64,000 nucleotides of DNA from an uncultured Candidatus Saccharibacteria bacterium (lineage in GTDB: Bacteria > Patescibacteriota > Minisyncoccia > Phycocordibacterales > SBAW01): assembly GCA_964566795.1 (NCBI GenBank), contig CAZMIU010000001.1:214789-278788 (forward strand), read 5' to 3'. The notes beneath the pieces are model-generated. The model made no database searches. It was not told where the DNA came from and saw only the letters and a list, made by a program, of their open reading frames with translations. Positions 1 to 64,000 of this stretch are shown piece by piece. How positions within the stretch are numbered: position 1 is the first letter of the stretch; every line of letters starts with the position of its first letter. Both the position numbers and the translations under genes were made by a program.

Positions 1-283
1 CGGCCAGATCCTTAACCCCGTCGTTGTCGTTGTCGATAGTATCCAGACACTGCGGCAAGGGGCCGGGCTCGGTCGGCTCGCCGGAGTTGCAGTAGTCGTT
101 CTGCGGATTAAACGGTAGGTCTGGGCCCAGTTGCTGGTCTACATAGCAGATAATCTGCTCTGCCATAGTCGCGGCCTGTGCCTGTTGCACAGACGCAGAC
201 AGCGCAAACCCAAACAGGGACGCAACAAGCGCCAGCGCTGCAAGCACGCTTGTGGTCTTGAGTAGTAATGGATGCGTGTTCAT
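1..283 (-). CDS. N-terminal part of a secreted Asp-rich (DNDNDG) calcium-binding repeat protein; the gene runs off the window edge
   Basis: Reverse-strand ATG at 281-283 gives MNTHPLLLKTTSVLAALALVASLFGFALSASVQQAQAATMAEQIICYVDQQLGPDLPFNPQNDYCNSGEP...CLDTIDNDNDGVKD. This is a signal peptide plus the same N-terminal architecture as the 12443..13915 protein. It is absent from the ORF track because it is truncated by the window edge. Confidence 0.5.
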   Translation of the reverse strand, partial: MNTHPLLLKTTSVLAALALVASLFGFALSASVQQAQAATMAEQIICYVDQQLGPDLPFNPQNDYCNSGEPTEPGPLPQCLDTIDNDNDGVKDLA

Positions 284-410
284 ATACTGATACCTAAGCT
301 CTTAAAAGTAATACGCGCCCTGCATACAGGTGCCGCTACGACCAGTATGGTCACAGGCCGCTGAACCGAGTATGAAAGATTCACTGCCAAAATTTCAGGT
401 GCGCTACAGA

Positions 411-444
411 AAACACCGCCCCCAACCGGGGCGGTGTTTTGATG
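411..444 (-). terminator. Rho-independent terminator (bidirectional hairpin) downstream of the 451..957 gene
   Basis: aaaacaccgccccaaccggggcggtgtttt is a GC stem flanked by an A-run and a T-run. Confidence 0.6.
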
Positions 445-450
445 CGGGAG

Positions 451-957
451 TTATATAAACCAGTTTAGGATGCTGGCAAAAAAGGTTTGTACTGCCAATA
501 CAATAGATGCGCCCAGTGTCAGCTCTTCTTTAACAGGAGTCGTTGACGCAGGCTCGGCTACCGCCACAGAGGTGGACGCACCAGGCTCTGTAGATACATC
601 AGCTGCAGGTATCACCCTCTGCTCGATCACTTTGCCGTTTGCCTCGTCCTTTATATCTACTGTTGTGGCCTTAGGGGTTGCCTGCACGCGCACCTCAACA
701 TTAGACGAGGTGGAGGTATAGGTCTCCTCGTGTACCTCGCCGTTGGCGTTTGTCTTTATATAGATGCTCGAGGTCGAGGAGCCCGAGACATTGCTGGTCG
801 AGACAGACGCAGAGGTTGCTCCGGTGCTAACAACCCCGCCCGGGCCCACCGTGTTGCCGCCGGTTTGGGACGAGGCGCTGGTGTGGCTCTGTATATCGGC
901 GCTGGCAAAAGCCGGCAGAGCCAGAGCAACAATGGTTGTAACAATGAGTGCGCGCAT
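451..957 (-). CDS. Ser/Thr-rich secreted protein with a C-terminal hydrophobic segment
   Basis: ORF 451..1029 trimmed to the internal Met (MRALIVTTIVALALPAFASA signal peptide). Composition is low-complexity S/T-rich. The C-terminus LGASIVLAVQTFFASILNWFI is hydrophobic. Confidence 0.5.
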   Translation of the reverse strand: MRALIVTTIVALALPAFASADIQSHTSASSQTGGNTVGPGGVVSTGATSASVSTSNVSGSSTSSIYIKTNANGEVHEETYTSTSSNVEVRVQATPKATTVDIKDEANGKVIEQRVIPAADVSTEPGASTSVAVAEPASTTPVKEELTLGASIVLAVQTFFASILNWFI

Positions 958-1003
958 ATCAGGGTAGTGTACTGCCCTGCCCCTGCCTGTATACAGCGGG
1001 GGT

Positions 1004-3790
1004 CTACAGAGCAGGCGTGCCGCAGGCAATAGTGCGGATCTTCTTTATCGTCATGCCTCCTACCGTGCCTGTGGGGTTTGCCAGGCCAATGGGTGTCAGG
1101 ATGTCGGCAGCGTAGGTCTTCTGGAAGGTGTTAACCGCTGCGCGGGTCATCGGGCCAAAGAAGCCGGTCGGAGGCAGCGTTGTGGCCTGGTGCGCGTTGA
1201 GGAAGTTCTGCAGCTTTACAACCTCGGGGTTGGTCATGCCGTAGCGCAGGGTCTGGCTCACAGCCAGGCTGCAGTCTATGGCCGCACCCAACACCGCGCC
1301 CGCACCGCCAAGCGACACGGTAGCCTCGCCCGATATAGGGTCAAACGGCTTGCCCTGTGTGCCCGAGCTAAAGCGCTTGCCGGTTATCGTGGCCTTGTTG
1401 CGGTAGGAGCCGGGCACGGTCGATGTGGCAAACTCGACAGAGTAGGTGAGCGTAATCTGCTCGCCGGCATCCATGGGGCCAATGTCCCACGAGCGCTCGT
1501 ACAAGACACTGCCAGTCGGGTCGTAGAGCACATCAGAGAGCTTGCCGTCGTACAGCGGGCCGGCCTTCTCAAGGTTGGTTATAACGACCTTGTAGTCGAC
1601 CAGTGCAGGCGTGGTTGTGCTTACGCGCACCACCTCCTTGACCACCGATATGTCGGGGTTTTTGCCGGAGGCAACCGCAACCGCCAGGTTGGACGAGGCC
1701 TTAATCTTGCCACTCTTGCCACCACCCCCGCCGCCACCGCCACCTCCGCCGCCGCCAGACGCAGGCGGAGCCTGCACCTCGACAGTTGCGATAGTAAACG
1801 ATGCTTCTGCGTTGCTGCCGTTGCCGTCGCTCAGCGCGGTAACCGCCACAGGGACAGTCACGCCGGTGCCCGCCGGTATATCGCCCACGGTTGCCGGATA
1901 GGTAAATGTCTCAGACTCGCCGCGGTGTACGGTGGGCAGGCGCCACTCCCGGCCCGTATCGGTGCTGTCGCCCTCTGTGTCGGCAAAGGCGAGTTTGCTC
2001 TTGTCGTAGTCGGCCTTAAGCACAATGTCGTCTGCATCGCGGTCGCCGTTGTTGGTGATAGTAAACTCGTACGCGATAGTACTGCCCGGCGCTACTGCCG
2101 CCGGAGCAACCGTCTTGGCCGAGAGCGCAAGCGCCGACTTGCCAAACGAGATGTCGCCGTTCCAGTTGCCCAGCACGTTAAACAGGGCAAAGATCCAGTT
2201 GCGGCCCACAATGTTGGTGTTGATGATGTTGACCAGATTGGCAATAGCGTAGGCGTCACCCGAGATAATATGCGACGTACCATCCTCGGTCACGGTCAGG
2301 TTGCGGCCCGTGTTGGCACCCACATCTATGTCGTTCTCGACAACTGCGCTATTGGTAGAGGAGGCCACCATGGTCGAGGAGTTGTAGCAGTTGTTGATAG
2401 GACCCTCGTCCTCGTCACAGTTGGCCACAGCAGCGCTCTCCGGGTGTTGCAGGCCCTCCGGGTCGCCCTCGGTCGCATCCTCCAAAGAGTCCTCGTTGGT
2501 TACAAGTACCAAGGTTGAGGTAGAGGTGACGCCTGCCGGAGTAGTGGACACATCGTACATCTTAAGGAAGTTCAGCCCCTCAGGAAGTGACTTGGCCGTG
2601 CCCATCCACTCGCCCGCGACACGGAACATAAAGAAGGCCGACGTGCCGCCGACATAATTCTTGTTCATATCGGTAAACTCGGTCGACTGGCTGTATGCGT
2701 CGCCTGTCATCACGACACCGCTGCCCTCGCCCGTTGTCGAGGCCATGTTCTCGCCCGTATTGGCGTTGGTAAGCACGTCGCCGGTGGTGGTGCCGTAGTT
2801 CTCATTATTTATGAGTGCATAGCTGGAGTTCATCTCCGGGGCCGAGCCGCCGCGTGCAAAAAGGTCTACAAAGAAGCTGCCTCCCGGGAGCGTAATGTCG
2901 CCATCCAGGTCGCCAAAGTTGTTGAAGGCGACCATCAGGTAGCTCGAGTTGATGATGTTGGTGTTAACTAGGTTGACCACGTTGGCACCGGCATACGCGT
3001 CGCCGGATGTAATCTCCGCATCGCCATCGCCCGAGGTGGTTGCGGTGTTGCCGCCCGCATCGGCGCGCACAATAACCGTGTTGGTTACAGTAGCGGTATT
3101 GCCGCTCTCTACCAAAAGGTTGGATGAGTTAAGGCAGGTAAGCAAGGTGCACTGCTCTTCGCCCGTCTCCGGGTTTACTGTCGGAGATGAGCCCGCCTCC
3201 CCGTCAAAAAAGTAGGAGAGGTTGTAGTCGCGCAAGTCAAGCCCGGTACTAAACATCTGGTTGAGGAAGATAATGAGGCCGGTGGAGTTAAAGATGTTGG
3301 TGTTAATAAGGTTGATGACATTGGCAAATGCAAAGGCGCCGCCGGTTACTACCGTTGCCGTGCCCTGCCCGCCCTGGGCAACGTTGTCGCCTGTAGATGC
3401 GGTTGAGGTCGAGAAGTTGGCTACCAGCGCCTCGTTAGATGAGGTGGCGTGGATCTCAGAGGAATTGGTGCACTGCTTGTCGGAGTCCGGGGAGAGCGGG
3501 TCGCAGGCGGCGTCCGGGTCTACGTTGTTGGTGTTAAGCGTGTCCTCTACCGAGGTAGACGCGTACGCGTTGCCTGTGTTGATGGTGCCGCCCACATCGT
3601 GCTGGCCGCCGGTGCCATCGGAGGATGTCGCAATAACCTGGCCGGAATTGGCGCCATTCTCGCCGTCTGGTGTCACCACATCCTCATTGTCTGCACGCAC
3701 CGGCGCCACAAAGGCAAACAAAACTACAAAAAGTAAAGAGAGGGCGAAGGAGATAAAGAATGCCTTGCGGGATGTGTGTGTATGTGTCAT
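1004..3790 (-). CDS. 928-aa secreted repeat protein with four copies of a (S/T)GDAYAxANxVNxxNTNI-type repeat, a DUF11-like segment, a poly-Gly linker and a C-terminal putative peptidoglycan-binding domain
   Basis: N-terminal signal peptide (…FVAPVRA/DNE). Repeats: TGGAFAFANVINLINTNIF, SGDAYAGANVVNLVNTNIINSS, SGDAYAIANLVNIINTNIVG. TITNNGDRDADDIVLKADYD resembles the DUF11 conserved repeat. A G13 tract is present. The C-terminal LQNFLNAHQATTLPPTGFFGPMTRAAVNTFQKTYAADILTPIG looks like a PG_binding_1 module. Confidence 0.8.
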   Translation of the reverse strand: MTHTHTSRKAFFISFALSLLFVVLFAFVAPVRADNEDVVTPDGENGANSGQVIATSSDGTGGQHDVGGTINTGNAYASTSVEDTLNTNNVDPDAACDPLSPDSDKQCTNSSEIHATSSNEALVANFSTSTASTGDNVAQGGQGTATVVTGGAFAFANVINLINTNIFNSTGLIIFLNQMFSTGLDLRDYNLSYFFDGEAGSSPTVNPETGEEQCTLLTCLNSSNLLVESGNTATVTNTVIVRADAGGNTATTSGDGDAEITSGDAYAGANVVNLVNTNIINSSYLMVAFNNFGDLDGDITLPGGSFFVDLFARGGSAPEMNSSYALINNENYGTTTGDVLTNANTGENMASTTGEGSGVVMTGDAYSQSTEFTDMNKNYVGGTSAFFMFRVAGEWMGTAKSLPEGLNFLKMYDVSTTPAGVTSTSTLVLVTNEDSLEDATEGDPEGLQHPESAAVANCDEDEGPINNCYNSSTMVASSTNSAVVENDIDVGANTGRNLTVTEDGTSHIISGDAYAIANLVNIINTNIVGRNWIFALFNVLGNWNGDISFGKSALALSAKTVAPAAVAPGSTIAYEFTITNNGDRDADDIVLKADYDKSKLAFADTEGDSTDTGREWRLPTVHRGESETFTYPATVGDIPAGTGVTVPVAVTALSDGNGSNAEASFTIATVEVQAPPASGGGGGGGGGGGGGKSGKIKASSNLAVAVASGKNPDISVVKEVVRVSTTTPALVDYKVVITNLEKAGPLYDGKLSDVLYDPTGSVLYERSWDIGPMDAGEQITLTYSVEFATSTVPGSYRNKATITGKRFSSGTQGKPFDPISGEATVSLGGAGAVLGAAIDCSLAVSQTLRYGMTNPEVVKLQNFLNAHQATTLPPTGFFGPMTRAAVNTFQKTYAADILTPIGLANPTGTVGGMTIKKIRTIACGTPAL
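1719..1757. repeat. Near-homopolymeric (GGN)13 / (CCN)13 triplet tract that encodes Gly13 inside the 928-aa gene
   Basis: ccaccacccccgccgccaccgccacctccgccgccgcc. On the coding (-) strand it translates to GGGGGGGGGGGGG. Confidence 0.7.
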
Positions 3791-3886
3791 GTCGTTGTGA
3801 GTTAATGCCCTCTCTGAAGTCTCGTATGTCTAGCACATACAAGGCCTCATGAGAAGGGGGAACGTGAGTTCCCCAATCTCTTTAAA

Positions 3887-4579
3887 CTAGATGCGAACGC
3901 GGAGGAAGTTGGTGTTGAGAACGTTGACTGCACCCGAGTTCGTAGTCGAGTTGCCAGTGCGTACCTCGCCGCCTACGCCACCTGCGCCACCATGGCCGCC
4001 TGCACCGCCGGTACCAGAGGTTGCATCGCCGTTGTTGGAGCCAGCAGCCTTGGTTGCAGAACCAGAGTTGCCACCCTCCTCGCCATCGCCGCCAGTCGAG
4101 CCGACTGCTGCGTTAAGGCCAGTAGATGCAAGAGCAGTGGTAGTCTCGTTGATGTTACCAGCGTTAGCCTGTGCTGCGACTGCCGACGAGCTGTTGAGGC
4201 CGCCGTTTACGCGAACACGGGTGTTGTTGCTGTTAGCAGTGTTGATTGCACCAGCGTCTGCCGAGGCAGAGCCGGTTACAACCAAGCCGCCTGCACCGCC
4301 GTTGCCGCCGTTGCCGCCGGAACCTGCGTTGCCTGAGGTTGCATTACCCTGGCTGCCGCTGTTTACAGAGGAGCCCGAGTTGCCACCCTCATCGCCATCG
4401 CCGCCAGTCGAGCCACCTGCCAAGTTGAGGCCGGTGTTCGAGATGGCAGAGGTGTTGCTCGTTACGTTACCCGAGTTCGAGTTGCTGATAACGAGGGAGC
4501 TGCTGTTGACTGCTGCGAGGGCCGGAGTCGCGGTTGCGAGCATGCCGAGCGCAGTGAGTGCTGCAAGAGTTTTCTTCAT
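3887..4579 (-). CDS. Gly/Ser/Asn-rich secreted low-complexity protein with an internal duplication and a C-terminal NVLNTNF motif
   Basis: Signal peptide MKKTLAALTALGMLATATPALA. Two ~75-aa internal repeats (TGLNLAGGSTGGDGDEGGNSGS… and TGLNAAVGSTGGDGEEGGNSGS…). The C-terminal GAVNVLNTNFLRV matches the NxVNxxNTNI repeat of the 928-aa protein. Confidence 0.65.
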   Translation of the reverse strand: MKKTLAALTALGMLATATPALAAVNSSSLVISNSNSGNVTSNTSAISNTGLNLAGGSTGGDGDEGGNSGSSVNSGSQGNATSGNAGSGGNGGNGGAGGLVVTGSASADAGAINTANSNNTRVRVNGGLNSSSAVAAQANAGNINETTTALASTGLNAAVGSTGGDGEEGGNSGSATKAAGSNNGDATSGTGGAGGHGGAGGVGGEVRTGNSTTNSGAVNVLNTNFLRVRI

Positions 4580-5200
4580 ATACTTTCTTTCAGAATTAAT
4601 TAATTGTTTATAAACCCGGCATCCTGCCTCCGTACGGCAAGCATGATGCGCGGTGCATCGACCAGCGTGTGAGCCACAAGCCTTTCAGCGTGCAGCCCAC
4701 GGCACAGCCAGCACTAATAGTGCGGACTATGCTCTGAACTCCACATGAATTCCCCATCTAAATGAACTTGTATTTCAAGAAACAAAAAACGCGAAGCCCG
4801 CCCACGGCGGATACCTCGCTTGTCTACACTGCTGTGTATTGTCGTGCGGTCATATACCTAACCGCTGGTTTCCCTGCACAACAGGTGCAAAACTGTCGCG
4901 CACAGGAATTATCCTACCGCCCTATAGGCGCGTCAATGCAAAAGCAGGCAAAAAACCCACTGCGCATACACAAAACGCGCCTGTCAAAATTGACAAGCGC
5001 GATTAATTAAGACATCACGTGCTTTTTCGTATAAAAATGTCTGGCGATTTATACTGTACAACAGGAGTACGATTTTGGAGAGGGCCCAAGTCCTAGGGAA
5101 ACCAGCGAAAAGCTGTCGGACACGGGCCCACTCCAGAATCTTACGCGCTCAAACACTCCCCATAGGAGATGAGCGGATACTACTGGAGCTTGCACGTCTG

Positions 5201-6226
5201 TCAATCTTGAGCGGGCTCCCCTTCTTGTGGTGTAGCTTGCTCCTGAGGCGCCTCAGGCTCTTGCAGAGCCTCGGTCTTAGGCTCTTGCAAAGACTCCGGC
5301 TGCGGCTCCTCAACCTGCAGCGGTTCTAGCTCTACAACAGGGGGCTCCTCTTGTATAGCCGGCGGCGTTGTTGACGCCTGCTCGCCCAACACCTCGCCGC
5401 TTTGCCCATGAGTCTTAGTCGTAGTTGCTGTTGTCGTTGCCGTGTCGTCTAAAGCCGGCTGCGCAAAACTTTCTATACTAAACGGGTTTACAAACGGGAC
5501 CACGGGCATGGGCGCCCATGTTGTTGCGGCAAGCAGGTTGCCCGAGGTGTACTCTTGGTCGGCAAACAGTGCCAACGTGTGCCCCGCGTACGTAAGGCCA
5601 AACACCACTGCCAGCATGAGCGACACTGCCGCTCCTATGCTGCCGCCGTGTTTTTGTGTCCGCCGCTGCACCGTACCCACAACAAACATGTCGTCCATAG
5701 TGCGCACGCGCGCGTAGCGCACAACACGCTGTGGCTTGGGCTGCCGCGCACCCCTAAGCGCCTGCCACAGCGCCACAGACTCATCGACAATAACCATAAG
5801 CGCCGGCAAACCAATAAGGAGCGCAAAGCCCAGGGGTTGGCGCGCAAAGTGGAGTACAAACCCGGCGTAAGGCACGGTTAGCCACACCTTGCCTACAACT
5901 TTCTGCGCCGCCGCCACCTGGCTGTCCGGCTCCTCGTTGGCGTCGCCTTTGGTGGTGTACCCCGCCTCTCCCTGCGCCACAATGCGGTGCGTGGTGGGTA
6001 CGCGCTTACCGTCGTTAAATGTAATGACATCGCCCACCTGGTAGTGCGCGGCGGGCTTTATAAACACCAGGGCCCCCACAGGTATGGCAGGCTCCATAGA
6101 GCCCGACTGCACAATTTTTGACTCGATACCCCCCGGTATAGGCAGCATGCTCGACATAAACACTGCGCCCACAGCAAGCAGCGCCAGGGTTATAAACAAC
6201 TGGAGTATCTGGGTAAGCCGTTTCAT
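5201..6226 (-). CDS. sipW: Archaeal/eukaryotic-type (S26B, SipW-like) signal peptidase I with a ~160-aa C-terminal extension
   Basis: The SGSMEP catalytic-Ser motif, VGDVITF, THRIV, TKGDANEEPD and VPYAGFVLH are SipW hallmarks. An N-terminal TM is present. The extension carries extra TM segments and an acidic Pro/Glu-rich tail (EPLQVEEPQPESLQEPKTEALQEPEAPQEQ). Confidence 0.8.
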   Translation of the reverse strand: MKRLTQILQLFITLALLAVGAVFMSSMLPIPGGIESKIVQSGSMEPAIPVGALVFIKPAAHYQVGDVITFNDGKRVPTTHRIVAQGEAGYTTKGDANEEPDSQVAAAQKVVGKVWLTVPYAGFVLHFARQPLGFALLIGLPALMVIVDESVALWQALRGARQPKPQRVVRYARVRTMDDMFVVGTVQRRTQKHGGSIGAAVSLMLAVVFGLTYAGHTLALFADQEYTSGNLLAATTWAPMPVVPFVNPFSIESFAQPALDDTATTTATTTKTHGQSGEVLGEQASTTPPAIQEEPPVVELEPLQVEEPQPESLQEPKTEALQEPEAPQEQATPQEGEPAQD

Positions 6227-6229
6227 ATA

Positions 6230-7168
6230 TTAGCGGTTGCGGGTTGGGACACTGCGGTCGGTGCGAACCTGCGGGCCAGCCTGCACCGGCGGCGGGAAGC
6301 CGTTGGGGCACTCGGTAGTGTAGCGGGGCAGCGGCCAGCCAAAGGTGGCAACTGTTTTGCACTTAACAAACAGGCCTATTTGCTCGCCGAGCCCCGGGGT
6401 TTTGGGCGTGGTGGTTGCCGGCTCGCCGCCCAAGCTGCACAAAAATGTGGGCTGCTCAGAGGCCACCGCCGCCTGGAGCCCCACATTGACAGAAAATGAG
6501 TCGCTCTGGGCCACGTTGCCGAGTGCCGAGCCGTCGCAACTTATCTGTGCGGTGGGCACGTTTACCGAGAGGTTGCCGGCACACCAGGCAATGCCTACAT
6601 ACTTGGTAACACCCGCGGGTATGGGCACGCCAGAGCCCGCATCGGCAAGCGCGTAGGTTGTAGATGCGAGCACTGTGGCAGCACTTTGCACTCCGGTGCC
6701 AAACAGCGGCTGCTCCCCCACCTCAAACACGTTGTCGCCGTCGTCACGCCAGGAAAAGAACTCCATGCCCTCTGCAAGCTCTCCTTTGTCTGCCGGGATG
6801 CTGGCATCGACCGGGTCCTCGGGCTCGTTCTCGCCGTTTTCCAAGCTGATGAGGTTGCTAAACTGCAGGCACATCCATGCGGGTTTGTTTACATGGAGGC
6901 TAATGGTGCTGTTGCCTTGGTCGCCCGGCATGATGTTTGAGAAGTTAAAGAACTTGTCTACACCGGGCACCAGGTTTTTTAGGTCCCACGTGGCCGCGGG
7001 TACAGGTAAGCCGTTGTAGCTGGCTTTGCTGTCGAGCTCTAGGCTAAAGCCGTTTGGCGCGGCAAAGGTTATGCCGGGTGCGGCCTGCGCGAGCAGGGCG
7101 AGGGAGCCCACTAGCACCAGCGTGGTGCCAATGAGTCCTACGTGCTTGAGCGTGCGTGCCAAGTGCAT
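6230..7168 (-). CDS. TasA/camelysin-like paralog without the AFFSD motif (TapA-like accessory candidate)
   Basis: It shares the post-signal region with its neighbours (KFFNFSNIMPGDQGNSTISLHV…AWMC versus KFFDFADLKPGDWGEDTIGLFV…YLCA). Its signal region is AQAAPGITFAAPNGFSLELD. Confidence 0.6.
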   Translation of the reverse strand: MHLARTLKHVGLIGTTLVLVGSLALLAQAAPGITFAAPNGFSLELDSKASYNGLPVPAATWDLKNLVPGVDKFFNFSNIMPGDQGNSTISLHVNKPAWMCLQFSNLISLENGENEPEDPVDASIPADKGELAEGMEFFSWRDDGDNVFEVGEQPLFGTGVQSAATVLASTTYALADAGSGVPIPAGVTKYVGIAWCAGNLSVNVPTAQISCDGSALGNVAQSDSFSVNVGLQAAVASEQPTFLCSLGGEPATTTPKTPGLGEQIGLFVKCKTVATFGWPLPRYTTECPNGFPPPVQAGPQVRTDRSVPTRNR

Positions 7169-7174
7169 TGTGGG

Positions 7175-8527
7175 TTAGGGTGTCGGGATGCCGCAGTGGA
7201 GAGCCTCTATGGCGTCTAAGTCGTATGCGTCTGCATCGTTGGGAAACAAGGCTACGTTGCTTGCGTCGGTAATGCGCACGTATTGCGCCCATGCCAAACC
7301 AGATGAGCTTATGTCTATCTCTGCGTCGCGGGTGTACACACCTGCAACCGGTTGGTATGTGACGCCGTTTTGGCTGACCTCAACGGTTATCTTTTCGTCC
7401 GGATATACGCCGCCGGTGACCTCGTACACTTTCAGATCGGCTCCAACCTCATCAAGCACGACGTTGTCGCCAAAGTTAAGCACTACGCTGCCGTGTGGAG
7501 GCCCGCCCGGCTTAAACCCAAGGCTCAGGAACGAGCTTGCAGGAAACCCTACGTCAGACGCAGCACCACTTGTCTGAGGAGCGCCAGTGGCAGCGGCAAT
7601 AACCGAGCGGTTTGCGAGCACTGCTGCCCCACTCTTTTGCGTACCCTGGCTTAGATCATTGCCGGAATCAGCATACTTTTGATTGCCCGTGCACTCGCCA
7701 AAGGTTGGGGTATCGTCCTCGACACAGACAAAGCTGTCGTTGTTGCGGGACTGCACCGCGCTAAACGCAATGTCTGCGGTAAGCGAGTCGGTTTGGGTGG
7801 TGTTGTTAAGCCCCGAGCCGTCGCATGATATGCCGCCGGAGGAGTTGGCGGGTGACTGCGGGCTGTTGATACCAAGCCCATCCTGCGCAAGCGGAGCGAG
7901 CGTAAGCGTGCCAAAGCACCACGCCTTGCCAATGTAGTGCGCCCATCCTCCCTGTACGGGGCCCGGAGCCTGACCTGGGTTCCAGATGTTGAGCGTGCTG
8001 TCGGCAAGCGTAACTGTGGTAGTGACCCCAAGCGTGAGCGCACCTATGGGGCCCTGCGATATGGGCGCCTCGTCGCTCTCCAACACGTTGTCGCCGTCGT
8101 CTGCCCACCAGACAAAGTTGACCTCGCCCGCAAGCTCGCCCTGCCCTGCGCCGTCGGTTGCGTCGCCGTCCAGACTCTCGGGCTCGTTTATGCCGTTGTC
8201 GTCGTTGCTGGTGAGCGATATGTCGGCACACAGGTAGGAGTCGTTTGTCTCGACAAAGAGCCCAATGGTGTCCTCGCCCCAGTCGCCGGGCTTGAGGTCG
8301 GCAAAGTCAAAAAACTTTTGCATCACCAGGTCGGCAAAGTCCCACGATGTTGCGGGCGAGGGGGCGCCGTTGTAGTAGCTTTCGTTGGCTACGGTTAGGT
8401 TTATCTCGCCTGCGGCAAAGATGTTGGCGACCGATGTCTCGCTGTCGCTAAAAAATGCGCTTGTACCCGCAACCAGCACGGTGCCCGCGAGCAGAACGGA
8501 ACCAAGGCTGAGCAGTATGCTTTTCAT
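7175..8527 (-). CDS. TasA/CalY (camelysin, peptidase M73 family)-like secreted protein with a SipW-cognate signal peptide
   Basis: N-terminus …AGTVLVAGTSAFFSDSETSVANIFAAGEINLTV matches the SipW-cognate class signal consensus (compare CalY GGGTFAFFSDKEVSNNTFAAGTLDL). Paralogous to 8616..10139. Confidence 0.8.
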   Translation of the reverse strand: MKSILLSLGSVLLAGTVLVAGTSAFFSDSETSVANIFAAGEINLTVANESYYNGAPSPATSWDFADLVMQKFFDFADLKPGDWGEDTIGLFVETNDSYLCADISLTSNDDNGINEPESLDGDATDGAGQGELAGEVNFVWWADDGDNVLESDEAPISQGPIGALTLGVTTTVTLADSTLNIWNPGQAPGPVQGGWAHYIGKAWCFGTLTLAPLAQDGLGINSPQSPANSSGGISCDGSGLNNTTQTDSLTADIAFSAVQSRNNDSFVCVEDDTPTFGECTGNQKYADSGNDLSQGTQKSGAAVLANRSVIAAATGAPQTSGAASDVGFPASSFLSLGFKPGGPPHGSVVLNFGDNVVLDEVGADLKVYEVTGGVYPDEKITVEVSQNGVTYQPVAGVYTRDAEIDISSSGLAWAQYVRITDASNVALFPNDADAYDLDAIEALHCGIPTP

Positions 8528-8615
8528 CGCTTGTAAAAATGAGCTTATAAGGCGCCGGGTTCCCCTCCAGCCCGCCCAGCACGAGTTGCCTCATGCTGGG
8601 TACGGCTTGATAGGA

Positions 8616-10139
8616 TTAGAGCTCGAAGTTGTACGTTGTTCCGTCAAACTCGATTGAGCTCACATAGTTTGTCGCACCTGCTGGGCCCGGCTGTCCGGTG
8701 CGGACACCCAGGAATGAACCCGGCGAGAGGAGCTTTGCTGTGGGGAACGCCGCTACGATAGAGTTCCATGAGCGGTACTGGTTTGTATCAGCATCCGGCC
8801 AACTGTTGTCGTCTGCTGTTGCAGCAGTGAGGTCAGGACCAACGGCAAACTTTGACCAAGTCCACATCGCGGTTCCTTGGGCATCAACTGTGGTCCATGT
8901 TGCCGGAGGGAGTGCGGAATTGCCGCCCGAGCCCGGTTGCATGGTCAGACGACCCTCATACGCCGGTCCCGGTAACGGGAAGTCAACGTTGAACTGGATA
9001 AACGGCGTATCGCCATCTGCAGTCGCGTCATATACACGGAACTTGAGCGAGCTGATGGTGTTGAGCAGGTTGCTAAACTGCGCAGTCGCAATGTTGTAGC
9101 GGGGATTCGGATTCGTATCCAGCTTCATCTTTGCGCCCGCCTCGCTGGCGACCACTTCCATGTGGTTCTCACCGCCCTGTCCTGAGAACTGGTCAGGGGT
9201 CATGACGGTATCGTTGGTGTCGTTGTAGAAGAACCATGGGTTCGGTCCTACACCGAGGTCATTCTGATTGACCACCACAACATTATTCCCTGCCGAGCAG
9301 GTGAAGTTCGGATTGTTGCGGGACTGCTCTGCGCGGAAGCTGATGTTTGCGGTCATGGAGTCGGTCTGCGCCTGGTTGCCCATTGATCCGCCGTCACAGG
9401 TAAGTGTGCCGGGTATAGAGGTATCTATGTCGCCTGCGCACCACGCAAGGCCAACATACGTTGTTTGGTCTCCCTCAAACGGACCATTGCCCGTCGTCGA
9501 ATCGGCTAACGCGAGAGTGGTGGTTACACCAAGGATATTGGATGCGGGGCCGGAGTCAAACAACAACGGCTCACTTGCCTGCCAAATGTTGTCTCCGGCG
9601 ACCGCTCCGTTGGTGTTTGCAAGGTCTGCCCAGGCAACAAACTGGATGTTCTGAGCAAGTTCTCCGTCAAAGTCATTGTTGGAGTCCTCTGCAACATCAC
9701 CTGCGGCAAGTTCTGGCTCTACAGACGACTCGTCATCATTTGCGGTGATGTCTACGTCTGCGCACATCCACGCATCGTTGTTTATAACGTGGAGCGAGAT
9801 TGTGTTTTCGCCCTCATCACCCGGCTTGATATCGCTTAGGTTAAAGAACTGGTTTGTGGGCCCAAGGTCACCCTGCACCCAGGTACCATCACAGTCGCCA
9901 TTAAGCAGGTCAGGACGAGTTGTCACCTCTTGGACATTCGGATCATCTACCCAGTGGTTTGTTGCATCACACACGAGACCTGCATAGTGTGCCTGAGAAT
10001 CAACCTGCAAGTCTATAGACCCTGCAGTAAACGTGTTGGCAGACGAGGTCTCAACATCGCTAAAGAACGCGCCCGTTGCACTTGCAACTACTGCTCCAAT
10101 GAATACGAGCGTGCCCGCGCTCATAAGTATTCTTTTCAT
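8616..10139 (-). CDS. TasA/CalY-like secreted protein with a SipW-cognate signal peptide; first gene of the operon
   Basis: …VVASATGAFFSDVETSSANTFTAGSIDLQV. The following FNLSDIKPGDEGENTISLHV…AWMCADVD motifs are shared with the other two paralogs. Large C-terminal domain. Confidence 0.8.
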   Translation of the reverse strand: MKRILMSAGTLVFIGAVVASATGAFFSDVETSSANTFTAGSIDLQVDSQAHYAGLVCDATNHWVDDPNVQEVTTRPDLLNGDCDGTWVQGDLGPTNQFFNLSDIKPGDEGENTISLHVINNDAWMCADVDITANDDESSVEPELAAGDVAEDSNNDFDGELAQNIQFVAWADLANTNGAVAGDNIWQASEPLLFDSGPASNILGVTTTLALADSTTGNGPFEGDQTTYVGLAWCAGDIDTSIPGTLTCDGGSMGNQAQTDSMTANISFRAEQSRNNPNFTCSAGNNVVVVNQNDLGVGPNPWFFYNDTNDTVMTPDQFSGQGGENHMEVVASEAGAKMKLDTNPNPRYNIATAQFSNLLNTISSLKFRVYDATADGDTPFIQFNVDFPLPGPAYEGRLTMQPGSGGNSALPPATWTTVDAQGTAMWTWSKFAVGPDLTAATADDNSWPDADTNQYRSWNSIVAAFPTAKLLSPGSFLGVRTGQPGPAGATNYVSSIEFDGTTYNFEL

Positions 10140-10446
10140 ATATTTTTATTTGTATATATCTAGTAAACCCATCGCGATCGACCATTGCTACACTCAAAAA
10201 GAGCTGCCTTTGTGTACTACTTGGTAATACAGAAAAGCAGCCCTATACGAAGCGCACGCACGCGATGCTTGTAACCTCTGCACCATGATTATTTCCCGCT
10301 CATTCCCGCAAGCAGTGCCGCAATAGTAGCGCAGCAAAAGATGTGTCAACTCCGCGCACATTCGTTTTTGGGGAAAACTCGGTGGAGAACCTGTACGTAA
10401 CACCTGCGCGAACTGTGCATAACATATTCGGGAATATTTTTTACAA

Positions 10447-10483
10447 ATGAAAAGAGCGGTTGCACGCTGTGCGGCCGCTCTTT
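10447..10483 (-). terminator. Rho-independent terminator downstream of the 10500..10919 gene
   Basis: aaaagagcggttgcacgctgtgcggccgctctttt hairpin followed by a T-rich run on the minus strand. Confidence 0.5.
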
Positions 10484-10499
10484 TGTCTATAAGCCTCTG

Positions 10500-10919
10500 C
10501 TAGCGCGAGCGCGTTATGCAGCCGCGGCTGTCACACTGGGGAGCCGGCGTAGGCTCTGGTGCAGGCGGGTTTACCTGGCCCTGCTGTCCCCCGATAATTA
10601 CCGTGTTGCTGTTGTCGCGGGGAGGGTTGATGTTTGTCACCGTCACCGTGCTGCTTTGGTCGCCGGTTATCACATTGGAGCCGGTATTGCCCCCTGTGTT
10701 GTTGGAAGCTGTGGCGTTGCTGGTAATGTTGCCATTGCCACCCGCGTGATGAGGAGGATTCTGCGGCACAGTTGGGAATATGTTTGGCAGCGTCGGGAGA
10801 GCCGGTGCCGGAGCAGGTGCGTCTGCATCGCGCGAGCGGTCAGAGCGGTTGTCTGCCGCCAGTGCGGGAGTTGCGAGTAAAAGAGAACCGACAAGCACCA
10901 ATGCAGCAGTTGTACGCAT
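10500..10919 (-). CDS. Small secreted Pro-rich protein
   Basis: Signal peptide MRTTAALVLVGSLLLATPALA. PAPAPALPTLP segment. GSNVITGDQSSTVTVTNIN weakly resembles the GDAY…NTNI repeat family. C-terminal Cys pair. Confidence 0.5.
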   Translation of the reverse strand: MRTTAALVLVGSLLLATPALAADNRSDRSRDADAPAPAPALPTLPNIFPTVPQNPPHHAGGNGNITSNATASNNTGGNTGSNVITGDQSSTVTVTNINPPRDNSNTVIIGGQQGQVNPPAPEPTPAPQCDSRGCITRSR

Positions 10920-11008
10920 ACAGATGAGGTGTTAGGAGTAAGGAAAACTTAATAAGCTCCACAAAGAGCGTTGCCAGTTTCCCCGCCGCGGTTGCCCGCA
11001 GCTATGCC

Positions 11009-11272
11009 TTATAGTCTACACCCGCTCTGAAGGTGCAATGAGCCCGAGCGGCGATAATTGATGATAAGACGGCACAAATAGCTTGTGGTCAAGAACACCG
11101 AGAGGGATGTGAGCGCCAAAAAGAGTCCTGCTATCCACATGTTGCCCGATGCGGCAAGCAGGTATCCCGCGTAAAGACCCAGTGGCGTCACTGAGCCAAG
11201 CCCTGTTGAGTTGAATGACAGCATGTCAGTTGGTCCGAGTGCCCCAGCGGCCAGAGTATCCGAGTTTAGCAA
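11009..11272 (-). pseudogene. Out-of-frame TM-rich ORF overlapping the GT2 3' end; possible frameshifted C-terminal membrane anchor of the GT2 gene
   Basis: The ORF encodes TGLGSVTPLGLYAGYLLAASGNMWIAGLFLALTSLSVFLTTSYL (two TM helices). It sits directly 3' of the GT2 ORF in another frame, overlapping by ~45 nt. Confidence 0.3.
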
Positions 11273-12443
11273 ACAGTATGGTGCCCCACGCTGCGATGCG
11301 CGCCAGGACTCCGCCCTGCCGCATTAGTGTGCGCGACAAGACAGAAAATCCGATGAACGCGTACGAGCCCAGGAGCACTAGTGTCATGATACTGCTAAAA
11401 ATTAACTCGGGCACAAGACTTATCCTCAGGGCCCAGTCCCACCTGTCTTTTTCCGGGTACCAGCGCATGAGCCACAACTGGAGCACATACCACGACACAA
11501 ACTGCAGTATGGAGAGCGTAATAAGGACCCTAAGCACCACAGACGGCACGCCCCCGCCGTCTACAATGAGGAGCGTTATAAGGAGCGCCAGCGTGGCGAT
11601 AAACACCACGTGGCCCAAGACATCCTGGAGCACGGCTGTCTTGTCGCGGGCGCCAAGCACCACCTGCACCCCGCCCAGGCTCCACCTGGTACGCTGCCGC
11701 CAAAACTGCCCCAGAGTCTCGGGGACCTCTGTCCAGGCGGGTGCATCCAGCGCCGCGCGCACGCTCCAGCCCAGGGACTTTAGCCGGGTGGTCATCTCGT
11801 AGTCCTCAATAAGGTGGCTCTCGGCAAAGGGGCCTGCCTGCCTAAGCGCCCGGGCGCGCAGCGCCGTAAGCATCCCGTGCATTACCAGAGGCCCGCGCAA
11901 AAAGCCCTGGTCGCCCAGGCGTATGGCATTAAAGCCCACATACTCCAGGCCCTGCAGGCGCGTAAGCAGGTTTTTGTTCTTATTGAGCACGCCGCAGCGC
12001 GAGCACACCGCCCCCAGCGTAGGGTCGCTAAAGAGCGCCTCTGTCATGCGCTTTACGGTCGTGGGCCCCACCACCACGTCGTCATCAAGCGTAATGATGG
12101 CGGCGGGCTTGTAGGGGCCTTTGCGCTCAAACAGGTACGCAAGCGCCAGGTTAAGCGCCCCGGCCTTGAGCCTGTTGTGCGGCGTGCGCAACACCACAAC
12201 GCGCGGGCCCATAGCCTTAAGGCGCGCCAGCACCTCCATAGCGGGCGCGTAATCCTCTGGCGTGGAGTCGTCTACCACCAGCACCTCAAGCTTGGGGTTG
12301 TACCGTACAAGGTCCTCTACCAAACAAAGCGCCGTCGCCCCCGGTTTGTAGGTAGGGACGACGGCGCTTACGTTGGGCTCAAAAACCTTGTGCGTACTAA
12401 GAGAGCGTGTTGGGACTAGAAAGTTTTTGAGCGATACCCTCAT
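11226..12443 (-). CDS. Family 2 glycosyltransferase (membrane-associated processive GT2-like)
   Basis: VVPTYKP, VVDDSTPED, TLDDD (the DxD), and QRTRWSLGG (the QxxRW motif). Hydrophobic C-terminal helices. Confidence 0.8.
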   Translation of the reverse strand: MRVSLKNFLVPTRSLSTHKVFEPNVSAVVPTYKPGATALCLVEDLVRYNPKLEVLVVDDSTPEDYAPAMEVLARLKAMGPRVVVLRTPHNRLKAGALNLALAYLFERKGPYKPAAIITLDDDVVVGPTTVKRMTEALFSDPTLGAVCSRCGVLNKNKNLLTRLQGLEYVGFNAIRLGDQGFLRGPLVMHGMLTALRARALRQAGPFAESHLIEDYEMTTRLKSLGWSVRAALDAPAWTEVPETLGQFWRQRTRWSLGGVQVVLGARDKTAVLQDVLGHVVFIATLALLITLLIVDGGGVPSVVLRVLITLSILQFVSWYVLQLWLMRWYPEKDRWDWALRISLVPELIFSSIMTLVLLGSYAFIGFSVLSRTLMRQGGVLARIAAWGTILFAKLGYSGRWGTRTN

Positions 12444-13915
12444 TACCGGCCAAAGAGCCAGTTGATAAAGCGGGTAAGCCAGCCCTCGCCTGCCCCGGTC
12501 GAGGTGGCGTTAGCCGCAGTAGCCGTCTGTACCTTGGGGTCTATAACGCTACTATTCTCGTCTACCTTAACGTTGGGAGCGACCACGCTGCCCACAGCGG
12601 GCGCTGCTCCTGCCGCAGCAGGTGCCACTGCGCCAGCGCCTGTGGTGCCCATGCTCGTTATACCCTGCGCGCGCAGCTGGGGCTGCACCTGGCGCACATA
12701 GGCTATCTCCTCAATCTGGCTTGCCGAGAGCGGGAAGTCTTTCTGGAACTTGCAGTAGATAGTGTTTATCGTCTTTTGCGTTGTGTAGTACACGTAGCCG
12801 GTAGCGCCCCTGGCCCCCCACGGGGTGAGGATGTCTGCGGCGTACTTGTTCTGGAAGGCGTTAACCGCAGCAAGCGTTGCCGGGCCGTAGGTGCCTGTAA
12901 CCGGCAGGGTGTTGCCCTCAAAGGTGTTAAGGAACACCTGGAGCTTGGCCACCTCGCCTGCGTCGTTCTGCGCGCCATACTTGATATAGCCGGTGAGGTA
13001 CATGGGGCACTCATCCTGAGCACCCAACACCTCGCCCTGGCTGCCGCTGGAGCGCGAGCCGCCACTGCGGCGGTGCGAGCTGCCGCCCGATGAGTCGCCA
13101 TCGTCGTCATTGCTGCCGCCACCGCCGCCCTGACCCTCGTCGGTCTCATTGTCGTCCTGTGCGTCTGAGCAGCCCAGGTCTGCCGGGAAGTCGACTAGCC
13201 CGTCGCCGTCGTTGTCCTGGCTGTCGGAGCACTGCGCAGAGCCACCGCCGCCTGTAGAGTCGGTTTCGTCGGTGTCGTTGGCATCGGTGCAGCCCGGATC
13301 TGCCGGGAAGTCTGTCTTACCGTCGCCATCATTGTCCTGGCCGTCTGAGCAGGCAGGGTTGTTGCCGCCGCCCTGGTCAGTCTCGTCGGTGTCAGAGGGG
13401 CTCGAGCACCCCGGATCTGCCATGTCGACTTTGCCGTCGCCGTCGTTGTCCTGGCCGTCTGCACACTGTGCCGGCAGGGTAGGATCGTCGCCTTCGTTGT
13501 CATCGGTCGGCGTAGAACAGCCTGGGTCTGCGTCGGCATCACCCGGTACACCCCAATCTACTTTGCCGTCATTATCGTTATCGATGCCATCGTTGCACTG
13601 TGGAGGTACGGTGCAGGGCAGGTCGGACTGGCTTTGATTGCCCGGCAAATCCGGACACCAGTCTATTACCTGGCCGCCATCATCCTCGCAGTCCTCCTCA
13701 AACATCGGAAAGATCCCCGTGGTGCCATCACCCTCATCTCCCACCTGGTCAACCAAGCAGAGGATCTCTGTGGCAAGTGTTGCGTGCACGAGACGCTGGT
13801 TTCCCCAAACAAACGCGGTGAGCGCAAGCGCCACCGCCATCATGAAGGCGATAGACGTGCGCAATTCCCGAGTCAACGTCATAAGTAATATGATTACGCT
13901 ATTAAATAAAAGCAC
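12443..13915 (-). CDS. Secreted protein with 4-5 Cys-flanked Asp-rich calcium-binding repeats (CxDGQDNDGDGKxD…DPGC), a Gly/Ser linker and a C-terminal peptidoglycan-binding-like domain
   Basis: Repeats CADGQDNDGDGKVDMADPGC, CSDGQDNDGDGKTDFPADPGC, CSDSQDNDGDGLVDFPADLGC. C-terminal LQVFLNTFEGNTLPVTGTYGPATLAAVNAFQNKYAADILTPWG is paralogous to the C-terminus of the 928-aa protein. Confidence 0.75.
   Translation of the reverse strand: MLLFNSVIILLMTLTRELRTSIAFMMAVALALTAFVWGNQRLVHATLATEILCLVDQVGDEGDGTTGIFPMFEEDCEDDGGQVIDWCPDLPGNQSQSDLPCTVPPQCNDGIDNDNDGKVDWGVPGDADADPGCSTPTDDNEGDDPTLPAQCADGQDNDGDGKVDMADPGCSSPSDTDETDQGGGNNPACSDGQDNDGDGKTDFPADPGCTDANDTDETDSTGGGGSAQCSDSQDNDGDGLVDFPADLGCSDAQDDNETDEGQGGGGGSNDDDGDSSGGSSHRRSGGSRSSGSQGEVLGAQDECPMYLTGYIKYGAQNDAGEVAKLQVFLNTFEGNTLPVTGTYGPATLAAVNAFQNKYAADILTPWGARGATGYVYYTTQKTINTIYCKFQKDFPLSASQIEEIAYVRQVQPQLRAQGITSMGTTGAGAVAPAAAGAAPAVGSVVAPNVKVDENSSVIDPKVQTATAANATSTGAGEGWLTRFINWLFGR
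13150..13560. repeat. Tandem ~96-bp coding repeats (four copies) that encode the DNDGDGK calcium-binding modules
   Basis: Recurrent DNA blocks …ctgccgggaagtc..ccgtcgccgtcgttgtcctggc.gtc.gagca… are visible directly. Confidence 0.6.
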
Positions 13916-14022
13916 CTGTAAATTAACACCTCAAGCATATACACCACCCCCACGTTGTCAAACTTGCCTGAATATTGGATGTATTGCACAGGCACAACTA
14001 AAAATAGCCGTATACTATACCC

Positions 14023-14823
14023 ATGCGCACACAGCACTCGCCCCTGCCCTACGTTGGCACTGCGGCACTGGTGGCCTGTCTTTTATGTCCTTTAGCCGCC
14101 GGGGCGGCGCAGTTTGCCCCCAGCGCGCTCTTTTTGTCTAAAAACGCCGTGGTTGAGGGCGATACGGTGCTTATACACGCCGTGGTCCAAAACGACGCTG
14201 CGGGCAAGTTCCCAGGCAATGTGGTGTTTAGAGACGGCGACACGCAGGTGGGCTCGGTGCCGGTAACCCTGCTTGCAAGCGAGGTGCGCGCCGTGTCGGT
14301 ATCCTGGACCCCGGCCTCCCCCGGCAGCCACAAGGTGGTCGCGGCACTGCTAGACCAGGGCGGCACCGCGGTGCAGAGCGAGGAGCAGACCTTTACTATT
14401 GCGGCCAAGCCCAAACCCAAGCCGGCTGTGGCCACCTCCTCTAATGCCGCCGCAGCGATAGAGTCCTCTAAAGACATCCAGGACAAGATTGGTGGGCTCT
14501 CCCCCGCCGCCGGCGGCGCTCTGGCCCCTGTGTTTAAGCTCGTAGATGGAGCGCGCTCGTCTGTGGCAAGCGTGTTGGACGACCAACTGGCCAAGACCAA
14601 GCCCAAACTGGCCCCCATACCGGGCGTGGTTGCCGGCACCAGCAGCTCCATACAAGCCCCCGAGCAGGGCTCATGGTTTGGCTCGATATTTACTACCGTC
14701 TACTACTATGTGTTGACCGTACTGCGCTGGCTTGTGGGCTCGGCGGCGGTGTTCTACCCGGTACTTGCCTTTGCCTTTCTCTACATCCTGTACAGGATGT
14801 TTAGACGCTTTAGGAGGGATTAG
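14023..14823 (+). CDS. Membrane-anchored extracellular protein with a CARDB/Ig-like domain
   Basis: Signal peptide. VEGDTVLIHAVVQNDAAGKFPGNVVFRDGDTQVGSVPVTLLASEVRAVSVSWTPASPGSHKV has a CARDB-like beta-sandwich pattern. C-terminal TM (VLTVLRWLVGSAAVFYPVLAFAFLYILY) and basic tail. Confidence 0.55.
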   Translation: MRTQHSPLPYVGTAALVACLLCPLAAGAAQFAPSALFLSKNAVVEGDTVLIHAVVQNDAAGKFPGNVVFRDGDTQVGSVPVTLLASEVRAVSVSWTPASPGSHKVVAALLDQGGTAVQSEEQTFTIAAKPKPKPAVATSSNAAAAIESSKDIQDKIGGLSPAAGGALAPVFKLVDGARSSVASVLDDQLAKTKPKLAPIPGVVAGTSSSIQAPEQGSWFGSIFTTVYYYVLTVLRWLVGSAAVFYPVLAFAFLYILYRMFRRFRRD

Positions 14824-14933
14824 TGCGGAGCAAAAACAAAATTGTTCGGAATGTTTCGTAGACCCGACGGGGTCGAGGTTAGGAAATTTTCAGCAGAAAA
14901 TTTCTGCGTTCCGGCAACTTTGGTTTTGTGAAG

Positions 14934-15359
14934 CTACGTACTGCGCCAGTGCCAAACTGAGGTTATAAACAGCAACAACGTCGTGGCGGCAGACATCGCA
15001 CAGTACTCGCATATGGCGCCTATGACCGAGAGCTGGATATAGAATATCGCCCACGATGAATACAGCACTCCTATGCCGGTATACACAAGCGCCCCCCACC
15101 TCAACCCGCGTGACTGCGGATCGATAATTAAGAGGAGTGAGAGGCACAGCATGTATATGTAGTACACAAGCCCGTAGTAGCTCCACGGCAGTCCAAACAG
15201 CTTAGATTGCGGACTTGTAAGCACTGTCTCGCAGCCGCCAATGGCACAGCTGGGTATCAGATTGTTGTATTGGTAGTAGGAAAGAAAGGCGGTAATCCCC
15301 AAGCCCACCATAGCCAGGGCCAAGAGTACAAAGGGAGCGAGTGCGGGTTTAGTGGGCAT
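14934..15359 (-). CDS. Vitamin K epoxide reductase (VKOR)/DsbB-like membrane thiol oxidoreductase
   Basis: Polytopic membrane protein with CAIGGC and CEYC Cys pairs in the VKOR arrangement. Confidence 0.7.
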   Translation of the reverse strand: MPTKPALAPFVLLALAMVGLGITAFLSYYQYNNLIPSCAIGGCETVLTSPQSKLFGLPWSYYGLVYYIYMLCLSLLLIIDPQSRGLRWGALVYTGIGVLYSSWAIFYIQLSVIGAICEYCAMSAATTLLLFITSVWHWRST

Positions 15360-15360
15360 G

Positions 15361-15897
15361 TTAGTTAAATTCTACTGTTTTAATAAGCGCGTCAAAGTCG
15401 CGTACATTCTGGTCCGTTGGCGTTAACCACCCGACGGTAAAAAGGTACACTTTGTCGTTTTTTGCCACAAGTACCGCCTTTGTTTCATACAGGCCCGAAA
15501 AGCCATATGCGTTTGCCGGCTCGCCGCCCACCACAATACGCTTGGCGCCGCCTGGTTTAGATAGATGCCAATTTGCCCGGATGTCCGTGGTCATCCAGGT
15601 ATCAAGGTCGAGATTGTGCGTGTTTTGGAATACCTGCACGGCAATAGTAGGCGGGCCCTCCCCACCCATAGGCGGTATGTACCCCCTAGGCAGCAAAACC
15701 AGCGCGTCGCCATCGCCCGCCGCACCCGGCCGAGACGACAGCTCGTAGGTGTCGGGGTATTGGAAGGTGTACCCATCCTCCGAGGCATACTGGAGTGTGT
15801 GCTCCTGCGGCGCCACCGCGGGGCGCGGAATGAGGAGATATACACTGGTGGCCACAACAGCCACAACAAGAGCCCATATAAGCGCCTGCCTATCCAT
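15361..15897 (-). CDS. Hypothetical secreted protein
   Basis: N-terminal signal/TM MDRQALIWALVVAVVATSVYLL. No recognisable motif. Confidence 0.45.
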   Translation of the reverse strand: MDRQALIWALVVAVVATSVYLLIPRPAVAPQEHTLQYASEDGYTFQYPDTYELSSRPGAAGDGDALVLLPRGYIPPMGGEGPPTIAVQVFQNTHNLDLDTWMTTDIRANWHLSKPGGAKRIVVGGEPANAYGFSGLYETKAVLVAKNDKVYLFTVGWLTPTDQNVRDFDALIKTVEFN

Positions 15898-15899
15898 AT

Positions 15900-16265
15900 C
15901 TAGAGTGTACCATCTGGGCGCGTATCCTCGCGGCCGCGCACCTGCTCCTCATCAAAGCCAAACGCGTGCGCCACCTCGTGCCAGATAGTCTCTCTAACTA
16001 CTTTGTCTATCGGTTCCCCTGTTTCTTGAGCGTGTTCCTCTATCGTCTTCTGATACAAAGTAATGGTGTCGGGCAGGGTCATGCCCTCGCCATAGTGCGC
16101 GCCGCGCGCGGTGTGCGGTATGCCGTGGTAGAGCCCCAGCAGGTCGCGGTCTGGGGCCTCGTCATCTACCAGAAACGCCACATTGTGGAGCAGATGATGG
16201 AACTTTGCCGGCACCGCCCGCGGGAACTCCTCCTCTATAATCTTTTCAAATTCCTCTCTGCTCAT
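15900..16265 (-). CDS. Minimal zinc metallopeptidase-like protein (DUF1025/COG3824-like, HExxH)
   Basis: HEVAHAFG is the zinc-binding motif. FLVDDEAP…LLGLYHG is conserved in the family. Confidence 0.6.
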   Translation of the reverse strand: MSREEFEKIIEEEFPRAVPAKFHHLLHNVAFLVDDEAPDRDLLGLYHGIPHTARGAHYGEGMTLPDTITLYQKTIEEHAQETGEPIDKVVRETIWHEVAHAFGFDEEQVRGREDTRPDGTL

Positions 16266-16284
16266 ATGTCTGATACGTCAAACG

Positions 16285-16833
16285 TCATTTAAGCAGGGTT
16301 TTGTAGGTTTTTTGGACCTTCTCTATTTTGGGGGCAATCACGAGCTGACAGTAGCCCGCGTCTTTGTGGGTCTCGTAGTACTTCTGGTGGTAGTCCTCTG
16401 CTTTATAGAAGTTGCTTAACGGTTCGACAGTGGTGACCACTTTTTTAACCCCGGTGTACACCAGGTTGTTGAGGTTGTTTATATAGTGCTCGGTCATCTC
16501 CTTTTGGCGCGGTGTCGTGTAGTACACCACCGAGCGGTACTGCGGCCCCAAGTCGGCCCCCTGCCCGTTTGCCTGTGTCGGGTCGTGACTGCCAAAGTAC
16601 ACCTGCAACAGTTCCGGGAACGAGATGAGGTCGGGGTTGTAGACAATTTTGGCACTCTCTACATAGGGTGTAGTGCCTGTCGAGACTTCCTCATAACTTG
16701 GCCCTTTGGGAGTTTTGTACGCGGGGCCGGCGTAGCCGGGTTCCACACTCTCTACACCCTTAATCATAAGGAACACCGCCTCGGTGCACCAAAAGCACCC
16801 GCTACCAAACACTATTTGTTCGTGCTCATCCAT
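16285..16833 (-). CDS. msrA: Peptide methionine sulfoxide reductase A
   Basis: GSGCFWCTE active-site motif. Typical length of 182 aa. Confidence 0.85.
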   Translation of the reverse strand: MDEHEQIVFGSGCFWCTEAVFLMIKGVESVEPGYAGPAYKTPKGPSYEEVSTGTTPYVESAKIVYNPDLISFPELLQVYFGSHDPTQANGQGADLGPQYRSVVYYTTPRQKEMTEHYINNLNNLVYTGVKKVVTTVEPLSNFYKAEDYHQKYYETHKDAGYCQLVIAPKIEKVQKTYKTLLK

Positions 16834-16842
16834 ATACTTATT

Positions 16843-18021
16843 CTACTTCAGATACTTTTTGTTTTTGAGCTTCTCGGGCAAATACGACTCATCATCATAC
16901 ATATCATAGCCTTTGCCATACTTGAGGTTTTTCATCAGCTTGGTGGGCGCGTTGCGAATCTTGAGCGGCACCGGCAGGTTGCCGTGTTTTTTTACATCGT
17001 CTAGCGCCTCAAAGTAGGCGTCGTAGCTGGCCCGGCTCTTTTTGCACTCCGAGAGGTAGGCCACACCGTGTGCCAGGTTTATAGCACACTCGGGGTAGCC
17101 AATTTTATCGCACGCCTCAAATACGGCATTGGCCACTACAAGCGCTGTGGGTGCCGCAAGCCCCACGTCCTCGGAGGCAAAAATAACCATGCGCCGCGCA
17201 ATAAACAGTGGGTCCTCCCCCGCCTCGACCATCCGCGCCAGGTAATACAAGGCTGCGTCGGGCTGGCTGGCGCGCATGCTTTTTATGAATGCCGAGATGG
17301 TGTTGTAGTGCTCCTCGCCTTTCTTGTCATAACGCAGGTGCGTACTCTGCACAGTCTCTTTGAGGCACTCCAGCGATAATTTTCCATAGAGCTTGTGCGT
17401 GTTCTCAAGCGTCGTTATAGCCTGCCGCGCATCGCCGCCGGCGACTCTAAGCAGCCACCCGCGTCCATCTTTAGGCAACTTGGTTTTTAGTACCTTGGCG
17501 GCCCTCTCTACAATTGCGGCCATGTTTTGCTCGGTGAGCTCATTAAGCACAAACACCCGCGCCCGGCTGAGTAATGCCGAAATAACCTCAAACGACGGGT
17601 TCTCGGTTGTCGCGCCTACCAAAGTAATATCTCCTCTTTCGACAAAAGGAAGCAGGAAATCTTGTTGAGCCTTATTAAATCTGTGTATCTCATCCACAAA
17701 GACCACGATTGGCTTTTCAAATCCCAACGTGCCACGTTTGGGTATTATTTTTCTCAGATCTTCTTTACCCGCATCGACTGCAGATAGTTCGTAAAAGTCA
17801 GCCCCTAAAGCGTTGGCGTACATGCGCGCCAGTGTTGTCTTGCCCGAGCCCGGCGGGCCCCAGAGTATAAAGGAAAAAAGCTCGCGCTTTTCCATCGCAA
17901 CACGCAAGGGTTTGCCAGGGCCCACCAAGTGCTCCTGCCCCACAAACTGCTCGAGCGTTTTGGGGCGCAGTTTGTTTGCCAGAGGTTCCACCGTATAAGT
18001 GTACTCTTTTACCCTTCTCAC
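16843..18021 (-). CDS. rarA: Replication-associated recombination protein A (MgsA/RarA AAA+ ATPase)
   Basis: Walker A GPPGSGKTTLA. VVFVDEIHRFNKAQQD. C-terminal MgsA-type domain. The start appears to be GTG. Confidence 0.85.
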   Translation of the reverse strand: MRRVKEYTYTVEPLANKLRPKTLEQFVGQEHLVGPGKPLRVAMEKRELFSFILWGPPGSGKTTLARMYANALGADFYELSAVDAGKEDLRKIIPKRGTLGFEKPIVVFVDEIHRFNKAQQDFLLPFVERGDITLVGATTENPSFEVISALLSRARVFVLNELTEQNMAAIVERAAKVLKTKLPKDGRGWLLRVAGGDARQAITTLENTHKLYGKLSLECLKETVQSTHLRYDKKGEEHYNTISAFIKSMRASQPDAALYYLARMVEAGEDPLFIARRMVIFASEDVGLAAPTALVVANAVFEACDKIGYPECAINLAHGVAYLSECKKSRASYDAYFEALDDVKKHGNLPVPLKIRNAPTKLMKNLKYGKGYDMYDDESYLPEKLKNKKYLK

Positions 18022-18056
18022 AGGTACACAAATAACTACACCACATTTTTTTAAAA

Positions 18057-18112
18057 ATATGGGTGCTTAGCCCCAATATTTTTTGATTTTTGTGGTCTAA
18101 TTTTTATTTACA
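18057..18112 (-). promoter_or_regulatory. Conserved ~55-nt AT-rich element with a GGTGCTWAGCACC palindrome, upstream of rarA (copy 1 of 2)
   Basis: The minus-strand read aaataaaaattagaccacaaaaatcaaaaaatattggggctaagcaccc aligns closely with the 61735..61792 copy. Confidence 0.35.
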
Positions 18113-18130
18113 TTTCGGGTACACAAATCA

Positions 18131-18157
18131 AAAGGCCCCACTATGAGGGCCTTTTGC
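18131..18157 (-). terminator. Rho-independent terminator after the KGG-repeat gene
   Basis: aaaaggccccactatgagggccttttg. Confidence 0.5.
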
Positions 18158-18171
18158 CTGGCACATCAAGC

Positions 18172-18477
18172 CTAGATGTCGCTGTCGAGTGTGTCATTAT
18201 CCCGGCTCGTGCGGCCGCCGCCGTGGCTGTTTTGACCGCCCTTCTGACCCGCTGCAACCGCCTTCTCCCTATTGTTGGCAAAGTTGCCGGGGTTGTTGTC
18301 CTTGCCCTGGGACTGCCCGCCCTTACTTGCGATAGATTTGCGTTTCTCCTCGCTCATTCCGGCAAAGCCGCGGCCGCTCTTGCTGGGCATCTCGACATCC
18401 TTGGCCTCGCCCGCCACCTCAAGCTCGTCGCGTTCCGGGTCAAACTGGTCCTGCTCGTTTTGGTCTCGGTTTTGCAT
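18172..18477 (-). CDS. KGG-repeat general stress protein (YciG/Con-10-like)
   Basis: KGGQSQGK, AGQKGGQNSHGGG. Acidic, hydrophilic 101-aa protein. Confidence 0.6.
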   Translation of the reverse strand: MQNRDQNEQDQFDPERDELEVAGEAKDVEMPSKSGRGFAGMSEEKRKSIASKGGQSQGKDNNPGNFANNREKAVAAGQKGGQNSHGGGRTSRDNDTLDSDI

Positions 18478-18593
18478 ATGGGTAGTCGATTAGCCATTAA
18501 TCGCACTGACCTATGGTAGCGTATTGCACCTGAACTCCGGATTAAGCACCTGTCACGCGCTATAGGCACCGATAGGTGCAAAAGACACCGGGG

Positions 18594-20294
18594 CTATGTG
18601 CTGGCGCCTGGAGCCTGAGGGAGGTCGAGCTTGGCCAGGGCTTGTGAGTAGGTGAGCCCCACCTTTTTGCCCGGGTTAAATATCCCGTGCGGGTCAAACA
18701 GCTTTTTTATCTGGATAAACAGGGCCATCATGTCGCGGCCAAACATCTTCTCTACATACGGGGTGCGCACCAACCCGTCGTTGTGCTCGCCTGTTATGGA
18801 GCCTCCGTACTCCATAACAAGGTCGTACACTTTGTGCGACAGCTCGTCTATCACGCGCCCTATCGTGGGGTCGTTGGGGTTAATGAGCGGGATGATATGG
18901 AAATTGCCGTCGCCTACATGGCCAGCCACGGTGTACACCAAATGAGGATACTGCGCCATAAGGCTTTGCAGTTTGGGCAAAAACTCGGGCAGTGTTTGGG
19001 GCGGCACGACAAAGTCGTCTATAAACGGCGCGGTGCGCTTGTCGCGTATCTTTTTGCGCAGCAAAGCAAAGCTCTCGCGCCGCACCGCCCAATATTTGCG
19101 TGCAGCAGACTCGCTCTTGGCAACGCGCACGGACACGTGAGACTTGTTGTGCGCAGCCTCGGCTGCAAGCCTCTTTGCCTTTGCCAGGGCCTTGGCCTGC
19201 GTGTCGTCCCTAAACTCTACAAGCAACACAAGCTTGGGCACGCCGCCAGTCATAGCCATCCACAATTCGGGCAAAAACGACCACGCCATCGAGATAAGCC
19301 CCGACTTCATCTGGCGGCCAAGCTCGGGCAGATATTTTATCGCAATAGAAAAGGTATGGTCGTCGTAGCTCTCAAAGCTGTCGGGTGCGTAGCGCAAAAC
19401 CTCGGGCACCAACTCGCCCAATTGGGACAGGTTGTTTACAAATATGACCGTCATCGCCGAGTACGGCTTGGGTGTAACTAGCTTAAAGCGGACGCGGGTC
19501 ACAATACCCAGGGTGCCCTGCGCGCCTACCATGAGCCGTGCGAGGTTGAGCGACTGTACGCCGTCGCCCATGTCCCACAGCGCATAGCCTGCAGAGTTTT
19601 TCTCTACCTTTGGCTTGTGCTCTTGTATCACTTTGACATAGGCCGGAGTCTTGAGCATCTGTGAGACACTGCGATACAGGTCTCCCTCTGTGCCCGGCTC
19701 CTGCAGTTTTTGCGCCAGCTCAGGCCCCGAGAGTGCTCGCAGTGTGTGCACCTCGCCGTCCCACAGCACCACATCAAGCTCCTCCACATAGCGTGCTGTT
19801 TTGCCGTATGTAAGGTTTTTCTCGCCGCCGGAATTGTTGCCCACCATGCCGCCCACTGTGTTGAGCTCGCGGCTGGCGGTGTAGCTGGGGAGCTCGAGGC
19901 CCTTCTTTTTGGTCTCGCGGTCAAAGTCCCTAAAGAACATGCCGGGCTCAACTACGGCGTAACCTGCCCCGCCCTTTGCGTCGGGGTCGTCACCCAACTC
20001 AAGAAGGTGGTTAAGGTGCGCAGTGTCTAAAATAATAGAGCTGTTAAGCGGGCCGCCGGACATGTCGGTGCCGGCGGCGCGCGGCGTAATGTGCAGGTCA
20101 AGCTTATGGTTTTCCTGCTTTTTTGCGGCGACAAACTTAACCACCGCGCAGACATCCTGCGCGTCCCTGGGGCGCACCACTACCTGGGGCACCACCCTAA
20201 ACAGGCTCGCATCGCGCGAATAGGTATCGAGCGTCTGTGCGTCATCAAGAACCTCTCCGCGCACCAAGGCGCGCAACTCTTGTGCTAGGGGCAT
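18594..20294 (-). CDS. FAD-linked oxidase (GlcD / D-lactate dehydrogenase family)
   Basis: FAD-binding PCMH-type N-terminal domain (ITPRAAGTDMSGG). C-terminal FAD-oxidase domain with HVGDGNFH. Confidence 0.8.
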   Translation of the reverse strand: MPLAQELRALVRGEVLDDAQTLDTYSRDASLFRVVPQVVVRPRDAQDVCAVVKFVAAKKQENHKLDLHITPRAAGTDMSGGPLNSSIILDTAHLNHLLELGDDPDAKGGAGYAVVEPGMFFRDFDRETKKKGLELPSYTASRELNTVGGMVGNNSGGEKNLTYGKTARYVEELDVVLWDGEVHTLRALSGPELAQKLQEPGTEGDLYRSVSQMLKTPAYVKVIQEHKPKVEKNSAGYALWDMGDGVQSLNLARLMVGAQGTLGIVTRVRFKLVTPKPYSAMTVIFVNNLSQLGELVPEVLRYAPDSFESYDDHTFSIAIKYLPELGRQMKSGLISMAWSFLPELWMAMTGGVPKLVLLVEFRDDTQAKALAKAKRLAAEAAHNKSHVSVRVAKSESAARKYWAVRRESFALLRKKIRDKRTAPFIDDFVVPPQTLPEFLPKLQSLMAQYPHLVYTVAGHVGDGNFHIIPLINPNDPTIGRVIDELSHKVYDLVMEYGGSITGEHNDGLVRTPYVEKMFGRDMMALFIQIKKLFDPHGIFNPGKKVGLTYSQALAKLDLPQAPGAST

Positions 20295-20316
20295 GTGCCC
20301 TTATTTTACAGCACGA

Positions 20317-20913
20317 TTAGCACTGGAGCGCTGCGCGGCACTGCCTCTTAGCTTCGTCGTTGGGGATCATATCGCATTGGCTGCAGGTGTTTGCCGGTGC
20401 GATCCCGGACTGCGCGCCCGCAGCGGCGGCAGCGTCCTGCACCTGCATGCTGGATACAGTGTTAAAGGTTACCGAGGTTGGGATCTCAAACCGGCTCTCG
20501 TCCGGGGCCCACGACTTGCATGTCACCGTTACGCGGTCGTCTGGGCCTGTGGTCGGGCTTTCGCTTGTGCTTGTGGCCTCGCTAAACGAATTTTTAAAGC
20601 CTTGCGTCATGCCGTCGGCCCAGATGTAGCTCGTGTTCTCGCGCATGATAAGGTGCCCGGTTGTGGTTGGCCCGCCAAACGACGCGGTAAAGTCGCCGCG
20701 TATCTTGCCGCCGGCCACAAAGAGCGTGCCTGCGCTGCCGTTTGGAGCCGTAAAGGCGCACTCCTGCGGAGACTGGCTCTGTGCAAGCTCAGCAAAGCTC
20801 TTGGTCGGGTCTGCCTGCTTGGTGCCGGGCATGCCGCCCTTAGACCACAAGTAATACCCGCCTCCTGCTACAACCAAAACTGCGATAATCCCTCCTACAA
20901 CTGCTTTATTCAT
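20317..20913 (-). CDS. Hypothetical membrane-anchored extracytoplasmic protein
   Basis: N-terminal TM MNKAVVGGIIAVLVVAGGGYYLW. Four Cys. No recognisable domain. Confidence 0.45.
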   Translation of the reverse strand: MNKAVVGGIIAVLVVAGGGYYLWSKGGMPGTKQADPTKSFAELAQSQSPQECAFTAPNGSAGTLFVAGGKIRGDFTASFGGPTTTGHLIMRENTSYIWADGMTQGFKNSFSEATSTSESPTTGPDDRVTVTCKSWAPDESRFEIPTSVTFNTVSSMQVQDAAAAAGAQSGIAPANTCSQCDMIPNDEAKRQCRAALQC

Positions 20914-20954
20914 ATAGTACCTGTTGGCTTATAACGTACCCTCAGTATATACGA

Positions 20955-20986
20955 AAAAGCCCCGCTTGCGCGGGGCATTTCCCTTC
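20955..20986 (-). terminator. Rho-independent terminator after the small lmo0937-like gene
   Basis: Minus strand reads gggaaatgccccgcgcaagcggggcttttt. Confidence 0.5.
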
Positions 20987-20993
20987 CTTGGCT

Positions 20994-21146
20994 TTAGGCA
21001 ATCGGGTTGCGGCCCTGAATAAGCCTGATGAGCACCATGACAATCGCTATCACCAAAAGGATATGGATAAACCCGCCTACGGTGTAGGAGGTCACCAACC
21101 CCAGGAGCCACAGCACAAGCAAAATCGTCGCGATGGTTACGAGCAT
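20994..21146 (-). CDS. lmo0937-family small membrane protein (50 aa); below the ORF-track size cutoff
   Basis: MLVTIATILLVLWLLGLVTSYTVGGFIHILLVIAIVMVLIRLIQGRNPIA carries the family signature (LLVLWLLG…GGxIHILLVIAIV…LIQGR). Confidence 0.55.
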   Translation of the reverse strand: MLVTIATILLVLWLLGLVTSYTVGGFIHILLVIAIVMVLIRLIQGRNPIA

Positions 21147-21222
21147 ATAGAGAAATGATTAAGGGTTAATACGTCTACCCTACCATTGAACAAGGCCCGG
21201 CTGATGCCTGTGTGAAGCGGGA

Positions 21223-21651
21223 CTAGAGACCCTCGCGCTGGACGAAGTTGTCGCGCTTAACTACAGTGCCGTCGGCATTAAACTCGACATCACCTTCCTT
21301 AAGGACAAGTTTGCCGCCTTCGCTAAAGATGCCGACCTCCTTGCCGCTTAGGTCGCGGGCGCATATAACGCCAGACACCTCGCCAGGCAGAAGCGGCGTG
21401 GTGGTTGCGCCAACAAGCGCGCAGGTGCCGCGGTAGCCTCCAACAGGCACATCTACGCCGGCAACGTTAAGGAACACGCGCGTGGTGGTGCCTTGGGTAT
21501 CCGGGTCTAGCCCCTGGTCAACGATCTTCCACTGCAGCTGCTCGACCACAACCGGGTCGACTTTCATAGAATTGAGCTTGGCAGCCAGAGCCCAGGCAGC
21601 AAGCGCCAGCACAACAAGCCCCACGACCACCATGACGTATTTTCTGTCCAT
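21223..21651 (-). CDS. Hypothetical membrane-anchored protein (trimmed to internal Met MDRKYVMVVVGL)
   Basis: N-terminal TM anchor, then a soluble domain. The longer ORF start would overlap the divergent rsuA start. Confidence 0.4.
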   Translation of the reverse strand: MDRKYVMVVVGLVVLALAAWALAAKLNSMKVDPVVVEQLQWKIVDQGLDPDTQGTTTRVFLNVAGVDVPVGGYRGTCALVGATTTPLLPGEVSGVICARDLSGKEVGIFSEGGKLVLKEGDVEFNADGTVVKRDNFVQREGL

Positions 21652-21670
21652 ATGGGTGTAGTATAGCAAA

Positions 21671-22348
21671 ATGCGGATAAACAAGTATATGGCCGACCAA
21701 GGCCTATGCACCCGGCGCGAGGCCGACCGATACATAGCACAGGGCCTCGTCCTTATAAACGGGGTCAAGGCCCGCTTGGGCGACCAAGTTCATGAAGGCG
21801 ACATTGTGGAGACGAACCTCCCCGAGCGCCATTACCGCTACTTTGCCTACAACAAGCCGCGCGGGATTGTGACCCACTCGGCGCAGGCGGGCCAAGAAGA
21901 TATTGGCGACGTGGCCGGGCTTGAGGGAGTGTCCCCCATGGGCCGGCTAGACAAAGATTCTCATGGCCTGATTATTTTGACGGACGATGGCCGGATAACG
22001 GAGAAATTGCTAGGCCCCGAGGCCAATAAAGAAAAGGAGTATGTAGTCATAACGAAAGAACACATCCCGCCCAGTTTTGCCGCCCGTATGCAAAAGGGTG
22101 TCGACATCGAGGGTTACATCACCAAGCCCGCTAGGGTTAAAATTTTAGGTGACAAAAAGTTTTCAATCATTTTGACCGAGGGCAAAAAGCACCAGGTACG
22201 CCGCATGTGCGCGGCCTGGGGCTACACTGTCGCCGACCTCAAGCGCATCCGGGTGATGAACATCAAGCTGGGACAACTCCAACCCGGGCAGTTTAGAACC
22301 ATCAAAGGCCAGGAACTCAAGGAGTTTTTTGGGGCGCTCGGCCTTTAA
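21671..22348 (+). CDS. rsuA: S4-domain pseudouridine synthase (RsuA/RluB family)
   Basis: N-terminal S4 domain (INKYMADQGLCTRREADRYIAQGLVLINGV). Catalytic region with GRLDKDSHGLIILTDDG. Confidence 0.8.
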   Translation: MRINKYMADQGLCTRREADRYIAQGLVLINGVKARLGDQVHEGDIVETNLPERHYRYFAYNKPRGIVTHSAQAGQEDIGDVAGLEGVSPMGRLDKDSHGLIILTDDGRITEKLLGPEANKEKEYVVITKEHIPPSFAARMQKGVDIEGYITKPARVKILGDKKFSIILTEGKKHQVRRMCAAWGYTVADLKRIRVMNIKLGQLQPGQFRTIKGQELKEFFGALGL

Positions 22349-22350
22349 CG

Positions 22351-22382
22351 CAAAAGGCCCCGGATTGCTCCGGGGCCTTTTG
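22351..22382. terminator. Bidirectional rho-independent terminator between the convergent rsuA and cspA
   Basis: caaaaggccccggattgctccggggccttttg. Confidence 0.6.
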
Positions 22383-22389
22383 GCGCGCA

Positions 22390-22587
22390 CTAGGCGCGGG
22401 AGACGTTGACGGCGTTGGGGCCCTTGGGTCCCTCGGTAACCTCAAAGTTGAGCGTATCGCCCACCTTAAGTTCATCAAAGGTAACACCTACAAGGTCCTT
22501 GGAGTGGAAGAAGAGGTCCTTGGCCTCGCCCTCGCGGGAGATAAAGCCAAAGCCACGATCCGTCAAGGTTTTGATTGTTCCAGTCAT
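22390..22587 (-). CDS. cspA: Cold-shock protein (CspA family)
   Basis: MTGTIKTLTDRGFGFISREGEAKDLFFH contains the RNP1/RNP2 motifs. Confidence 0.85.
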   Translation of the reverse strand: MTGTIKTLTDRGFGFISREGEAKDLFFHSKDLVGVTFDELKVGDTLNFEVTEGPKGPNAVNVSRA

Positions 22588-22671
22588 TGCTTGTTAGTTA
22601 TTGTGCTGCGAAACTCCGACCCCGTTTCTTGCCTGGCAGTATACCACACATACACGGCATATGCACTTGGC

Positions 22672-23307
22672 CTAGACTATGGGGATAGGCTCGCCCAAAA
22701 ACTTTGGGGAACGGCCCGTCCACACATCAAGGACCGCCTTGATGCGCGCCAGAGACTCCCTCACCTCGTTACGGGGCAAAAGGTTCACATTGTCTGCGCG
22801 ATAGCCTACCGCGTCTATCCCCACACTGTGTGCCAAGTAGAGCGAGCGCGGCAGATGAAAGCTCTGGGTCGCGATAATAGCCGAGCGCACGGCAAATATC
22901 TCGCGCGCGCGGTACATGGTGCTATACGTGTCAAACCCGGCGTGGTCAAGATAAATATCACCCTCTGGTATCCCCTGACCTACAAGGTACTTGCGCGCCG
23001 GGTCTACCTCGTTGTGCTCTACGGTGGAGTTGTCGCCAGACACCAAAATCTTCTCTACCTTACCCGCTTTATACAGCTCTATGGCCGCGTTGGCCCGGTC
23101 TAAAAACACAGCGCTTAATGCCCCGCTCCTAAGCACCGCAGCCCCCGGCACGATGACTACCGTATGCTTAGGCACCTCATCAATACTGGCGTACATGTGG
23201 CGCTGCTCAAGCCCCACCATAAGCGCATTTATGCCCACAAATATCGCAAGGCACGCCAGCGCCGCAAGAAAAAGCCTTTTTAGAAGCATCACGTACAATT
23301 GTAACAA
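22672..23307 (-). CDS. DUF218 (SanA/YdcF/ElyC family) envelope protein
   Basis: N-terminal TM. VVIVPGAAV…ILVSGDNS…DTYSTMYRA is the DUF218 pattern. Confidence 0.7.
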   Translation of the reverse strand: MLQLYVMLLKRLFLAALACLAIFVGINALMVGLEQRHMYASIDEVPKHTVVIVPGAAVLRSGALSAVFLDRANAAIELYKAGKVEKILVSGDNSTVEHNEVDPARKYLVGQGIPEGDIYLDHAGFDTYSTMYRAREIFAVRSAIIATQSFHLPRSLYLAHSVGIDAVGYRADNVNLLPRNEVRESLARIKAVLDVWTGRSPKFLGEPIPIV

Positions 23308-23380
23308 ACTACTTCAGGTATGTGCCCGCATCATGAAGTTTTAAAGCGGGAGTGCAGATCGTTTCGTACACTTAGGTGGT

Positions 23381-23908
23381 ATGAAAAAAGCATTAACGAC
23401 CGCACTACTGAGCCTTATCATCGCCTACTCGTTTGCGCCCGTGGCCCTGGCACCAGAGGCCTCTGCCGCACGCACCAGCCAAACGCCGGCTGCACTTGCC
23501 ATACCATCCATAGGCCTGGGGAGTCCCATTGTCCCCATGGGCCTTACGCAAGAGGGCGACCTGGATGTCCCCGACGGCACGACAAACAATGTCGGCTGGT
23601 ATGCCAAGGGCACCGTGCCGGGCGAGATGGGCAGTGCGGTGCTAGACGCGCACGTATACGCCGCGTTCTCCAACCTCGATGAGGTCAGGAAGGGCGACAT
23701 CATATACATTGCCATGAAGGACGGCGCCACTAGGGAGTTTAAGGTGACGGGCTCCAAAGTGTTTAAACTCTCCGAGCTCTCGAGCGAGGAGCTGTTTAAC
23801 CAAAAGGGCGGCCGCTACCTGCACCTTATAACCTGCGCCGGAGAGCTCACTCCCGACAAAAGCACCTACACACACCGCCTGGTGGTATACGCCGAGCTAG
23901 TCGACTAG
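23381..23908 (+). CDS. Sortase (transpeptidase)
   Basis: N-terminal anchor. LDAHV (catalytic His), HLITCAG (TLXTC Cys motif) and THRLVVYA (Arg). Confidence 0.8.
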   Translation: MKKALTTALLSLIIAYSFAPVALAPEASAARTSQTPAALAIPSIGLGSPIVPMGLTQEGDLDVPDGTTNNVGWYAKGTVPGEMGSAVLDAHVYAAFSNLDEVRKGDIIYIAMKDGATREFKVTGSKVFKLSELSSEELFNQKGGRYLHLITCAGELTPDKSTYTHRLVVYAELVD

Positions 23909-23955
23909 TACAAAACCCCACGAGGCTAAACCTCGTGGGGTTTGTGTGTGCCCAG

Positions 23956-24252
23956 CTAGGGCAAGTCTGTGTCTGTGCGCGGCTGAGTCACCAGGTAATA
24001 TGCAGCAGCGCCAACAAGTCCTATAGCTACAACCGCAAACACAAACCACATGGTGTTGTCTGCGGCGGGGCCGGTGTTAGGAACCCCCGGGGTCGTGGCG
24101 TCGCCTGCGCCCCCGGCACCATCTTGCACCGCCGGCGTATCAACCGGCTCGTTGTAGTTTGTATCCGCCTGTGCCAGTGCTGCACCAGAAACCATAAGCA
24201 GCATCGATATGGCAAGAACACTCAAAACCCTTAAGAATGATGTATGCGTCAT
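23956..24252 (-). CDS. Small (98 aa) sortase-substrate-like protein with a VPNTG sorting signal, a hydrophobic segment and a charged tail
   Basis: Signal peptide (…AALAQA). Mature region of ~35 aa. VPNTG, then MWFVFAVVAIGLVGAAAYYLV, then TQPRTDTDLP. Convergent with the sortase gene. Confidence 0.5.
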   Translation of the reverse strand: MTHTSFLRVLSVLAISMLLMVSGAALAQADTNYNEPVDTPAVQDGAGGAGDATTPGVPNTGPAADNTMWFVFAVVAIGLVGAAAYYLVTQPRTDTDLP

Positions 24253-24326
24253 ATGCCGTTTGTAAGCTGGTAAATGCCCTAGCCTTACTATGCCGGATAG
24301 CGTATGAACGCATCATGTACTCCGGT

Positions 24327-24770
24327 TTAGGCGTGATGATACTTGCCACCGCTTAGGACCGAGTGCACACGGTAGAGCTGCTCTAGGAGTATCAGGCGCA
24401 CGAGCATATGCGGGAACACGAGCGAGGAGAGCTTAATGGTTGTGTCGGCGCGTTCTTTAACCTCGTCTGAGACGCCAAATGCCCCACCAATAACAAAGAC
24501 CAACCGCTTGGTAGCCGCCTGCATTTCTTTGTCTATAAAGTTGGCAAGCCCGGGCGTGTCTATATCGCGCCCGCGCTCGTCCAGGAGCACTATCTTATCG
24601 CCGTCTTTGAGCAGTTTTAAAATCGCGTTGCCCTCTGTGTCTTTGTCAGAGGGTTTAGGGTGCGCCCACTCGAGGGGCCACACGCGGCTCAGGCGTTTTT
24701 CATACTCGGCAATGCCCTCCTTAGCGGTCTCGTCGTGCCCCTTCCCGGGCGAGATAATCAGGATCTTCAT
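24327..24770 (-). CDS. rlmH: 23S rRNA (pseudouridine1915-N3)-methyltransferase RlmH
   Basis: SPOUT-fold. MKILIISPGKGHDE…LVFVIGGAFGVSDEV. Confidence 0.85.
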   Translation of the reverse strand: MKILIISPGKGHDETAKEGIAEYEKRLSRVWPLEWAHPKPSDKDTEGNAILKLLKDGDKIVLLDERGRDIDTPGLANFIDKEMQAATKRLVFVIGGAFGVSDEVKERADTTIKLSSLVFPHMLVRLILLEQLYRVHSVLSGGKYHHA

Positions 24771-24773
24771 GTG

Positions 24774-24989
24774 TTAGAGATTCAGGAGTCGGTATGACCA
24801 GTATCCGAGTATCCCAAGCCCTGCCGGGTATCCCATAAAGAGCCAAAGCAGCGATGCGAGCTCGGCATTGCCCGGATTCTTAAGGAAGTCATACCAGCTC
24901 ATAAGCCCAAAAGAGCCGGCAACCACGTTAAGCAGCAAAGCGCCTGTCAGTATCGCAACACCCAAAATAAAAATTAGTAAGTACGTCAT
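24774..24989 (-). CDS. Small two-TM membrane protein
   Basis: 71-aa hydrophobic ORF in an operon position with rlmH. Confidence 0.4.
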   Translation of the reverse strand: MTYLLIFILGVAILTGALLLNVVAGSFGLMSWYDFLKNPGNAELASLLWLFMGYPAGLGILGYWSYRLLNL

Positions 24990-25856
24990 TTATTTATCGA
25001 ACAAGGTTGGTAAATACTCGTCTATCTCGCGCTGCTCGAGATCATAAAAGTTTTTCTCGCGGTCGTGGAGGTCGTCTGCGAGCGCCTTGCCCACAAAGCG
25101 CCAATGCCACGGCTCGTACACGTAGTACGAGTTGCCTTTAGGATAGCTCAGTACAAAACCGTACTTGTACGCGTACTTGCTCAGCCACTCATACGCTTGT
25201 GTCTTGTCAAACGACTCTACAAGTCCCTCTTGGCGCGAGCCCGAGAGGTCGATGGTGGTACCCAGCTGGTGCTCGGAATAGCCCTGGTCTGCGCTAAATG
25301 CGTTGGCCGTGCCTGCGCCATAGGTTACCGTATAGGCGCTTTTGAGCGCCTTTTGCTCATCAAACGAGCGGTAGGACGAGCGCACGTACATATCAACGCC
25401 GTCATCCTTGGCTTCATTAAGCATGTCCTCCAGGTATGGCAGGACCTGTGCGTTTATCTTTTCAGCCCGCGCCTCGTTGTAGGTAAACTCCTTCTCTATC
25501 TGGGCCAGCCTTGCGGGAGCATAGTGTTCGTTTAAAAAGAACACCTTAGAGTACTTCTGCAGCAGCTCGCGGTCGGTGTCCTTGAGCTTCTCCAGTATGT
25601 CTACCGTGCCCGATATGTCACCCACCTTATTTTCAAACCCGCCCAGGCGCTCCTGCACCGCAGCCAATGCCTGCTGTGCCGCATACAGCTGGTCTGAGAG
25701 GCTTGTCACCTTCTGCTCAAGCTCTGCGGTCGAGCTTGCCATCGCCTGGACGCTTGCCTGTACACCCGTGTAGCCCCACACGCCTGCTGCGCCCAGCAGG
25801 ACAAAAGCCACACCGCCCACAAGCGTTTGCCACGGTATATGCGCCAGGCGCTGCAT
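24990..25856 (-). CDS. D-alanyl-D-alanine carboxypeptidase (VanY / peptidase M15B) with an N-terminal TM and coiled coil
   Basis: SYRSFDEQ, GYSEHQLGTTIDL, EPWHWRFVG are the M15B motifs. Confidence 0.7.
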   Translation of the reverse strand: MQRLAHIPWQTLVGGVAFVLLGAAGVWGYTGVQASVQAMASSTAELEQKVTSLSDQLYAAQQALAAVQERLGGFENKVGDISGTVDILEKLKDTDRELLQKYSKVFFLNEHYAPARLAQIEKEFTYNEARAEKINAQVLPYLEDMLNEAKDDGVDMYVRSSYRSFDEQKALKSAYTVTYGAGTANAFSADQGYSEHQLGTTIDLSGSRQEGLVESFDKTQAYEWLSKYAYKYGFVLSYPKGNSYYVYEPWHWRFVGKALADDLHDREKNFYDLEQREIDEYLPTLFDK

Positions 25857-25881
25857 ACCACCAAGTGTAGCAGACCAAGGG

Positions 25882-26154
25882 TTACCTGCCCCGGCTCAGC
25901 GCCCACTTAACTGATCTGCTTATAGGTTTGTCACTGCGGTGGATGCAGCCAATCCAGCAGCACGGGCGCCGCTCGCCGCTTTTCATCTTCGATAGAGCTT
26001 TTTTGATCCGCAGTCCTCTGGTTTCTGCTTTTTTGCCCGATATCACCCAACAGATCCACTCCTGGCGCGCCAGGGGCGTGATATCCGCCCACAGTGCCGC
26101 CACCTTTTTGTCCGAGGCAATAGCCCTTTTAAAGTCCGGGGGCAGCGTATGCAT
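25882..26154 (-). CDS. YdeI/OmpD-associated family protein (DUF1801-like)
   Basis: LPPDFKRAIASDKKVAALWADITPLARQEWICWVISGKKAETR. Confidence 0.5.
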   Translation of the reverse strand: MHTLPPDFKRAIASDKKVAALWADITPLARQEWICWVISGKKAETRGLRIKKALSKMKSGERRPCCWIGCIHRSDKPISRSVKWALSRGR

Positions 26155-26215
26155 ATGGGTATTGTAGCAAAATAAAAAAACCACCCCGGGACGCCGGGGC
26201 AGTTGCAGTTTCTTG

Positions 26216-26599
26216 CTAGATCCAACGCGGCTGGATAGTGGTTCTACCTACCATTTCTTCCATCTGCACATACGCCTCGCGCGAAAACGCGTTGACCCGC
26301 CGCCCTTTTAACAGGACCTCCGCAGTAAGCTGACCGCGGGCCTCGTGCTCCATCATGTCGTGCAGGCTCAAGTGATGAACATCCATGGGCTCGCCGACCG
26401 GAGTACCGTGGTCGCCGTCTACAAAGTAAAACTGCATGGGTTTGTTTTCCCAATGCCTGCGCAGCCAATACTCGATGCGGCAGAACACACGCACCACCCT
26501 GCTTTTTGGATGCGACTTGGCGATAAGGTCGACTTCTTTAGAGAACTTTTCTAGGTGGCTCACAATCTCCTCCTCATGGGTATCTGCACCTGGGCACAA
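26216..26599 (-). CDS. Hypothetical cytoplasmic protein
   Basis: 127-aa ORF with a terminator-like hairpin just downstream (26186..26214). No motif recognised. Confidence 0.4.
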   Translation of the reverse strand: MCPGADTHEEEIVSHLEKFSKEVDLIAKSHPKSRVVRVFCRIEYWLRRHWENKPMQFYFVDGDHGTPVGEPMDVHHLSLHDMMEHEARGQLTAEVLLKGRRVNAFSREAYVQMEEMVGRTTIQPRWI

Positions 26600-26628
26600 A
26601 ATACCCTAGCCCTGCCTAAAAGTCGAGG

Positions 26629-26817
26629 TTACTTGCCCGAGCGGCCTGCGCGGTAGCCAAGCGTAAACACTGTGTACATACCCGCAAAGATAATAGCCGC
26701 CCACACCGCCACAATGAGGAGATTGGGCCCCTCCGGGTCGTTGATAAGCATAAACGAGAGCCTCGAGAGGATAACAGACGCGATGCCCAGCCCGATTAAT
26801 ATGGTCTTTTTTGACAT
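26629..26817 (-). CDS. Small two-TM membrane protein
   Basis: 62-aa hydrophobic ORF. Confidence 0.35.
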   Translation of the reverse strand: MSKKTILIGLGIASVILSRLSFMLINDPEGPNLLIVAVWAAIIFAGMYTVFTLGYRAGRSGK

Positions 26818-26856
26818 ATGCTCTATAACCCGAAGTATACCCGCAAGGTTCTCTAC

Positions 26857-27492
26857 TCAAAGCAAAGCCGTATAGGAGAGAGAGGCAAGGACCAGATAGG
26901 TAAAGATGGTGGTTACCTTAGATGATGAGAAGAACTTAAACGCGGTGCCCAGCGAGCGCCGGGGAGTGAACGGGTTACCGCCCAGCATATTTTCAGAATG
27001 TATCTCGTCCAGCGCCAGGTGGCTCAAAAATCCTGCCCCTACCGCCGCGGCAAACACCATAGAGAGTGTCTCGCCCTGCTCCAGATGCTTGGCGACAAGA
27101 AACACACTCAAGGAGACGATGCCCATAGCGGGTATCGAGTGCATCATCCCCCTATGCTCGGTAAAGTTTTTAAATATCGCTCCCGCGATAAACCACACAG
27201 CAAAGACCGTTGCGACCGGTGCTCCAATGAGCATGTAGAGCGTCTGGGGCGGGTGCGCAAGCAGGTAGTAGAGCACCACCCCGCCGCACGCGAGTGTAAA
27301 GGTGCCAAAAATAAGGTAAAACGGCGTGCCTGTGTCGTGGTCGAGGTCGGGCAAGAATGAGCCCATAATACTCACAACAAATAAGATACTAAGAAGGAGC
27401 GGGTCTGTCACAATTGCATAAAAGTAGAGCAGTACGACCCCCACCGCGGCGACAATCGCGCCCACGGTTATATGGTCCTTAAACATCGCCAT
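26857..27492 (-). CDS. Membrane-bound metal-dependent hydrolase (DUF457 / YdjM-like)
   Basis: Polytopic. GSFLPDLDHDTGTPFY and HLALDEIH motifs. Confidence 0.7.
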   Translation of the reverse strand: MAMFKDHITVGAIVAAVGVVLLYFYAIVTDPLLLSILFVVSIMGSFLPDLDHDTGTPFYLIFGTFTLACGGVVLYYLLAHPPQTLYMLIGAPVATVFAVWFIAGAIFKNFTEHRGMMHSIPAMGIVSLSVFLVAKHLEQGETLSMVFAAAVGAGFLSHLALDEIHSENMLGGNPFTPRRSLGTAFKFFSSSKVTTIFTYLVLASLSYTALL

Positions 27493-27513
27493 CCGGCTAT
27501 TTTACCCCTGTTT

Positions 27514-27661
27514 GCTGGGAGACTAGGGATCGGTCAGGAATAAATTATACGCCGTCGCGTAGAATTTTTCACGACCCTGCCTCGCTCCCAAGCGTGCTCG
27601 CTTGGGGCCCGCTCCGGCTTTCGATCCCTAGCCGTACGCAACCCCGTTGCGTACTTCTCCC
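27514..27661 (-). ncRNA. tRNA-Gln-derived structured element: tRNA-Gln acceptor ends and 3' T-arm flank a ~125-nt non-tRNA core
   Basis: The 19-nt direct repeat gctgggagactagggatcg appears at 27513-27531 and 27682-27700. The minus-strand read begins tgggaga and ends cgatccctag-tctccca-g, as tRNA-Gln does. It has an 8-bp hairpin gtacgcaa/ttgcgtac and a 10-bp long-range stem ctagggatcg/cgatccctag. It sits between the tRNA-Gln and the hydrolase gene. Confidence 0.4.
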
Positions 27662-27682
27662 ATCTTCATTACTTCGTATTCA

Positions 27683-27753
27683 GCTGGGAGACTAGGGATC
27701 GAACCTAGATTCACGGCTTCAAAGGCCGCTGTCCTACCATTAGACGATCTCCC
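27683..27753 (-). tRNA. tRNA-Gln (anticodon TTG)
   Basis: Cloverleaf tgggaga/tctccca acceptor, anticodon loop ctTTGaa, T-arm ctagg-ttcgatc-cctag. CCA is not encoded. Confidence 0.85.
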
Positions 27754-27860
27754 AATAAGGCCATACTATCAAATCCCCACCCACATTACAAAACAAATTT
27801 AACACCCCGACAAACTTGAGAATGTCAGGATGCTGTAATGGGTAACTTTTTAAAAAAGTC

Positions 27861-28187
27861 TTGGTTTTAATGAGCATGACTACCAACCCGTTTTTGAACG
27901 CCCTTGCGGCTTTTGGCTATATTGTCGCCGTCGTGCTCGCCATATTTTATGCCGGACCGCTTCTTGGCGGGCCCAACGGCGAAGACACCATCTTTATCCC
28001 CATGGCCATGCTTAGCCTGTTTGTATTCTCTGCGGCAACCATGAGCTATATCGTGCTCTACCAGCCCCTGGTACTGTTTCTTGAAAATAAAAAACCGGAG
28101 GCGGCGAACCTCTTCCTTAAAACCATAGGTACTCTGGGCGTCTTTATGGTAGCCCTCTTTGTGCTCCAGCTTGTCTTTGCCCGTTAA
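27861..28187 (+). CDS. Small three-TM membrane protein
   Basis: 108-aa hydrophobic ORF followed by a strong terminator. Confidence 0.5.
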   Translation: MVLMSMTTNPFLNALAAFGYIVAVVLAIFYAGPLLGGPNGEDTIFIPMAMLSLFVFSAATMSYIVLYQPLVLFLENKKPEAANLFLKTIGTLGVFMVALFVLQLVFAR

Positions 28188-28190
28188 AGA

Positions 28191-28223
28191 AAAAGCCCCG
28201 CAGGTTGCTGCGGGGCTTTTTTC
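28191..28223. terminator. Rho-independent (bidirectional) terminator
   Basis: aaaaagccccgcaggttgctgcggggctttttt. Confidence 0.6.
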
Positions 28224-28227
28224 GTAA

Positions 28228-28749
28228 TCAGAACGTATATGCAACAGGTTTGTTGCGGTCTGCCAAAAGGTCGTTGTGCCTGAATATAAACGCCCGGACA
28301 CTTCGCGCGCGCCTGGCGGTCTCCAGAAGTTCGTGCAGTTCATCCTGTTGGACAAACCGCAGGGGTCCCATCGTGTCGTCCTCGATGGCGACAGGAGCCC
28401 CGCGCTGTATGGTCACCTCGAGCGCACTTAAAGCAAGCTCGACGAGTTTCTTCCGGACATCAAGCGTCTGTGCCGCAAGCCGCTTTCTGCGCCACTCAAT
28501 GAACCAGCGGCGCCAAAAAGGCTTCTGCTCGTGTCCAGAGGCTATCCAGCGAAAGAAAGCCTCCCTGCGCATGCGCAACACCTGCATGTAGCGCACATGG
28601 CTCGTAAGCGCGGCATGGATGTCGTATATCCGCACCACCAGCACGATCCGCTTGCCGTCGAGTGCCCGCGAATAGGCCTCATGTGCAATCTGCGAAAAGC
28701 TTTGCGTCTTAACCAGCACAAACTCAAGCTGTGCAATATTGTCGGGCAT
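28228..28749 (-). CDS. Hypothetical protein immediately downstream of dnaX (not YbaB-like)
   Basis: ORF 28228..28779 trimmed to the internal Met (MPDNIAQLEF…). No recognisable motif. Confidence 0.4.
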   Translation of the reverse strand: MPDNIAQLEFVLVKTQSFSQIAHEAYSRALDGKRIVLVVRIYDIHAALTSHVRYMQVLRMRREAFFRWIASGHEQKPFWRRWFIEWRRKRLAAQTLDVRKKLVELALSALEVTIQRGAPVAIEDDTMGPLRFVQQDELHELLETARRARSVRAFIFRHNDLLADRNKPVAYTF

Positions 28750-28782
28750 GTGCCCCTCCCTCGTTCCGGTCCATGGCACACC

Positions 28783-29838
28783 TTACGACAGCGTACGGTA
28801 GAGCGCAAGCTCCAGCGGGATCTGCGGCATGGGGCTGCGGGAAGTTTCCAAGAGGGCTGTGATGAGCTCTGTGAGCAGGTTTGAATTTATGGCAGCGCCG
28901 TCTTTGCCCGAGAGTTCCTTAAGCAAGGCAACGTCGTCTGCGCCAAACTGCCCCGAGAGTCCGCTCTCGGTCTTCGGAGCAAAGCGCAGCAAGAGCACAG
29001 CCCGCACTTTGGCGAGCGCGAGCAATATAAATGTCTTGGCGTCTGCTCCGCTCTCAAGCGCTGTGTGGAATGTCGAGATGGCTGTGTCCATATCTTTGGC
29101 AGAAAGCGCACGCAAAAAGGTATTGACTGTCTGCGCAGCCGGCGCGCCCACGACACGCGCCACCTCCTCCTCTGTCAGCTTCTCGTCACTGCTTATAGTG
29201 AGCACCTTTTGCAAAATACCCAGCGTATCGCGAAACGCCCCCTCGCCCATCAATGCCACAAGCTCTGCGGCGGCGGGCGTCATAGAGGCACCCTCTTTCT
29301 TAACCACATCGAGTACCAGGGCTTTAAGCACTTCGTGGCTTGGTTTTTTAAAGCTAAACACCTGGCAGCGCGAGATGATGGTCTCGGGCACCCTGTCGAG
29401 CTCGGTGGTGGCGAGCACAAACACGGCATGCGCCGGCGGCTCCTCGAGCGTCTTTAAGAAGGCACCCCAGGCGTCTTTGGTGAGCGCGTGGGCCTCGTCA
29501 ATAATGTAGAACTTGTAGGTTGAAGCAAACGGCAACGTGGAGACCCCCTCGCGCAGTGCGCGTATCTCCTCGATGCCGCGGTTTGATGCGGCATCCATTT
29601 CATAGATATCCTGCGGGTCGGTCTCAAGCGCGTTTGCCAAAATGCGCGCCATACTAGTCTTGCCGGTGCCGCGCCCGCCCGCAAAGAGATACGCATGCGC
29701 GAGCTTGCCGCTTTTGACAGCGGCCTCGAGCACGCTCACCACGTGCTCCTGCCCGCGCACCTCCTTAAAGGTCTGCGGCCGGTACGCCCGGTAGAGGCTC
29801 ACCGGAGCGCGCTCCTGAGATTCTGCCTTCTTAGCCAT
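28783..29838 (-). CDS. dnaX: DNA polymerase III gamma/tau subunit (short form, 351 aa)
   Basis: GGRGTGKTSMARILA Walker A. IIDEAH. SRC motif (ISRCQVF). Confidence 0.85.
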   Translation of the reverse strand: MAKKAESQERAPVSLYRAYRPQTFKEVRGQEHVVSVLEAAVKSGKLAHAYLFAGGRGTGKTSMARILANALETDPQDIYEMDAASNRGIEEIRALREGVSTLPFASTYKFYIIDEAHALTKDAWGAFLKTLEEPPAHAVFVLATTELDRVPETIISRCQVFSFKKPSHEVLKALVLDVVKKEGASMTPAAAELVALMGEGAFRDTLGILQKVLTISSDEKLTEEEVARVVGAPAAQTVNTFLRALSAKDMDTAISTFHTALESGADAKTFILLALAKVRAVLLLRFAPKTESGLSGQFGADDVALLKELSGKDGAAINSNLLTELITALLETSRSPMPQIPLELALYRTLS

Positions 29839-29862
29839 CCTGCCCAGTATACCCTTGTGTAC

Positions 29863-30069
29863 TTATTTGCGCTTGATGACGCGCTTGGCGGTGCGGGTTA
29901 CGGCTTTGGTGGCGCGGGACGCCGCCTTGGTCGCAGGGCTTGCCTTGGTACGGGCCTTTTTAACATGGGCCCACGACTCCTTAAACCCCTTAGCCGCCTC
30001 GCCCAGCTCCTCAACTGCATCTGCGGCCGACTGCACCACCTTCTCTATGGTTCCTTTTTTTGTAGCCAT
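29863..30069 (-). CDS. Small basic Lys/Ala-rich protein (histone H1/Hc1-like tail); putative nucleoid-associated protein
   Basis: MATKKGTIEKVVQSAADAVEELGEAAKGFKESWAHVKKARTKASPATKAASRATKAVTRTAKRVIKRK has an acidic helix followed by a KA-rich basic tail. Confidence 0.45.
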   Translation of the reverse strand: MATKKGTIEKVVQSAADAVEELGEAAKGFKESWAHVKKARTKASPATKAASRATKAVTRTAKRVIKRK

Positions 30070-30071
30070 GC

Positions 30072-31070
30072 TTACAGCATGTCAGGATGTGCCTTAAGCC
30101 AGGATGAAATTGTCTCCTCCACCTCTTGTGCGTTTGTTGTCTCCATAAGTTCTGCGCGCAGCTCGCGGGCGCCGTCAAACCCCTCTACATAGGCCTTAAA
30201 GTGCTTTTTCATAATCGCAAAGCTCTTGATGTCGCCCAAAAGCTCCTCAAACAGCTTCGTGTGCTCCACGGCAATCTGCAAACGCTGTTTAACTGTTTTT
30301 GCCTCATCCAAGTTGGCAAATAACCACGGCGTGCCAAAGATGCCGCGGCCAATCATGACCCCGTCGCAGCCTGTTTCTTTAACACGCGCGTGCGCCTCCT
30401 CCAGGTTTTTGACATCGCCGTTGCCGAGTATAACAGCGCTGCTCCCTACCTCGTTGCGGATCTCGACCGCGCGCTTGACCCTGTCCCAATGCGCATCCAC
30501 CTTGCTCATCTCTTTGCGTGTGCGGGCGTGGATGGTGACCGCCGCCGGGTTGGCTAAGAGAAGTTTCCGCAGCCACTCATCTAATATGTCTTTGTTGTAG
30601 CCAAGGCGGGTCTTAACACTCACGGGGATATTGGGGCACCCACGCTTGGCCGCGGCAATAACCTCCAGAGCAATATCGGGAGTGGTAATGAGTTTAGCGC
30701 CCGCCCCCTGCTTCTCAATAGACTTGTCCGGGCACCCCATGTTGATGTCTACACCGTCAAAGCCAAGGTCCTGCGCGAGCCTCGCGGCCTTCTCCATGGT
30801 CTCTGGGTTAGAGGTAAAGAGCTGGGCCACTATCGGCCTCTCTGCCTCGCTGTACACCAGGTCGCGCATCAGTTTTGCCTTGCCCTCGGGGGTCGCGAGT
30901 ATAAGGCCGTCGGCAGACACAAACTCTGTCCATGTTACATATGATGCCCCGCCCGGCACCTTGGAGTACTTGGCGATGAGTTTACGGAAGGCCGCGTCTG
31001 TTACATTGGCCAGAGGCGCAAGCGCCATCACCGGCCGCGGTATGTTGTCCCAGAAGTTTTTCACGGGCAC
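30072..31070 (-). CDS. dus: tRNA-dihydrouridine synthase
   Basis: LAPLANVTD. TIM-barrel Dus motifs (DINMGCP, catalytic Cys). Confidence 0.85.
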   Translation of the reverse strand: MPVKNFWDNIPRPVMALAPLANVTDAAFRKLIAKYSKVPGGASYVTWTEFVSADGLILATPEGKAKLMRDLVYSEAERPIVAQLFTSNPETMEKAARLAQDLGFDGVDINMGCPDKSIEKQGAGAKLITTPDIALEVIAAAKRGCPNIPVSVKTRLGYNKDILDEWLRKLLLANPAAVTIHARTRKEMSKVDAHWDRVKRAVEIRNEVGSSAVILGNGDVKNLEEAHARVKETGCDGVMIGRGIFGTPWLFANLDEAKTVKQRLQIAVEHTKLFEELLGDIKSFAIMKKHFKAYVEGFDGARELRAELMETTNAQEVEETISSWLKAHPDML

Positions 31071-31078
31071 ACTCTACA

Positions 31079-31876
31079 CTACTTTAGTTTGTAATACAGC
31101 TTGTCGCCAAAGCGCAGATCGAGATAAAGGAACTCCTCTAGTGCGTGCTCCAAAAACGGTCCGGCGGTAAGCGCCACAGAAAAGCGCTCAAACGTGTCAC
31201 CCGAGGCATCGCCGAGCGCAAACTTGAGCGTAAAGCCGTTATCAAACTCGGCCTCCACGTCGGCATGGTTGTCTATCGAGACAGTTTCAATCCTGCTGGT
31301 GGCAACCTTTTGCGAGAGTGCATCTACCAGGGAGAACAGTGCCTCAAACTGGTCGGCGTTCAGGTATTGGCGCGGGAGCTTGGCTCCTATTGTGGCACCA
31401 TGGTACTTAACAAAACTCTCTGTCTCCCCGGCCCGCGCGTACACCACGCCCTCTTGGTCCATTAAGTAGCAGTCGCTCCCCTGGCACCACAGGCTTTTTG
31501 GCTCGCGCTCTACAACCTCTACCTCGATAGTATGAAAGTCGCCCGCATGCACATCGGCCACCCTCAGCTCCGGGAAGCTTGATAAGAGCCCCTCGGCAAT
31601 TTTATCCTTGGGATATAAAAAGATATTGCGCCGCGGTATGACAAACAGATAGCGCCCCGCAATCTGGGACTCGACATAGTGCGTGATAGTCGTGGTGGCC
31701 AGCACAGAGACACCCGACACGGCAACCTGGCGGATTTGGACAAACGGAATATAAGAGATGCCTACCAGTATGGCGCACAGTATAAACAGCGCCCCAACAC
31801 AGACTAGTGCCAAGCGCACGCGGCGCCTTTTGCGCCGCGCTCTCAGTTTAGATTGTGGTAGCTCGACCCGAGCCAT
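31079..31876 (-). CDS. ftsQ: FtsQ/DivIB-like cell-division protein (POTRA-type)
   Basis: ORF trimmed to MARVELPQS… (the longer ORF overlaps serS). Basic N-terminus, single TM, extracytoplasmic POTRA-like region. Confidence 0.55.
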   Translation of the reverse strand: MARVELPQSKLRARRKRRRVRLALVCVGALFILCAILVGISYIPFVQIRQVAVSGVSVLATTTITHYVESQIAGRYLFVIPRRNIFLYPKDKIAEGLLSSFPELRVADVHAGDFHTIEVEVVEREPKSLWCQGSDCYLMDQEGVVYARAGETESFVKYHGATIGAKLPRQYLNADQFEALFSLVDALSQKVATSRIETVSIDNHADVEAEFDNGFTLKFALGDASGDTFERFSVALTAGPFLEHALEEFLYLDLRFGDKLYYKLK

Positions 31877-31895
31877 GTACCCAGTATAAACGACG

Positions 31896-33188
31896 TTATA
31901 CCACCACCTTCTCAAGCTTGGTCTTGCCGCCCATATAAGGACGCAGAGCCTCTGGCACGCTAATCGAGCCATCCTCCTCTTGGTAGTTTTCCATAATAGC
32001 GATGAGCGTGCGACCGATGGCGTAGGCAGTGGCATCGTTCATATGTACAGGCTCCACAGTGCCGTCTGCGCGCTTCAGGCGCGAGTTGAGGCGGCGTGCC
32101 TGATACCCGCCCATGTAGTCAGAGGTCTGAGTTTCGCGATAGGTGTTCTGGCCGGGCATCCACGACTCGATATCAAACTGGCGCTGGTCCGGGCCGCCCA
32201 TGTCGCCGGTGCAGGCAATAATGACCTGATACGGGATCTTGAGACGCTGCATAAGCTCCTCCTGCACCGCCACAAACAGCTCTTGCTCCGCGTAGCCGTC
32301 TTCCGGTTTGGCAAACGACTCCATCTCGATTTTGTCGAACTGGTGCTGACGCAAGATACCGCGCGTGTCTTTGCCCGCCGCGCCAGCCTCGCGCCTAAAC
32401 GCAGTCGAGTATCCCACATAGCGTATGGGCAGGCGGTCCTCAGCGATAACCTCATCCATATGTAGCGGCCCCAGCGTGTGTTCGGCCGAGCCCACAAGCA
32501 CCGTGTCCTCATCAAATACGTAGCGCTCATCACGGGGCTCGAGCCGCGCCATGCGGTTCATCACCTGCGGGCGCATCATAACCGGCACCACAACCGGCAC
32601 AAACGGCTTGTCCGACAGGCTGAGGCCCGCCTTCTCAATTATCTTCTTTAACTCCTCGCGCGAGGTCAAAATAGACATGCACAGCTGAATAAGTGCAAAT
32701 TGCATCAGCGCGAGGTCACCCTTTAAAAATGTAAAGCGCGCGCCGGAAATTTCTGCGGCCTTTTCGTTGTCGATAAGCCCAAGCGCTTTACCCAAGTCCC
32801 AATGCGCCTTAGGTGCAAATGTAAACTGCGGCTTCTGCCCCCATTGCCGCACCACCTGGTTGCCGGACTCGTCAGGGCCCACGGGCGTGTCGGCCGAGGG
32901 AATGTTGGGAATCTGCACGAGCAGTGAGACAAGCTCCTTCTCTACCTCGGCATATTTTTCCTCAATAGCCCTGCCCTCTTCCTTAAGGCGCTTGCCTGCC
33001 TCGCCGTCGCGGGCGGCCTGTGCCTCGCCGCGTTTTCTGTTAACCTCGCTAATGTCGCCGGCGAGCTTTTTGCGCTCATCGGCCAGGGCAACAACGCGGT
33101 CGAGGTCAACGACCCCCTCCTTGTTTTTATTCTTCATCGCCGCACGGACGATGTCGGGGTTCTCCCGTATAAATTGCACATCAAGCAT
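31896..33188 (-). CDS. serS: Seryl-tRNA synthetase
   Basis: MLDVQFIRENPD start. Class II aaRS motifs. Confidence 0.9.
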   Translation of the reverse strand: MLDVQFIRENPDIVRAAMKNKNKEGVVDLDRVVALADERKKLAGDISEVNRKRGEAQAARDGEAGKRLKEEGRAIEEKYAEVEKELVSLLVQIPNIPSADTPVGPDESGNQVVRQWGQKPQFTFAPKAHWDLGKALGLIDNEKAAEISGARFTFLKGDLALMQFALIQLCMSILTSREELKKIIEKAGLSLSDKPFVPVVVPVMMRPQVMNRMARLEPRDERYVFDEDTVLVGSAEHTLGPLHMDEVIAEDRLPIRYVGYSTAFRREAGAAGKDTRGILRQHQFDKIEMESFAKPEDGYAEQELFVAVQEELMQRLKIPYQVIIACTGDMGGPDQRQFDIESWMPGQNTYRETQTSDYMGGYQARRLNSRLKRADGTVEPVHMNDATAYAIGRTLIAIMENYQEEDGSISVPEALRPYMGGKTKLEKVVV

Positions 33189-33211
33189 AGAGCGTGTAAA
33201 ACAATCGTACA

Positions 33212-34081
33212 ATGCAATTCCCTATCCGCCAACTGGCGCACAGCGAATACCCGCCGCTCCTCAAAGAGATCCCGGGCAAGGACTACCCGACTCATTTATA
33301 TATACGCGGGGCTCTGCCTGACCCCGGGGTCACCTACCTGTGCGTTGTCGGCTCGCGCGCCACGAGCGTGTATGGCCGCCGGGTTACCCAGAGCCTTATC
33401 GCCGGGCTTGCGGGGTATCCCGTGGCAATAGTCTCTGGCATGGCGCTTGGTATTGATGGCGAGGCGCACAAGGCCGCTCTCGATGTGGGGCTCCCAACCG
33501 TGGCAGTACTCCCCTCATCACTCGACGAGAAGAGCATGTACCCTAGCACCAACAAAGCGCTCGCGCAGCGCATACTCTCGCACGGTGGTGCACTGATAAG
33601 CGAGTACCTAGAGCCGCACAAGGCAGCCATACACGACTTCCCCAAGCGCAACCGTATCGCCGCAGGCATGTCTGTTGCCGCACTTATAATAGAGGCGGGA
33701 GAAAAGTCGGGCACGCTTATCACAGCCCGCCTCGCACTCGACTACAACCGCGAGGTGCTGGCAGTGCCGCACGAACTCGGTAAAGAAACTGGCGCCGGTG
33801 TAAACCGCCTCATCAGAGAGGGTGCCACGCTTGTGAGAAGTTCAAACGATATTTTAGAAGTCCTCGGATTTACACCAATTGAGAAGCCCACTCAGGGGAT
33901 ACTCCCCGCCGATTTAAACGAGACCGAGGCGGCAGTACTTGGGGTTATCAATGGACCAACAGAAAGAGACTCACTTATAGAGGAGGCGGGGCTCACTGCT
34001 CAAGAGGCCAATATCGCGCTCTCCTCGCTGCTCCTCAGAGGTCTTATAGTAGAGCGTCTGGGCAAGATTGAGCGGGCATAG
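33212..34081 (+). CDS. dprA: DNA processing protein DprA (Smf)
   Basis: Rossmann-like DprA domain (LCVVGSRATSVYG…GMALGIDGEAHKAAL) and a C-terminal winged helix. Confidence 0.85.
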   Translation: MQFPIRQLAHSEYPPLLKEIPGKDYPTHLYIRGALPDPGVTYLCVVGSRATSVYGRRVTQSLIAGLAGYPVAIVSGMALGIDGEAHKAALDVGLPTVAVLPSSLDEKSMYPSTNKALAQRILSHGGALISEYLEPHKAAIHDFPKRNRIAAGMSVAALIIEAGEKSGTLITARLALDYNREVLAVPHELGKETGAGVNRLIREGATLVRSSNDILEVLGFTPIEKPTQGILPADLNETEAAVLGVINGPTERDSLIEEAGLTAQEANIALSSLLLRGLIVERLGKIERA

Positions 34082-34139
34082 TTGACATGTCGCCTTTTGA
34101 GGCGTAGCGTATATAGTGGTACTGGAAAGGGGTGCACAC

Positions 34140-34331
34140 ATGAGCCTATACGTTTCTGACGAACACGGACTGGGGACTTTTGACATGGCGCTGGTGGTCT
34201 TGGCCACCATATCGATCGAGGAGTACCTCGAACGCAATCGAAAGATTGCGAAGCGCTTTTGCGATCGGCGTCAGCGTACAAGACCCCGCTTCAACGAATC
34301 TCGTTGGACACTGCCTCAGAAGGAGCGTTAG
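34140..34331 (+). CDS. Candidate stand-alone small protein gene (63 aa) between dprA and topA
   Basis: Upstream TTGACA (≈34083) and an AAAGGGG Shine-Dalgarno 6 nt before the ATG. Followed by a hairpin terminator. No similarity recognised. Confidence 0.3.
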   Translation: MSLYVSDEHGLGTFDMALVVLATISIEEYLERNRKIAKRFCDRRQRTRPRFNESRWTLPQKER

Positions 34332-34355
34332 CACTGTGTAGCAGTTGCGTTTGAG

Positions 34356-34392
34356 TAAGCCCCGCACGTTCTGTGCGGGGCTTTTCTTTCCT
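34356..34392 (+). terminator. Rho-independent terminator
   Basis: aagccccgcacgttctgtgcggggcttttctttcc. Confidence 0.5.
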
Positions 34393-34477
34393 CCACCGAT
34401 TTGACATATGGTACTGTAGTACGGTATCACTCTCTCTTGTGCGCGCACCGCGTTCAAAAGAGCCTCATTCATACTCA

Positions 34478-36685
34478 ATGAAACTCGTCATAGTAGAGTC
34501 ACCGGCAAAAGCCAAAACAATAGAGAAGTATTTAAAGACGATAGACAAGTCGGGCAACTTTACCGTGCGCGCCTCGGTAGGCCACGTGCGCGACCTCCCC
34601 AAGTCCAACAAAAAGGCCATCGATATCCCGGCGGGCTTTGTCCCCCACTACGAGGTAGTGCCGGGCAAGGCGCATGTGATAGCGGAGCTTAAGGACCTGG
34701 CTCACAAAGCCAAGGAGGTGATACTGGCAACCGACCCCGACCGCGAGGGCGAGGCTATTGCGTGGCATATAAAGGAAGAGCTCAAGCTTAAAAAGCCCGA
34801 CCGCATCGTCTTCCACGAGATTACCCCCGAGGCTATTGGCGAGGCTCTGGAACATCCGCGCAAAATTGATGACAACCTACGCTACGCACAGGAGGCACGC
34901 CGCGTGCTTGATAGGCTTGTGGGCTACGACCTCTCCGGCCTTATCTGGAAAAAGGTCCGCTACGGGCTCTCGGCCGGCCGCGTGCAGAGCCCGGCGCTGC
35001 GCATATTGATGGAGCGAGAGCGCGAGATACGCGCGTTTGTGCCCGAGACATTTTATGTAATTACGGCAGCAACCCACACACCGGGCAAAGAACACTTGTC
35101 CCTCACTTGTGTTGAGGAGCCCCGTGACAAAAAAGAGGCTGAAAGGATAGTCGAGGCGGCCAAGCAGGGCCTGACTGTGTCTGAGGTGAGCGAGACAGAG
35201 GCCAAGCGCTCGCCCCGTGCGCCCTACACCACCTCAACACTCCAGCAGTCGGCATCATCGCGGCTGGGCTTCTCGCCATCCAACACCATGCGCATTGCGC
35301 AAAAGTTGTACGAGGCCGGGCATATTACCTACATGCGCACCGACTCGACCAACTTGGGCGCACCTGCACGTGCCTCGATACTCGCCATGGTCGAGAAAAA
35401 GTACGGCAAAGAGTATGTAGAGTCGCACACCTACGCCGCCAAGAGCAAAAACGCCCAGGAGGCACACGAGGCAATACGCCCCACGCATATCGAGAAGGAG
35501 TCTGCGGGACTTACGCCCGAGCAAAAAAAGCTCTACGAGCTTATCTGGCGCCGCACCATTGCAAGCCAGATGAGCGATGCCAAAATCTTGCGCACAAAAA
35601 TTGAGGCCACTACAGGCGACGCAAAAATCCCCGCGTTTGCCGCAACAGGCAGCCGCGTGCTGTTTGACGGCTGGCTTAAGGCCGACACAGCGGCCCGCGG
35701 CGAGGATGTGGAGCTGCCTAAAACATCTAAGGGCGAGGAGCTCGATGTAAAAGACGTGGACATGGAGGAGAAGCAAACCACCCCGCCTGCGCGCTACACC
35801 GAGGCCGGCCTTATTAAGGAGCTCGAAAAGAGAGGGATCGGGAGACCTTCGACATATGCAAGTATTATGAAAACTCTTGCAGACAGAGGGTACGTTGAGA
35901 AAGAAGGCAGATCACTCAAGCCTACGGATACGGGAGACGTTGTCTCGACATTCCTCGAGGAGTACTTCCCTACCTATATCTCGGACACCTTTACCGCCGA
36001 GATGGAGGACGAGCTCGACCAGATTGCCGATGGTACGCGTGAGTATGCCAAAACGCTTAAAGATTTTTATACCCCCTTCCTCAAGGAGGTAAAACTCAAA
36101 GACAAAGAGGCGGGCAAGATTACCGACCTGGGGCCCGCACCCAAGGAGTTTGCCTGCCCCGTGTGCGGCAAGCCTATGGTGTTTAAGCTCTCGCGCCAGG
36201 GCAAGTTTATGTCGTGCTCGACATTCCCCGACTGCGTTGGTGCACGCACTGAAGCTGGCGAGGTGATATCAAACGAGCCGGCCAAGCCTATTGGCAACCA
36301 CCCAGATTCCGGCGAGCCTATATATGTGCTCTCGGGCCGCTTTGGACCGTATGTACAGCTGGGCGGCGAGCCCACCGGCAAAGTTAAAAAGGGCGAGCCC
36401 AAACCCAAGCGCGCCTCTGTGCCTAAAGAAAAAGACCCGGCTACTGTCACTATTGAGGAGGCCGCCACCTACCTTGCACTCCCGCGCGAGCTCGGGCCCC
36501 ATCCGGAGACCGGCGAGATGATTACTGCATCTATTGGCCGCTTTGGGCCGTTTGTGGTGCACCAGAAAGACTTCCGCTCTCTTAAGGTAGACTCGCCGTA
36601 CGACATAACCCTTGAGCGCGCCCTTGAGATATTTAAAGAAGAGAAAAAGAAGCGCGGATTCGCCCGCAAAAAGAAAGCGGAGTAG
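34478..36685 (+). CDS. topA: DNA topoisomerase I
   Basis: ORF trimmed to MKLVIVESPAKAKTIEKYL (TOPRIM domain). C-terminal Zn-ribbon motifs CPVCGKPM and CSTFPDC. Confidence 0.9.
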   Translation: MKLVIVESPAKAKTIEKYLKTIDKSGNFTVRASVGHVRDLPKSNKKAIDIPAGFVPHYEVVPGKAHVIAELKDLAHKAKEVILATDPDREGEAIAWHIKEELKLKKPDRIVFHEITPEAIGEALEHPRKIDDNLRYAQEARRVLDRLVGYDLSGLIWKKVRYGLSAGRVQSPALRILMEREREIRAFVPETFYVITAATHTPGKEHLSLTCVEEPRDKKEAERIVEAAKQGLTVSEVSETEAKRSPRAPYTTSTLQQSASSRLGFSPSNTMRIAQKLYEAGHITYMRTDSTNLGAPARASILAMVEKKYGKEYVESHTYAAKSKNAQEAHEAIRPTHIEKESAGLTPEQKKLYELIWRRTIASQMSDAKILRTKIEATTGDAKIPAFAATGSRVLFDGWLKADTAARGEDVELPKTSKGEELDVKDVDMEEKQTTPPARYTEAGLIKELEKRGIGRPSTYASIMKTLADRGYVEKEGRSLKPTDTGDVVSTFLEEYFPTYISDTFTAEMEDELDQIADGTREYAKTLKDFYTPFLKEVKLKDKEAGKITDLGPAPKEFACPVCGKPMVFKLSRQGKFMSCSTFPDCVGARTEAGEVISNEPAKPIGNHPDSGEPIYVLSGRFGPYVQLGGEPTGKVKKGEPKPKRASVPKEKDPATVTIEEAATYLALPRELGPHPETGEMITASIGRFGPFVVHQKDFRSLKVDSPYDITLERALEIFKEEKKKRGFARKKKAE

Positions 36686-36692
36686 AAAAGCA

Positions 36693-36745
36693 AAAGGCCA
36701 CCAAAGATGAGCGGCCCAGTGCCGGCTCCTTTCGGTGGCCTTATT
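36693..36745. terminator. Long bidirectional hairpin between the convergent topA and the 36741 gene
   Basis: aaggccaccaaag…ctttcggtggcctt. Confidence 0.45.
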
Positions 36746-37070
36746 TCTGTCGGGACAACTTGAGCATGCGCTCGGTCTTGTCCGCATGACCTTTCTTGTC
36801 GATGAAGTACCCCGCTACAAGGAAGAGTGCTGTGATGAGCGAACCGACACCCAGCACCCAGCCGGCCAGCAAATACATGGTGGCCGACTGATTGTTGACA
36901 TAGAGATAGAAGTTCCCGATGCTGTTCAGGAACATGATGAAGTCAAAGATCGCAAGCCGGCGAATTGACTTCATTTTGTCCTTCCAGACGCCGGCCAGAT
37001 ATTCCTGTGTCTCCTGCACCGCTTCGGCAGTGCGGGTATCCGGGTGACGAATGATGTTGCAATCGTTCAT
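36741..37070 (-). CDS. Hypothetical two-TM membrane protein
   Basis: ORF trimmed to MNDCNIIRHPD…. Hydrophobic helices IFDFIMFLNSIGNFYLYV and LLAGWVLGVGSLITALFLVAGYF. Confidence 0.4.
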   Translation of the reverse strand: MNDCNIIRHPDTRTAEAVQETQEYLAGVWKDKMKSIRRLAIFDFIMFLNSIGNFYLYVNNQSATMYLLAGWVLGVGSLITALFLVAGYFIDKKGHADKTERMLKLSRQK

Positions 37071-37182
37071 GGCACATCTCCTGTTGATTAACTGGTTGAA
37101 AGGACTAGAACTTAACACATAGTATACCCCCAAACGGGCATATTGTCAATAGTAGTAAATAGGGCTATACTTAGCGGTACTT

Positions 37183-38733
37183 ATGCCCATCCCGTCTGTG
37201 CAGGAGATCACTTCCAAAATGAGCGCGCCCTCTAAGGCCGACCGCGCTTTGGTGGAAAAAGCATACGCGTTTGTAGAGCTGGCCCACAAAGACCACAAGC
37301 GCTTTTCGGGTGAGCCGTACCTGGTGCACCTGGCCGAGACCGCGCGCATGCTCGCCGAGCTTGGTATGTCTGCCAAGACAGTTGCAGCAGGATTACTGCA
37401 CGACTCTATAGAGGACGTGGGCGTCACCCCCGAGCAGATTGAGCAGGAGTTTGGCAAAGAGATACGCTTTTTGGTTGAGGGTGTTACCAAACTCGGCCGG
37501 TACAAATACCGCGGTGCCGAGCGCCACCGCGAGTCTCTGCGCAAACTCTTGGTGGCCACCGGCAAAGACGCGCGCGTACTCATCATCAAGCTCATGGACC
37601 GCCTGCACAACATGCGCACGCTCGAGCACGTGCCACCGGAAAAGCGGCAGCGCATCGCACTTGAGACCTTGGAGATTTATGCGGCTATCGCACACCGCTT
37701 AGGTATGGGCGTGGTGCGCCGCGAGCTAGAGGACACCGCGTTTAAATACGCCTACCCCGCGGAGTATAAAGAGATCAAGCAGCTTGTCACCGAGCAGAGC
37801 GAGGCCACGCAGGAGCGCCTGCAGACCATGGCGCGCACGCTCAGAAAGGAGCTGGCCAAAAACGGCCTGACCAAGTTTCATACCGACTACCGGGTTAAGG
37901 GGCTGTGGAGCCTGTACCAAAAGCTCAAGCGCAAGGGCGGCGATATTAGCAAGGTGTATGACATCGCCGCGGTGCGCGTGATTATGCGCTCTGTAGAGGA
38001 CTGCTACCGCGTGCTGGGGCTCGTGCACAACCTCTGGCAGCCCCTGCCCAACAAAATTAAAGACTACATCGCCTTCCCCAAGCCAAACGGCTACCAGGGC
38101 TTGCACACCACCGTGTTTGTGGGCGACGGCGGCATTGTCGAGATACAGATCCGCACCGAGGATATGCATCGCGAGTCGCAGTACGGTATCGCCGCGCACG
38201 TGGCCTACAAAGAGGGGCATGGCTCATCCACGGGCGGGCAGTCGAGCTTTGACTGGATCAAGAGCTTGCTCCCCTCCTTTAGGCGCGACAAGAAAGAGGC
38301 CGATGTTACGCCAGACGGCGTGGTGCGGGCCACCCAGAGCCGCTACGGCGGGCCGGCTGCGCCGGAGTGGCTCGAGGAGTTAAGCGAGGAGGCCACCGAC
38401 CCGGAGTTTGAGAACACGCTCAAGACCGACATCTTTACGCATCGCGTGTTTATCTTTACCCCCAAGGGCGACGTGGTAGACCTGCCCTCGGGCTGCACGC
38501 CGCTCGATTTTGCCTACGCAATACATAGTGACATTGGCGACCACGTGTTTGCCGCCAAGCTCAACGGCAAGCTAGTACCCTTAGACACCACGCTCCACAA
38601 CGGCGACATTGTAGAAATCCAGACAAAAAAGAGCGCGCACCCCACTAAAAAGTGGCTCGACTCGGCCAAAACAACGCTGGCCCGCCGCCACATCCGCCTG
38701 GCGCTCGAGAAACAGTCTGAGAGCACTAAATAG
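37183..38733 (+). CDS. rel: Bifunctional (p)ppGpp synthetase/hydrolase (Rel/SpoT homolog) without the C-terminal ACT/RRM regulatory domain
   Basis: HD hydrolase domain (HLAETARMLAELG…HDSIEDV), RelA/SpoT synthetase domain, and TGS domain (FTPKGDVVDLPSGCTPLDFAYAIHSDIG). The protein ends after TGS. Confidence 0.85.
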   Translation: MPIPSVQEITSKMSAPSKADRALVEKAYAFVELAHKDHKRFSGEPYLVHLAETARMLAELGMSAKTVAAGLLHDSIEDVGVTPEQIEQEFGKEIRFLVEGVTKLGRYKYRGAERHRESLRKLLVATGKDARVLIIKLMDRLHNMRTLEHVPPEKRQRIALETLEIYAAIAHRLGMGVVRRELEDTAFKYAYPAEYKEIKQLVTEQSEATQERLQTMARTLRKELAKNGLTKFHTDYRVKGLWSLYQKLKRKGGDISKVYDIAAVRVIMRSVEDCYRVLGLVHNLWQPLPNKIKDYIAFPKPNGYQGLHTTVFVGDGGIVEIQIRTEDMHRESQYGIAAHVAYKEGHGSSTGGQSSFDWIKSLLPSFRRDKKEADVTPDGVVRATQSRYGGPAAPEWLEELSEEATDPEFENTLKTDIFTHRVFIFTPKGDVVDLPSGCTPLDFAYAIHSDIGDHVFAAKLNGKLVPLDTTLHNGDIVEIQTKKSAHPTKKWLDSAKTTLARRHIRLALEKQSESTK

Positions 38734-38734
38734 C

Positions 38735-38780
38735 CCCGACGCTTAGGTCGGGGTCCCGACCGGCACGCCGCGTCGGGAAG
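38735..38780. repeat. Double-hairpin intergenic repeat, copy A (REP-like)
   Basis: ccccgacgcttaggtcggggtcccgaccggcacgccgcgtcggga aligns with 41695..41748. Confidence 0.4.
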
Positions 38781-38783
38781 AAA

Positions 38784-39821
38784 CTAGATCGAAAATGAAC
38801 TAGGGTCGAAGGTGTTTTCGTCCTTCTCTTTTTCTTCTTTACTGCGGTCGTCCAAGCTGTTGCTGTCCTCTTGAGCGGGGCCTTGAGCGAGGGCGGCGGC
38901 AGAAGTTTCATCAGAAATAGTCTGGCCTGCCGGGGGCAGGAGACCCGAGGACTTTTCTGATGAAACTTCTGCCGGAGCTAATTTTGCAGCGGCAACTTTT
39001 GTTGCCAGGTTGGCAAAGATAACGCGCAGGTCGTCCTCGCCCATAAAGTCGATAACGAGCTTGCCGCCGTTTTCTTTTGTTTCAATTGCCACGCGGGTGC
39101 CAAGCACCTCGCCAAGCTGGCGCTCCATGTCTAAAATCTCGGGCGAGTACAAGTACTCTTTCTTGCGCACCTTATCAAACGCGATACGGCGGGCGATACT
39201 CTCGGTGTCGCGCACCGTTAAGCGCTTGACCATAATCTCCCTAAAGAGCGTGTTTTGCTCCTCTGGCCTGTCGCCTAGCATCAACAGCGGCCTGGTGTGA
39301 CCCTCGCTAATCTTGCCCTCCTTAAGAGCGGTAAGCATCTCCTCGGGGAGTGCGAGCAGGCGTATCGAGTTGGAGACGTATTCCCTGCTTTTGCCCACCT
39401 TCTCGGCAACCTCGGCATGCTTAAAGCCAAACTCCTTTACAAGCTGCTCAAAGGCCTTGGCACGGTCTACCGGGTTTAGGTCCTCGCGCTGGAGGTTCTC
39501 TACGATAGCGAGCTCGAGCTTGGTTTTGTCGTCATCCTCGGCCTCGCGGATAAGCGCGGGCACCGTGGCCACGCCGGCAATTTTGGAGGCGCGCAGGCGG
39601 CGCTCCCCCGCCACCAACTCGTACTCTGTGGCTATGCCGCCGTCTGGCTTGATGATCTCTTTGCGGGTAACCGTGAGCGGCTGGATGACGCCGTACTGGC
39701 GTATCGAGCGGGCCAGGTCGTTGAGCTTCGCCTCATCAAACTCGCGGCGCGGCTGAAACGGGTTTGGCTTAATCTTGTCTACCTCGACCCAAAAAATGGC
39801 GTTGTTGTAAAACTGCGACAT
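38784..39821 (-). CDS. parB: Chromosome partitioning protein ParB with an acidic, disordered C-terminal tail
   Basis: ORF trimmed to MSQFYNNAIFWVEVDKIKPNPFQPRR, because the longer ORF would overlap tRNA-Leu. ParB box GERRLRA. HTH region. Confidence 0.8.
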   Translation of the reverse strand: MSQFYNNAIFWVEVDKIKPNPFQPRREFDEAKLNDLARSIRQYGVIQPLTVTRKEIIKPDGGIATEYELVAGERRLRASKIAGVATVPALIREAEDDDKTKLELAIVENLQREDLNPVDRAKAFEQLVKEFGFKHAEVAEKVGKSREYVSNSIRLLALPEEMLTALKEGKISEGHTRPLLMLGDRPEEQNTLFREIMVKRLTVRDTESIARRIAFDKVRKKEYLYSPEILDMERQLGEVLGTRVAIETKENGGKLVIDFMGEDDLRVIFANLATKVAAAKLAPAEVSSEKSSGLLPPAGQTISDETSAAALAQGPAQEDSNSLDDRSKEEKEKDENTFDPSSFSI

Positions 39822-39842
39822 TGGCGATATTCTAACACGTAA

Positions 39843-39923
39843 GCCGGAGTGGCGTAATGGTAGCCGCGCTCGACTCAAAATCGAGTCCCGCAAGGGGTGG
39901 GAGTTCAAGTCTCCCCTCCGGCA
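39843..39923 (+). tRNA. tRNA-Leu (anticodon CAA), type II with long variable arm
   Basis: gccggag/ctccggc acceptor, loop ctCAAaa, variable arm tcccgcaaggggtggg, T-arm gagttcaagtctc. Confidence 0.85.
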
Positions 39924-39991
39924 CAAATTGGTTTTTTATAGCCCGTGTGGTAGCCTGCAGGGCGGACTTCCAATAGCAGCAAAGGTGTTCT

Positions 39992-40618
39992 ATGCAAAAT
40001 CTCAGAAAAGCGCTGGCGAGAGCCGGCGCAGTGCTTGAGGGCAATTTCTTTTTCGCCCTCAAAAAGGAAGGCAATGTCTCCTGCAAGTACATCAACATGG
40101 ACCCGGTCTTTACCAAGCCCGACCTGGTGATGGAGATCGGCGCCATGCTGATTGAGCCCTGGAGAACAGACATGATCGCCCTGGTTGCTCCGGCGGTGGG
40201 CGGGATACCGCTACTCTATGCGGCGGCAGACGCACACCAGCTTACCCCTCCGGTCGCATGGGCCGACAAACAAGCCGGTAGCACGTTTGCCTTTGAGCGT
40301 GCGGGCTTTGCCCAGGCGCTCAAGGGCCGCAGGGTCCTCCTCCTTGAGGATGTTGTCTCGACCGGTAGCTCGGGCCGCGCAGTTGCTGATCTTGTCCGCG
40401 ATGCCGGCGGTGAGATGATCGGCGCCTCGTTTGTCTGGAACCGCGGCAACGTCACCGCCGAGCAGGTAGGGGTACCCGAACTCTACTCGCTCATCAACGA
40501 GTCGGTCGACGTGTACAAGGCCGGCGAGCACCCCAAGTGGGGCGAGTGGCCGCTGGTTAAGAACATCGGCCACCCCGAGTACTACCCGGATTATCCGGGG
40601 ATCAAGATTACAGTCTAG
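39992..40618 (+). CDS. Type I phosphoribosyltransferase (orotate PRTase-like)
   Basis: PRPP-binding motif VLLLEDVVSTGSS. Architecture similar to PyrE. Confidence 0.6.
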   Translation: MQNLRKALARAGAVLEGNFFFALKKEGNVSCKYINMDPVFTKPDLVMEIGAMLIEPWRTDMIALVAPAVGGIPLLYAAADAHQLTPPVAWADKQAGSTFAFERAGFAQALKGRRVLLLEDVVSTGSSGRAVADLVRDAGGEMIGASFVWNRGNVTAEQVGVPELYSLINESVDVYKAGEHPKWGEWPLVKNIGHPEYYPDYPGIKITV

Positions 40619-40692
40619 TACAACAAGCAGAGTCGGCAGCACATACAATGCTGCCGATTTTCTTTTTTATACAAACAGGATAGATTGGGCTT

Positions 40693-41622
40693 GTGCACAA
40701 GCCAAAACTGATAGCCGTTGTGGGCCCTACCGCCTCGGGCAAGACCAGCCTGGGCATTTACCTTGCCCAAAAAGTTGGGGGCGAGATTATATCGGCCGAC
40801 TCCCGCCAGGTGTACAAAGGGCTCGACATTGGCACCGGCAAGGTGACCAAACGCGAGATGGCTGGCGTCCCCCACCACCTGCTGGACGTGATATCGCCCA
40901 AAAAGCAGTACTCCGTAGACATGTTTGTTAAACAAGCGACCAAAGCCGCCTGTTTGATATATCAAACAGGCAATGTCCCCGTGCTTGTGGGTGGGACGGG
41001 GTTATACATAGATACGTTTGTGGGGCGCATGATGTATGCCGAGGTGCCGCCCAATGAGACACTGCGAAAAAAACTCGCACGCAAGACCGCCCCGGAGCTC
41101 TTTGCTCTGCTCCAAAAAGCCGACCCTGCCCGCGCCCAGACTATAGAGAAGGGCAACCCCCGCAGGCTCATACGTGCTCTGGAGATTGCCAAGGCCATAG
41201 GCAAGTCCCCCGCTCCCACCACCGAGCTTATGTATGACGTGCTCTGGATTGGTCTTAACCCTGCGCCAGAAAAACTTAAGGCAAACATACACAAGCGCCT
41301 TAAGGCGCGCATAAAGCAGGGCATGGTCGCCGAGGCCAAACGCCTGCACAAAGCAGGAGTATCGTACAAGCGCATGGACGAGCTGGGGCTTGAGTATCGC
41401 TACCTGGCAAGAGTCCTGCGCAACAGAAGGGCACCTTCTGCAAGCCAAGTTGCAGAAGGTGCCCTTCTGCAAGAGTTGGAGAAGGCTATAAACGACTATG
41501 CCAAGCGCCAGGTGCGCTGGTTTACACGCAACTCTGACATACACTGGGTCACCTCTAAAACCGATGCTCTACGGCTCGCAAAAAACTTCCTTTCGCGATA
41601 CTATGCCCCTACGGGCGATTAG
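40693..41622 (+). CDS. miaA: tRNA dimethylallyltransferase
   Basis: P-loop VVGPTASGKTSL. DSRQVYKGLDIGT. The 3' end overlaps tRNA-Trp by ~10 nt. Confidence 0.85.
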   Translation: MHKPKLIAVVGPTASGKTSLGIYLAQKVGGEIISADSRQVYKGLDIGTGKVTKREMAGVPHHLLDVISPKKQYSVDMFVKQATKAACLIYQTGNVPVLVGGTGLYIDTFVGRMMYAEVPPNETLRKKLARKTAPELFALLQKADPARAQTIEKGNPRRLIRALEIAKAIGKSPAPTTELMYDVLWIGLNPAPEKLKANIHKRLKARIKQGMVAEAKRLHKAGVSYKRMDELGLEYRYLARVLRNRRAPSASQVAEGALLQELEKAINDYAKRQVRWFTRNSDIHWVTSKTDALRLAKNFLSRYYAPTGD

Positions 41623-41683
41623 TTTAATGGTAGAACAGCGGTCTCCAAAACCGCTAGTGAGGGTTCGATTCCTTCATCGCCCG
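41613..41683 (+). tRNA. tRNA-Trp (anticodon CCA)
   Basis: gggcgat/atcgccc acceptor, loop ctCCAaa, T-arm gggttcgattcc. Confidence 0.85.
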
Positions 41684-41694
41684 CCGAGACGCAG

Positions 41695-41748
41695 TCCAAC
41701 GCTTCGGTCGGACCCCGACCACTTCGTGCGTCGGGGTTATCCACAGCC
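41695..41748. repeat. Double-hairpin intergenic repeat, copy B
   Basis: gtccaacgcttcggtcggaccccgaccacttcgtgcgtcggggtt. The acgctt.ggtcgg and cccgacc…gcgtcggg blocks are shared with copy A. Confidence 0.4.
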
Positions 41749-41895
41749 CCCTCTTGCAAGACACGATACGGGTGTATTGTTAGTGGGCTAGTATATGGAG
41801 CTTACCTAGCAATAGGCTAAGCAAAGTATACTAGCACAAAGAACCTCTGCCCTTGGCAGAGATTTTTTGTGCGCAGACGGAGAGTAAGAAAAAAA

Positions 41896-41920
41896 ACCGG
41901 CCTAGTGGCCGGATTCTTTC
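41896..41920 (-). terminator. Rho-independent terminator of rpmG
   Basis: Minus strand reads ccggccactaggccgg followed by a T8 run. Confidence 0.7.
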
Positions 41921-42076
41921 TTACTTCTTGGCCTCCTTAAAGAGGACGTGCTTGCGGAGCACTTTGGAGTACTTCTTAAGCTCGATCTTGCGGGTAACAA
42001 GCTTCTTGTTTTTGCGCGTCCAATACACCTCCCCGGTGGCGGCGTGCTTAAGGATTATCAGTTTGTCCTGTGACAT
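41921..42076 (-). CDS. rpmG: 50S ribosomal protein L33
   Basis: Translates to MSQDKLIILKHAATGEVYWTRKNKKLVTRKIELKKYSKVLRKHVLFKEAKK (51 aa). Below the ORF-track cutoff. Confidence 0.85.
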   Translation of the reverse strand: MSQDKLIILKHAATGEVYWTRKNKKLVTRKIELKKYSKVLRKHVLFKEAKK

Positions 42077-42124
42077 TGCCCAATAACCTTACCAAATAGC
42101 CCTATTTTTGGCAACCTAGGGCAC

Positions 42125-42829
42125 CTATTTGACGATAGTAAAGCCTGATCCGGTTGTATAAGCCATTACTTGCCCCGGTTGGTACGTATTGCCGTCCCAG
42201 TCATGGCGCACTATATTGGTGCCCTCATCAGGACTCTCGCGTGTAGGTATATACAACGCCAGATACCCTCCAACAATGACGTTTGCGGTAGCAATCTCCG
42301 CGCCTGCAAGAGTAGTGAACACTTTTACCCAAGTACCATTCCTCTTTTGGTAGATATCAAATGTGCATCCTCCTGTCCCACAGAAACTCATCATAGTCTC
42401 GTACACCAGAGCCTCAGGGGCACCGTCTTGGTTGAGATCTACCATGGCAACATCTATTGCCGTCTCGTTTAATTTTGGAAATATCTCCTTATTAAGCGCG
42501 AAGTCGCTTGCGTATAGCTTATAAATCTCACCTTCAGCACCTTGAGACGCCTGGTCAACCCGTTTAAACGCCACACGCTGCCCGAGCAAAGCACGATACA
42601 GGGTGTCATATGCTTTATCGTAGTCTTGCAGGGTTTGACCCTGTGTCCCCTGCCTGGGCTGACTTGAAACACCCACGGTTGAGCGGCCGTTAAACGTTGA
42701 GTTTGGGTCGGTGGTGTTTGGGTTTGTCGTTGGTGTGGCTTTTGGACTTAAGACAAACCATGCAATACCAACCACTACCACGACAACCGCGATAGCTATG
42801 GCAAGTATTTTTGTAGCAAGAGGATTCAT
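42125..42829 (-). CDS. Hypothetical membrane-anchored extracytoplasmic protein
   Basis: N-terminal TM (ILAIAIAVVVVVVGIAWFVL). Thr/Asn-rich linker. Globular C-terminal domain with three Cys. Confidence 0.5.
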   Translation of the reverse strand: MNPLATKILAIAIAVVVVVVGIAWFVLSPKATPTTNPNTTDPNSTFNGRSTVGVSSQPRQGTQGQTLQDYDKAYDTLYRALLGQRVAFKRVDQASQGAEGEIYKLYASDFALNKEIFPKLNETAIDVAMVDLNQDGAPEALVYETMMSFCGTGGCTFDIYQKRNGTWVKVFTTLAGAEIATANVIVGGYLALYIPTRESPDEGTNIVRHDWDGNTYQPGQVMAYTTGSGFTIVK

Positions 42830-42847
42830 AGTGTGTATTGTACGGTA

Positions 42848-44611
42848 CTAGCGACAGGCGGTATTAACATAACTTACAGCGTTTGGGGGGACTCCTCCTG
42901 CTTTTATCACGTTGCCTGCACCCTGGAAGTAAGCTGCCGCAGTTATCTGGCACTCGCCGTACTGTTGGCGCAGCGAGGCAAGTGCAGGCAGAGTGCGCAT
43001 TTGCTCTATATATTGCACACCGAGCCTGGTCCCCAACTGCGTGTCGTTTTCGAGAGTCTGTATAACCGGCGCACACTGCGGCCTGATGCTGTTGCGGCTC
43101 GCCAAGCAAGCACCGCAACTGTCTGATATCGAGGAATCCATGCCACATGCGGTTGTAGCCAGCACCTGCATGCAGCCCGCGGCGCCTGTGTTGCTTGTTG
43201 TGCAGTTGCGACCTCCGCTCGACTCATTCATTGCAATTTTTGTCGCTAAAGCACAGTTGCCCCCATTTATCTGGACACAGGCCGCCTGTAGTTCTGCCGC
43301 CATGTTTGGATTGCTAATCCTGCCCTGAGTACGAGCCTCTACCCAGTCGTCGGGATTGTTGGGGTTCTCGCAGTAACCCCCTTCTTCGCTCGTATACGTG
43401 TACCCCGACGGGCATACTGACCCTCCGGATGAGCCCCCGGCACCGTAACTTGTGCCAGAGCCTACTGTGCTGTTGCCAACCGATACACTCACGCCGCAAT
43501 TAGAGTAGGTACATTCGCCAGTCGTGTTGTCGGTACAACCGCCAATTGCCGAGCTGTATGACGATCCGTTGGGACACATTTGGCCTGTTACCGGCACCCC
43601 GGCGCCGGGGTTTACACCGCAGTTTGAGAACGTACATTCATTTGTCGTGCTGTCTACACATCCGCCTAAAGACGACTGGAATATTGACCCGCTCGGACAT
43701 AACGGATTGTTGTATACAGGGTCGCTTGGTGGAGCCACGTTGGTATACCCCGAGAGGGTCGGGAGCGAGGTGTTGAGATAGTCCTTAATGCTCATGTTGT
43801 ACAGGCGCGCACCGCGTACTGCCCTGCAGTCGAGCGTGCGCCAGTCCCACGTGCCAAGCTGGCCCCCCTTCATGAGCATGTTCATGACCGTGTTTACCAG
43901 AGCCCACACGCTCACAATTATCAAAAACCCAATCAGCACAGTCTTAAATATCTTTTTGGCCGCATTGATATGCTCTGCCACGCCACGCGCGGCAAACAGC
44001 CTGATGCCCGCCCAGGCAAACAGGAGTGCCGCAGCCGGGACGCTGAGCCCCAACAAAAAGTTGGCGATGTTTTGTATAAGCTGTGCCAGCGAGCACAGGT
44101 CGCAGTTGGCTACCGTATTTTTGCCGCGGCACTCGGCGGGCACAATGCCGCCCACAAACCCGTTACCGGTTGGGGCTGTAAGCCCTCCGGTTGGCGCAGC
44201 AGGCACTACAACATTGGGCTGTGGGGCCGGCGTTGTGGGCACGCCGGTGCCGGTGCCGGTGGTCCCAGTGCCTGTAGCCCCGCCACCCCCCGAGCCACCG
44301 CCGGCACTTACAACAACTGCCGTGCGGCACACAACAGAGCCCCCGGGGCCCGTAAAGCTCGCGGCGTAGGTGGTGTTTTTACCCGGCACCACGTAGGCAA
44401 ACCCGGCCGATGGGATAGGCCCCACCTCGTTGAGGTAGCCGGCAGATGCGTTCTTACTTGTCCAGTCGAGACGCACACGGGTGTTGGGCGCCACGGTTGC
44501 GGCGCTTGCAAACAAGGTGCAGGTTGGCGCGGGCGCTGTCTGGCTTTGCGCTGATGCAAAAGTAGGCGCAACAAGCGCCAAAACAAGCAGGAGCCTCGCG
44601 AAGGCCTTCAT
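42848..44611 (-). CDS. 587-aa multidomain secreted protein: Ig-like N-terminal domain, Gly/Thr linker, VirB2/TrbC-pilin-like two-helix membrane hairpin, three Cys-rich repeats, C-terminal SLT-type lytic transglycosylase domain
   Basis: Signal peptide. FAWAGIRLFAARG…IGFLIIVSVWALVNTV is paralogous to the 55.3-57.2 kb small proteins. Repeats CPSGSIFQSSLGGCVDSTTNECTFSNCGV and CPNGSSYSSAIGGCTDNTTGECTYSNCGV. The SLT core IAMNESSGG…GAAGCMQV…AAAYFQGAGNV can be compared with Slt70 ARQESAWN…GASGLMQI…AAYNAGPG. Confidence 0.7.
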   Translation of the reverse strand: MKAFARLLLVLALVAPTFASAQSQTAPAPTCTLFASAATVAPNTRVRLDWTSKNASAGYLNEVGPIPSAGFAYVVPGKNTTYAASFTGPGGSVVCRTAVVVSAGGGSGGGGATGTGTTGTGTGVPTTPAPQPNVVVPAAPTGGLTAPTGNGFVGGIVPAECRGKNTVANCDLCSLAQLIQNIANFLLGLSVPAAALLFAWAGIRLFAARGVAEHINAAKKIFKTVLIGFLIIVSVWALVNTVMNMLMKGGQLGTWDWRTLDCRAVRGARLYNMSIKDYLNTSLPTLSGYTNVAPPSDPVYNNPLCPSGSIFQSSLGGCVDSTTNECTFSNCGVNPGAGVPVTGQMCPNGSSYSSAIGGCTDNTTGECTYSNCGVSVSVGNSTVGSGTSYGAGGSSGGSVCPSGYTYTSEEGGYCENPNNPDDWVEARTQGRISNPNMAAELQAACVQINGGNCALATKIAMNESSGGRNCTTSNTGAAGCMQVLATTACGMDSSISDSCGACLASRNSIRPQCAPVIQTLENDTQLGTRLGVQYIEQMRTLPALASLRQQYGECQITAAAYFQGAGNVIKAGGVPPNAVSYVNTACR

Positions 44612-44692
44612 GCTTCAATCATACCCTGGGTTTTTGCGCCAAGGGCCAAAATATTGTACTGTTGTGGAGTACAAGCCTCGAGCTTTGCACAT

Positions 44693-44779
44693 GCGTCGGT
44701 GGCGGAGTGGTCAATCGCAACTGGCTGTAAACCAGTCGCCCTTGCGGCTACGTAGGTTCGAATCCTACCCGGCGCACCA
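44693..44779 (+). tRNA. tRNA-Tyr (anticodon GTA), type II; CCA encoded
   Basis: gcgtcgg/ccggcgc acceptor (one G-U pair), loop ctGTAaa, long variable arm, T-arm gtaggttcgaatcctac, 3' ACCA. Confidence 0.85.
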
Positions 44780-44812
44780 AATAAAAAATCCCCTCACAGG
44801 GGATTTTTTATT
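44780..44812. terminator. Bidirectional rho-independent terminator shared by tRNA-Tyr and clpB
   Basis: aataaaaaatcccctcacaggggattttttatt. Confidence 0.7.
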
Positions 44813-47507
44813 ATGCGGTTTCGTAGACTGTAGTTTTAGAGATCCTGGTGCGGGCAGATTTGCGCACATCGAAGGTAAACTCGCCGTTCTTGACGTCTAC
44901 CGCAATTGAGCCGCCCGAGAGCACGCCGCGGCTGACCATAAGCCCCGCGATCTTTGTCAGGATTTTGTCCTGTATAAGACGGCGCAGGGGGCGCGCGCCA
45001 TAGTGCGGGTTGTAGCCCTCGCGCGAGAGGTACTCATACACGCCCGGGTTTATAGTGAGCGTGATGTCCTTGTGCGCCAGGCGCTCGACAACCTCCTTAA
45101 CCTGGATGCCCACAATATCCCTGATAGCCTCCGGCGAGAGTATGTTAAAGATAATTACCTCGTCGATGCGGTTGAGGAACTCGGGGCGGAAGAAGCTCTT
45201 AAGCGACTCCTGCACCTTTTCCTTGGCCTGGGCGTAGTTAGACTGGTCGCTTGTGTTGGCCGAGAAGCCGATAGACTCCATGCGGTCAATGTACTGCGCG
45301 CCAATGTTGGAGGTCATGATAATTATCGTGTTGCGGAAGTTGACCTTGCGCCCCTTGGAGTCGGTCAGTGTTCCTGCGTCCAGCACCTGGAGCAATATGT
45401 TGAACACCTCCGGGTGCGCCTTCTCTATCTCGTCAAAGAGGAGCACTGAGTACGGCCTGTGGCGCACAAGCTCGGTTAAGGAGCCTCCCTCGTCGTGGCC
45501 CACATAGCCCGGAGGCGCTCCGATAATCTTAGAGACCGAGTGCTTTTCCATATACTCCGACATGTCGACGCGTATAAGCGCCTTGTCGTCGTCAAACATA
45601 AACTCGGCAAGCGCACGGGTGAGCTCGGTCTTGCCCACGCCTGTGGGCCCGAGGAACATAAACGAGGCAATAGGCCTGTTTGGGTCGGCGATGCCCGCGC
45701 GCGAGCGCTTAACAGCGTCGGCTACCTTCTGTACGGCCTCCTTCTGCCCTATCACGCGGGCGCCCAGGTCGTCCTCAATGCGCATTAGCTTTTGCGCCTC
45801 CTCCTCGAGCATCCTCGAGACAGGTATGCCAGTCCACTTGGAGACTACGCCCGCGATGTCGGCCTCGGTAATCTCTTCCTTTAATATGCGGCGGGTCGAC
45901 TGCAGCTTTTTAAGGCGCTTGAGCTTCTGCTCCAATTCGCGCTCCATCGCGGGTATCTCCCCGTAGCGGATCTCGGCCGCGCGGCTCAGCTGCGCCTGGG
46001 CCTCGGCGTTCTCGGCCTCGATGCGCAGCGTCTCAAGCTCTTTTTTAATAGACTTGATGTCGGTCAGAGTGGACTTCTCGTTCTTCCAGCGCGACTCCAG
46101 CTCGTGCGTGGCCTCCTTAAGCTCGGCAATCTCGCGCTCGATAGACTTTACGCGCGTCTTGGCACTGCGGCGTGCCGGGGTGGAGTCTGCATCCTCGGCG
46201 TCTGCCTCCTTCCTCAGAGCCTCCTTCTCTACCTCCAGGCGCATAATCTTGCGGTGCGCATCCTCAAGCGCCGGTGGCTTGTTCTCCAGGCTGATGCGCA
46301 GGCTCGATGCGGCCTCGTCGATAAGGTCTATGGCCTTGTCCGGCAAAAAACGGTCCGGGATATAGCGGCTCGAGAGCTCGACAGCGGCGACGATAGAGTT
46401 GTCTGTAATATGCACGCCGTGGAAGAGCTCATACTTTTCCTTGAGCCCGCGCAGTATAGACACCGCGTCCTCAGTCGACGGCTCTAGTACGTAGACGGGC
46501 TGGAAGCGGCGCTGGAACGCCGGGTCCTTCTCGATATGCTTTTGGTACTCGCGCAAGGTGGTGGCGCCAATCATATGCAGCTCGCCGCGCGCCAATGCGG
46601 GCTTTATCATGTTGGACATGTCGACAGCGCCCTCAGCGGCACCCGCGCCCATCATGGTATGAATCTCGTCGACAAACAGAAGTACTTTGCCGTCGGAGCG
46701 CTCTATCTCTTTCATGATGGCCTTCAAGCGCTCCTCAAACTCGCCGCGGTACTTGGTCCCCGCAATAAGCGAGCCCAAGTCAAGCGACACAAGCTCCTTG
46801 TCGCGCAGGGAGTCCGGCACGTCGCCTATGGCGATACGTGCTGCCAGCCCCTCGGCAATAGCGGTCTTGCCCACCCCCGCCTCGCCAATGAGTATCGGGT
46901 TGTTTTTGGTGCGGCGCGAGAGTATCTGGATAACGCGCTTAATCTCCTCGTCGCGGCCGATAACCGGGTCTATCTTGTTTTGTGCGGCAAGCTGGGTAAG
47001 AGAGCGCGTGTATTTTTGCAGAGCCCTAAACTTTTTCTGGGGCTCCTGAGCAGCCTGCTTGGTTGAGCGCAGGTCCATAAGCGCCCTCGTGATAGCATCG
47101 CGCGTAATCCTAAAGCGGCTCAAAAGCTCGCGTGCCGCGCCCTGCACATCCAAGAGCGCGATAAAAAGGTGCTCGGTAGACACAAACTCGTCGTGGAGCT
47201 CGGTGGCAACCTTGGCGCTTCTCTCAAGCGCCTGCACAAGCTCAGGCGTTAAATACAATTGATATGACGGGCTGAGCGTTGCGCTGCCCGAGGGCCCCTC
47301 CAGGGCCTCGAGCGCCGTGTCGGTCAGGAGTACGAGGTCTACCTCGAGCTTCTCGAGCACCGATGCAACCAGGCTCTCCTCCTGCAAGAGCAGCGCACTT
47401 AAAAGATGGGTCGGTCCCACCTGGTTTTGACCGCGCTCAACAGCGAGCTCGTGGGCTCGCCTGACCGCCTCTTTTGCTTTTGTAGTGAAGTGATTGAATG
47501 GAGGCAT
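44811..47507 (-). CDS. clpB: ATP-dependent chaperone ClpB
   Basis: Two AAA+ modules ([16 protein letters not shown]), M-domain coiled coil, Clp N-terminal repeats. 898 aa. Confidence 0.9.
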
Positions 47508-47528
47508 GAGTAGTATGTCGCTTAGCTC

Positions 47529-48317
47529 TTAAGAGGGCGTCGCCAAACTCTGGTCCGGAACACTGTAGAAGGTTGCTGAGGTTGCACGGGATGCCCCTGT
47601 CGAGATGCCCACCACCTCGCCAAAGAGCGTCATGACAAGCGAGCCGGGTGTTGCAGATGATACGCTCGCCTCGATGACGCCCGGGTGAGCGTCAGTGAGC
47701 GATGCCACCACGCCGGTTGCAACAGTGTCTGCCCCGCCGCCGCCTATGCGTATGACGGACTGGCCCAGCTGTACTTTCGTCGTGTCGGCAAATGGGGCTG
47801 CGGCAACCGTTGTCGTGCCAAGCGCCACATCAAACACCGCAAGCGCCTGACCCTTGGTGGCCGGCCTGAGCACTGCCGTGTAGCGCTTGCCGTCCGGCAA
47901 AAACGCCTCAAACTGGCGGACGCCCGATGCTGTTATGGCATCGCGGTCTGCAAGCACGACCCCCGACGGGCTCACGACAACGCCGCGGCTAATAAGGAGC
48001 GATCCTCCCTTGGCCACGATGCGCACCACAGACTGCTGCATCCGGGCTATAGACTGCGCCGCAAGGTCATCGTCTTTAACAACGACAGTGCGCTCTGTCA
48101 CGGTCTCTGGCTTGCTGGTTGCCACTGCGGCACCCTGGCTTGCGGGGACCACCCTCTCAACCGTGTGCTCAACAATCTGGTTTATCGTGCGGGTCACCTC
48201 CGGCGGTGCCTGGTTAACCAGGGACACGGTCACGATACCGGTGGCAATGGACGTAACAAAGCTCACCAAGAGCGTTAGAAGGACTATCTGGTGTTTGGTG
48301 AGTTGCTCGAGGTCCAT
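47529..48317 (-). CDS. Membrane-anchored trypsin-like fold (HtrA/S1C-like, no PDZ) protein; catalytic triad not evident
   Basis: ORF trimmed to MDLEQLTKHQ…. TM anchor. VVRIVAKGGSLLISRGVVVSPSGVVLADRDAI and GGGADTVATGVV blocks resemble S1C beta-barrels. Co-oriented directly downstream of iscS. Confidence 0.45.
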   Translation of the reverse strand: MDLEQLTKHQIVLLTLLVSFVTSIATGIVTVSLVNQAPPEVTRTINQIVEHTVERVVPASQGAAVATSKPETVTERTVVVKDDDLAAQSIARMQQSVVRIVAKGGSLLISRGVVVSPSGVVLADRDAITASGVRQFEAFLPDGKRYTAVLRPATKGQALAVFDVALGTTTVAAAPFADTTKVQLGQSVIRIGGGGADTVATGVVASLTDAHPGVIEASVSSATPGSLVMTLFGEVVGISTGASRATSATFYSVPDQSLATPS

Positions 48318-48330
48318 TAGGCCTATTCTA

Positions 48331-49497
48331 CTATTTCCGGTACCTATTGGCAATTTCTGCCAATGCTTGTGCAATGCGGCGCGCCTCTCCCGCTGTGGCA
48401 TCTGGCAAAAGCGTAATCCGCACAGCCTCCGCCGCTGTTTTTTTGTCCACCCCCAGCGCCAGCAAAACATAGCTGGGCTCCTCGTCGTCTGTGGAGCAGG
48501 CACTGCGTGTGGAGATTGCTATGCCCGCCGCATCCATTGCCACCACGCACATCTGGCCATCAAGCCCCGGGATTGAAAAGTTGAGGTTGTTTGGAGCGCG
48601 GTTCCAGCTATCAAGATCTGGACCGTGGAGCACGGCGTCTGGCAGGAGCTTTTTAATTTCTGCCCACAGATAGTCGCGTACCGCCGCCACTTTTTTAGCG
48701 CGCTTTGCCGCGCCACTTTGCGCATCTACCAGAGCTGTGGCAAACGCCGCAATGAGGGGGGCGTTCTCTGTGCCGGCGCGCTTGCCATGCTCTTGCCCGC
48801 CGCCCCAGATAATCGGATCTATAAGCGTTCCTCTCTTTATATACAAACACCCTACACCTTTTGGCCCGCCAATTTTCTGCGCATCGAGCGTCATCATGTC
48901 CACACCAAGCGCCTCTACCTTAAGCTCGTACCATAGCGGTGCTTGCGAGGCGTCTACATGAAAAAGCGGCTGTACCTTGCCGCGGCGTATAGCCTTGGCA
49001 ATGTCGCGCACCGACTGCACCGCGCCTATCTCGCTGTTTATAAGCTGTACAGATACAAGCGCGGTGTCTGCGCGCATGGCCTCTGCCACCGCGTTGGGGA
49101 ACAGATATCCATTTGGCTCAACATCTGCAACAGCAAGCACAAGCCCCTCGCGCTCAAGTGCGTTAAGCGGTGCGAGTACCGACTGGTGCTCTACAACGCT
49201 CGTGACTGCGCTCAGCTTCTCACCTAGCGTAAGCCGTGGGCCCAAAGTGCCTGTAATTGCCAGGTTGTTGGCCTCGGTGCCACTGGCCACAAACACAATC
49301 TCGTCGGCGTGCGCGCCAATCGCCTTGGCAACCGCGGCACGGGCCCTGTCAATCTCCTTTTTAGCCAGGAGCGCCTCGGCGTGGAGCGCACCGGGGTTGC
49401 CATAGAGCTCAAGCACCCTGACCAGCTCCTTTTTTGCACGGCGAGAGAGCGGGGTCGATGAGGCAGCATCTGCGTAAATCCGCTTTTTCCAAAACAT
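48331..49497 (-). CDS. iscS: Cysteine desulfurase (class V aminotransferase, IscS/NifS-like)
   Basis: PLP-Lys motif (FHVDASQA). SGTEANN. C-terminal active Cys (RSACSTDD). Confidence 0.85.
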   Translation of the reverse strand: MFWKKRIYADAASSTPLSRRAKKELVRVLELYGNPGALHAEALLAKKEIDRARAAVAKAIGAHADEIVFVASGTEANNLAITGTLGPRLTLGEKLSAVTSVVEHQSVLAPLNALEREGLVLAVADVEPNGYLFPNAVAEAMRADTALVSVQLINSEIGAVQSVRDIAKAIRRGKVQPLFHVDASQAPLWYELKVEALGVDMMTLDAQKIGGPKGVGCLYIKRGTLIDPIIWGGGQEHGKRAGTENAPLIAAFATALVDAQSGAAKRAKKVAAVRDYLWAEIKKLLPDAVLHGPDLDSWNRAPNNLNFSIPGLDGQMCVVAMDAAGIAISTRSACSTDDEEPSYVLLALGVDKKTAAEAVRITLLPDATAGEARRIAQALAEIANRYRK

Positions 49498-49520
49498 ATA
49501 TAAAGGAGTATACTACCCGC

Positions 49521-50048
49521 ATGTCTGCCTCAGCGCTATACCCCTATTTTGTCGTGGCCAAAACATATCTTGGCCTGGCTGCGCCCTACATGGCACTCCT
49601 GGCGCTCATACTCGCCATCGTCCTTTTGTTTGTGCATGTGTCTTTGCGCCGCAGGCTTGCCCGCCTGGCACTCGGCCGCAACGGCTCTATAGAGGAGACG
49701 CTTAGCATACTCATGCGGGACATGAAGGAGTTTAAGGAGTTTAGGCAGGAACTCGAGAAGTATTTAAAGCTCGCAGAAAGCAGGCTGCGCGGTGCAGTAT
49801 CGGGGGTGGGTATTGTGCGCTTCAACCCGTTTACCGGCGAGGGCCAGGGAGGCAACCAGAGCTTTGCCCTATGCATGCTTGATGAGCATGGTGCTGGCGT
49901 GGTACTCTCGACTCTCTACTCGCGCGACCGTGTGGGCGTCTACGCCAAGCCACTCCAGGCCTTTGCATCGACCTACGAGCTCTCAGACGAGGAAAAGCAG
50001 GCTATCGAGCGTGCCCGCGAGCAGCTTACAGCGCACCGCAAAGCTTAA
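49521..50048 (+). CDS. DUF4446-family protein
   Basis: ORF trimmed to MSASALYPYF… with an AAAGGAG RBS. N-terminal TM. VRFNPFTGEGQGGNQSFALCMLDEHGAGVVLSTLYSRD. Confidence 0.6.
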   Translation: MSASALYPYFVVAKTYLGLAAPYMALLALILAIVLLFVHVSLRRRLARLALGRNGSIEETLSILMRDMKEFKEFRQELEKYLKLAESRLRGAVSGVGIVRFNPFTGEGQGGNQSFALCMLDEHGAGVVLSTLYSRDRVGVYAKPLQAFASTYELSDEEKQAIERAREQLTAHRKA

Positions 50049-50052
50049 CTAT

Positions 50053-51558
50053 ATGACAACCACCGCTACTCACTCGGGCACACGCCCACCTATTGTTGCC
50101 GTTGTCGGCCATATCGACCATGGCAAATCGACCCTGCTCGACTACATCAGGAAGAGCAACGTCGTTGAGGGTGAGGCAGGCGGCATTACCCAGCACCTCT
50201 CGGCCTACCAGGCCACGCACGAGAACGCCTCAGGGAAACACCTCATCACCTTTTTGGATACGCCGGGGCACGCGGCGTTTGTAGGCATGCGCTCGCGCGG
50301 GCTCGAAGTGGCCGATGTTGCTATCCTGGTGGTCTCAAGCGAGGAGGGCGTTAAGCCCCAGACCGTCGAGGCGCTCGATTTGATAAAAAGCGCAGGGATC
50401 CCCTACATTGTCGCCTTTACAAAAATAGACAAGCCGGGCGCCAACCTTGAGCGCGCCAAGATGTCTATGCTCGAGCATCAGATATTTTTGGAGGGGCTGG
50501 GTGGTGATGTTGCGTGGGTGGGAGTCTCGGGCAAGAGCGGCCAGGGGTTGCCCGAGCTTCTCGATTTGATATTGCTTGCGGCAGAGCTTGAGGAGGTTGC
50601 CGCAGATGCGTCTAAGCCCGGAGAGGGTCTTATTATCGAGGCGCATACCGACATGAAGCGCGGCAACACCGCAACACTCATCGTGCTTGATGGCAGCGTT
50701 GCCGCGGGCTCGTATGTGGTTGCCGGTGCATGCACCGCGCCCGTGCGCATAATGGAGAATTTTCTAGGTAAGCCTATTAAAGAGGCTAAGCCCTCCGACC
50801 CGATACGCATCGTGGGCTTTTCTCCCCTGCCTGCGGTGGGCACGCGCTTTGTCGTAGTGGGGAGCAAAAAAGAGGCAGAGGCCCTGGCCACCCTGGCACA
50901 GACCACCGCCAAGAGGCCCGGCGCTTCCGCTGCAGTGTCCGAGAACACGGTGGTGCTTCCTCTTATCATTAAGACCGACGTTGCGGGCACCGGCGAAGCT
51001 GTGGAGCACGAGTTGGCCAAAATGCAGAAGTTCGAGAACCTGGAGGTGCGCGTGGTATTGCGCAGCGTGGGCGCAATCTCTGAGGGAGACATAAAAATGC
51101 TCGCGGGCAGCGCCACCCCGGGCATTGTGGTGGGCTTTAATGTAAAGGTAGACGCAGCCGCGCGCGAGCTTGCCGAGCGCCAGGGCGTTACCATCGAGAC
51201 GTTCGACATCATCTATAAACTCACCGAATGGCTCACCGAGGTGCTGGAGCAGCGCCGCCCGCGCCAGGAGGTGGAGCAGATACTGGGTGCCGCTAAGGTG
51301 CTGAAGTTCTTTAGCGCACAGAGCGGCAAGGTAGTCCTCGGCGGCCGCGTTGAGGAGGGTACGCTTGCCGAGGGCGCAGAGGTGCGCATCATGCGCCGCG
51401 AGGTAGACATTGGCCGCGGCAAGATTGTGTCACTCCAGACCGGCAAGAACCCGCAGAAAAAGGTGGAGGAGGGTCAGGAGTTTGGCTCTATGATAAAAAC
51501 AGAGGCGCTGCCCGCCGCGGGCGACAGGCTCGAGGTGGTAACCAAGGTGCTCGCATAA
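50053..51558 (+). CDS. infB: Translation initiation factor IF-2, short form (~500 aa, G-domain onward)
   Basis: ORF trimmed to MTTTATHSGTRPPIVAVVGHIDHGKSTLLD. G1-G4 motifs (DTPGH, TKID). The C-terminal beta-barrels are present; the long N-terminal domains of typical bacterial IF-2 are absent. Confidence 0.85.
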   Translation: MTTTATHSGTRPPIVAVVGHIDHGKSTLLDYIRKSNVVEGEAGGITQHLSAYQATHENASGKHLITFLDTPGHAAFVGMRSRGLEVADVAILVVSSEEGVKPQTVEALDLIKSAGIPYIVAFTKIDKPGANLERAKMSMLEHQIFLEGLGGDVAWVGVSGKSGQGLPELLDLILLAAELEEVAADASKPGEGLIIEAHTDMKRGNTATLIVLDGSVAAGSYVVAGACTAPVRIMENFLGKPIKEAKPSDPIRIVGFSPLPAVGTRFVVVGSKKEAEALATLAQTTAKRPGASAAVSENTVVLPLIIKTDVAGTGEAVEHELAKMQKFENLEVRVVLRSVGAISEGDIKMLAGSATPGIVVGFNVKVDAAARELAERQGVTIETFDIIYKLTEWLTEVLEQRRPRQEVEQILGAAKVLKFFSAQSGKVVLGGRVEEGTLAEGAEVRIMRREVDIGRGKIVSLQTGKNPQKKVEEGQEFGSMIKTEALPAAGDRLEVVTKVLA

Positions 51559-51561
51559 TAT

Positions 51562-51876
51562 ATGTCACAACGTCAGGAACAAATGCAGGAGAGACTCAGA
51601 GAGGTTGCTGCGGAGTTTTTGGCGCGCGAGTCTAACCGCCAATCACTCGTTACGGTTACCGCTGCCGACATTGACGAGGGTGGTAGACGCGGCCGCATCT
51701 ACATCACCGTGCTGCCGGATGACTACGAAGAGCAGGCGCTCGAGTTTGCAAACCGCAACCGCCACGAGTTTGGCAAGTTTTTTGAGTCTCGGGTACGCGG
51801 CATGCGCATACCGCACATAGAGTTTGTGCTCGACCGCGGCGAGAAGATGCGCCAGCGCCTGGACGAGTTGTCGTAA
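51562..51876 (+). CDS. rbfA: Ribosome-binding factor A
   Basis: Small KH-domain protein. RIPHIEFVLD. Confidence 0.85.
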   Translation: MSQRQEQMQERLREVAAEFLARESNRQSLVTVTAADIDEGGRRGRIYITVLPDDYEEQALEFANRNRHEFGKFFESRVRGMRIPHIEFVLDRGEKMRQRLDELS

Positions 51877-51883
51877 CTTTTTG

Positions 51884-51956
51884 TGCGCCTACCTGGGCTC
51901 GAACCAGGGACCATCTCCTTAAGAGGGAGTTGCTCTACCAACTGAGCTATAGGCGC
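51884..51956 (-). tRNA. tRNA-Lys (anticodon CTT)
   Basis: Reverse complement reads gcgcctatagctcagttggtagagcaactccctCTTaaggagatggtccctggttcgagcccaggtaggcgca. Confidence 0.8.
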
Positions 51957-52011
51957 ATGAGCGAACAGAACAGTAATACCATACCCCAAAAAACTCTTTC
52001 CTTCAATCTTG

Positions 52012-52094
52012 TGCCGAGGGTGGGAGTCGAACCCACACGACCTTGCGGTCAGGGGAGTTTAAGTCCCCGCTGTCTACCATTCCATCACCTCGGC
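52012..52094 (-). tRNA. tRNA-Leu (anticodon TAA), type II
   Basis: Reverse complement reads gccgaggtgatggaatggtagacagcggggacTTAAActcccc…ggttcgactcccaccctcggca. Confidence 0.8.
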
Positions 52095-52134
52095 GTTTCC
52101 TATTTGTATCACAAATGGTAGATTGATGAAGTCT

Positions 52135-52206
52135 GGCCACGTAGCCAAGTAGAAAGGCGCGGGACTGCAAATCCTGTATGCGCGGGTGCGATTCCCGCCG
52201 TGGCCT
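52135..52206 (+). tRNA. tRNA-Cys (anticodon GCA), with an atypical T-loop
   Basis: ggccacg/cgtggcc acceptor, loop ctGCAaa. The T-arm reads gcggg-tgcgatt-cccgc, which puts G where the conserved U55 is expected. Confidence 0.7.
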
Positions 52207-52221
52207 CAAGGTACTAGGTAT

Positions 52222-52303
52222 GCTGGGGTGGCGAAATTGGTAGACGCACCTGCCTTAGGAGCAGGCCCCGCAAGGGATGGAGGTTCAAGTCCTCTCCCCA
52301 GCA
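52222..52303 (+). tRNA. tRNA-Leu (anticodon TAG), type II
   Basis: gctgggg/ccccagc acceptor, loop ctTAGga, variable arm ccccgcaagggatgg, T-arm gaggttcaagtcctc. Confidence 0.8.
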
Positions 52304-52320
52304 CAACGGTCAATAGGTAA

Positions 52321-52348
52321 AAAAGCCCTTATTTAAAGGGCTTTTTTA
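52321..52348 (+). terminator. Rho-independent terminator after the tRNA cluster
   Basis: aaaagcccttatttaaagggctttttt. Confidence 0.7.
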
Positions 52349-52349
52349 C

Positions 52350-52378
52350 TTGACAAATGGGCCAGATATGCTATAATA
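52350..52378 (+). promoter_or_regulatory. Near-consensus sigma70-type promoter (TTGACA, 16-nt spacer, extended -10 TGcTATAAT) driving the SPFH operon
   Basis: cTTGACAaatgggccagatatgcTATAATaga is visible directly. Confidence 0.55.
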
Positions 52379-52439
52379 GATGAGAAGGTTGGCTCACCCA
52401 GAGCCGCCACACTTCTTCGACAACCCAAAGGGGCACATA

Positions 52440-53546
52440 ATGTTCAACACAACGCAGATCGTGATCTTGATGGTCATGGCGCTTTCGCTTTTGGGCTTCG
52501 CGGCCCTCTGGCAGTTTCGTGGCAGTCTCACGACTGTCATGGGCAGTCTGACTCAAACTACCCTTCCTCAAGCCACATCCGGCGGATCGCTGTTTAACAC
52601 CAGCTTTCTGCTCGCGATAGTGTTTTGGTTGGCTGTAGGGTATCTCTTTGGTGTCCCCTTCAGCAGGTGGACAGCAAGTGCTCTTGGCTTAAGCGGATTG
52701 TCGATATTGCACAGCGGTATCACCATCGCGATTGCTGCTGCAGGTATGGTGTGGGTTACCCACAACACACCGACCAATCACAAGACAGCTGTCTTGTTTT
52801 TTGGTACAGCACGCTTTCGCGTCGGGCCGCGTGGCAACGGATTCGAGGAAGGGCTCAACGCCCTGCCTTTGGGTTGGCCGTTTTTTGTCGCACACGACAG
52901 GAACGTCAACCAGTTCGTTGAAAAGTTCGACCAGATGAAAGCGTATTCCCAAGACAGGCAGCCGGTCAGAATCTCCGGCACCTTTCGGCGGTACATAGAC
53001 GACATCTACGCGGCATACAATATCAACAACGCGGACGGGCAAGAGACAGAGGCTGTGCAGGAGCTCGTAAGCACCACGCTCGGCTACATCCGGGACGGTG
53101 CCGAAGACTTCACTGCAGTGCAACTCATCTCTGAACACCCGGGCGGGTCCGGTCCAACCAAGAAAGTTCTCGCGGAGTCTGCCTACGAAAAAGTTCAGGC
53201 ATACCTCGCGGGGGCAAATACGATCGGCTACAACATTACGCCGATCCTCATCAACGAGGTTGACCTCGACCCCGACTTCGAAAAGGCTCTCAAGGCCAAG
53301 TCGAGGGAGGAAGTCGAGGGCGAGGCGGAGCAAGTGCAGATCGAGCGGCGACTTAAGCAGATTGATACGCTTAAGGAAAAGGGCGTCAACGCCGATCTCG
53401 CCGCATCCGTCGCGCAAGTTGAGGCTGAAAAGCCGGGGGCGAAGATCAACACGATCAACATCCCCGGCATGCAAGGCATAGGAGAGGCCGCCGGCAACGC
53501 CGGCAAGGCGTTCTCCGAGTGGCTTCGCAACAGACCAACCCAATAG
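52440..53546 (+). CDS. SPFH/band-7 (prohibitin/HflC-like) domain membrane protein
   Basis: ORF trimmed to MFNTTQIV…, because the upstream ATG lies 3 nt after the -10 box. AAAGGGG SD. Several N-terminal TMs. The C-terminal INEVDLDPDFEKALKAKSREEVEGEAEQVQIERRLKQI is an SPFH-type Ala/Glu-rich helix. Confidence 0.55.
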   Translation: MFNTTQIVILMVMALSLLGFAALWQFRGSLTTVMGSLTQTTLPQATSGGSLFNTSFLLAIVFWLAVGYLFGVPFSRWTASALGLSGLSILHSGITIAIAAAGMVWVTHNTPTNHKTAVLFFGTARFRVGPRGNGFEEGLNALPLGWPFFVAHDRNVNQFVEKFDQMKAYSQDRQPVRISGTFRRYIDDIYAAYNINNADGQETEAVQELVSTTLGYIRDGAEDFTAVQLISEHPGGSGPTKKVLAESAYEKVQAYLAGANTIGYNITPILINEVDLDPDFEKALKAKSREEVEGEAEQVQIERRLKQIDTLKEKGVNADLAASVAQVEAEKPGAKINTINIPGMQGIGEAAGNAGKAFSEWLRNRPTQ

Positions 53547-53555
53547 GAGCAAAAG

Positions 53556-54446
53556 ATGAACAGACTTGGTATTGCAGTAGGGATTATCCTGAGCGTAATA
53601 GCTGTGGCTCTCGGGCTTCAGATATTTATTGACTCGGGGATGTCGACTGCTCCCACAACTGCAGGTGCTTCGGGAGATGCAACAGCTATAGTCCTTAAGT
53701 GGGCTGTCGTTGCACTCATCATTGCACTCGCTGTTGCAGGCGTCATGTGGCTTTTCTCCCGGGTCCGGCCCGCTGCACCTGCCACGGCAGGTGCGGCAGC
53801 AGGCTTTGCGTGGAGGCCACCTACGTGGCTGGTCGCTCTTGTGGCCGTCGTCCTTCTCGCGTACTTCTGGACGACGATCATTGCGCTGTTTCCGCCGGGC
53901 ACACAGGCTCGTCTTGTGGGCTTCGGGAACGCGCTGGCGACCAACTGGGTCCTTACGGGCCTCATACTCGCCGCCCTGCTGTTTGTTCTCAAGCAGCGGA
54001 CAGCGGCGATCATTGTGGGTGGTCTGGCGGTGCTGGCGTTCTTCTTGATGCCGGATGCCGGAGGGCTCAACCGGGCCGAGCGGTTCCACACTTGGATCAC
54101 GACGCCTGCGCCCAACCTTTCTCATCGGGCTACCCCGCAAGAGGAGGTCTGGGCGCACAACACCAGCCGCGACTGCCCTGGCAAGCTGCTGGGCCCCTAC
54201 AGGCTCAGCACAGCCGAGGTGAAGTTTAACCCCAACGGATGCTTCTTCTATGCGTTGGGTAGCGGAGAGGTTAAGTTCTCGGGCCTATTCTTTGGCGACC
54301 TCACAGTCGACCTCAAGACGGGCGCGGGCGACTCCACGGCAGGCATGAAAGTGTATACTGCCAGAGCCTCCTACGCTCCGGTGACGTGGCAGTACATCCT
54401 CTGCTCCGGTCCCAAAAAGGACATGAGCACGCTGGATTGCCGATAG
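53556..54446 (+). CDS. Polytopic membrane protein (6-7 TM) with a C-terminal extracytoplasmic Cys-containing domain
   Basis: Hydrophobicity pattern. Co-transcribed with the SPFH gene (10-nt gap). Confidence 0.5.
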   Translation: MNRLGIAVGIILSVIAVALGLQIFIDSGMSTAPTTAGASGDATAIVLKWAVVALIIALAVAGVMWLFSRVRPAAPATAGAAAGFAWRPPTWLVALVAVVLLAYFWTTIIALFPPGTQARLVGFGNALATNWVLTGLILAALLFVLKQRTAAIIVGGLAVLAFFLMPDAGGLNRAERFHTWITTPAPNLSHRATPQEEVWAHNTSRDCPGKLLGPYRLSTAEVKFNPNGCFFYALGSGEVKFSGLFFGDLTVDLKTGAGDSTAGMKVYTARASYAPVTWQYILCSGPKKDMSTLDCR

Positions 54447-54559
54447 TACCTTCACAGCTACAGGGGCGGACTACCAAGTCCGCCCCTTTTTCTATATACG
54501 GCCTTATTTTAAGCCATATTTTATGGCGCTGTGTCTAGACTTGACTTTTAGCCTTATAT

Positions 54560-55279
54560 ATGATACGATATATGCATATGAATAAAACCTTTATTACTAC
54601 TCTCCTGGTATTGGCGGCTATTTCTATGCCCTACTTTGCCTCTGCCTCGACAGTATCTGACACCTACGACACCACCTGGATAGATACAGGCTATTACGAT
54701 ACCTTTGAGCCCATCTACGACACGGTAGCTTCCGGGGGCTCGCAGTCTTATCGCTCCGGCTTCTCTGTCCCTGCCGGCCTCTCGGTTCGCTCAGGCTTCT
54801 CTGTCCCCTCTGGCCGCTCGGTATTCTCCGGCCGCTCCACACCTTCTGGCCGCTCAGTACGCTCCGGCTACTCGGTACCCTCGGGCATCCCGTATAACCC
54901 AGCCTACTCTGCAGTATCCGGCTACTCGACCCGCTCGGGTTACTCGGTGCAGTCCGGATACTCCACCCCCTCTGGCACAGCAGCCCAGTCTGGCTACTCT
55001 GCCCAGTCTGGCACAGCGGCGCAGTCGGGCTATGCTGCTCAGTCTGGCAAGTCTGTACAGTCCGGATACTCTGGCCCCTCGGGCAAGTCTGCAAACTCCG
55101 GCTACTCTGCACAGTCTGGCTACAGCATCGCCTCGGGCTACTCGGCACCGTCCGGCTACAGCATCGCCTCAGGCTACTCCGCCCAGTCTGGCTACTCGGT
55201 GCCCTCCGGTTACTCTGCCCCGTCCGGGTTCTCGGCACCAGGCACACAGATCGGCTACCTAAGCCCCATATACAAGTAA
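54560..55279 (+). CDS. Secreted protein made almost entirely of ~35 hexapeptide SG(Y/F)S-x-x repeats
   Basis: Signal peptide MNKTFITTLLVLAAISMPYFASA. Then …SGYSAQSGYSIASGYSAPSGYSIASGYSAQSGYSVPSGYSAPSGFS…. The underlying 18-nt DNA periodicity is visible at 54760-55250. Confidence 0.7.
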   Translation: MIRYMHMNKTFITTLLVLAAISMPYFASASTVSDTYDTTWIDTGYYDTFEPIYDTVASGGSQSYRSGFSVPAGLSVRSGFSVPSGRSVFSGRSTPSGRSVRSGYSVPSGIPYNPAYSAVSGYSTRSGYSVQSGYSTPSGTAAQSGYSAQSGTAAQSGYAAQSGKSVQSGYSGPSGKSANSGYSAQSGYSIASGYSAPSGYSIASGYSAQSGYSVPSGYSAPSGFSAPGTQIGYLSPIYK

Positions 55280-55328
55280 TACATGCAAACAAAAACCGCC
55301 GCCCCGTTTGAGGGCGGCGGTTTTTGTA

Positions 55329-55592
55329 TTACCAGCACGGCAGCGTGCCGCCGACCACGTTTGAGATAATTTTAATAACGGCGATAGCAGAGACCATGAT
55401 GATCATACCCAAAAGCCCGTAGCCCATGTGCCTCTTGCCGTCCTCGCGCTTGCTGCTCTCCTGGCTGAGGCCCCACATAAACTCCACAAGCCCAAAAATA
55501 AACACAAGCAGGCCTACAGCAAACAAGAGTGCCAGCGCGGGGTTTACAATCGCGCCCACTATCTTTCCAACTATTGAGCAGGTCGCTGTCAT
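55329..55592 (-). CDS. Small two-helix membrane protein, VirB2/TrbC-pilin-like paralog 5
   Basis: LLVFIFGLVEFMWG-loop(SQESSKREDGKR)-LLGMIIMVSAIAVIKII. Shares its architecture with the four upstream ORFs. Confidence 0.55.
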   Translation of the reverse strand: MTATCSIVGKIVGAIVNPALALLFAVGLLVFIFGLVEFMWGLSQESSKREDGKRHMGYGLLGMIIMVSAIAVIKIISNVVGGTLPCW

Positions 55593-55594
55593 GG

Positions 55595-55921
55595 TCAGTA
55601 GATAGCGTTTGCAGAGCTATTGCCCGTGCCCGGATATATAATCTGCGGCGCCTTGCCGGTCGCGTTGGCATTAATGCCGAGTGCCGTCTGCATGAGCGCG
55701 ATAATCCCCCACACCGACACCATCACAAAGAGTATAAGCAGGCCCCACTTCATCAGCGTCTTGGCCTTGTCTATCTCGGGGCCGGCGCCGCTGCCCCACA
55801 TGTACTTAACCAAGCCCCAGAGGAATACCGCCAGGCCAAGCGTAACAAGCACCGGCACGAGCATCCCGACAACCTTTGCCAGGGCGGATATGAGGCTCAC
55901 GAGTGGAGAGAGGTTAAGCAT
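55595..55921 (-). CDS. VirB2/TrbC-pilin-like paralog 4
   Basis: LAVFLWGLVKYMWGSGAGPEIDKAKTLMKWGLLILFVMVSVWGIIALMQTALGI is ~60% identical to paralog 3. Confidence 0.6.
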   Translation of the reverse strand: MLNLSPLVSLISALAKVVGMLVPVLVTLGLAVFLWGLVKYMWGSGAGPEIDKAKTLMKWGLLILFVMVSVWGIIALMQTALGINANATGKAPQIIYPGTGNSSANAIY

Positions 55922-55956
55922 ACGGCAAAAGGGCCGGCGTCAGCCGGCCCTTTAGG

Positions 55957-56313
55957 CTACATCGGGTAGAGTACTTGCGGCGAGGTTGCACCTGCGTTGG
56001 GGTTAATGCCGAGCGCATCTTGTGCCAGGCGCACAATGCCCCAGACAGACACCATCACAAACAGCGTTACAAGGCCCCAGATCATCAAGTCGCGGTTGGA
56101 CTTGGTGCCATCTGCGCCGCCTGCCTTCAGGAGATAGCGCACCAGACCAAAGAAGAACACCACCAGTGCCAGCGTAATAAGGACCGGGACAAGCGCACCC
56201 ACAAGGCGGGCGATGGCGCCAATGAGGTTAGCCAAAGGCTGGAGGCTCTGGGCTGAGGCTGCAAACGGCATAGCCATCAAAAGGGCTGCAGAAGCTACGG
56301 ATATCTTTTTCAT
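55957..56313 (-). CDS. VirB2/TrbC-pilin-like paralog 3, with a cleavable signal peptide
   Basis: MKKISVASAALLMAMPFAASAQS signal, then LVVFFFGLVRYLLKAGGADGTKSNRDLMIWGLVTLFVMVSVWGIVRLAQDALGI. Confidence 0.6.
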   Translation of the reverse strand: MKKISVASAALLMAMPFAASAQSLQPLANLIGAIARLVGALVPVLITLALVVFFFGLVRYLLKAGGADGTKSNRDLMIWGLVTLFVMVSVWGIVRLAQDALGINPNAGATSPQVLYPM

Positions 56314-56449
56314 GTGTAATTATTATTGTAAACCTACGCGCACCACCTAATGAATATGCTGTTAATAGTAGCAGGCTGCGCGTAGCGACAGCTTGCGCGT
56401 GTGGATATCTCCGGCGTTTCCGGCCAAGTCCGTACCAGAGCGTCGGACT

Positions 56450-56686
56450 CTAGGCCACAAAGATGTTCTGCACCACCTGCAGTATCCCAAACACCGACAC
56501 AATGATAAACAGCACAAGCAGGCTCCACCCCAAAAACTCCTTCTGGGCCTGTTTGCGCGCATCCTGCGCATAAAACAGGTAGCGCACGCCGCCCCAGATA
56601 AACACGGCCAAGGCAACCGAGCCTAAAAGCGCCACAAGCAGGTTAATAATCGAGATAATCTGCGACACGAGTGTTGAGAGTGTCAT
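56450..56686 (-). CDS. VirB2/TrbC-pilin-like paralog 2 (78 aa, no signal peptide)
   Basis: LAVFIWGGVRYLFYAQDARKQAQKEFLGWSLLVLFIIVSVFGILQVV. Confidence 0.55.
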   Translation of the reverse strand: MTLSTLVSQIISIINLLVALLGSVALAVFIWGGVRYLFYAQDARKQAQKEFLGWSLLVLFIIVSVFGILQVVQNIFVA

Positions 56687-56689
56687 GTA

Positions 56690-57157
56690 TTAGGTGCGGC
56701 CGCAGAACTGTATCGTGCCCGAGGTGTCGAGTGTCTGTATGGTTGCGGCAATGATGGTGGCCAGGGTCCACGCGCCTAAAAACACGGCAATACCCACAAT
56801 GACAAAGTAGAAGTTGCGTTTGGCCTCCTCAAGCTTGGTCGAGTTGCCGCGCGCCAGAATAAACTTAAAGCCCGACCACACAAAGAAGAACACGGCCACG
56901 GGCAGCCCTATGGCCAGTACAACGTTAAGGAGGCTGCGCACCAGGTCGCAGAAGTTTTTAACCCCCAGAGGGTCGCAGAGCGTAAAGGTGCCGTCGCTGC
57001 CTGGCCCGCACCCGCCACCGGTCGTATACGCCGAGCCACCACCCGTGGTAAAGGTAGAGCCGCCGCCGGTTGTAAAGGTTCCCTGTGCCATAGTCAGTTG
57101 AGGCACCAGAACTGAGGCAAACAGTGCGAGCGTTGCGATGTGTTTTATGAACTTCAT
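56690..57157 (-). CDS. VirB2/TrbC-pilin-like paralog 1, with a signal peptide and a TFTTGGGS-repeat N-terminal extension
   Basis: MKFIKHIATLALFASVLVPQLTMAQG signal. GTFTTGGGSTFTTGGGSAYTTGGG. Cys pair. Then VFFFVWSGFKFILARGNSTKLEEAKRNFYFVIVGIAVFLGAWTLATII. Confidence 0.6.
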   Translation of the reverse strand: MKFIKHIATLALFASVLVPQLTMAQGTFTTGGGSTFTTGGGSAYTTGGGCGPGSDGTFTLCDPLGVKNFCDLVRSLLNVVLAIGLPVAVFFFVWSGFKFILARGNSTKLEEAKRNFYFVIVGIAVFLGAWTLATIIAATIQTLDTSGTIQFCGRT

Positions 57158-58455
57158 TATTGGTTTGGCAAAAGCTGGCGCATAGCCGACGCCGCGTCAA
57201 AGACAGCCTGCTCGGAGGTGCTGCGGCCGCTTATCACCGATTCTATCATCTCTTTAAACAGGCTATTGGTCGTCTGCGTGTTTGGGTCGGCCCACGAGCG
57301 CGACATGAGCGCCGACTGTACAAACACCGCCGCCGCGGCCGAGGACGAGGTGTCGGTGCGCACATCGCGGCGCGCCGGCGGCAGTCCCAGCTGCTGCGCC
57401 ACCGCCGCCGCCGAGGTGGGCGAGGTAAGCTTGATGGCGGCGGCCAGCGCGCCATTTGGGTTTTGCGAGCCGCGCGCAATAGCGAGGCCCACCATGGTGC
57501 CCGAGGTAATCTTGGCTGATGCGCCCTCAAGCTGCGGCAGGGTCGCCACACCAAAGCGCAAGTTGGGGTTTCTCTCACCTATCGAGCGGTATTCGCTGGC
57601 AAAGCCAAAGTAGATAGCGAGGTCGCCCGCAGTAAACGCGTTGTACGAGCTGGGCAGCGAGCGGTTCCACGAGTAGGTGGTCTTGCTGGGATTGGCAAAG
57701 TCGGTATAAAAGCGCAGGGCCTCAGACGCGGGAGACACGTTTGAGTTGTTGGGGCGGCTCCCCAGTATGGGCACGAGGTTGCCCGAGGGAGCGCGGTTGG
57801 TGATAAAGTCGCCCGACTGCATGATAAGCGCCGAGAGTATCGCCTTGGCGTTTACAACATTGTCCCAGGTACCCATCGCCACCGCCGACTTGCGGATATT
57901 GCCGCCCGCATCAAGCCCGGTCATCTTGGGTGCCAGAGTTATAAGCTCGCTCCAGTACTGCGGAGGCTGCCCCTGCCCCACCCCGGTAAAGGTGTCGCGG
58001 TTCCAGTACATGACCAGGGGGTCAATGATAAACGGCAGGGACAATATGCCCTGCGGCGTCAAAAACAGTTGGCCCTCATCTATATAGGAGGTTATAAACG
58101 TGCTTTGCGACACGGTGCTGTACGGGATAGGCGTAACCTTGTCTGCCAAGAGGCCAATGTCCTGTTGCGAGAGGAAGATAAGGTCGGGCCCGGTACCCGC
58201 CGCGATGGCGTTGATAAGCTCAGACTCGTAGGTTGCAGGCTTTTTGGCAATGTAGATTACATCCTGGAGCGCCTTGTCCTTTTGGGTCAACGCCGAGAGT
58301 ATCGCGTCCATCTGTGTTTGGTCGGCAGTACCCCACACCACAACCCTGCCGAGCGTGTCTTTGTTGCCAAAGCCGCCAAACAGCGCAAAGATACCCACGC
58401 CGGCAATAACCAGTATGGCAAAAATGCCCATGACAATAGTTTGGAAGGCCGACAT
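57157..58455 (-). CDS. ABC transporter extracellular solute-binding protein (family 1, sugar-type), membrane-anchored
   Basis: N-terminal TM anchor. SBP_bac_1-like fold motifs (VVWGTADQT…, GPDLIFLSQQDIG, …NPNLRFGVATLPQ). Confidence 0.7.
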   Translation of the reverse strand: MSAFQTIVMGIFAILVIAGVGIFALFGGFGNKDTLGRVVVWGTADQTQMDAILSALTQKDKALQDVIYIAKKPATYESELINAIAAGTGPDLIFLSQQDIGLLADKVTPIPYSTVSQSTFITSYIDEGQLFLTPQGILSLPFIIDPLVMYWNRDTFTGVGQGQPPQYWSELITLAPKMTGLDAGGNIRKSAVAMGTWDNVVNAKAILSALIMQSGDFITNRAPSGNLVPILGSRPNNSNVSPASEALRFYTDFANPSKTTYSWNRSLPSSYNAFTAGDLAIYFGFASEYRSIGERNPNLRFGVATLPQLEGASAKITSGTMVGLAIARGSQNPNGALAAAIKLTSPTSAAAVAQQLGLPPARRDVRTDTSSSAAAAVFVQSALMSRSWADPNTQTTNSLFKEMIESVISGRSTSEQAVFDAASAMRQLLPNQ

Positions 58456-58456
58456 A

Positions 58457-58996
58457 CTACTTCTTTCTTAGTATAAGGCCCCAATGATACCCGCCCACGG
58501 AGATATCCTCTGCATGTGCAAACCCGGCCCGCTCAAATATCGCGCGTGCCTCCTCTTTTGAAATCACATGGTCATCGTGCGGCCCTAAGCCCCCATGGCT
58601 CGCCGACCAGTCAATTAAGAGCAGCCTCCCCGCGCGGCGCAGCACGCGGTATGCCTCGCGCGCCACGGTGTCTTTATCGTGCATCGAAAACAGCGTGTTT
58701 GCGAGAATGCAGAAGTCTATCGTGGCGTCCGGCAGGTGCGTGCCGCGGAGCTTCTCGGGGGTGCCGCGCACCACCTCTATGGTGTGTATCCCCTCGCTTG
58801 TGGCCAAGTTTTTAAGCCGCACGAGCATCTCTTGGCTCGGGTCGATAGCCCATACCTGTGCATCGGGCCCGGCTGCGCGCGCCGCTGCGCGTGTAAAAAA
58901 GCCCGAGCCCGCAGCCAAGTCGGCCACACGGGAGCCTTGGCTTATGTGCGCCCTAGCAATGGCAGCCTGCGGGTTAAGAAACGATGTCTCGCTCAC
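58457..58996 (-). CDS. Class I SAM-dependent methyltransferase
   Basis: Motif I VADLAAGSGFF. Rossmann-like order. Confidence 0.7.
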   Translation of the reverse strand: MSETSFLNPQAAIARAHISQGSRVADLAAGSGFFTRAAARAAGPDAQVWAIDPSQEMLVRLKNLATSEGIHTIEVVRGTPEKLRGTHLPDATIDFCILANTLFSMHDKDTVAREAYRVLRRAGRLLLIDWSASHGGLGPHDDHVISKEEARAIFERAGFAHAEDISVGGYHWGLILRKK

Positions 58997-59065
58997 ATAT
59001 ATATTGTAAAGCCAGTTTTTGTCCCAGGTAACAAAAAGGCCCGCAGCTTGCGCTGCGGGCCCTCA

Positions 59066-59380
59066 TTAGGCCTGTGTGTCCACAATCGAACCGGGCGGCA
59101 GGAACTTGTTGTGCTCCATGAGCGCGTCAAGCGTAAAGTGCCTGGCAAACCCCAGGCACATCTGGAGCGCGGTGTAGTGCCGGTTTGCCTTGCCCCAGCG
59201 GGCAGGGTCTCCAGAGAACTCGCGAGCACTGTCGCACAGGTAATGCGCGTGGGCCAAAAGCTCAATCTGGCTTAGGTCGCCAAAGGTCCGGGCTGTATGC
59301 ATGCGCTTTTTAGGGACGCCCTGGTCCTTTAGGTACTTTTCGTACCAGTTGATGCGGGCGAGCATGTGGTCTGGGGTCAT
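59066..59380 (-). CDS. Hypothetical protein
   Basis: 104-aa ORF. No recognisable motif. Confidence 0.4.
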   Translation of the reverse strand: MTPDHMLARINWYEKYLKDQGVPKKRMHTARTFGDLSQIELLAHAHYLCDSAREFSGDPARWGKANRHYTALQMCLGFARHFTLDALMEHNKFLPPGSIVDTQA

Positions 59381-59419
59381 TTGGGCTCCCTGTCGGTTGC
59401 TGAGTCTGCCCCGACCTTA

Positions 59420-59665
59420 TCAAACTTTTGAAAAACGCGCGAGCCTTTGGCCCTGCCACTCCACAGCCTCGCCCCACTCCTGAAGCGGGCGGGTAAACAG
59501 TTTAGACACCGCGCCCTCATACATGGGCTCGTACACCACAAGCCAGGTCTCGTCGCTGTGGAGTGCCACCCCCACTACTTTGTAGCTGTCGCCTTTGTAG
59601 TGCTTATACACCTCCCCTGCCACAGGAGCATCTGCGGGCACCTCTGGCACAGGTTGATGCGACAT
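59420..59665 (-). CDS. DUF1653-family small protein (81 aa), contained within a longer spurious ORF
   Basis: MSHQPVPEVPADAPVAGEVYKHYKGDSYKVVGVALHSDETWLVVYEPMYEGAVSKLFTRPLQEWGEAVEWQG matches the DUF1653 pattern (YKHYKG…Y.V…VVY…RPL..W). Confidence 0.55.
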   Translation of the reverse strand: MSHQPVPEVPADAPVAGEVYKHYKGDSYKVVGVALHSDETWLVVYEPMYEGAVSKLFTRPLQEWGEAVEWQGQRLARFSKV

Positions 59666-59765
59666 ACGCTCAGTGTAGCAAAGAAAAAGGCCCTGCTCGC
59701 GTTCGTGATGGAACGGAGCAGGGCCCGGCGGTGACGCTCCCTTGCGCGGCCAAGCGTCACCCTGA

Positions 59766-60215
59766 TTATAGCCCAGAATATTGCTGGCGTCCAAGCAGGT
59801 TGTCCATGGTGAGGTGGTCGAGTATCGTGTCGCCCATCGCCGTAGTGCGCTTTTTGCCGATGTCGTAGTCACCCAGGTACACCAGCTCCTCGATCTCGTT
59901 TGAGGCAACCAGGGTGCCCACAAAGTCTGCGGTGAAGCACCACATCCGAAGTTTGGTGCCCTCGACATAGCCGTGGCACGGCCCCTCAAACATAAAGTAA
60001 AACTTGATCGACTCTGCGATAATGTCGACATCCGTCTCCTCTTTAACCTCGCGGACAAGAGCCTCCTCGTGCGTCTCGCCGGGGTTAATCTTGCCGCCCA
60101 CAGTGTAAGACAGTATCTGCCCGCGCGAGCGGGCAAACAGCACCTGGCGCCTGTCATTAAAGTGCAGCCAGGCAACTTTGTTAACGACCCCGCCGGGGGC
60201 CACTTTAAGCGTCAT
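59766..60215 (-). CDS. NUDIX hydrolase
   Basis: Nudix box GGKINPGETHEEALVREVKEETDV. Start chosen at MTLKV, which has a GGAGGA SD. Confidence 0.7.
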   Translation of the reverse strand: MTLKVAPGGVVNKVAWLHFNDRRQVLFARSRGQILSYTVGGKINPGETHEEALVREVKEETDVDIIAESIKFYFMFEGPCHGYVEGTKLRMWCFTADFVGTLVASNEIEELVYLGDYDIGKKRTTAMGDTILDHLTMDNLLGRQQYSGL

Positions 60216-60268
60216 GTGATCCTCCATAGGTGCTCTAGCTACAGAGTACCAAAGCACGCGTACCGGGG

Positions 60269-61111
60269 CTACACCCCGTGGGTATGCTTATGCTGTGTCT
60301 CTGGTGTAGACGATTGGACTCCTTTTAGCTCACTGCACTTAAGGCCGTCGGGGCATACGTTGGGGTTCATCATACCAAAGAGCCCCCATGGGTTTTCAAA
60401 TCCGGGCGCAACCCACGCGTGCATCATCCACAGCTTACTTGCGTACAGCCATGTGCCCGGGCACTCGGCCTTGCCTTCGCCCTCGCCCACCAGCCAGCCG
60501 TTTACAATGCACAACGAGCCGTGCCGATGCCACATGTCATTTTGCCCCGCAAAGCCCTTAGGCTCGGTGTCGCTTTGTACAAAGTAGGAGTACCCCACCA
60601 GTTTTTGCACGCCACCAATAGTGGCGTACAAAAGCATCGACGGCTTAGCCGGGTCAAAGGGCTTGTCTATCAGTGTCCAGTTAACCCAGTGTGAGCCAAT
60701 GCCCGCAAGCTCGCGCGAGGCCTGCGTGTAACCCGCGGCCAGGGCCTTCTGCGGTGTATCAAGCCCCGCGGCTGCTACAGTTGCCGCGGCAATCTCTGCA
60801 TCCAGCTGTACTTGCTCGGTTGTGCCCAGTGGCACCTCTGCCCCGGGGCCAAAGTGCGCCATTGGCATAGGGTCCGGGCGGGCTACTGCGCCAGCATCAT
60901 TTGCAGCCAGAACATCAAGGGCAGCTTGCTGCGCCTGTGGCAGTGGAGGGCGCGTGAGTGCCACATCAAGCTGGATGCCGGATGTTAAAACTGGCAGCGG
61001 CCCATCTTGCATAGGCTTAGACTGCGCCTGTGGCATTCCCATGTATACATAGACACTCACTGCCGCGACAGCTATGGCAGCCAACACTCCCCATACATGC
61101 ATCCCCTTCTC
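60269..61111 (-). CDS. Hypothetical membrane-anchored extracytoplasmic protein
   Basis: ORF trimmed to MEKGMHVWGVLAAIAVAAVSVYVYM (TM). C-terminal domain with His/Cys/Trp-rich motifs (MWHRHGSLCIVNGW, CPGTWLYASKLWMMHAW). Confidence 0.45.
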   Translation of the reverse strand, partial: EKGMHVWGVLAAIAVAAVSVYVYMGMPQAQSKPMQDGPLPVLTSGIQLDVALTRPPLPQAQQAALDVLAANDAGAVARPDPMPMAHFGPGAEVPLGTTEQVQLDAEIAAATVAAAGLDTPQKALAAGYTQASRELAGIGSHWVNWTLIDKPFDPAKPSMLLYATIGGVQKLVGYSYFVQSDTEPKGFAGQNDMWHRHGSLCIVNGWLVGEGEGKAECPGTWLYASKLWMMHAWVAPGFENPWGLFGMMNPNVCPDGLKCSELKGVQSSTPETQHKHTHGV

Positions 61112-61158
61112 CATTACCCCAGTATATAAGAAAACACCCGCGGCCGCGGCCGCGGGTG

Positions 61159-61644
61159 TCATTTTTCGCCCGGGAGTTTCTTTTGTGTTGTCGAGCACAA
61201 AAAGATGCGCTCCGGACGCTGCTTGCGGTACTCCCTGAGACTCTCCACCACCTTGGACACCGAGAACTTAGGGCTGTACGGGTAGATAAACAGACGCTCG
61301 GGCACATAGCTATTGAGTGCGCCGTATGTGTGCTCGATGAGTGCAAATGATGCGCCTTCTACTCTAAAGTAACGCCTGATGCCCTCCGGGCTTTTGATGT
61401 TCTGCAAGTATATGAGACTGTCCCATCCGTCGTGGAACGTGCAATGACTCCAGTTCCTGCGAACCTGGTCGCTCTGCTCCTCGCCTTTAGTTTCGTAGCC
61501 GTAGTAGTCCTCGAGCTCAACGATATACAAGCCCCACCGGTCTCTCCATCCGCCGTGGATATTTGGGTCGCCCCACATACCCACAACATGCAGGAGCTCC
61601 TGTATGGCCTCGTCACTCACTCTTTTGTATGAAGCGCCCATGGC
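61159..61644 (-). CDS. Hypothetical cytoplasmic protein
   Basis: ORF trimmed to MGASYKRV…, which is preceded by AGGAGG. No recognisable domain. Confidence 0.5.
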   Translation of the reverse strand, partial: AMGASYKRVSDEAIQELLHVVGMWGDPNIHGGWRDRWGLYIVELEDYYGYETKGEEQSDQVRRNWSHCTFHDGWDSLIYLQNIKSPEGIRRYFRVEGASFALIEHTYGALNSYVPERLFIYPYSPKFSVSKVVESLREYRKQRPERIFLCSTTQKKLPGEK

Positions 61645-61734
61645 TCCTCCTGTGTGCTGATCTGTAAAAACTATACCGCTACGCATAAAAAAGGAAAACC
61701 CGCTCGGTAAAGCGGGGAATAGGTCGCAAGACTG

Positions 61735-61792
61735 AAATATCGGTGCTAAGCACCCATTTTTTGGGATTTTTATGGTCTAATATTTTAGGTAA
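61735..61792 (-). promoter_or_regulatory. Conserved ~55-nt AT-rich element with the GGTGCTTAGCACC palindrome (copy 2 of 2)
   Basis: Minus-strand read acctaaaatattagaccataaaaatcccaaaaaatgggtgcttagcaccg. It sits between the ASCH stop and a hairpin, ~95 nt upstream of the 61644 start. Confidence 0.35.
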
Positions 61793-61799
61793 AAACCCT

Positions 61800-62138
61800 T
61801 TATAGCTTTTTAAATTTAATGCCAAGCACGCCGTATTTTGCTTCCTCCTCTTTGGAGTAGTACTCGTACATGCTTTCAGTTTTTGTATCGATATCCTCTG
61901 CGCCAAACTCAGCAAGCGGTCGCATTGCAAACAGCTCCCTAAACGTAGGAGCGTGTATAAGCTCAACAACCTCTACCTCTACCCTTTCTATAAAATCCGG
62001 TCGCAACACCAATACAAGGTGGTCACCAACCTTGATCGCTCGGCGCCTATCGTCATTGAGCCGAGACTCAATTACCTGTGTCCCCGCCTGTATCCTCTCA
62101 AAAGGCCTGGGATGCAACCGCATTTCATGCGTCGTCAT
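61800..62138 (-). CDS. ASCH-domain protein
   Basis: MRLHPRPFERIQAGTQVIESRLNDDRRRAIKVGDHLVL shows the ASCH beta-barrel pattern. Confidence 0.6.
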   Translation of the reverse strand: MTTHEMRLHPRPFERIQAGTQVIESRLNDDRRRAIKVGDHLVLVLRPDFIERVEVEVVELIHAPTFRELFAMRPLAEFGAEDIDTKTESMYEYYSKEEEAKYGVLGIKFKKL

Positions 62139-62139
62139 G

Positions 62140-64000
62140 TTACAAGCAGACGAAGGAAGCGATGGCGTCGCCTTCGCGGAGCTTCATGACGCGGACGCCT
62201 TGGGTAGAACGGCTCAGGGACGGGATTTCTTTAAGCTCGGTGCGGATAACCTGGCCCTTTTTGGACACAACCACAATCTCATCCTCGCCTACCCCCTCCT
62301 CTTTGGAAATTATTTTGGCTGCGATAACCGGGCCGGTCTTCGGGGTCATGTTCATGGTCTTGATACCCGAGCCGCCGCGCTTTTGGATCTTGTATTCCTC
62401 CACATCGGTGGTCTTGCCGTAGCCGTTGCGCGAGACAACAAGCACCTCGAGGTTCTTAAGTCCCTTCTTAACCACATCGGCGCCCACGATACTGTCGCCA
62501 CTACCCAGCTTCATACCGCGCACGCCGCCGGCCCCGCGGCCCATGGCGCGAATGTCGCTCTCCTTAAAGCGCACACTCTGGCCCTTGGCAGTGCTCAAGA
62601 ATATCTCGTCGCCCTTCTCCACGAGCATCGCAGAAATAAGCTCATCGCCCTTTTGCAGCTTCATCGCAATAAGTCCTGAGCGGCGCACATCGTGGAACGC
62701 GGTGGCGTCCACCTTCTTGGCAACGCCTTGTGCTGTCACCATGTACAAAAACTTCTCGCCCTCTTTTTGGCCCTTGCGCATCGGGAGTACGCTCGTGACC
62801 CTCTCGTCCCCAGAGAGCTGCAGGAAGTTGACGATAGCTTTGCCCTTGGTCGAGCGCTTGCCTTCCGGGATATCGTACATCTTAAGGCTGTAGGCCTTGC
62901 CTTGGTTGGTAAAGAAGAGCAAGTCGCTATGGGTCGAGGTCGTGAGGAAGGTGGTTACAAAGTCCTCCTCCTTGGTGTCGAGGTCTATCACACCCACGCC
63001 GCCGCGTTTTTGCTTGCGGTACTCATCTGGATTGGTGCGCTTAACATAGCCGCCCTGGGTCAGGACCAGCACCTGCTCGTCGTCCGGCACCAGGTCCTCT
63101 ACGTTAATCACGCCCGCGGCGCCCTTCATGACATGGGTCATGCGCTCGTCGCCAAAGCGCTTGGCAAGCTCGACAATCTCCGTCTTGATAAGCGCAAGCA
63201 TCTTCTTGTCGCTCGCGAGGAGTGCGGTGAGCTCCTCTATAAGGGCCTGTACCTCGGCCAACTCGTCCTCTATCTTTTTGCGCTCGAGGTTGGCAAGGCG
63301 GCTCAGGCGCATCTCCAAAATCGCAGTGGCCTGGAGGTCGGAGAACTTATACTTTTTAACAATATTGGCGTGCGCCTCCGGCACATCCTTAGAGGCGCGG
63401 ATGGTCTTGATAAGCTCGTCTATGATATCGAGCGCCTTCTTAAGGCCCAGCAAGATATGCTCGCGGTCTTGTGCGCGGGTTAGGTCAAACAGCGTGCGGC
63501 GGCGCACCACCTCGCGGCGGTGCTTGATAAACTCCTCCAAAATGCCCTTGAGCGAGAGTGTCTGCGGCACGCCGTCGACAAGCACCACCATATTAAAGTG
63601 GAACGTGTCCTCAAGCGCCGTGTGCTTGTAGAGGTAGTTGAGGACCTTCTGCGGGTGGCCGCCTGCCTTAAGCTCTATGACGATGCGGATGTCCTTTGTC
63701 GACTCGTCGCGCAGGCCGCGTATGCCCTCTATTTTCTTTTCGCGCACAAGGTCTGCAATCCGCATGATAAGGTCGGCCTTGTTAACACGGTACGGTATGG
63801 AGGTAACCACAATACTAAAGTCGCCCTTCTTGCCCTCGACAATCTCAGCGTTGCCGCGCACCACAACGCCGCCCTTGCCTGTGCTGTAGGCATGGAGCAG
63901 ATCCTTCTTGTTAAACGCAACCGCTCCCGTTGGGAAGTCGGGGCCGGATATATACTCCATCAAGTCCTCTACCGTTGCATCCGGGTGCTCTATAAGATGT
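62140..64000 (-). CDS. gyrA: DNA gyrase subunit A, C-terminal ~620 aa; the N-terminus lies beyond the window end
   Basis: The translation spans the end of the breakage-reunion domain, the coiled-coil/tower region and the C-terminal beta-pinwheel with the GyrA box (QRRGGVG-like KRGGVGVIDL). The reading frame stays open to position 64000. Confidence 0.9.
   Translation of the reverse strand, partial: HLIEHPDATVEDLMEYISGPDFPTGAVAFNKKDLLHAYSTGKGGVVVRGNAEIVEGKKGDFSIVVTSIPYRVNKADLIMRIADLVREKKIEGIRGLRDESTKDIRIVIELKAGGHPQKVLNYLYKHTALEDTFHFNMVVLVDGVPQTLSLKGILEEFIKHRREVVRRRTLFDLTRAQDREHILLGLKKALDIIDELIKTIRASKDVPEAHANIVKKYKFSDLQATAILEMRLSRLANLERKKIEDELAEVQALIEELTALLASDKKMLALIKTEIVELAKRFGDERMTHVMKGAAGVINVEDLVPDDEQVLVLTQGGYVKRTNPDEYRKQKRGGVGVIDLDTKEEDFVTTFLTTSTHSDLLFFTNQGKAYSLKMYDIPEGKRSTKGKAIVNFLQLSGDERVTSVLPMRKGQKEGEKFLYMVTAQGVAKKVDATAFHDVRRSGLIAMKLQKGDELISAMLVEKGDEIFLSTAKGQSVRFKESDIRAMGRGAGGVRGMKLGSGDSIVGADVVKKGLKNLEVLVVSRNGYGKTTDVEEYKIQKRGGSGIKTMNMTPKTGPVIAAKIISKEEGVGEDEIVVVSKKGQVIRTELKEIPSLSRSTQGVRVMKLREGDAIASFVCL

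What the first reader, a model, noticed from the sequence alone, without database searches (positions are those of the whole stretch)
1..14823. A 15-kb cell-surface island in which every gene product is secreted or membrane-anchored, with shared modular C-terminal peptidoglycan-binding-like domains
The region encodes: an Asp-repeat protein fragment (1-283); an S/T-rich protein; the 928-aa repeat protein; a G/S/N-rich protein; sipW; three TasA-like proteins; a Pro-rich protein; a GT2 glycosyltransferase; a Ca-repeat protein; and a CARDB-like protein. All but the last are on the minus strand. The 928-aa and 490-aa proteins end in near-identical ~60-aa modules (…FLN.…TLP.TG.(F/Y)GP.T.AAVN.FQ..YAADILTP.G). 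These resemble PG_binding_1 domains and suggest domain shuffling among wall-attached adhesins. The layout is what you would expect of an extracellular-matrix or attachment locus.
Basis: partly seen in the sequence, partly recalled or inferred. Interest (0 to 1): 0.6.

Follow-up and report, generated by a model that had tools for sequence, protein, structure and literature searches.

The report
TasA-like fibre island in a CPR bacterium
A tiny, probably host-attached bacterium of the Patescibacteria (CPR) carries a roughly 15-kb inserted block of surface genes built around a dedicated signal peptidase and three TasA-like probable fibre subunits; this is a known kind of system, in a form not described in the papers searched.

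Summary
The gene list is right. All products carry a signal peptide or membrane helices. The shared modules are true PG_binding_1 domains: Pfam scores exceed cutoff, and their profile hits solved PG-binding domains. They are 52% identical, not near-identical, and the copy in the 490-aa protein is internal.

The organism is a Patescibacteria (Paceibacterota/Kaiserbacteria-like) bacterium. In six relatives VKOR, the Ig-like gene, CAP, FKBP and TGT are contiguous. Here about 15.3 kb sits between the Ig-like and CAP genes. It is therefore an insertion by synteny, though its codon usage matches the backbone. The "CARDB-like" gene is backbone, and the island runs about 1.4 kb past the window's left edge.

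The functional core is three TasA-like genes followed by SipW:
- SipW follows the TasA-like genes in 54 of 54 evaluable metagenomic loci.
- The best PDB fold match of the N-terminal domain is the TasA fibre (8AUR), then archaeal AbpA.
- The 450-aa paralogue carries a discoidin/CBM32-like C-terminal domain.

The 928-aa repeat/DUF11 family recurs beside the cassette (p = 4.5e-6). The GT2 and the PG modules are lineage-specific passengers.

Verdict: new variant of a known kind; moderate interest.

The parts
1..283 (-). N-terminal part (signal peptide and first acidic Cys-bracketed repeat) of a 405-aa secreted protein with an acidic double-disulfide repeat and a SpaA_4 domain. The rest of the gene lies left of the window.
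   Evidence: Frame-2 translation. The full gene is at L001:13218-14435, with SpaA_4 at 44 bits. The repeats C.D..DND.DG..D..D..C are at residues 79 and 123.
451..957 (-). 168-aa S/T-rich secreted protein with a hydrophobic C-terminal segment ending ..FFASILNWFI.
   Evidence: Signal-like N-terminus and a C-terminal hydrophobic segment. No Pfam family. Orthologue in L003 at 60% identity, and a partial match in L118.
1004..3790 (-). 928-aa wall-associated repeat protein. It has a signal peptide, five 'TG.N.A...TGdA.A.a.vN..NTN' repeat units with no Pfam family (DNA 2156-3691), two DUF11 domains (1313-2155), a Gly run, and a Cys-bracketed PG_binding_1 module (1019-1300).
   Evidence: Pfam DUF11 at 46.6/60.9 bits and PG_binding_1 at 30.1/32.2 bits. 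Repeats mapped. The family is restricted to Patescibacteria. Linked to TasA/SipW cassettes in 9/24 loci against 0/58 control loci, p = 4.5e-6.
3887..4579 (-). 230-aa G/S/N-rich secreted protein with two copies of the same 'TG...N..NTN' motif.
   Evidence: No Pfam or NCBIfam family. 84% identical orthologue in L003.
4582..4790 (-). Conserved, moderately structured non-coding leader upstream of the 230-aa gene.
   Evidence: 93-96% nucleotide identity to L003, the highest block in the 13-kb alignment. Fold z = -2.9. No Rfam match.
4976..5001 (-). Terminator-like hairpin (11-bp stem plus T-run) about 200 nt after the SipW stop. Likely end of the TasA-like/SipW transcription unit.
   Evidence: the scan as a whole is at chance level. 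The hairpin is conserved in L003.
5201..6226 (-). 341-aa SipW-type (archaeal/ER-type) signal peptidase I (DNA 5732-6226) fused to a tail (DNA 5201-5719). The tail has a basic cytoplasmic loop, a third TM helix, the donor-strand-like motif HTLALFADQEYTSGNLLAATTW, and an acidic Pro/Glu-rich C-terminus.
   Evidence: TIGR02228 at 102.2 bits. SGSM41, THR79 and GDAN94 motifs. Three TM segments. The tail is homologous to a separate ORF in L006. Tail seen in 14 loci: 10 fused, 4 separate.
6230..7168 (-). TasC, a 312-aa TasA-like paralogue. It has an ordinary-looking signal peptide, lacks the first half of the donor-strand motif, and has a short Cys/Pro-rich C-terminus.
   Evidence: 32-35% identical to the other two paralogues. 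TasN HMM E = 3.6e-74. This type is conserved as the last gene before SipW in the window's clade.
7175..8527 (-). TasB, a 450-aa TasA-like subunit. It has a SipW-type signal, a donor-strand motif, a jelly-roll N-domain (residues ~41-280) and a discoidin/F5-8-C/CBM32-like C-domain (residues ~285-450).
   Evidence: TIGR04088 at 20.6 bits. AF2 pLDDT 85.4 for the full protein and 80.9 for the N-domain. For the N-domain the top Foldseek hit is 8AUR_A TasA fibre and the second is 7UEG_A. The full-length model (its C-domain by inference) matches neuropilin b1b2, FVIII C-domains and CBM32. 943 homologues, named where named as Patescibacteria.
8616..10139 (-). TasA507, a 507-aa TasA-like subunit with a SipW-type signal and an unannotated, hypervariable ~225-aa C-terminal domain.
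   Evidence: TIGR04088 at 23 bits and PF12389 at 22.2 bits (cutoff 22.5). Orthologues are 310-546 aa with different C-termini. The alignment to L003 collapses across this gene.
10500..10919 (-). 139-aa Pro-rich secreted protein with one 'TGD...N.N' motif and a C-terminal Cys pair.
   Evidence: 76% identical orthologue in L003. No family.
11226..12443 (-). 405-aa membrane-embedded processive-type GT2 glycosyltransferase. Its start overlaps the stop of the upstream 490-aa gene by 1 nt.
   Evidence: Glyco_trans_2_3 at 85.4 bits and Glyco_tranf_2_3 at 77.2 bits. PgaC/IcaA model at 101.6 bits, far below its cutoff of 422. Motifs DDS58, DDD120, ED213 and QRTRW250. C-terminal TM helices.
12443..13915 (-). 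490-aa secreted or anchored acidic double-disulfide-repeat protein with an internal PG_binding_1 module (DNA 12746-13036) and an invariant C-terminus GW(L/F)(T/S)RF(I/V)NWLFGR.
   Evidence: NF033662 at 46.6 bits. PG_binding_1 at 25.8 bits. Module alignment. C-terminus conserved in L003 and L088.
13916..14022 (.). Right border of the inserted block. This is the divergent intergenic region between the island and the backbone Ig-like gene, and it contains a promoter-like site at 13961-13934 on the minus strand.
   Evidence: Synteny break relative to L012, L014, L020, L021, L023 and L038. Promoter-like match. No border repeats of 9 nt or more.
14023..14823 (+). 266-aa Ig-like (sub-threshold Big_3_5/CARDB) membrane-anchored protein. 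It is a conserved backbone gene, not part of the island.
   Evidence: It lies next to VKOR and CAP in six relatives.
14934..15359 (-). VKOR-family disulfide-forming membrane protein. It is a backbone gene and a plausible oxidant for the many Cys-rich island products.
   Evidence: VKOR at 90.3 bits. Conserved next to MsrA and the Ig-like gene in relatives. Six invariant Cys in the TasB family.

Best explanation
**What it is.** This is a lineage-specific block of about 15.3 kb in a Patescibacteria genome. It is inserted into a roughly 35-bp divergent intergenic spacer between a backbone Ig-like gene and a CAP-domain gene. It is a composite cell-surface locus.

**The core.** The conserved engine is a four-gene cassette of TasA507, TasB450, TasC312 and SipW. 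The following steps are inferred from the established B. subtilis TasA/TapA/SipW mechanism (PMC9674648, PMC10151520):
1. The subunits are exported by Sec.
2. The dedicated ER/archaeal-type signal peptidase SipW removes their special signal peptides.
3. This exposes an N-terminal strand (AFFSD.ETS..N.F.AG.IDL).
4. That strand inserts into the jelly-roll of the next subunit, giving donor-strand-exchange fibres.

**Subunit roles (inferred).**
- The subunits carry extra C-terminal heads: discoidin/CBM32-like in TasB and a hypervariable domain in TasA507. The fibre would therefore display lectin-like binding domains, suited to gripping a partner cell or surface.
- TasC, which has a truncated donor strand, would be a terminal subunit.
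- The peptide fused to SipW has a membrane helix and a donor-strand motif but no jelly-roll body. It would be a TapA-like initiator or a membrane-proximal anchor that fills the one open groove of the fibre.

**Accessory genes.**
- The 928-aa repeat/DUF11 protein is a recurrent partner of such cassettes. Here it is held on the wall non-covalently by a PG_binding_1 module.
- The operon of the 490-aa acidic-repeat/PG_binding_1 protein and the processive GT2 would add a wall-bound, probably Ca-binding, protein and a beta-linked exopolysaccharide.
- The small G/S/N-rich proteins are further secreted components.

**Shown versus inferred.**
- Shown: gene content, domain identities, TasA-type fold, cassette conservation, insertion by synteny, and the repeat-protein linkage.
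- Inferred: fibre formation, subunit roles, glycan binding, the polysaccharide, and any role in attachment to a host.
For: **Organism.** The closest MgsA relatives are Paceibacterota/Kaiserbacteria MAGs at 74-80% identity. Where TasB homologues are named, they are named as Patescibacteria.

**Insertion.**
- VKOR, Ig-like, CAP, FKBP and TGT are contiguous in L012, L014, L020, L021, L023 and L038.
- Here the Ig-like and CAP genes are separated by the island.
- The same island sits at the same site in the 69%-identity relative L088 and has the same gene order in the 79%-identity relative L003.

**Core cassette.**
- SipW lies downstream on the same strand in 54/54 evaluable loci.
- There are 2-4 TasA-like genes per cassette.
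- The flanks are unrelated: mraZ/PBP in L004, COX/ATP synthase in L006.

**TasA relationship.**
- TIGR04088 is above cutoff in two paralogues.
- PF12389 hits 73/80 family members.
- hhalign aligns the signal peptide and donor strand to TasA residues 1-49.
- The N-domain model (pLDDT 80.9) has the TasA fibre 8AUR_A as its only PDB hit with E < 1e-3, and AbpA 7UEG_A as its second hit.
- The donor-strand segment is the only low-confidence part of the models, as expected for a strand that is not self-complemented.

**Lectin head.** The full-length model matches discoidin/CBM32 structures. PF00754 hits 23/80 members.

**SipW tail.**. The topology obeys the positive-inside rule, with three TM segments.

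**Other components.**
- TasC type is conserved.
- PG modules.
- GT2 motifs.
- 928-aa family linkage: Fisher p = 4.5e-6, with an independent example in a Zambryskibacteria genome, where P0064 and P0176 lie on one contig.
Against: - There is no sequence-level similarity to the TasA globular domain. The family profile finds nothing in PDB sequences at E <= 1. hhalign stops at residue 49, with 75% probability.
- Pfam PF12389 is below its gathering cutoff for all three window proteins.
- Polymerisation, the roles assigned to TasC and the SipW tail, and any host-attachment role are untested.
- The tail was detected in only 14 of the 59 loci mapped (five reference loci plus the 54 metagenomic SipW loci). 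An exhaustive single-sequence search found only two further fused examples.
- The GT2 and the PG-module proteins are not linked to the cassette outside the close clade, so their functional integration with the fibre is weakly supported.
- Composition gives no sign of horizontal origin.
- There are no mobility genes and no border repeats.
Confidence: 0.65

Rival explanations
1. The TasA-like proteins are not fibre subunits. They would be monomeric secreted or wall-associated lectins or adhesins, or camelysin-type proteases, that merely share a SipW-dependent export signal with TasA.
For: Detectable sequence similarity to TasA is confined to the signal peptide and the first ~25 mature residues. 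The family profile has no PDB sequence hit. The jelly-roll is a very common fold and the TM-scores are only 0.39-0.44. Pfam names PF12389 'camelysin metallo-endopeptidase'.
Against: Of 350,542 PDB chains, the two best fold matches are exactly the two solved TasA-superfamily donor-strand fibres. The segment conserved with TasA is the donor strand itself. It is among the most conserved parts of the family (T22, A24-S27, D28, E30, N35, G40, L44) and is disordered in the monomer models. No HExxH motif is present in any paralogue. Tandem paralogues with a truncated-strand variant and a bodyless strand fit an assembly system better than a set of monomers.
Confidence: 0.15
2. The 15 kb is not a functional unit. 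It would be a chance juxtaposition of independent surface-protein operons that accumulated at a permissive site already flanked by surface genes (Ig-like, CAP, VKOR). Only the TasA-like/SipW cassette would work as a system.
For: The GT2 lies near 0/27 and the PG module near 1/27 other cassettes. The block appears to hold several separate transcription units, with gaps of 300-620 bp and a terminator-like hairpin after SipW. L003 has an extra 709-aa gene inserted, and a different TasA507 C-terminus. This shows piecemeal turnover.
Against: Gene order from the 490-aa gene through SipW is conserved in the relatives at 79% and 69% identity. In L003 it also continues through the 230-, 928- and 168-aa genes. 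The 928-aa family is significantly linked to cassettes across distant lineages. L118 repeats the order SipW-tail, repeat protein with PG module, then a 168-aa-like gene.
Confidence: 0.3
3. The block is ancestral at this site and was deleted in the relatives. It would be core-turned-dispensable rather than an acquired island.
For: Codon usage, GC3 and the unusual codon preferences are identical to the backbone. There is no integrase, tRNA or flanking repeat. CPR genomes are prone to gene loss (general knowledge).
Against: All six relatives showing this backbone order, which carry several different candidate-group labels, have the empty site with the two flanking genes nearly abutting; in L014 about 35 bp separate them. 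Homologous cassettes in other lineages sit in entirely different contexts. This implies the cassette moves.
Confidence: 0.15

Closest known systems
Bacillus subtilis tapA-sipW-tasA operon (TasA biofilm fibres; PDB 8AUR, 5OF1; PMC9674648, PMC10151520)
   Same: Both have a dedicated ER/archaeal-type signal peptidase encoded with its substrates. Both have the SipW-type signal peptide followed by a conserved N-terminal strand. The subunit is a jelly-roll whose best PDB match is TasA. In both, an accessory N-terminal strand donor is encoded in tight association with sipW: tapA overlaps sipW in Bacillus, and the tail here is fused to or overlaps SipW.
   Different: This locus has three paralogous subunits rather than one. 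The subunits are 310-510 aa and carry extra lectin-like C-terminal domains and six conserved Cys. No sequence similarity to the TasA globular core is detectable. The candidate strand donor lies downstream of SipW, is usually fused to it, has its own TM helix and lacks TapA's Ig-like domain. SipW scores 99 bits against a cutoff of 190 on the Bacillus SipW equivalog model, so it is not that equivalog.
Bacillus cereus group sipW-tasA-calY locus (from my own knowledge)
   Same: SipW is encoded with more than one TasA paralogue and no TapA gene. The paralogues are thought to have distinct roles in fibre and adhesion.
   Different: The B. cereus paralogues are single-domain proteins of about 200 aa. 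They have no lectin-like heads, no truncated-strand paralogue and no SipW fusion.
Archaeal bundling pili AbpA/AbpB of Pyrobaculum (PDB 7UEG; PMC9245690)
   Same: It is a TasA-superfamily jelly-roll that assembles by donor-strand insertion, and it is the second-best fold match here. That paper also lists Patescibacteria among the phyla with PF12389 hits.
   Different: AbpA is processed by the general signal peptidase, with no dedicated SipW. It is a single small subunit with a TapA-like partner, AbpB, and is N-glycosylated.
Chaperone-usher pili (Fim/Pap) as a functional analogy only
   Same: The logic is the same: a polymer held together by donor strands, specialised terminal subunits that lack or truncate the donor strand, and lectin domains used for attachment.
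   Different: The proteins are unrelated. There is no outer membrane, no periplasmic chaperone and no usher here, and this organism has a Gram-positive-like envelope.
PG_binding_1 (PF01471) wall-targeting modules of hydrolases (1LBU, SleB, phage endolysins)
   Same: It is the same domain family by Pfam and by profile-to-PDB search. It presumably binds peptidoglycan non-covalently.
   Different: Here it is attached to large non-enzymatic repeat proteins and bracketed by a conserved Cys pair. It sits at the C-terminus or internally, rather than next to a catalytic domain.

Membership tests
TasA/camelysin superfamily (PF12389; donor-strand-exchange fibre subunits) | SipW-dependent-type signal peptide (NCBIfam TIGR04088, cutoff 19 bits) | tested here: met
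   450-aa protein: 20.6 bits. 507-aa protein: 23.0 bits. The 312-aa paralogue has no hit; it has an ordinary-looking signal and a truncated strand.
TasA/camelysin superfamily (PF12389; donor-strand-exchange fibre subunits) | Pfam PF12389 at or above the gathering score (22.5 bits) across the domain | tested here: not met
   18.1 bits (450 aa) and 22.2 bits (507 aa), covering only profile positions 11-50 of 196. 73/80 family members give E <= 0.01.
TasA/camelysin superfamily (PF12389; donor-strand-exchange fibre subunits) | Jelly-roll fold of the TasA type | tested here: met
TasA/camelysin superfamily (PF12389; donor-strand-exchange fibre subunits) | N-terminal donor strand homologous to TasA beta0 | tested here: inconclusive
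   hhalign aligns the family profile to TasA residues 1-49 at 75% probability, E = 2.5e-5. The TasA reference sequence was validated against 8AUR.
TasA/camelysin superfamily (PF12389; donor-strand-exchange fibre subunits) | Genetic linkage to a dedicated SipW peptidase | tested here: met
   Adjacent in the window (3-bp gap) and in 54/54 evaluable metagenomic loci.
TasA/camelysin superfamily (PF12389; donor-strand-exchange fibre subunits) | Assembly into fibres by donor-strand exchange | not testable with these tools
   Needs multimer modelling, in vitro polymerisation or cryo-EM.
SipW / archaeal-ER-type signal peptidase I | TIGR02228 sigpep_I_arch at or above 51.85 bits | tested here: met
   102.2 bits over residues 12-148.
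SipW / archaeal-ER-type signal peptidase I | Bacillus SipW equivalog model NF046067 at or above 190 bits | tested here: not met
   99.2 bits. It is the same type of peptidase but not the Bacillus equivalog.
SipW / archaeal-ER-type signal peptidase I | Catalytic Ser, His and Asp boxes | tested here: met
   SGSM at 41, THR at 79 and GDAN at 94. Assigning these as the catalytic residues rests on my knowledge of the family.
PG_binding_1 (PF01471) | Pfam score at or above 23 bits | tested here: met
   928-aa protein: 30.1 bits, or 32.2 bits on the C-terminal fragment alone. 490-aa protein: 25.8 bits.
PG_binding_1 (PF01471) | Relationship to experimentally solved PG-binding domains | tested here: met
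   Profile A4 hits 1LBU (7.5e-6), 6TCI/4FET SleB, 7RUM, 5NM7, 4LPQ and 3BKH.
PG_binding_1 (PF01471) | Actual binding to peptidoglycan | not testable with these tools
   Needs a biochemical pull-down with sacculi.
Processive membrane GT2 synthases (PgaC/IcaA, NodC, BcsA type) | GT2 catalytic domain with the D, DxD, ED and QxxRW motifs plus C-terminal TM helices | tested here: met
   Four Pfam GT2-type models score 53.3-85.4 bits, each above its cutoff. Motifs DDS58, DDD120, ED213 and QRTRW250. TM segments at 275-293 and 341-359.
Processive membrane GT2 synthases (PgaC/IcaA, NodC, BcsA type) | Equivalog-level match to a synthase with a known product | tested here: not met
   PgaC_IcaA 101.6 vs 422.3; NodC 44.3 vs 550; CelA 26.3 vs 699. 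The product is unknown.
Genomic island (accessory insertion) | Absent from the orthologous site in related genomes | tested here: met
   Empty site in L012, L014, L020, L021, L023 and L038. Island present at the same site in L088.
Genomic island (accessory insertion) | Atypical base composition or codon usage | tested here: not met
   GC3 is 0.668 in both island and backbone, Mann-Whitney p = 0.86, and synonymous preferences are the same. GC is 0.54-0.60 throughout the window.
Genomic island (accessory insertion) | Mobility signatures (integrase or transposase, tRNA target, flanking repeats) | tested here: not met
   No such genes among the island ORFs. The nearest tRNA is at 27.7 kb. The borders share no k-mer of 9 nt or more.
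Acidic double-disulfide repeat proteins (NF033662) | NCBIfam score at or above 41 bits | tested here: met
   46.6 bits with three repeat stretches in the 490-aa protein. C.D..DND.DG..D..D..C motifs are present in both acidic proteins.
CARDB / Big_3_5 Ig-like domains (the 266-aa protein) | Pfam score at or above the cutoff | tested here: not met
   CARDB 21.8 vs 22.7. Big_3_5 34.6 vs 35.5. Both are marginal, so an Ig-like fold is plausible but the protein cannot be filed in either family.

The most novel reading that the evidence does not exclude
Patescibacteria may use a minimal, self-contained donor-strand-exchange pilus system. The dedicated signal peptidase would be physically fused to a membrane-tethered 'bodyless' donor strand that initiates or anchors the fibre. 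A truncated-strand paralogue (TasC) would cap it. The polymerising subunits would carry lectin-type heads that grip the host cell. If so, this is a TasA-derived attachment organelle for the episymbiotic lifestyle, assembled without a chaperone, an usher or a sortase, and with a new peptidase-initiator coupling.
Probability: 0.2. Interest if true: 0.75.

Novelty: new variant of a known kind. Interest (0 to 1): 0.5.

Why it matters
Patescibacteria (CPR) are a large fraction of bacterial diversity. Most are thought to live attached to other cells, yet apart from type IV pili in a few cultivated Saccharibacteria their attachment machinery is largely unknown.

This locus shows three things:
- A TasA/SipW-type system is a standard, mobile cassette in this group. 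It was found in every evaluable locus, in unrelated genomic contexts.
- Its subunits carry variable lectin-like heads.
- It recurrently travels with a Patescibacteria-specific repeat/DUF11 protein family.

The SipW-donor-strand fusion and the truncated-strand paralogue give concrete, testable hypotheses for how donor-strand fibres are initiated, capped and anchored in a single-membrane cell without a chaperone-usher pair. That question is still only partly answered even for Bacillus TasA/TapA.

The hypervariable heads and the modular PG_binding_1 anchors are also candidate determinants of host range.

Tried and rejected
1. **Sequence route to TasA.** The family profile against PDB sequences gave no hit at E <= 1. 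hhalign against a validated TasA sequence aligned only residues 1-49. Membership therefore rests on the fold and the signal peptide.
2. **Full-length model against PDB.** Tandem discoidin proteins swamped the result, so I re-predicted the N-domain alone.
4. **Compositional island test.** GC, GC3, synonymous codon fractions and tetranucleotide correlation show no foreign signature. The slightly lower tetranucleotide correlation is shared by one backbone segment and fits the biased amino-acid content.
5. **Insertion mechanism.** There are no shared direct or inverted k-mers of 9 nt or more at the two borders, no integrase and no nearby tRNA.
6. **Promoter and terminator scans.** Totals are at chance level (6 vs 5.3 expected; 15 vs 14.9 expected). 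I used only two well-placed sites, and only as suggestions.
7. **Rfam.** At gathering threshold only tRNAs were found. In E-value mode on 4500-5300 there were only sub-threshold chance hits, such as Spot 42 at 26 bits against a cutoff of 80.
8. **Relaxed Pfam scan (E <= 1).** The 928-aa N-terminal repeat region, the 230-, 139-, 168- and 137-aa proteins, and the C-terminal parts of TasA507, TasC and the 490-aa protein gave nothing credible.
9. **Exhaustive phmmer with the 93-aa SipW tail.** Only 5 hits, of which two besides the query's own cluster are SipW fusions. The segment is too short and divergent for a single-sequence search.
10. **Sortase.** No sortase gene is in the window. The only TLxTC match is fortuitous and lies inside the 928-aa protein. 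The LPPTG string in the 928-aa protein is part of PG_binding_1, not a sorting signal.
11. **Rejected readings.** Camelysin-type protease: no HExxH motif. JGI's label 'ribosomally synthesized peptide with SipW-like signal peptide': these are folded proteins of 300-500 aa.

Full report
**1. What is in the sequence**

| Gene (window coordinates) | Annotation |
|---|---|
| 5201-6226 | Archaeal/ER-type signal peptidase I; TIGR02228 102.2 bits (cutoff 51.85); only 99 vs 190 bits on the Bacillus SipW equivalog |
| 7175-8527 (450 aa) and 8616-10139 (507 aa) | SipW-cognate signal TIGR04088 above cutoff |
| 6230-7168 (312 aa) | 32-35% identical paralogue of the two above |
| 11226-12443 | GT2 with DDS, DDD, ED and QRTRW motifs and C-terminal TM helices; far below every equivalog cutoff |
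| 12443-13915 (490 aa) | NF033662 acidic double-disulfide repeat |
| 1004-3790 (928 aa) | Two DUF11 domains |
| 1-283 | N-terminus of a 405-aa acidic-repeat/SpaA_4 protein, complete in L001 |

Every product has a signal-like N-terminus or TM helices.

**2. The shared modules**

Both modules score above Pfam's PG_binding_1 cutoff: 30.1 and 25.8 bits against 23. A profile of six such modules finds solved PG_binding_1 domains almost exclusively. These are 1LBU at 7.5e-6, SleB, endolysins and an L,D-transpeptidase. The two copies are 52% identical over 95 aa and are bracketed by a conserved Cys pair. The copy in the 490-aa protein is internal, at residues 294-388. "PG-binding-like" is therefore right. 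"Near-identical" and "end in" are overstated.

Shuffling is real. In the 928-aa protein's family only about 12 of 120 members carry PG_binding_1. Other members carry HYR, He_PIG, fn3 or nothing.

**3. Organism and island status**

The rest of the window encodes housekeeping genes and eight tRNAs. Judged by the flanking MgsA gene, the nearest species representatives are Paceibacterota/Kaiserbacteria MAGs at 74-80% identity.

In six of these relatives the order MgsA-MsrA-(zincin)-VKOR-Ig-like-CAP-FKBP-TGT is contiguous. In L014 only about 35 bp separate the divergent Ig-like and CAP starts. In this genome the Ig-like gene (14023-14823) and the CAP gene (about 1.5 kb left of the window, L001:15048-15974) are separated by about 15.3 kb. 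That block holds exactly the surface genes in question. A motif just upstream of CAP, TCATGATATGAT(A/G)GGCGCAT, is shared with L014 and marks the junction.

The same block is at the same site in a 69%-identity relative (L088) and has the same gene order in a 79%-identity relative (L003). None of the 80 MgsA-anchored loci (1.25 Mb) contains a TasA-like or SipW gene.

However:
- Codon usage is indistinguishable from the backbone. GC3 is 0.668 in both, p = 0.86, and both share the odd preferences TTT over TTC and high ATA.
- There are no mobility genes, no nearby tRNA and no border repeats.

The insertion is therefore old, or it came from a close relative. The "CARDB-like" gene is sub-threshold for both CARDB and Big_3_5 and belongs to the backbone.

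**4. The conserved core**

The 450-aa protein has 943 homologues in the capped search (8,000 candidates scored). Where they are named, they come from Patescibacteria. Neighbourhoods at 61% and 57% identity keep only the three TasA-like genes plus SipW. Their surroundings are unrelated: PadR/transposase and mraZ/PBP in one case, cytochrome oxidase and ATP synthase in the other.

Across 80 metagenomic loci mapped with purpose-built HMMs:
- SipW follows the TasA-like genes on the same strand in 54 of 54 evaluable loci.
- There are 2-4 TasA-like genes per cassette.

**5. Are they really TasA-like?**

- At the sequence level only the signal peptide and the first ~25 mature residues resemble TasA. 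Pfam PF12389 is sub-threshold and N-terminal only. hhalign reaches TasA residues 1-49. The family profile has no PDB sequence hit.
- At the fold level, the N-domain model (residues 22-285, pLDDT 80.9) has the TasA fibre subunit 8AUR_A as its single significant PDB match (E = 7.7e-4, prob 1.0, TM 0.39/0.44). The archaeal TasA homologue AbpA (7UEG_A) is second.
- The donor-strand segment is strongly conserved. It is the only low-confidence part of both models.
- The full-length model (pLDDT 85.4) adds a C-terminal discoidin/F5-8-C/CBM32-like domain. PF00754 hits 23 of 80 members, and other members carry SpaA_2 instead.
- Six Cys are invariant, which fits the adjacent backbone VKOR.

I conclude that these are divergent members of the TasA superfamily with added lectin-like heads. 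Fibre formation itself is inferred, not shown.

**6.

(a) *SipW tail.* The SipW ORF is a fusion. After the peptidase (residues 12-148) and its second TM helix come a basic loop, a third TM helix, and the motif HTLALFADQEYTSGNLLAATTW. That motif matches the mature N-terminus of the TasA-like proteins. An acidic Pro/Glu-rich tail follows. In L006 this part is a separate 197-aa ORF that overlaps the sipW stop. Across all loci it is present 14 times: fused in 10 and separate in 4. Its distal part varies from low-complexity sequence to several hundred residues. It is a fourth SipW-type substrate with a donor strand but no jelly-roll.

(b) *TasC.* In the window's clade, TasC always begins G.TFA..NGF.L..DS.A.YNG. 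It lacks the AFFSD.ETS..N half of the strand.

In B. subtilis, TapA donates its N-terminal strand to start TasA filaments, and tapA overlaps sipW (PMC10151520; PMC9674648). By analogy I propose that the tail is an initiator or anchor and that TasC is a terminal subunit. This is inference.

(c) *928-aa family.* This Patescibacteria-only family has an unannotated N-terminal 'TG.N.A...TGdA.A.a.vN..NTN' repeat region plus DUF11. It lies within 10 kb of the cassette in 9/24 non-redundant long loci, against 0/58 control loci (p = 4.5e-6). It is also five locus tags from a TasB homologue in a Zambryskibacteria genome. The same motif occurs in the 230-, 139- and 168-aa proteins.

The GT2 (0/27) and the PG module (1/27) are not general partners of the cassette.

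**7. Literature**

Wang et al. 2022 (PMC9245690) list Patescibacteria among the phyla with PF12389 hits. Full-text searches combining SipW or TasA with Patescibacteria or "candidate phyla radiation" found no other relevant paper. The presence of TasA homologues there is known. The cassette architecture, the lectin heads, the SipW fusion and the repeat-protein linkage appear undescribed in the library searched.

**8. Verdict**

This is an attachment or matrix locus and an accessory insertion, but it is a composite built around a widely conserved TasA-like/SipW cassette rather than a single 15-kb unit.
- It is a new variant of a known kind and of moderate interest. The interest lies mainly in the testable peptidase-initiator fusion and in what it may say about how CPR bacteria attach to their hosts.

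Noticed in passing
window 4582-4790 (minus strand); L003:7560-7771: The non-coding leader upstream of the 230-aa G/S/N-rich gene is the most conserved 150-nt block in the 13-kb alignment with the 79% relative: 93-96% nucleotide identity, against 67-88% in coding regions. It folds better than shuffles (z = -2.9) and matches no Rfam family. It may be a cis-regulatory RNA or a highly constrained promoter/5' UTR.
   Followed up: partly
window 8616-9300 (C-terminal half of the 507-aa gene) compared with L003:2859-3791, L004:8877-9842, L006:8356-9897 and L088:6985-8625: The first TasA-like gene of the cassette has a hypervariable C-terminal part. Orthologues are 310, 321, 513, 546 and 507 aa, with unrelated C-termini; the L088 one has a weak NosD/beta-helix hit. 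The nucleotide alignment to L003 collapses only across this gene. This looks like head swapping on a constant stalk.
   Followed up: partly
L001:14499-14912 (about 0.7-1.4 kb left of window position 1): A 137-aa Gly/Thr-rich secreted protein ends in VPNTG, then a hydrophobic helix, then RTRTQ. This is a sortase-type sorting signal. No sortase gene lies in the 64-kb window.
   Followed up: partly
window 12446-12490 and 454-490 (C-termini of the 490-aa and 168-aa proteins): The 490-aa protein ends in GW(L/F)(T/S)RF(I/V)NWLFGR. This ending is invariant in the L003 and L088 orthologues even though the sequence before it diverges. The 168-aa protein ends in a similar aromatic ..F(F/L)A.IL.WF. motif. 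It may be a C-terminal anchoring or sorting motif of unknown kind.
   Followed up: partly
L006:643-4967 (NCBI GCA_964615415.1, contig CAZTNI010000002.1): In the genome of a 57%-identity TasB homologue, the cassette lies between a complete heme-copper oxidase operon (COX2, COX1, COX3, COX4, UbiA) and the ATP synthase operon. This is unusual if that genome is a typical Patescibacteria, since these usually lack respiratory chains.
   Followed up: no
L003:12155-14284: The 79% relative has an extra 709-aa gene (weak HemolysinCabind hit) inserted between the 168-aa gene and the acidic SpaA_4 gene. The window genome lacks it. This is evidence of ongoing gene turnover inside the island.
   Followed up: no
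loci L010, L019, L020, L023, L045, L055, L062, L065 and others: Many contigs whose MgsA is 66-77% identical to this Patescibacteria protein are deposited under names such as Saccharibacteria, Gammaproteobacteria, Pseudomonadales, Pyrinomonadaceae or Aridibacter. These are probably mis-binned or mislabelled MAG contigs.
   Followed up: no
L014:16636-19446: In a relative with the empty site, a 936-aa secreted protein directly downstream of TGT starts with a sequence that by eye resembles PG_binding_1 (…LQQFLNTHGYPVATSGVG…); I did not test this. If confirmed, it would mean PG_binding_1-tagged large surface proteins occur around this backbone region even without the island.
   Followed up: no
window 42848-44611, 54560-55279, 56690-58455: Several further ORFs elsewhere in the window have signal-peptide-like N-termini, for example a 587-aa protein starting MKAFARLLLVLALVAPTFASA. 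I did not examine them. None contains a TasA-like, SipW or PG module by HMM.
   Followed up: no

Follow-up and report, generated by a model that had tools for sequence, protein, structure and literature searches.

A lineage-restricted repeat family in Patescibacteria links a predicted wall-anchored surface protein with small secreted neighbors

A 928-aa protein and two small secreted proteins encoded beside it probably form a so far unknown cell-surface structure. The genes lie in a stretch of 64,000 nucleotides from an uncultured Candidatus Saccharibacteria bacterium, referred to here as the window, and their products share an undescribed repeat. Our preferred reading, offered at slightly less than even confidence, is of a Patescibacteria-specific family with a beta-solenoid-like head that is anchored to the wall and to which paralogues of two rungs and of one rung would dock. 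Coordinates of all features are listed in Table 1.

Pairwise comparison within the window alone, using BLASTP with composition-adjusted scoring, aligned unit 3 of the large protein (aa 229-303) with unit 5 (45% identity, E 4e-18), unit 2 (44%, E 2e-12) and unit 4 (30%, E 2e-8). An HMM made exclusively from the unit 3 sequences of homologues recovered units 2, 4 and 5 (i-E 3.5e-15, 4.8e-9 and 1.2e-21, respectively) along with partial unit 1 (0.008). When the search was repeated with profile A4, for which unit 3 is the reference as it is for alignment A5, units 1 to 5 scored i-E 5e-4, 9.9e-22, 8.6e-27, 1.3e-17 and 1.2e-26. The repeat in the 928-aa protein is real, lies where the first-pass annotation had placed it, and is far beyond chance. 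That annotation counted four copies, having overlooked VMTGDAYSQSTEFTDMNKNYV at aa 360-380, which brings the number to five. It also took a motif of ~20 residues, (S/T)G(D/N)AYAxANxVNxxNTNI, for the repeat; the unit is ~75 aa, predicted to be all-beta, and follows the pattern NSS..V...N.A.V.N.V.V.A.TG.N.A-[tip]-I.TG(D/N)AYA.ANVVN.VNTNI..S-hydrophobic strand-G..GDI. The hydrophobic (F/L)(F/L)N stretch described after each copy was borne out for units 2-5. Unit cores are only 62-73% identical at the DNA level, so the duplications are old. Conservation across 91 homologues is position-specific, and Asn, Gly, Ala and Thr (plus Trp) account for nearly all columns conserved family-wide, indicating a structural rather than catalytic role.

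The large protein (135 homologues; AlphaFold pLDDT 80.5) is organized like a fibrillar surface protein with a wall anchor, and its five-unit head is predicted to be all-beta. Pfam searches identified DUF11 (E 4.9e-12) and PG_binding_1 (E 5.6e-7). The PF01345 match (46.6 bits against a cut-off of 24.6) is confined to aa 558-827 and hence to the stalk, not the repeat. Both stalk segments are all-beta with pLDDT >90, are joined by a poly-Gly linker (aa 681-706), and have tandem Ig-like proteins as Foldseek matches. The PF01471 match (30.1 bits against a cut-off of 23) covers aa 854-893 of a domain modeled as helical, again with pLDDT >90. The head was modeled with pLDDT 81.6 and pTM 0.78 as an all-beta structure with strands of 21-23 residues. 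Its units are separated by linkers of 28-78 residues; it is rich in Asn, Thr, Gly, Ser and Ala, contains very few Lys or Arg, and is 65-80% identical among many relatives.

Table 1. Positions of the repeat genes, their parts and neighboring genes in the window (nt, window coordinates).
Feature	Position	Strand	Evidence
Small paralogue, 192-aa ORF 451-1029; 168 aa from ATG at 954	451..954	-	hhalign
Large protein, 928 aa: signal peptide, five-unit beta head (predicted), two CLIPPER/DUF11, PG_binding_1	1004..3790	-	ORF; Pfam; AlphaFold
C-terminal PG_binding_1, presumed wall anchor, aa 854-923	1022..1231	-	Pfam PF01471
Stalk, two CLIPPER (DUF11) Ig-like domains, aa 558-673 and 714-827	1310..2119	-	Pfam PF01345, 2 stretches
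Unit 5, aa 478-551; SGDAYAIANLVNIINTNIV	2138..2359	-	unit HMM; BLASTP vs unit 3
Unit 4, aa 329-399; TGDAYSQSTEFTDMNKNYV	2594..2806	-	unit HMM; BLASTP vs unit 3
Unit 3, aa 230-302; SGDAYAGANVVNLVNTNII	2885..3103	-	unit HMM; reference unit
Unit 2, aa 118-187; TGGAFAFANVINLINTNIF	3230..3439	-	unit HMM; BLASTP vs unit 3
Unit 1, partial, aa ~52-91; TGNAYASTSVEDTLNTNNV	3518..3637	-	unit HMM; mainly second arm
Signal peptide, aa 1-33 (...FVAPVRA|DNED)	3692..3790	-	read from sequence; predicted helix aa 9-28
Medium paralogue, 230 aa: signal peptide and two units (nt 4205-4483, 3893-4171)	3887..4579	-	hhalign, alignment A2
SipW-type signal peptidase	5201-6226	-	TIGR02228, 2.6e-29
Three TasA-like genes	6230-7168, 7175-8527, 8616-10139	-	TIGR04088 signal peptides on the 450-aa and 507-aa proteins
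Secreted Pro-rich protein, 139 aa, possible short unit aa ~59-117 (nt ~10569-10745)	10500..10919	-	hhalign

Within the libraries searched (Pfam-A 2025, NCBIfam 20.0 and PHROGs v4), the unit appears to belong to no described family. Residues 1-550 of the large protein had no Pfam, NCBIfam or PHROG match at E ≤ 0.1, and when 103 unit sequences were scanned singly against the same collections no family was matched by more than two. The head had no sequence match in the PDB, and its confident AlphaFold model had no Foldseek match in the PDB or BFVD. These results uphold the initial view that this is not a named repeat. Foldseek comparison of the head model with solved solenoids likewise gave no match, the best long alignments being to LpxD and CsgA (E >4, TM 0.05).

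Both small neighbors carry the unit. The 230-aa protein, whose family has 99 matches, contains units at aa 33-125 and 137-229, each split at the hairpin tip by a Gly-rich insert of ~38 aa; the third strand is absent, and the protein ends in ...NTNFLRVRI. Compared with each unit alignment, the family gave hhalign probabilities of 89-95% (E 5e-8 to 2e-6). By HMMER alone the window's own 230-aa protein did not significantly match the unit HMM (E 0.46), and orthologues in other loci matched it directly (E 1e-14 to 9e-11). Thus, the repeat reported at the end of this protein is present, but as two copies and not one. The small paralogue, a gene the first-pass annotation did not mention, combines a signal peptide with one unit (nt 772-903) and an S/T-rich linker, and has an aromatic-hydrophobic motif at the C terminus of its product; its 14-member family aligned to the unit with an hhalign probability of 92.6% (E 4.6e-7). 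Its orthologues lie upstream or downstream of the large gene depending on the genome, and small one-unit genes adjoin the large gene in many loci. A weak copy had also been proposed for the gene at 10500, where the signal is suggestive only and the assignment doubtful: the 139-aa family, with orthologues in five other loci, aligned to the unit at 57% (E 1e-4) by hhalign and not significantly by HMMER.

The unit profile matched 3,142 protein clusters (50% identity clusters, E ≤ 1e-3), and nearly all of the best 150 of these showed five stretches. All 80 retrieved genome loci came from Patescibacteria MAGs; going by these loci, the family is restricted to the ultra-small Patescibacteria (CPR). 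Of 83 large genes, 74 have a same-strand gene of the 230-aa family upstream, at a median gap of 468 bp, and six of the nine exceptions lack upstream DNA. In some genomes, two or three modules occur in tandem (L007/L012, L010/L020). Pairing of the large gene with a two-unit gene is nearly universal, and it is this 230-aa family, rather than TasA, that constantly accompanies the large gene.

Covariation analysis by mean-field DCA (Meff ~220 per unit pair) was used to evaluate stacking. Odd positions of arm A couple to even positions of arm C at i+j = 51 and 53, not 52, and odd positions of arm C couple to arm D at i+j = 100 and 102. Within a unit, each inward-facing residue of an arm is coupled to both j and j+2 of the following arm, with parity separated. 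Between neighboring units, the in-register diagonal had mean z of 2.0, 1.1 and 2.1, versus 0.0-0.5 at offsets, rising slightly at offset +/-2. Coupling of the non-neighboring units 3 and 5 (z 2.2) was as strong as that of neighboring pairs, and coupling of units 3 and 4 was weak (z 1.1), a pattern not predicted by a simple sequential stack. In-register coupling could also stem from concerted evolution of repeats. Collectively, the couplings suggest that the units form serpentine rungs of three layers each and stack in register in a solenoid-like manner. The earlier proposal of a beta-solenoid or fiber-forming unit is compatible with this covariation, but found no counterpart among solved solenoids.

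In the assembly we propose, each unit would fold as a flat three-layer serpentine composed of a long arm A, a small protruding arch, a return arm C and a short hydrophobic arm D, with the arch tip corresponding to the site of the Gly-rich insert in the 230-aa protein. Units would stack parallel and in register as beta-solenoid rungs, forming Asn ladders and a dry core of Ala, Val and Asn and leaving one Thr-rich face exposed; the length of the inter-unit linkers is as a parallel stack requires. Since a one-rung or two-rung protein could not stack alone, the 230-aa and 192-aa proteins would most likely dock, by strand-to-strand hydrogen bonding, on the anchored stack of five rungs at its open ends, so as to extend or cap it. 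We infer this docking solely from synteny and the common unit. The resulting surface structure may serve in attachment or envelope protection.

A credible reading, if on the unlikely side, is that the head is a stand-alone adhesin with an ordinary antiparallel beta-meander or sandwich fold, serving to bind a ligand on host cells in episymbiosis, with the 230-aa and 192-aa proteins acting independently and without co-assembly. CLIPPER, the name given to DUF11, and its properties have been described together with fibrillar adhesins that have CLIPPER stalks (PMC12617251). The large protein likewise displays a signal peptide, a distal head, an Ig-like stalk and an envelope anchor, with Pfam matches above thresholds; it differs in having only two stalk domains and a head made of an undescribed repeat, and its adhesive role is putative. 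Secreted proteins of unknown function with PG-binding domains are highly expressed in cultured Paceibacteria, where a role in host attachment was proposed (PMC10936435); these would be putative members of the repeat family. A covariation band at constant i+j is, moreover, expected of a hairpin too. However, parity-separated, half-residue-offset couplings to two partners fit face-to-face layers better than hydrogen-bonded neighbors. The head is also strongly conserved, unlike fast-evolving adhesin tips, a one-unit protein is hard to account for as an independent fold, and near-obligate gene pairing suggests joint function.

Quite unlikely, in our judgment, is an envelope lattice or sheath in which the large protein would be of S-layer type and self-assemble laterally through its head, with the Gly-rich 230-aa protein as matrix. 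A wall anchor combined with a rigid beta head, the head's composition with its scarcity of Lys and Arg, and the tandem modules of some genomes would suit such a structure, but Foldseek detected no similarity between the head model and any solved S-layer or archaeal sheath protein, and a short two-domain stalk with a flexible poly-Gly linker is atypical of S-layer anchoring.

The TasA/TapA/SipW system adjoins the repeat genes in the window, and both are extracellular, beta-rich and found in monoderm-type cells. Co-assembly of the repeat proteins with TasA-like proteins in SipW-dependent fibers, for example as a TapA-like anchor or nucleator, had been suggested at the outset and now appears very improbable. 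The wall anchor of the large protein is what one would expect of an anchoring partner. Adjacency is also above chance by a rough estimate: within 10 kb of the large gene, 8 of 84 loci contain SipW and 10-11 of 84 contain TasA-like genes, in many cases in the same orientation, and 6 of 25 long SipW/TasA loci contain the large gene, versus an expectation of ~2% for a genome of ~1 Mb. Linkage in only ~12% of loci nevertheless lends co-assembly weak support: most loci of either kind lack the other, whereas all 25 SipW/TasA loci have TasA-like genes with SipW. In the closest relatives (L004 and L006), the 139-aa and 230-aa genes are not separated by a SipW/TasA block. The repeat proteins lie outside the TasA family: the SipW-dependent signal peptide TIGR04088 is present on the 450-aa and 507-aa neighbors and was not detected on the 928-, 230-, 192- or 139-aa proteins, and the Pfam Peptidase_M73 (TasA/camelysin) model scored below threshold on the 928-aa protein (17.1 versus 22.5 bits, aa 533-603) and did not match the 230-aa protein. 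A terminator-like hairpin and a promoter-like site between SipW and the 230-aa gene also point away from co-assembly, but are only suggestive because counts of such sites are at chance level. The SipW/TasA block (5201..10139) is context and lies outside the conserved module. Finally, the notion that the motif merely reflects Asn/Thr/Gly-rich low-complexity composition, to which the biased composition of the region and the loss of the match on the window's 230-aa protein under HMMER bias correction might point, is already effectively refuted by composition-adjusted pairwise E-values, position-specific conservation, consistent covariation and confident structure prediction.

The wall-anchored head with docking paralogues invites comparison with curli, in which CsgA is the major subunit and CsgB the surface-bound nucleator. 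Curli subunits are likewise secreted, with about five imperfect strand-turn-strand repeats; their turn motif is GxGNxA, compared with TGxNxA in the Patescibacteria unit, and Gly/Asn/Ala turns are common to both, as Asn/Gln ladders would be. Like curli, the repeat proteins are side-by-side paralogues with a common repeat, one of which, held at the surface, could by analogy template the others. Neither sequence nor fold matches: Curlin_rpt had no match in the 103 units, and Foldseek alignment of the head model to CsgA (8c50_A) gave E 5.2 and TM 0.04-0.05. Curli repeats are ~22 aa in two layers, versus ~75 aa in a putative three layers, and the repeat proteins come from Patescibacteria, the large one with a presumed peptidoglycan anchor; their amyloid or fiber formation is hypothetical. 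Streptomyces chaplins comprise long forms (ChpA-C) with two domains and a wall anchor and short forms (ChpD-H) with one domain; the domains are short and hydrophobic, and the long forms are sortase-anchored. A similar logic may apply to the repeat proteins, with wall-anchored members of several copies and small, secreted, one-copy members assembling on the surface, but the sequences are unrelated, and here the anchor is PG_binding_1 and the copy numbers are 5, 2 and 1. A bolder proposal, which we regard as unlikely, is an extracellular cross-beta system of the Paceibacteria/Parcubacteria group, in which a peptidoglycan-anchored five-rung solenoid would template the two-rung and one-rung paralogues into a fiber or sheath. 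Such a system would be sequence-unrelated to curli, chaplins and TasA, with unusually wide three-layer rungs and a fold that has no PDB counterpart.

Patescibacteria make up a large share of bacterial diversity, and cultivated members live attached to other cells. Beyond type IV pili, almost nothing is known about the structures on their surface. By following a single repeat, we defined a widespread, lineage-restricted family with conserved co-encoded genes, a confident but structurally unmatched model and a hypothesis of assembly. If the head proves to be a plain adhesin, it would still be a candidate determinant of host attachment and merit a curated family entry. If stacking holds true, functional cross-beta surface polymers would gain a new class, and beta-solenoids a new geometry.

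The secreted 928-aa protein carries five copies of a repeat. A regular-expression scan placed [ST]G.[AS].[AST] motifs at residues 72, 149, 262, 362 and 510, and similarity between copies spans ~75 residues. By BLASTP, unit 3 aligns with unit 5 (45% identity, E 4e-18), unit 2 (44%, E 2e-12) and unit 4 (30%, E 2e-8). An HMM derived from the unit-3 column block alone (91 homologues) matched units 2, 4 and 5 (3.5e-15, 4.8e-9 and 1.2e-21, respectively) and gave a partial match to unit 1 (0.008). The first-pass annotation was therefore right about the repeat but one short in its count of four. The consensus of the 91 full-length homologues repeats N.A...N.....A.TG.N.A...G.A.I.TGDAYA.ANVVN.VNTNI..SNYLL...NNFGD..GDI.LP, and Asn, Gly, Ala, Thr and Trp make up almost all of their invariant or near-invariant columns. 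An enzymatic role for the repeat-bearing head was rejected, since the head's invariant columns include no Asp, Glu, His, Ser or Cys. Unit cores share only 62–73% DNA identity; the duplications are therefore old.

Additional features mark the linkers. A conserved Cys pair followed by NSS (C..C.NSS) precedes units 2, 3 and 5, and these linkers may, judging from sequence, be disulfide-closed. Unit 4 likewise begins with NSS, as do the two units of the 230-aa protein. The conserved N-S-S matches a glycosylation sequon in form; 15 of 84 loci have a GT2 gene close by. Thirteen consecutive glycines, encoded by GGC/GGT-rich DNA, join the two CLIPPER domains; the poly-Pro ORF on the complementary strand is surely spurious.

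Comparisons with known families bear out the earlier view that this repeat is not a named one. Residues 1–550 had no match in Pfam, NCBIfam or PHROGs, PDB sequence profiles yielded none for the head, and no Pfam family was matched by more than two of 103 unit sequences scanned singly. A literature search found no account of the repeat, and the exact sequences of three window proteins were absent from a collection of 15 billion proteins. The C-terminal half contains two DUF11 (CLIPPER) domains and a PG_binding_1 domain (Pfam). CLIPPER domains have a CnaA-like fold, often with an isopeptide bond, and are typical of fibrillar-adhesin stalks (PMC12617251). A model of the full protein (pLDDT 80.5) had tandem Ig-like proteins as its sole Foldseek matches, all aligned to the stalk; thus, the head was modelled separately. 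The head model (residues 50–556, 98-sequence alignment; pLDDT 81.6, pTM 0.78) is all beta, with strands per unit of 21–23 residues, two short, 11, 3 and 10 residues. Foldseek found no match for it in PDB (best E 4.3) or BFVD (best E 0.1, TM <0.15). As modelled, the head is confidently predicted yet structurally unmatched. Archaeal sheath proteins, for which the published account reports no bacterial homologues, were set aside as not relevant.

The 75-position unit profile retrieved 3,142 clusters at E ≤ 1e-3, and 1,050 at E ≤ 1e-30, from 1.84 billion representatives. Nearly all of the best 150 of the 3,142 clusters are 630–1,180 aa long (two are shorter, at 524 and 536 aa) and show five matched stretches. 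A locus search with the narrower unit-3 alignment, covering one genome per species, gave 188 relatives, and the 80 loci retrieved from these all derive from Patescibacteria MAGs. Hosts include Paceibacterota, the Parcubacteria group, Kaiser-, Zambryski-, Taylor-, Nomura-, Adler-, Giovannoni- and Wildermuthbacteria, and Minisyncoccia; the others, numerous too, are titled generically "uncultured Candidatus Saccharibacteria". For the neighborhoods, every ORF in the window and in 83 related loci was compared with HMMs of the unit and of the 230-aa family, and with the other proteins of the window. A 230-aa-family ORF lies upstream, on the same strand, of 74 of 83 large genes, in 66 cases within 1.5 kb (median gap 468 bp). 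Six of the nine large genes that lack one have <800 bp of upstream DNA. In many loci a small one-unit gene sits between the two, or a 192-aa-type gene follows downstream. Two contigs (L007/L012 and L010/L020) each hold two or three complete modules of 230-aa and large genes within ~20 kb.

Every gene of interest in the window lies on the minus strand according to the ORF listing. The remainder encodes topoisomerase I, RelA/SpoT, ClpB, IF-2 and GyrA housekeeping functions along with eight tRNAs; the window is thus chromosomal DNA. The Asp-rich repeats of the 490-aa protein look calcium-binding by their sequence, and in many loci its relatives are encoded upstream of the repeat-protein module.

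Features of the repeat-protein locus and its surroundings in the window
Feature	Position (nt)	Strand	Remark
Secreted PG_binding_1 protein (490 aa)	12443-13915	-	First in transcription order; four Asp-rich repeats QC.DG.DND.DG..D...D.GC, then PG_binding_1
Family-2 glycosyltransferase	11226-12443	-	Second in transcription order
139-aa Pro-rich secreted protein	10500-10919	-	Third in transcription order
Three TasA-like genes	8616-10139, 7175-8527, 6230-7168	-	After 139-aa gene; 6230-7168 encodes 312 aa
SipW-type signal peptidase	5201-6226	-	341 aa; TIGR02228, 2.6e-29
C-terminal half of the SipW gene	5201-5700	-	Motif-bearing extension follows second hydrophobic segment
Terminator-like hairpin, strong	5001-4976		Between SipW and 230-aa genes
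Promoter-like site	4936-4908		Between SipW and 230-aa genes
230-aa protein	3887-4579	-	Between SipW and 928-aa genes
928-aa protein	1004-3790	-	After 230-aa gene
Cys-pair/NSS site	~3455-3505		aa ~96-111; from sequence
Cys-pair/NSS site	~3140-3160		aa 214-223; from sequence
Cys-pair/NSS site	~2390-2430		aa 455-471; from sequence
Poly-Gly linker	1673-1750		
Poly-Pro ORF	1611-1901		Strand complementary to poly-Gly linker
192-aa ORF	451-1029	-	Last in transcription order
587-aa protein	42848-44611	-	Type IV secretion pilin domain (PF18895, E 2.4e-9); weak SLT transglycosylase match
tRNA cluster	51883-52304	alternating	Lys-CTT, Leu-TAA, Cys-GCA, Leu-TAG

Direct HMMER searches with the unit profile were not significant for the 230-aa, 192-aa and 139-aa proteins of the window, making family-level profile-profile comparison necessary. 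Proteins of ~230 aa from Patescibacteria form the family of the 230-aa protein (99 matches), and their alignment shows two internal repeats. When this alignment was compared by hhalign with each of four unit alignments, two unit copies were located, at residues 33–125 and 137–229 (89–95%, E 5e-8 to 2e-6), rather than the single terminal copy originally described in this neighbor. Each copy holds a ~38-residue Gly-rich insert between "TG.N.A.GS" and "GG.V.TG.A.A". Furthermore, orthologues in three related loci (L001–L003) match the unit HMM directly (E 1e-14 to 9e-11). The 192-aa ORF most likely starts at the ATG at nt 954. In its family, a signal peptide is followed by a single unit that opens the mature protein (hhalign 92.6%, E 4.6e-7), then by an S/T-rich linker and an aromatic motif conserved at the C-terminus. 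The weak copy suspected in the 139-aa protein reached just 57% by family-level hhalign, which is suggestive, but was not significant in the direct search.

Co-assembly of the repeat with TasA-like proteins had been proposed from the window. SipW lies within 10 kb in 8 of 84 loci (83 related plus the window) and TasA-like genes do so in 10–11 of 84. In the closest relatives (L004 and L006), the 139-aa gene adjoins the 230-aa gene without the SipW/TasA block. Reciprocally, a SipW alignment retrieved 80 metagenome loci; among the 25 that span 12 kb or more, TasA-like genes occur in all 25, a large repeat protein in six and a 230-aa-family gene in eight. By rough estimate, chance would give linkage of ~2% in a ~1 Mb genome. 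Given these counts, linkage is above chance by that estimate yet far short of the constant pairing of true partners. The 230-aa family, not TasA, is the constant partner of the large protein. The hairpin and promoter-like site separating SipW from the 230-aa gene are only suggestive because overall counts of such sites are at chance level.

The SipW-type peptidase of the window has a motif in its extension (LALFADQEYTSGNLLAA; VSYFNDTE.S.GN in aligned homologues) that resembles the SipW-type cleavage region of TasA, so the enzyme appears joined to what may be a substrate-like module. SipW proteins are typically ~190 aa long, against 341 aa here. Several homologues carry another 200–400 residues. 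The 312-aa gene always adjoins SipW. Its product is TasA-like, a paralogue of those of the 450-aa and 507-aa genes (E ~1e-32), with no TIGR04088 SipW-type signal match. Its orthologues in other SipW loci are the best conserved (E 2e-78 to 4e-103); counterparts of the 450-aa and 507-aa proteins reach at best 1e-107, in a single locus, and elsewhere lie at 1e-41 to 8e-56.

A mean-field direct-coupling analysis with Meff 934, computed over 1,147 non-identical sequences of the unit, suggests how a unit may fold. The strongest systematic coupling joins arm A (positions 5–17) to arm C (34–46), with inner positions 18–22 coupled to 29–34. Only odd arm A positions take part, each with two even arm C positions (i+j = 51 and 53, not 52), and odd arm C positions couple to arm D (55–65; i+j = 100 and 102). 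This parity separation, with each residue lying between two of the opposite arm, fits face-to-face packing of separate sheets, not hydrogen-bonded neighbors in one sheet. Neither face of arm C bears a charged residue; in arm A, an Asn/Ala/Val face is conserved and a Thr-rich face is variable. In the 230-aa family, the Gly-rich insert falls at the hairpin tip between these arms (24–28). Arm D as a simple continuation of arm C was dropped: 16 residues added to the unit model on its N-terminal side showed no covariation with arm D.

Between units, couplings fall on the in-register diagonal, with mean z of 2.0 (units 2–3), 1.1 (units 3–4) and 2.1 (units 4–5); off-register offsets of 1–3 give 0.0–0.5, with a slight rise at ±2. 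Meff is only ~220 per unit pair here, and repeats evolving in concert can give a similar in-register signal. The non-neighbors units 3 and 5 couple at z 2.2, above units 3–4 and as strongly as neighbors; either the rungs stack in an order other than that of the sequence, or contact does not explain the whole signal. Parallel stacking requires return connections, and linkers of about 28–78 residues between units, some helical, could supply these. Collectively, the covariation suggests that units stack as a solenoid of wide three-layer rungs. The original idea of a beta-solenoid or fiber unit is compatible with the in-register, parity-separated couplings, but the units 3–5 coupling and the empty Foldseek search of PDB count against it.

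Overall, the secreted 928-aa protein combines a PG-binding anchor with a short stalk and, distally, the repeat head, a layout shared with fibrillar adhesins that have CLIPPER stalks. It is not a member of the TasA family. Its gene is nearly always accompanied by that of a two-unit protein and often by that of a one-unit protein. The head would consist of five stacked rungs whose hydrogen-bonding edges remain open. Lacking a wall anchor and probably unable to stack stably alone, the small paralogues would dock on it and extend or cap the stack. Among them, only the one-unit protein has a C-terminal hydrophobic motif, which might hold it at the membrane or another protein. This proposed logic resembles that of curli, where surface-bound nucleator and secreted subunit share a repeat, and that of chaplins, where long anchored and short free forms assemble together, although the repeat proteins belong to neither by sequence or fold. 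That they constitute a new cross-beta assembly system seems to us unlikely. Cultured Paceibacteria highly express secreted proteins with PG-binding domains (Kuroda et al. 2024, PMC10936435). The large protein may serve in attachment to a host cell or in a protective sheath. The repeat itself is genuine, undescribed and restricted to this lineage; it defines a repeat-built beta surface protein of these bacteria.
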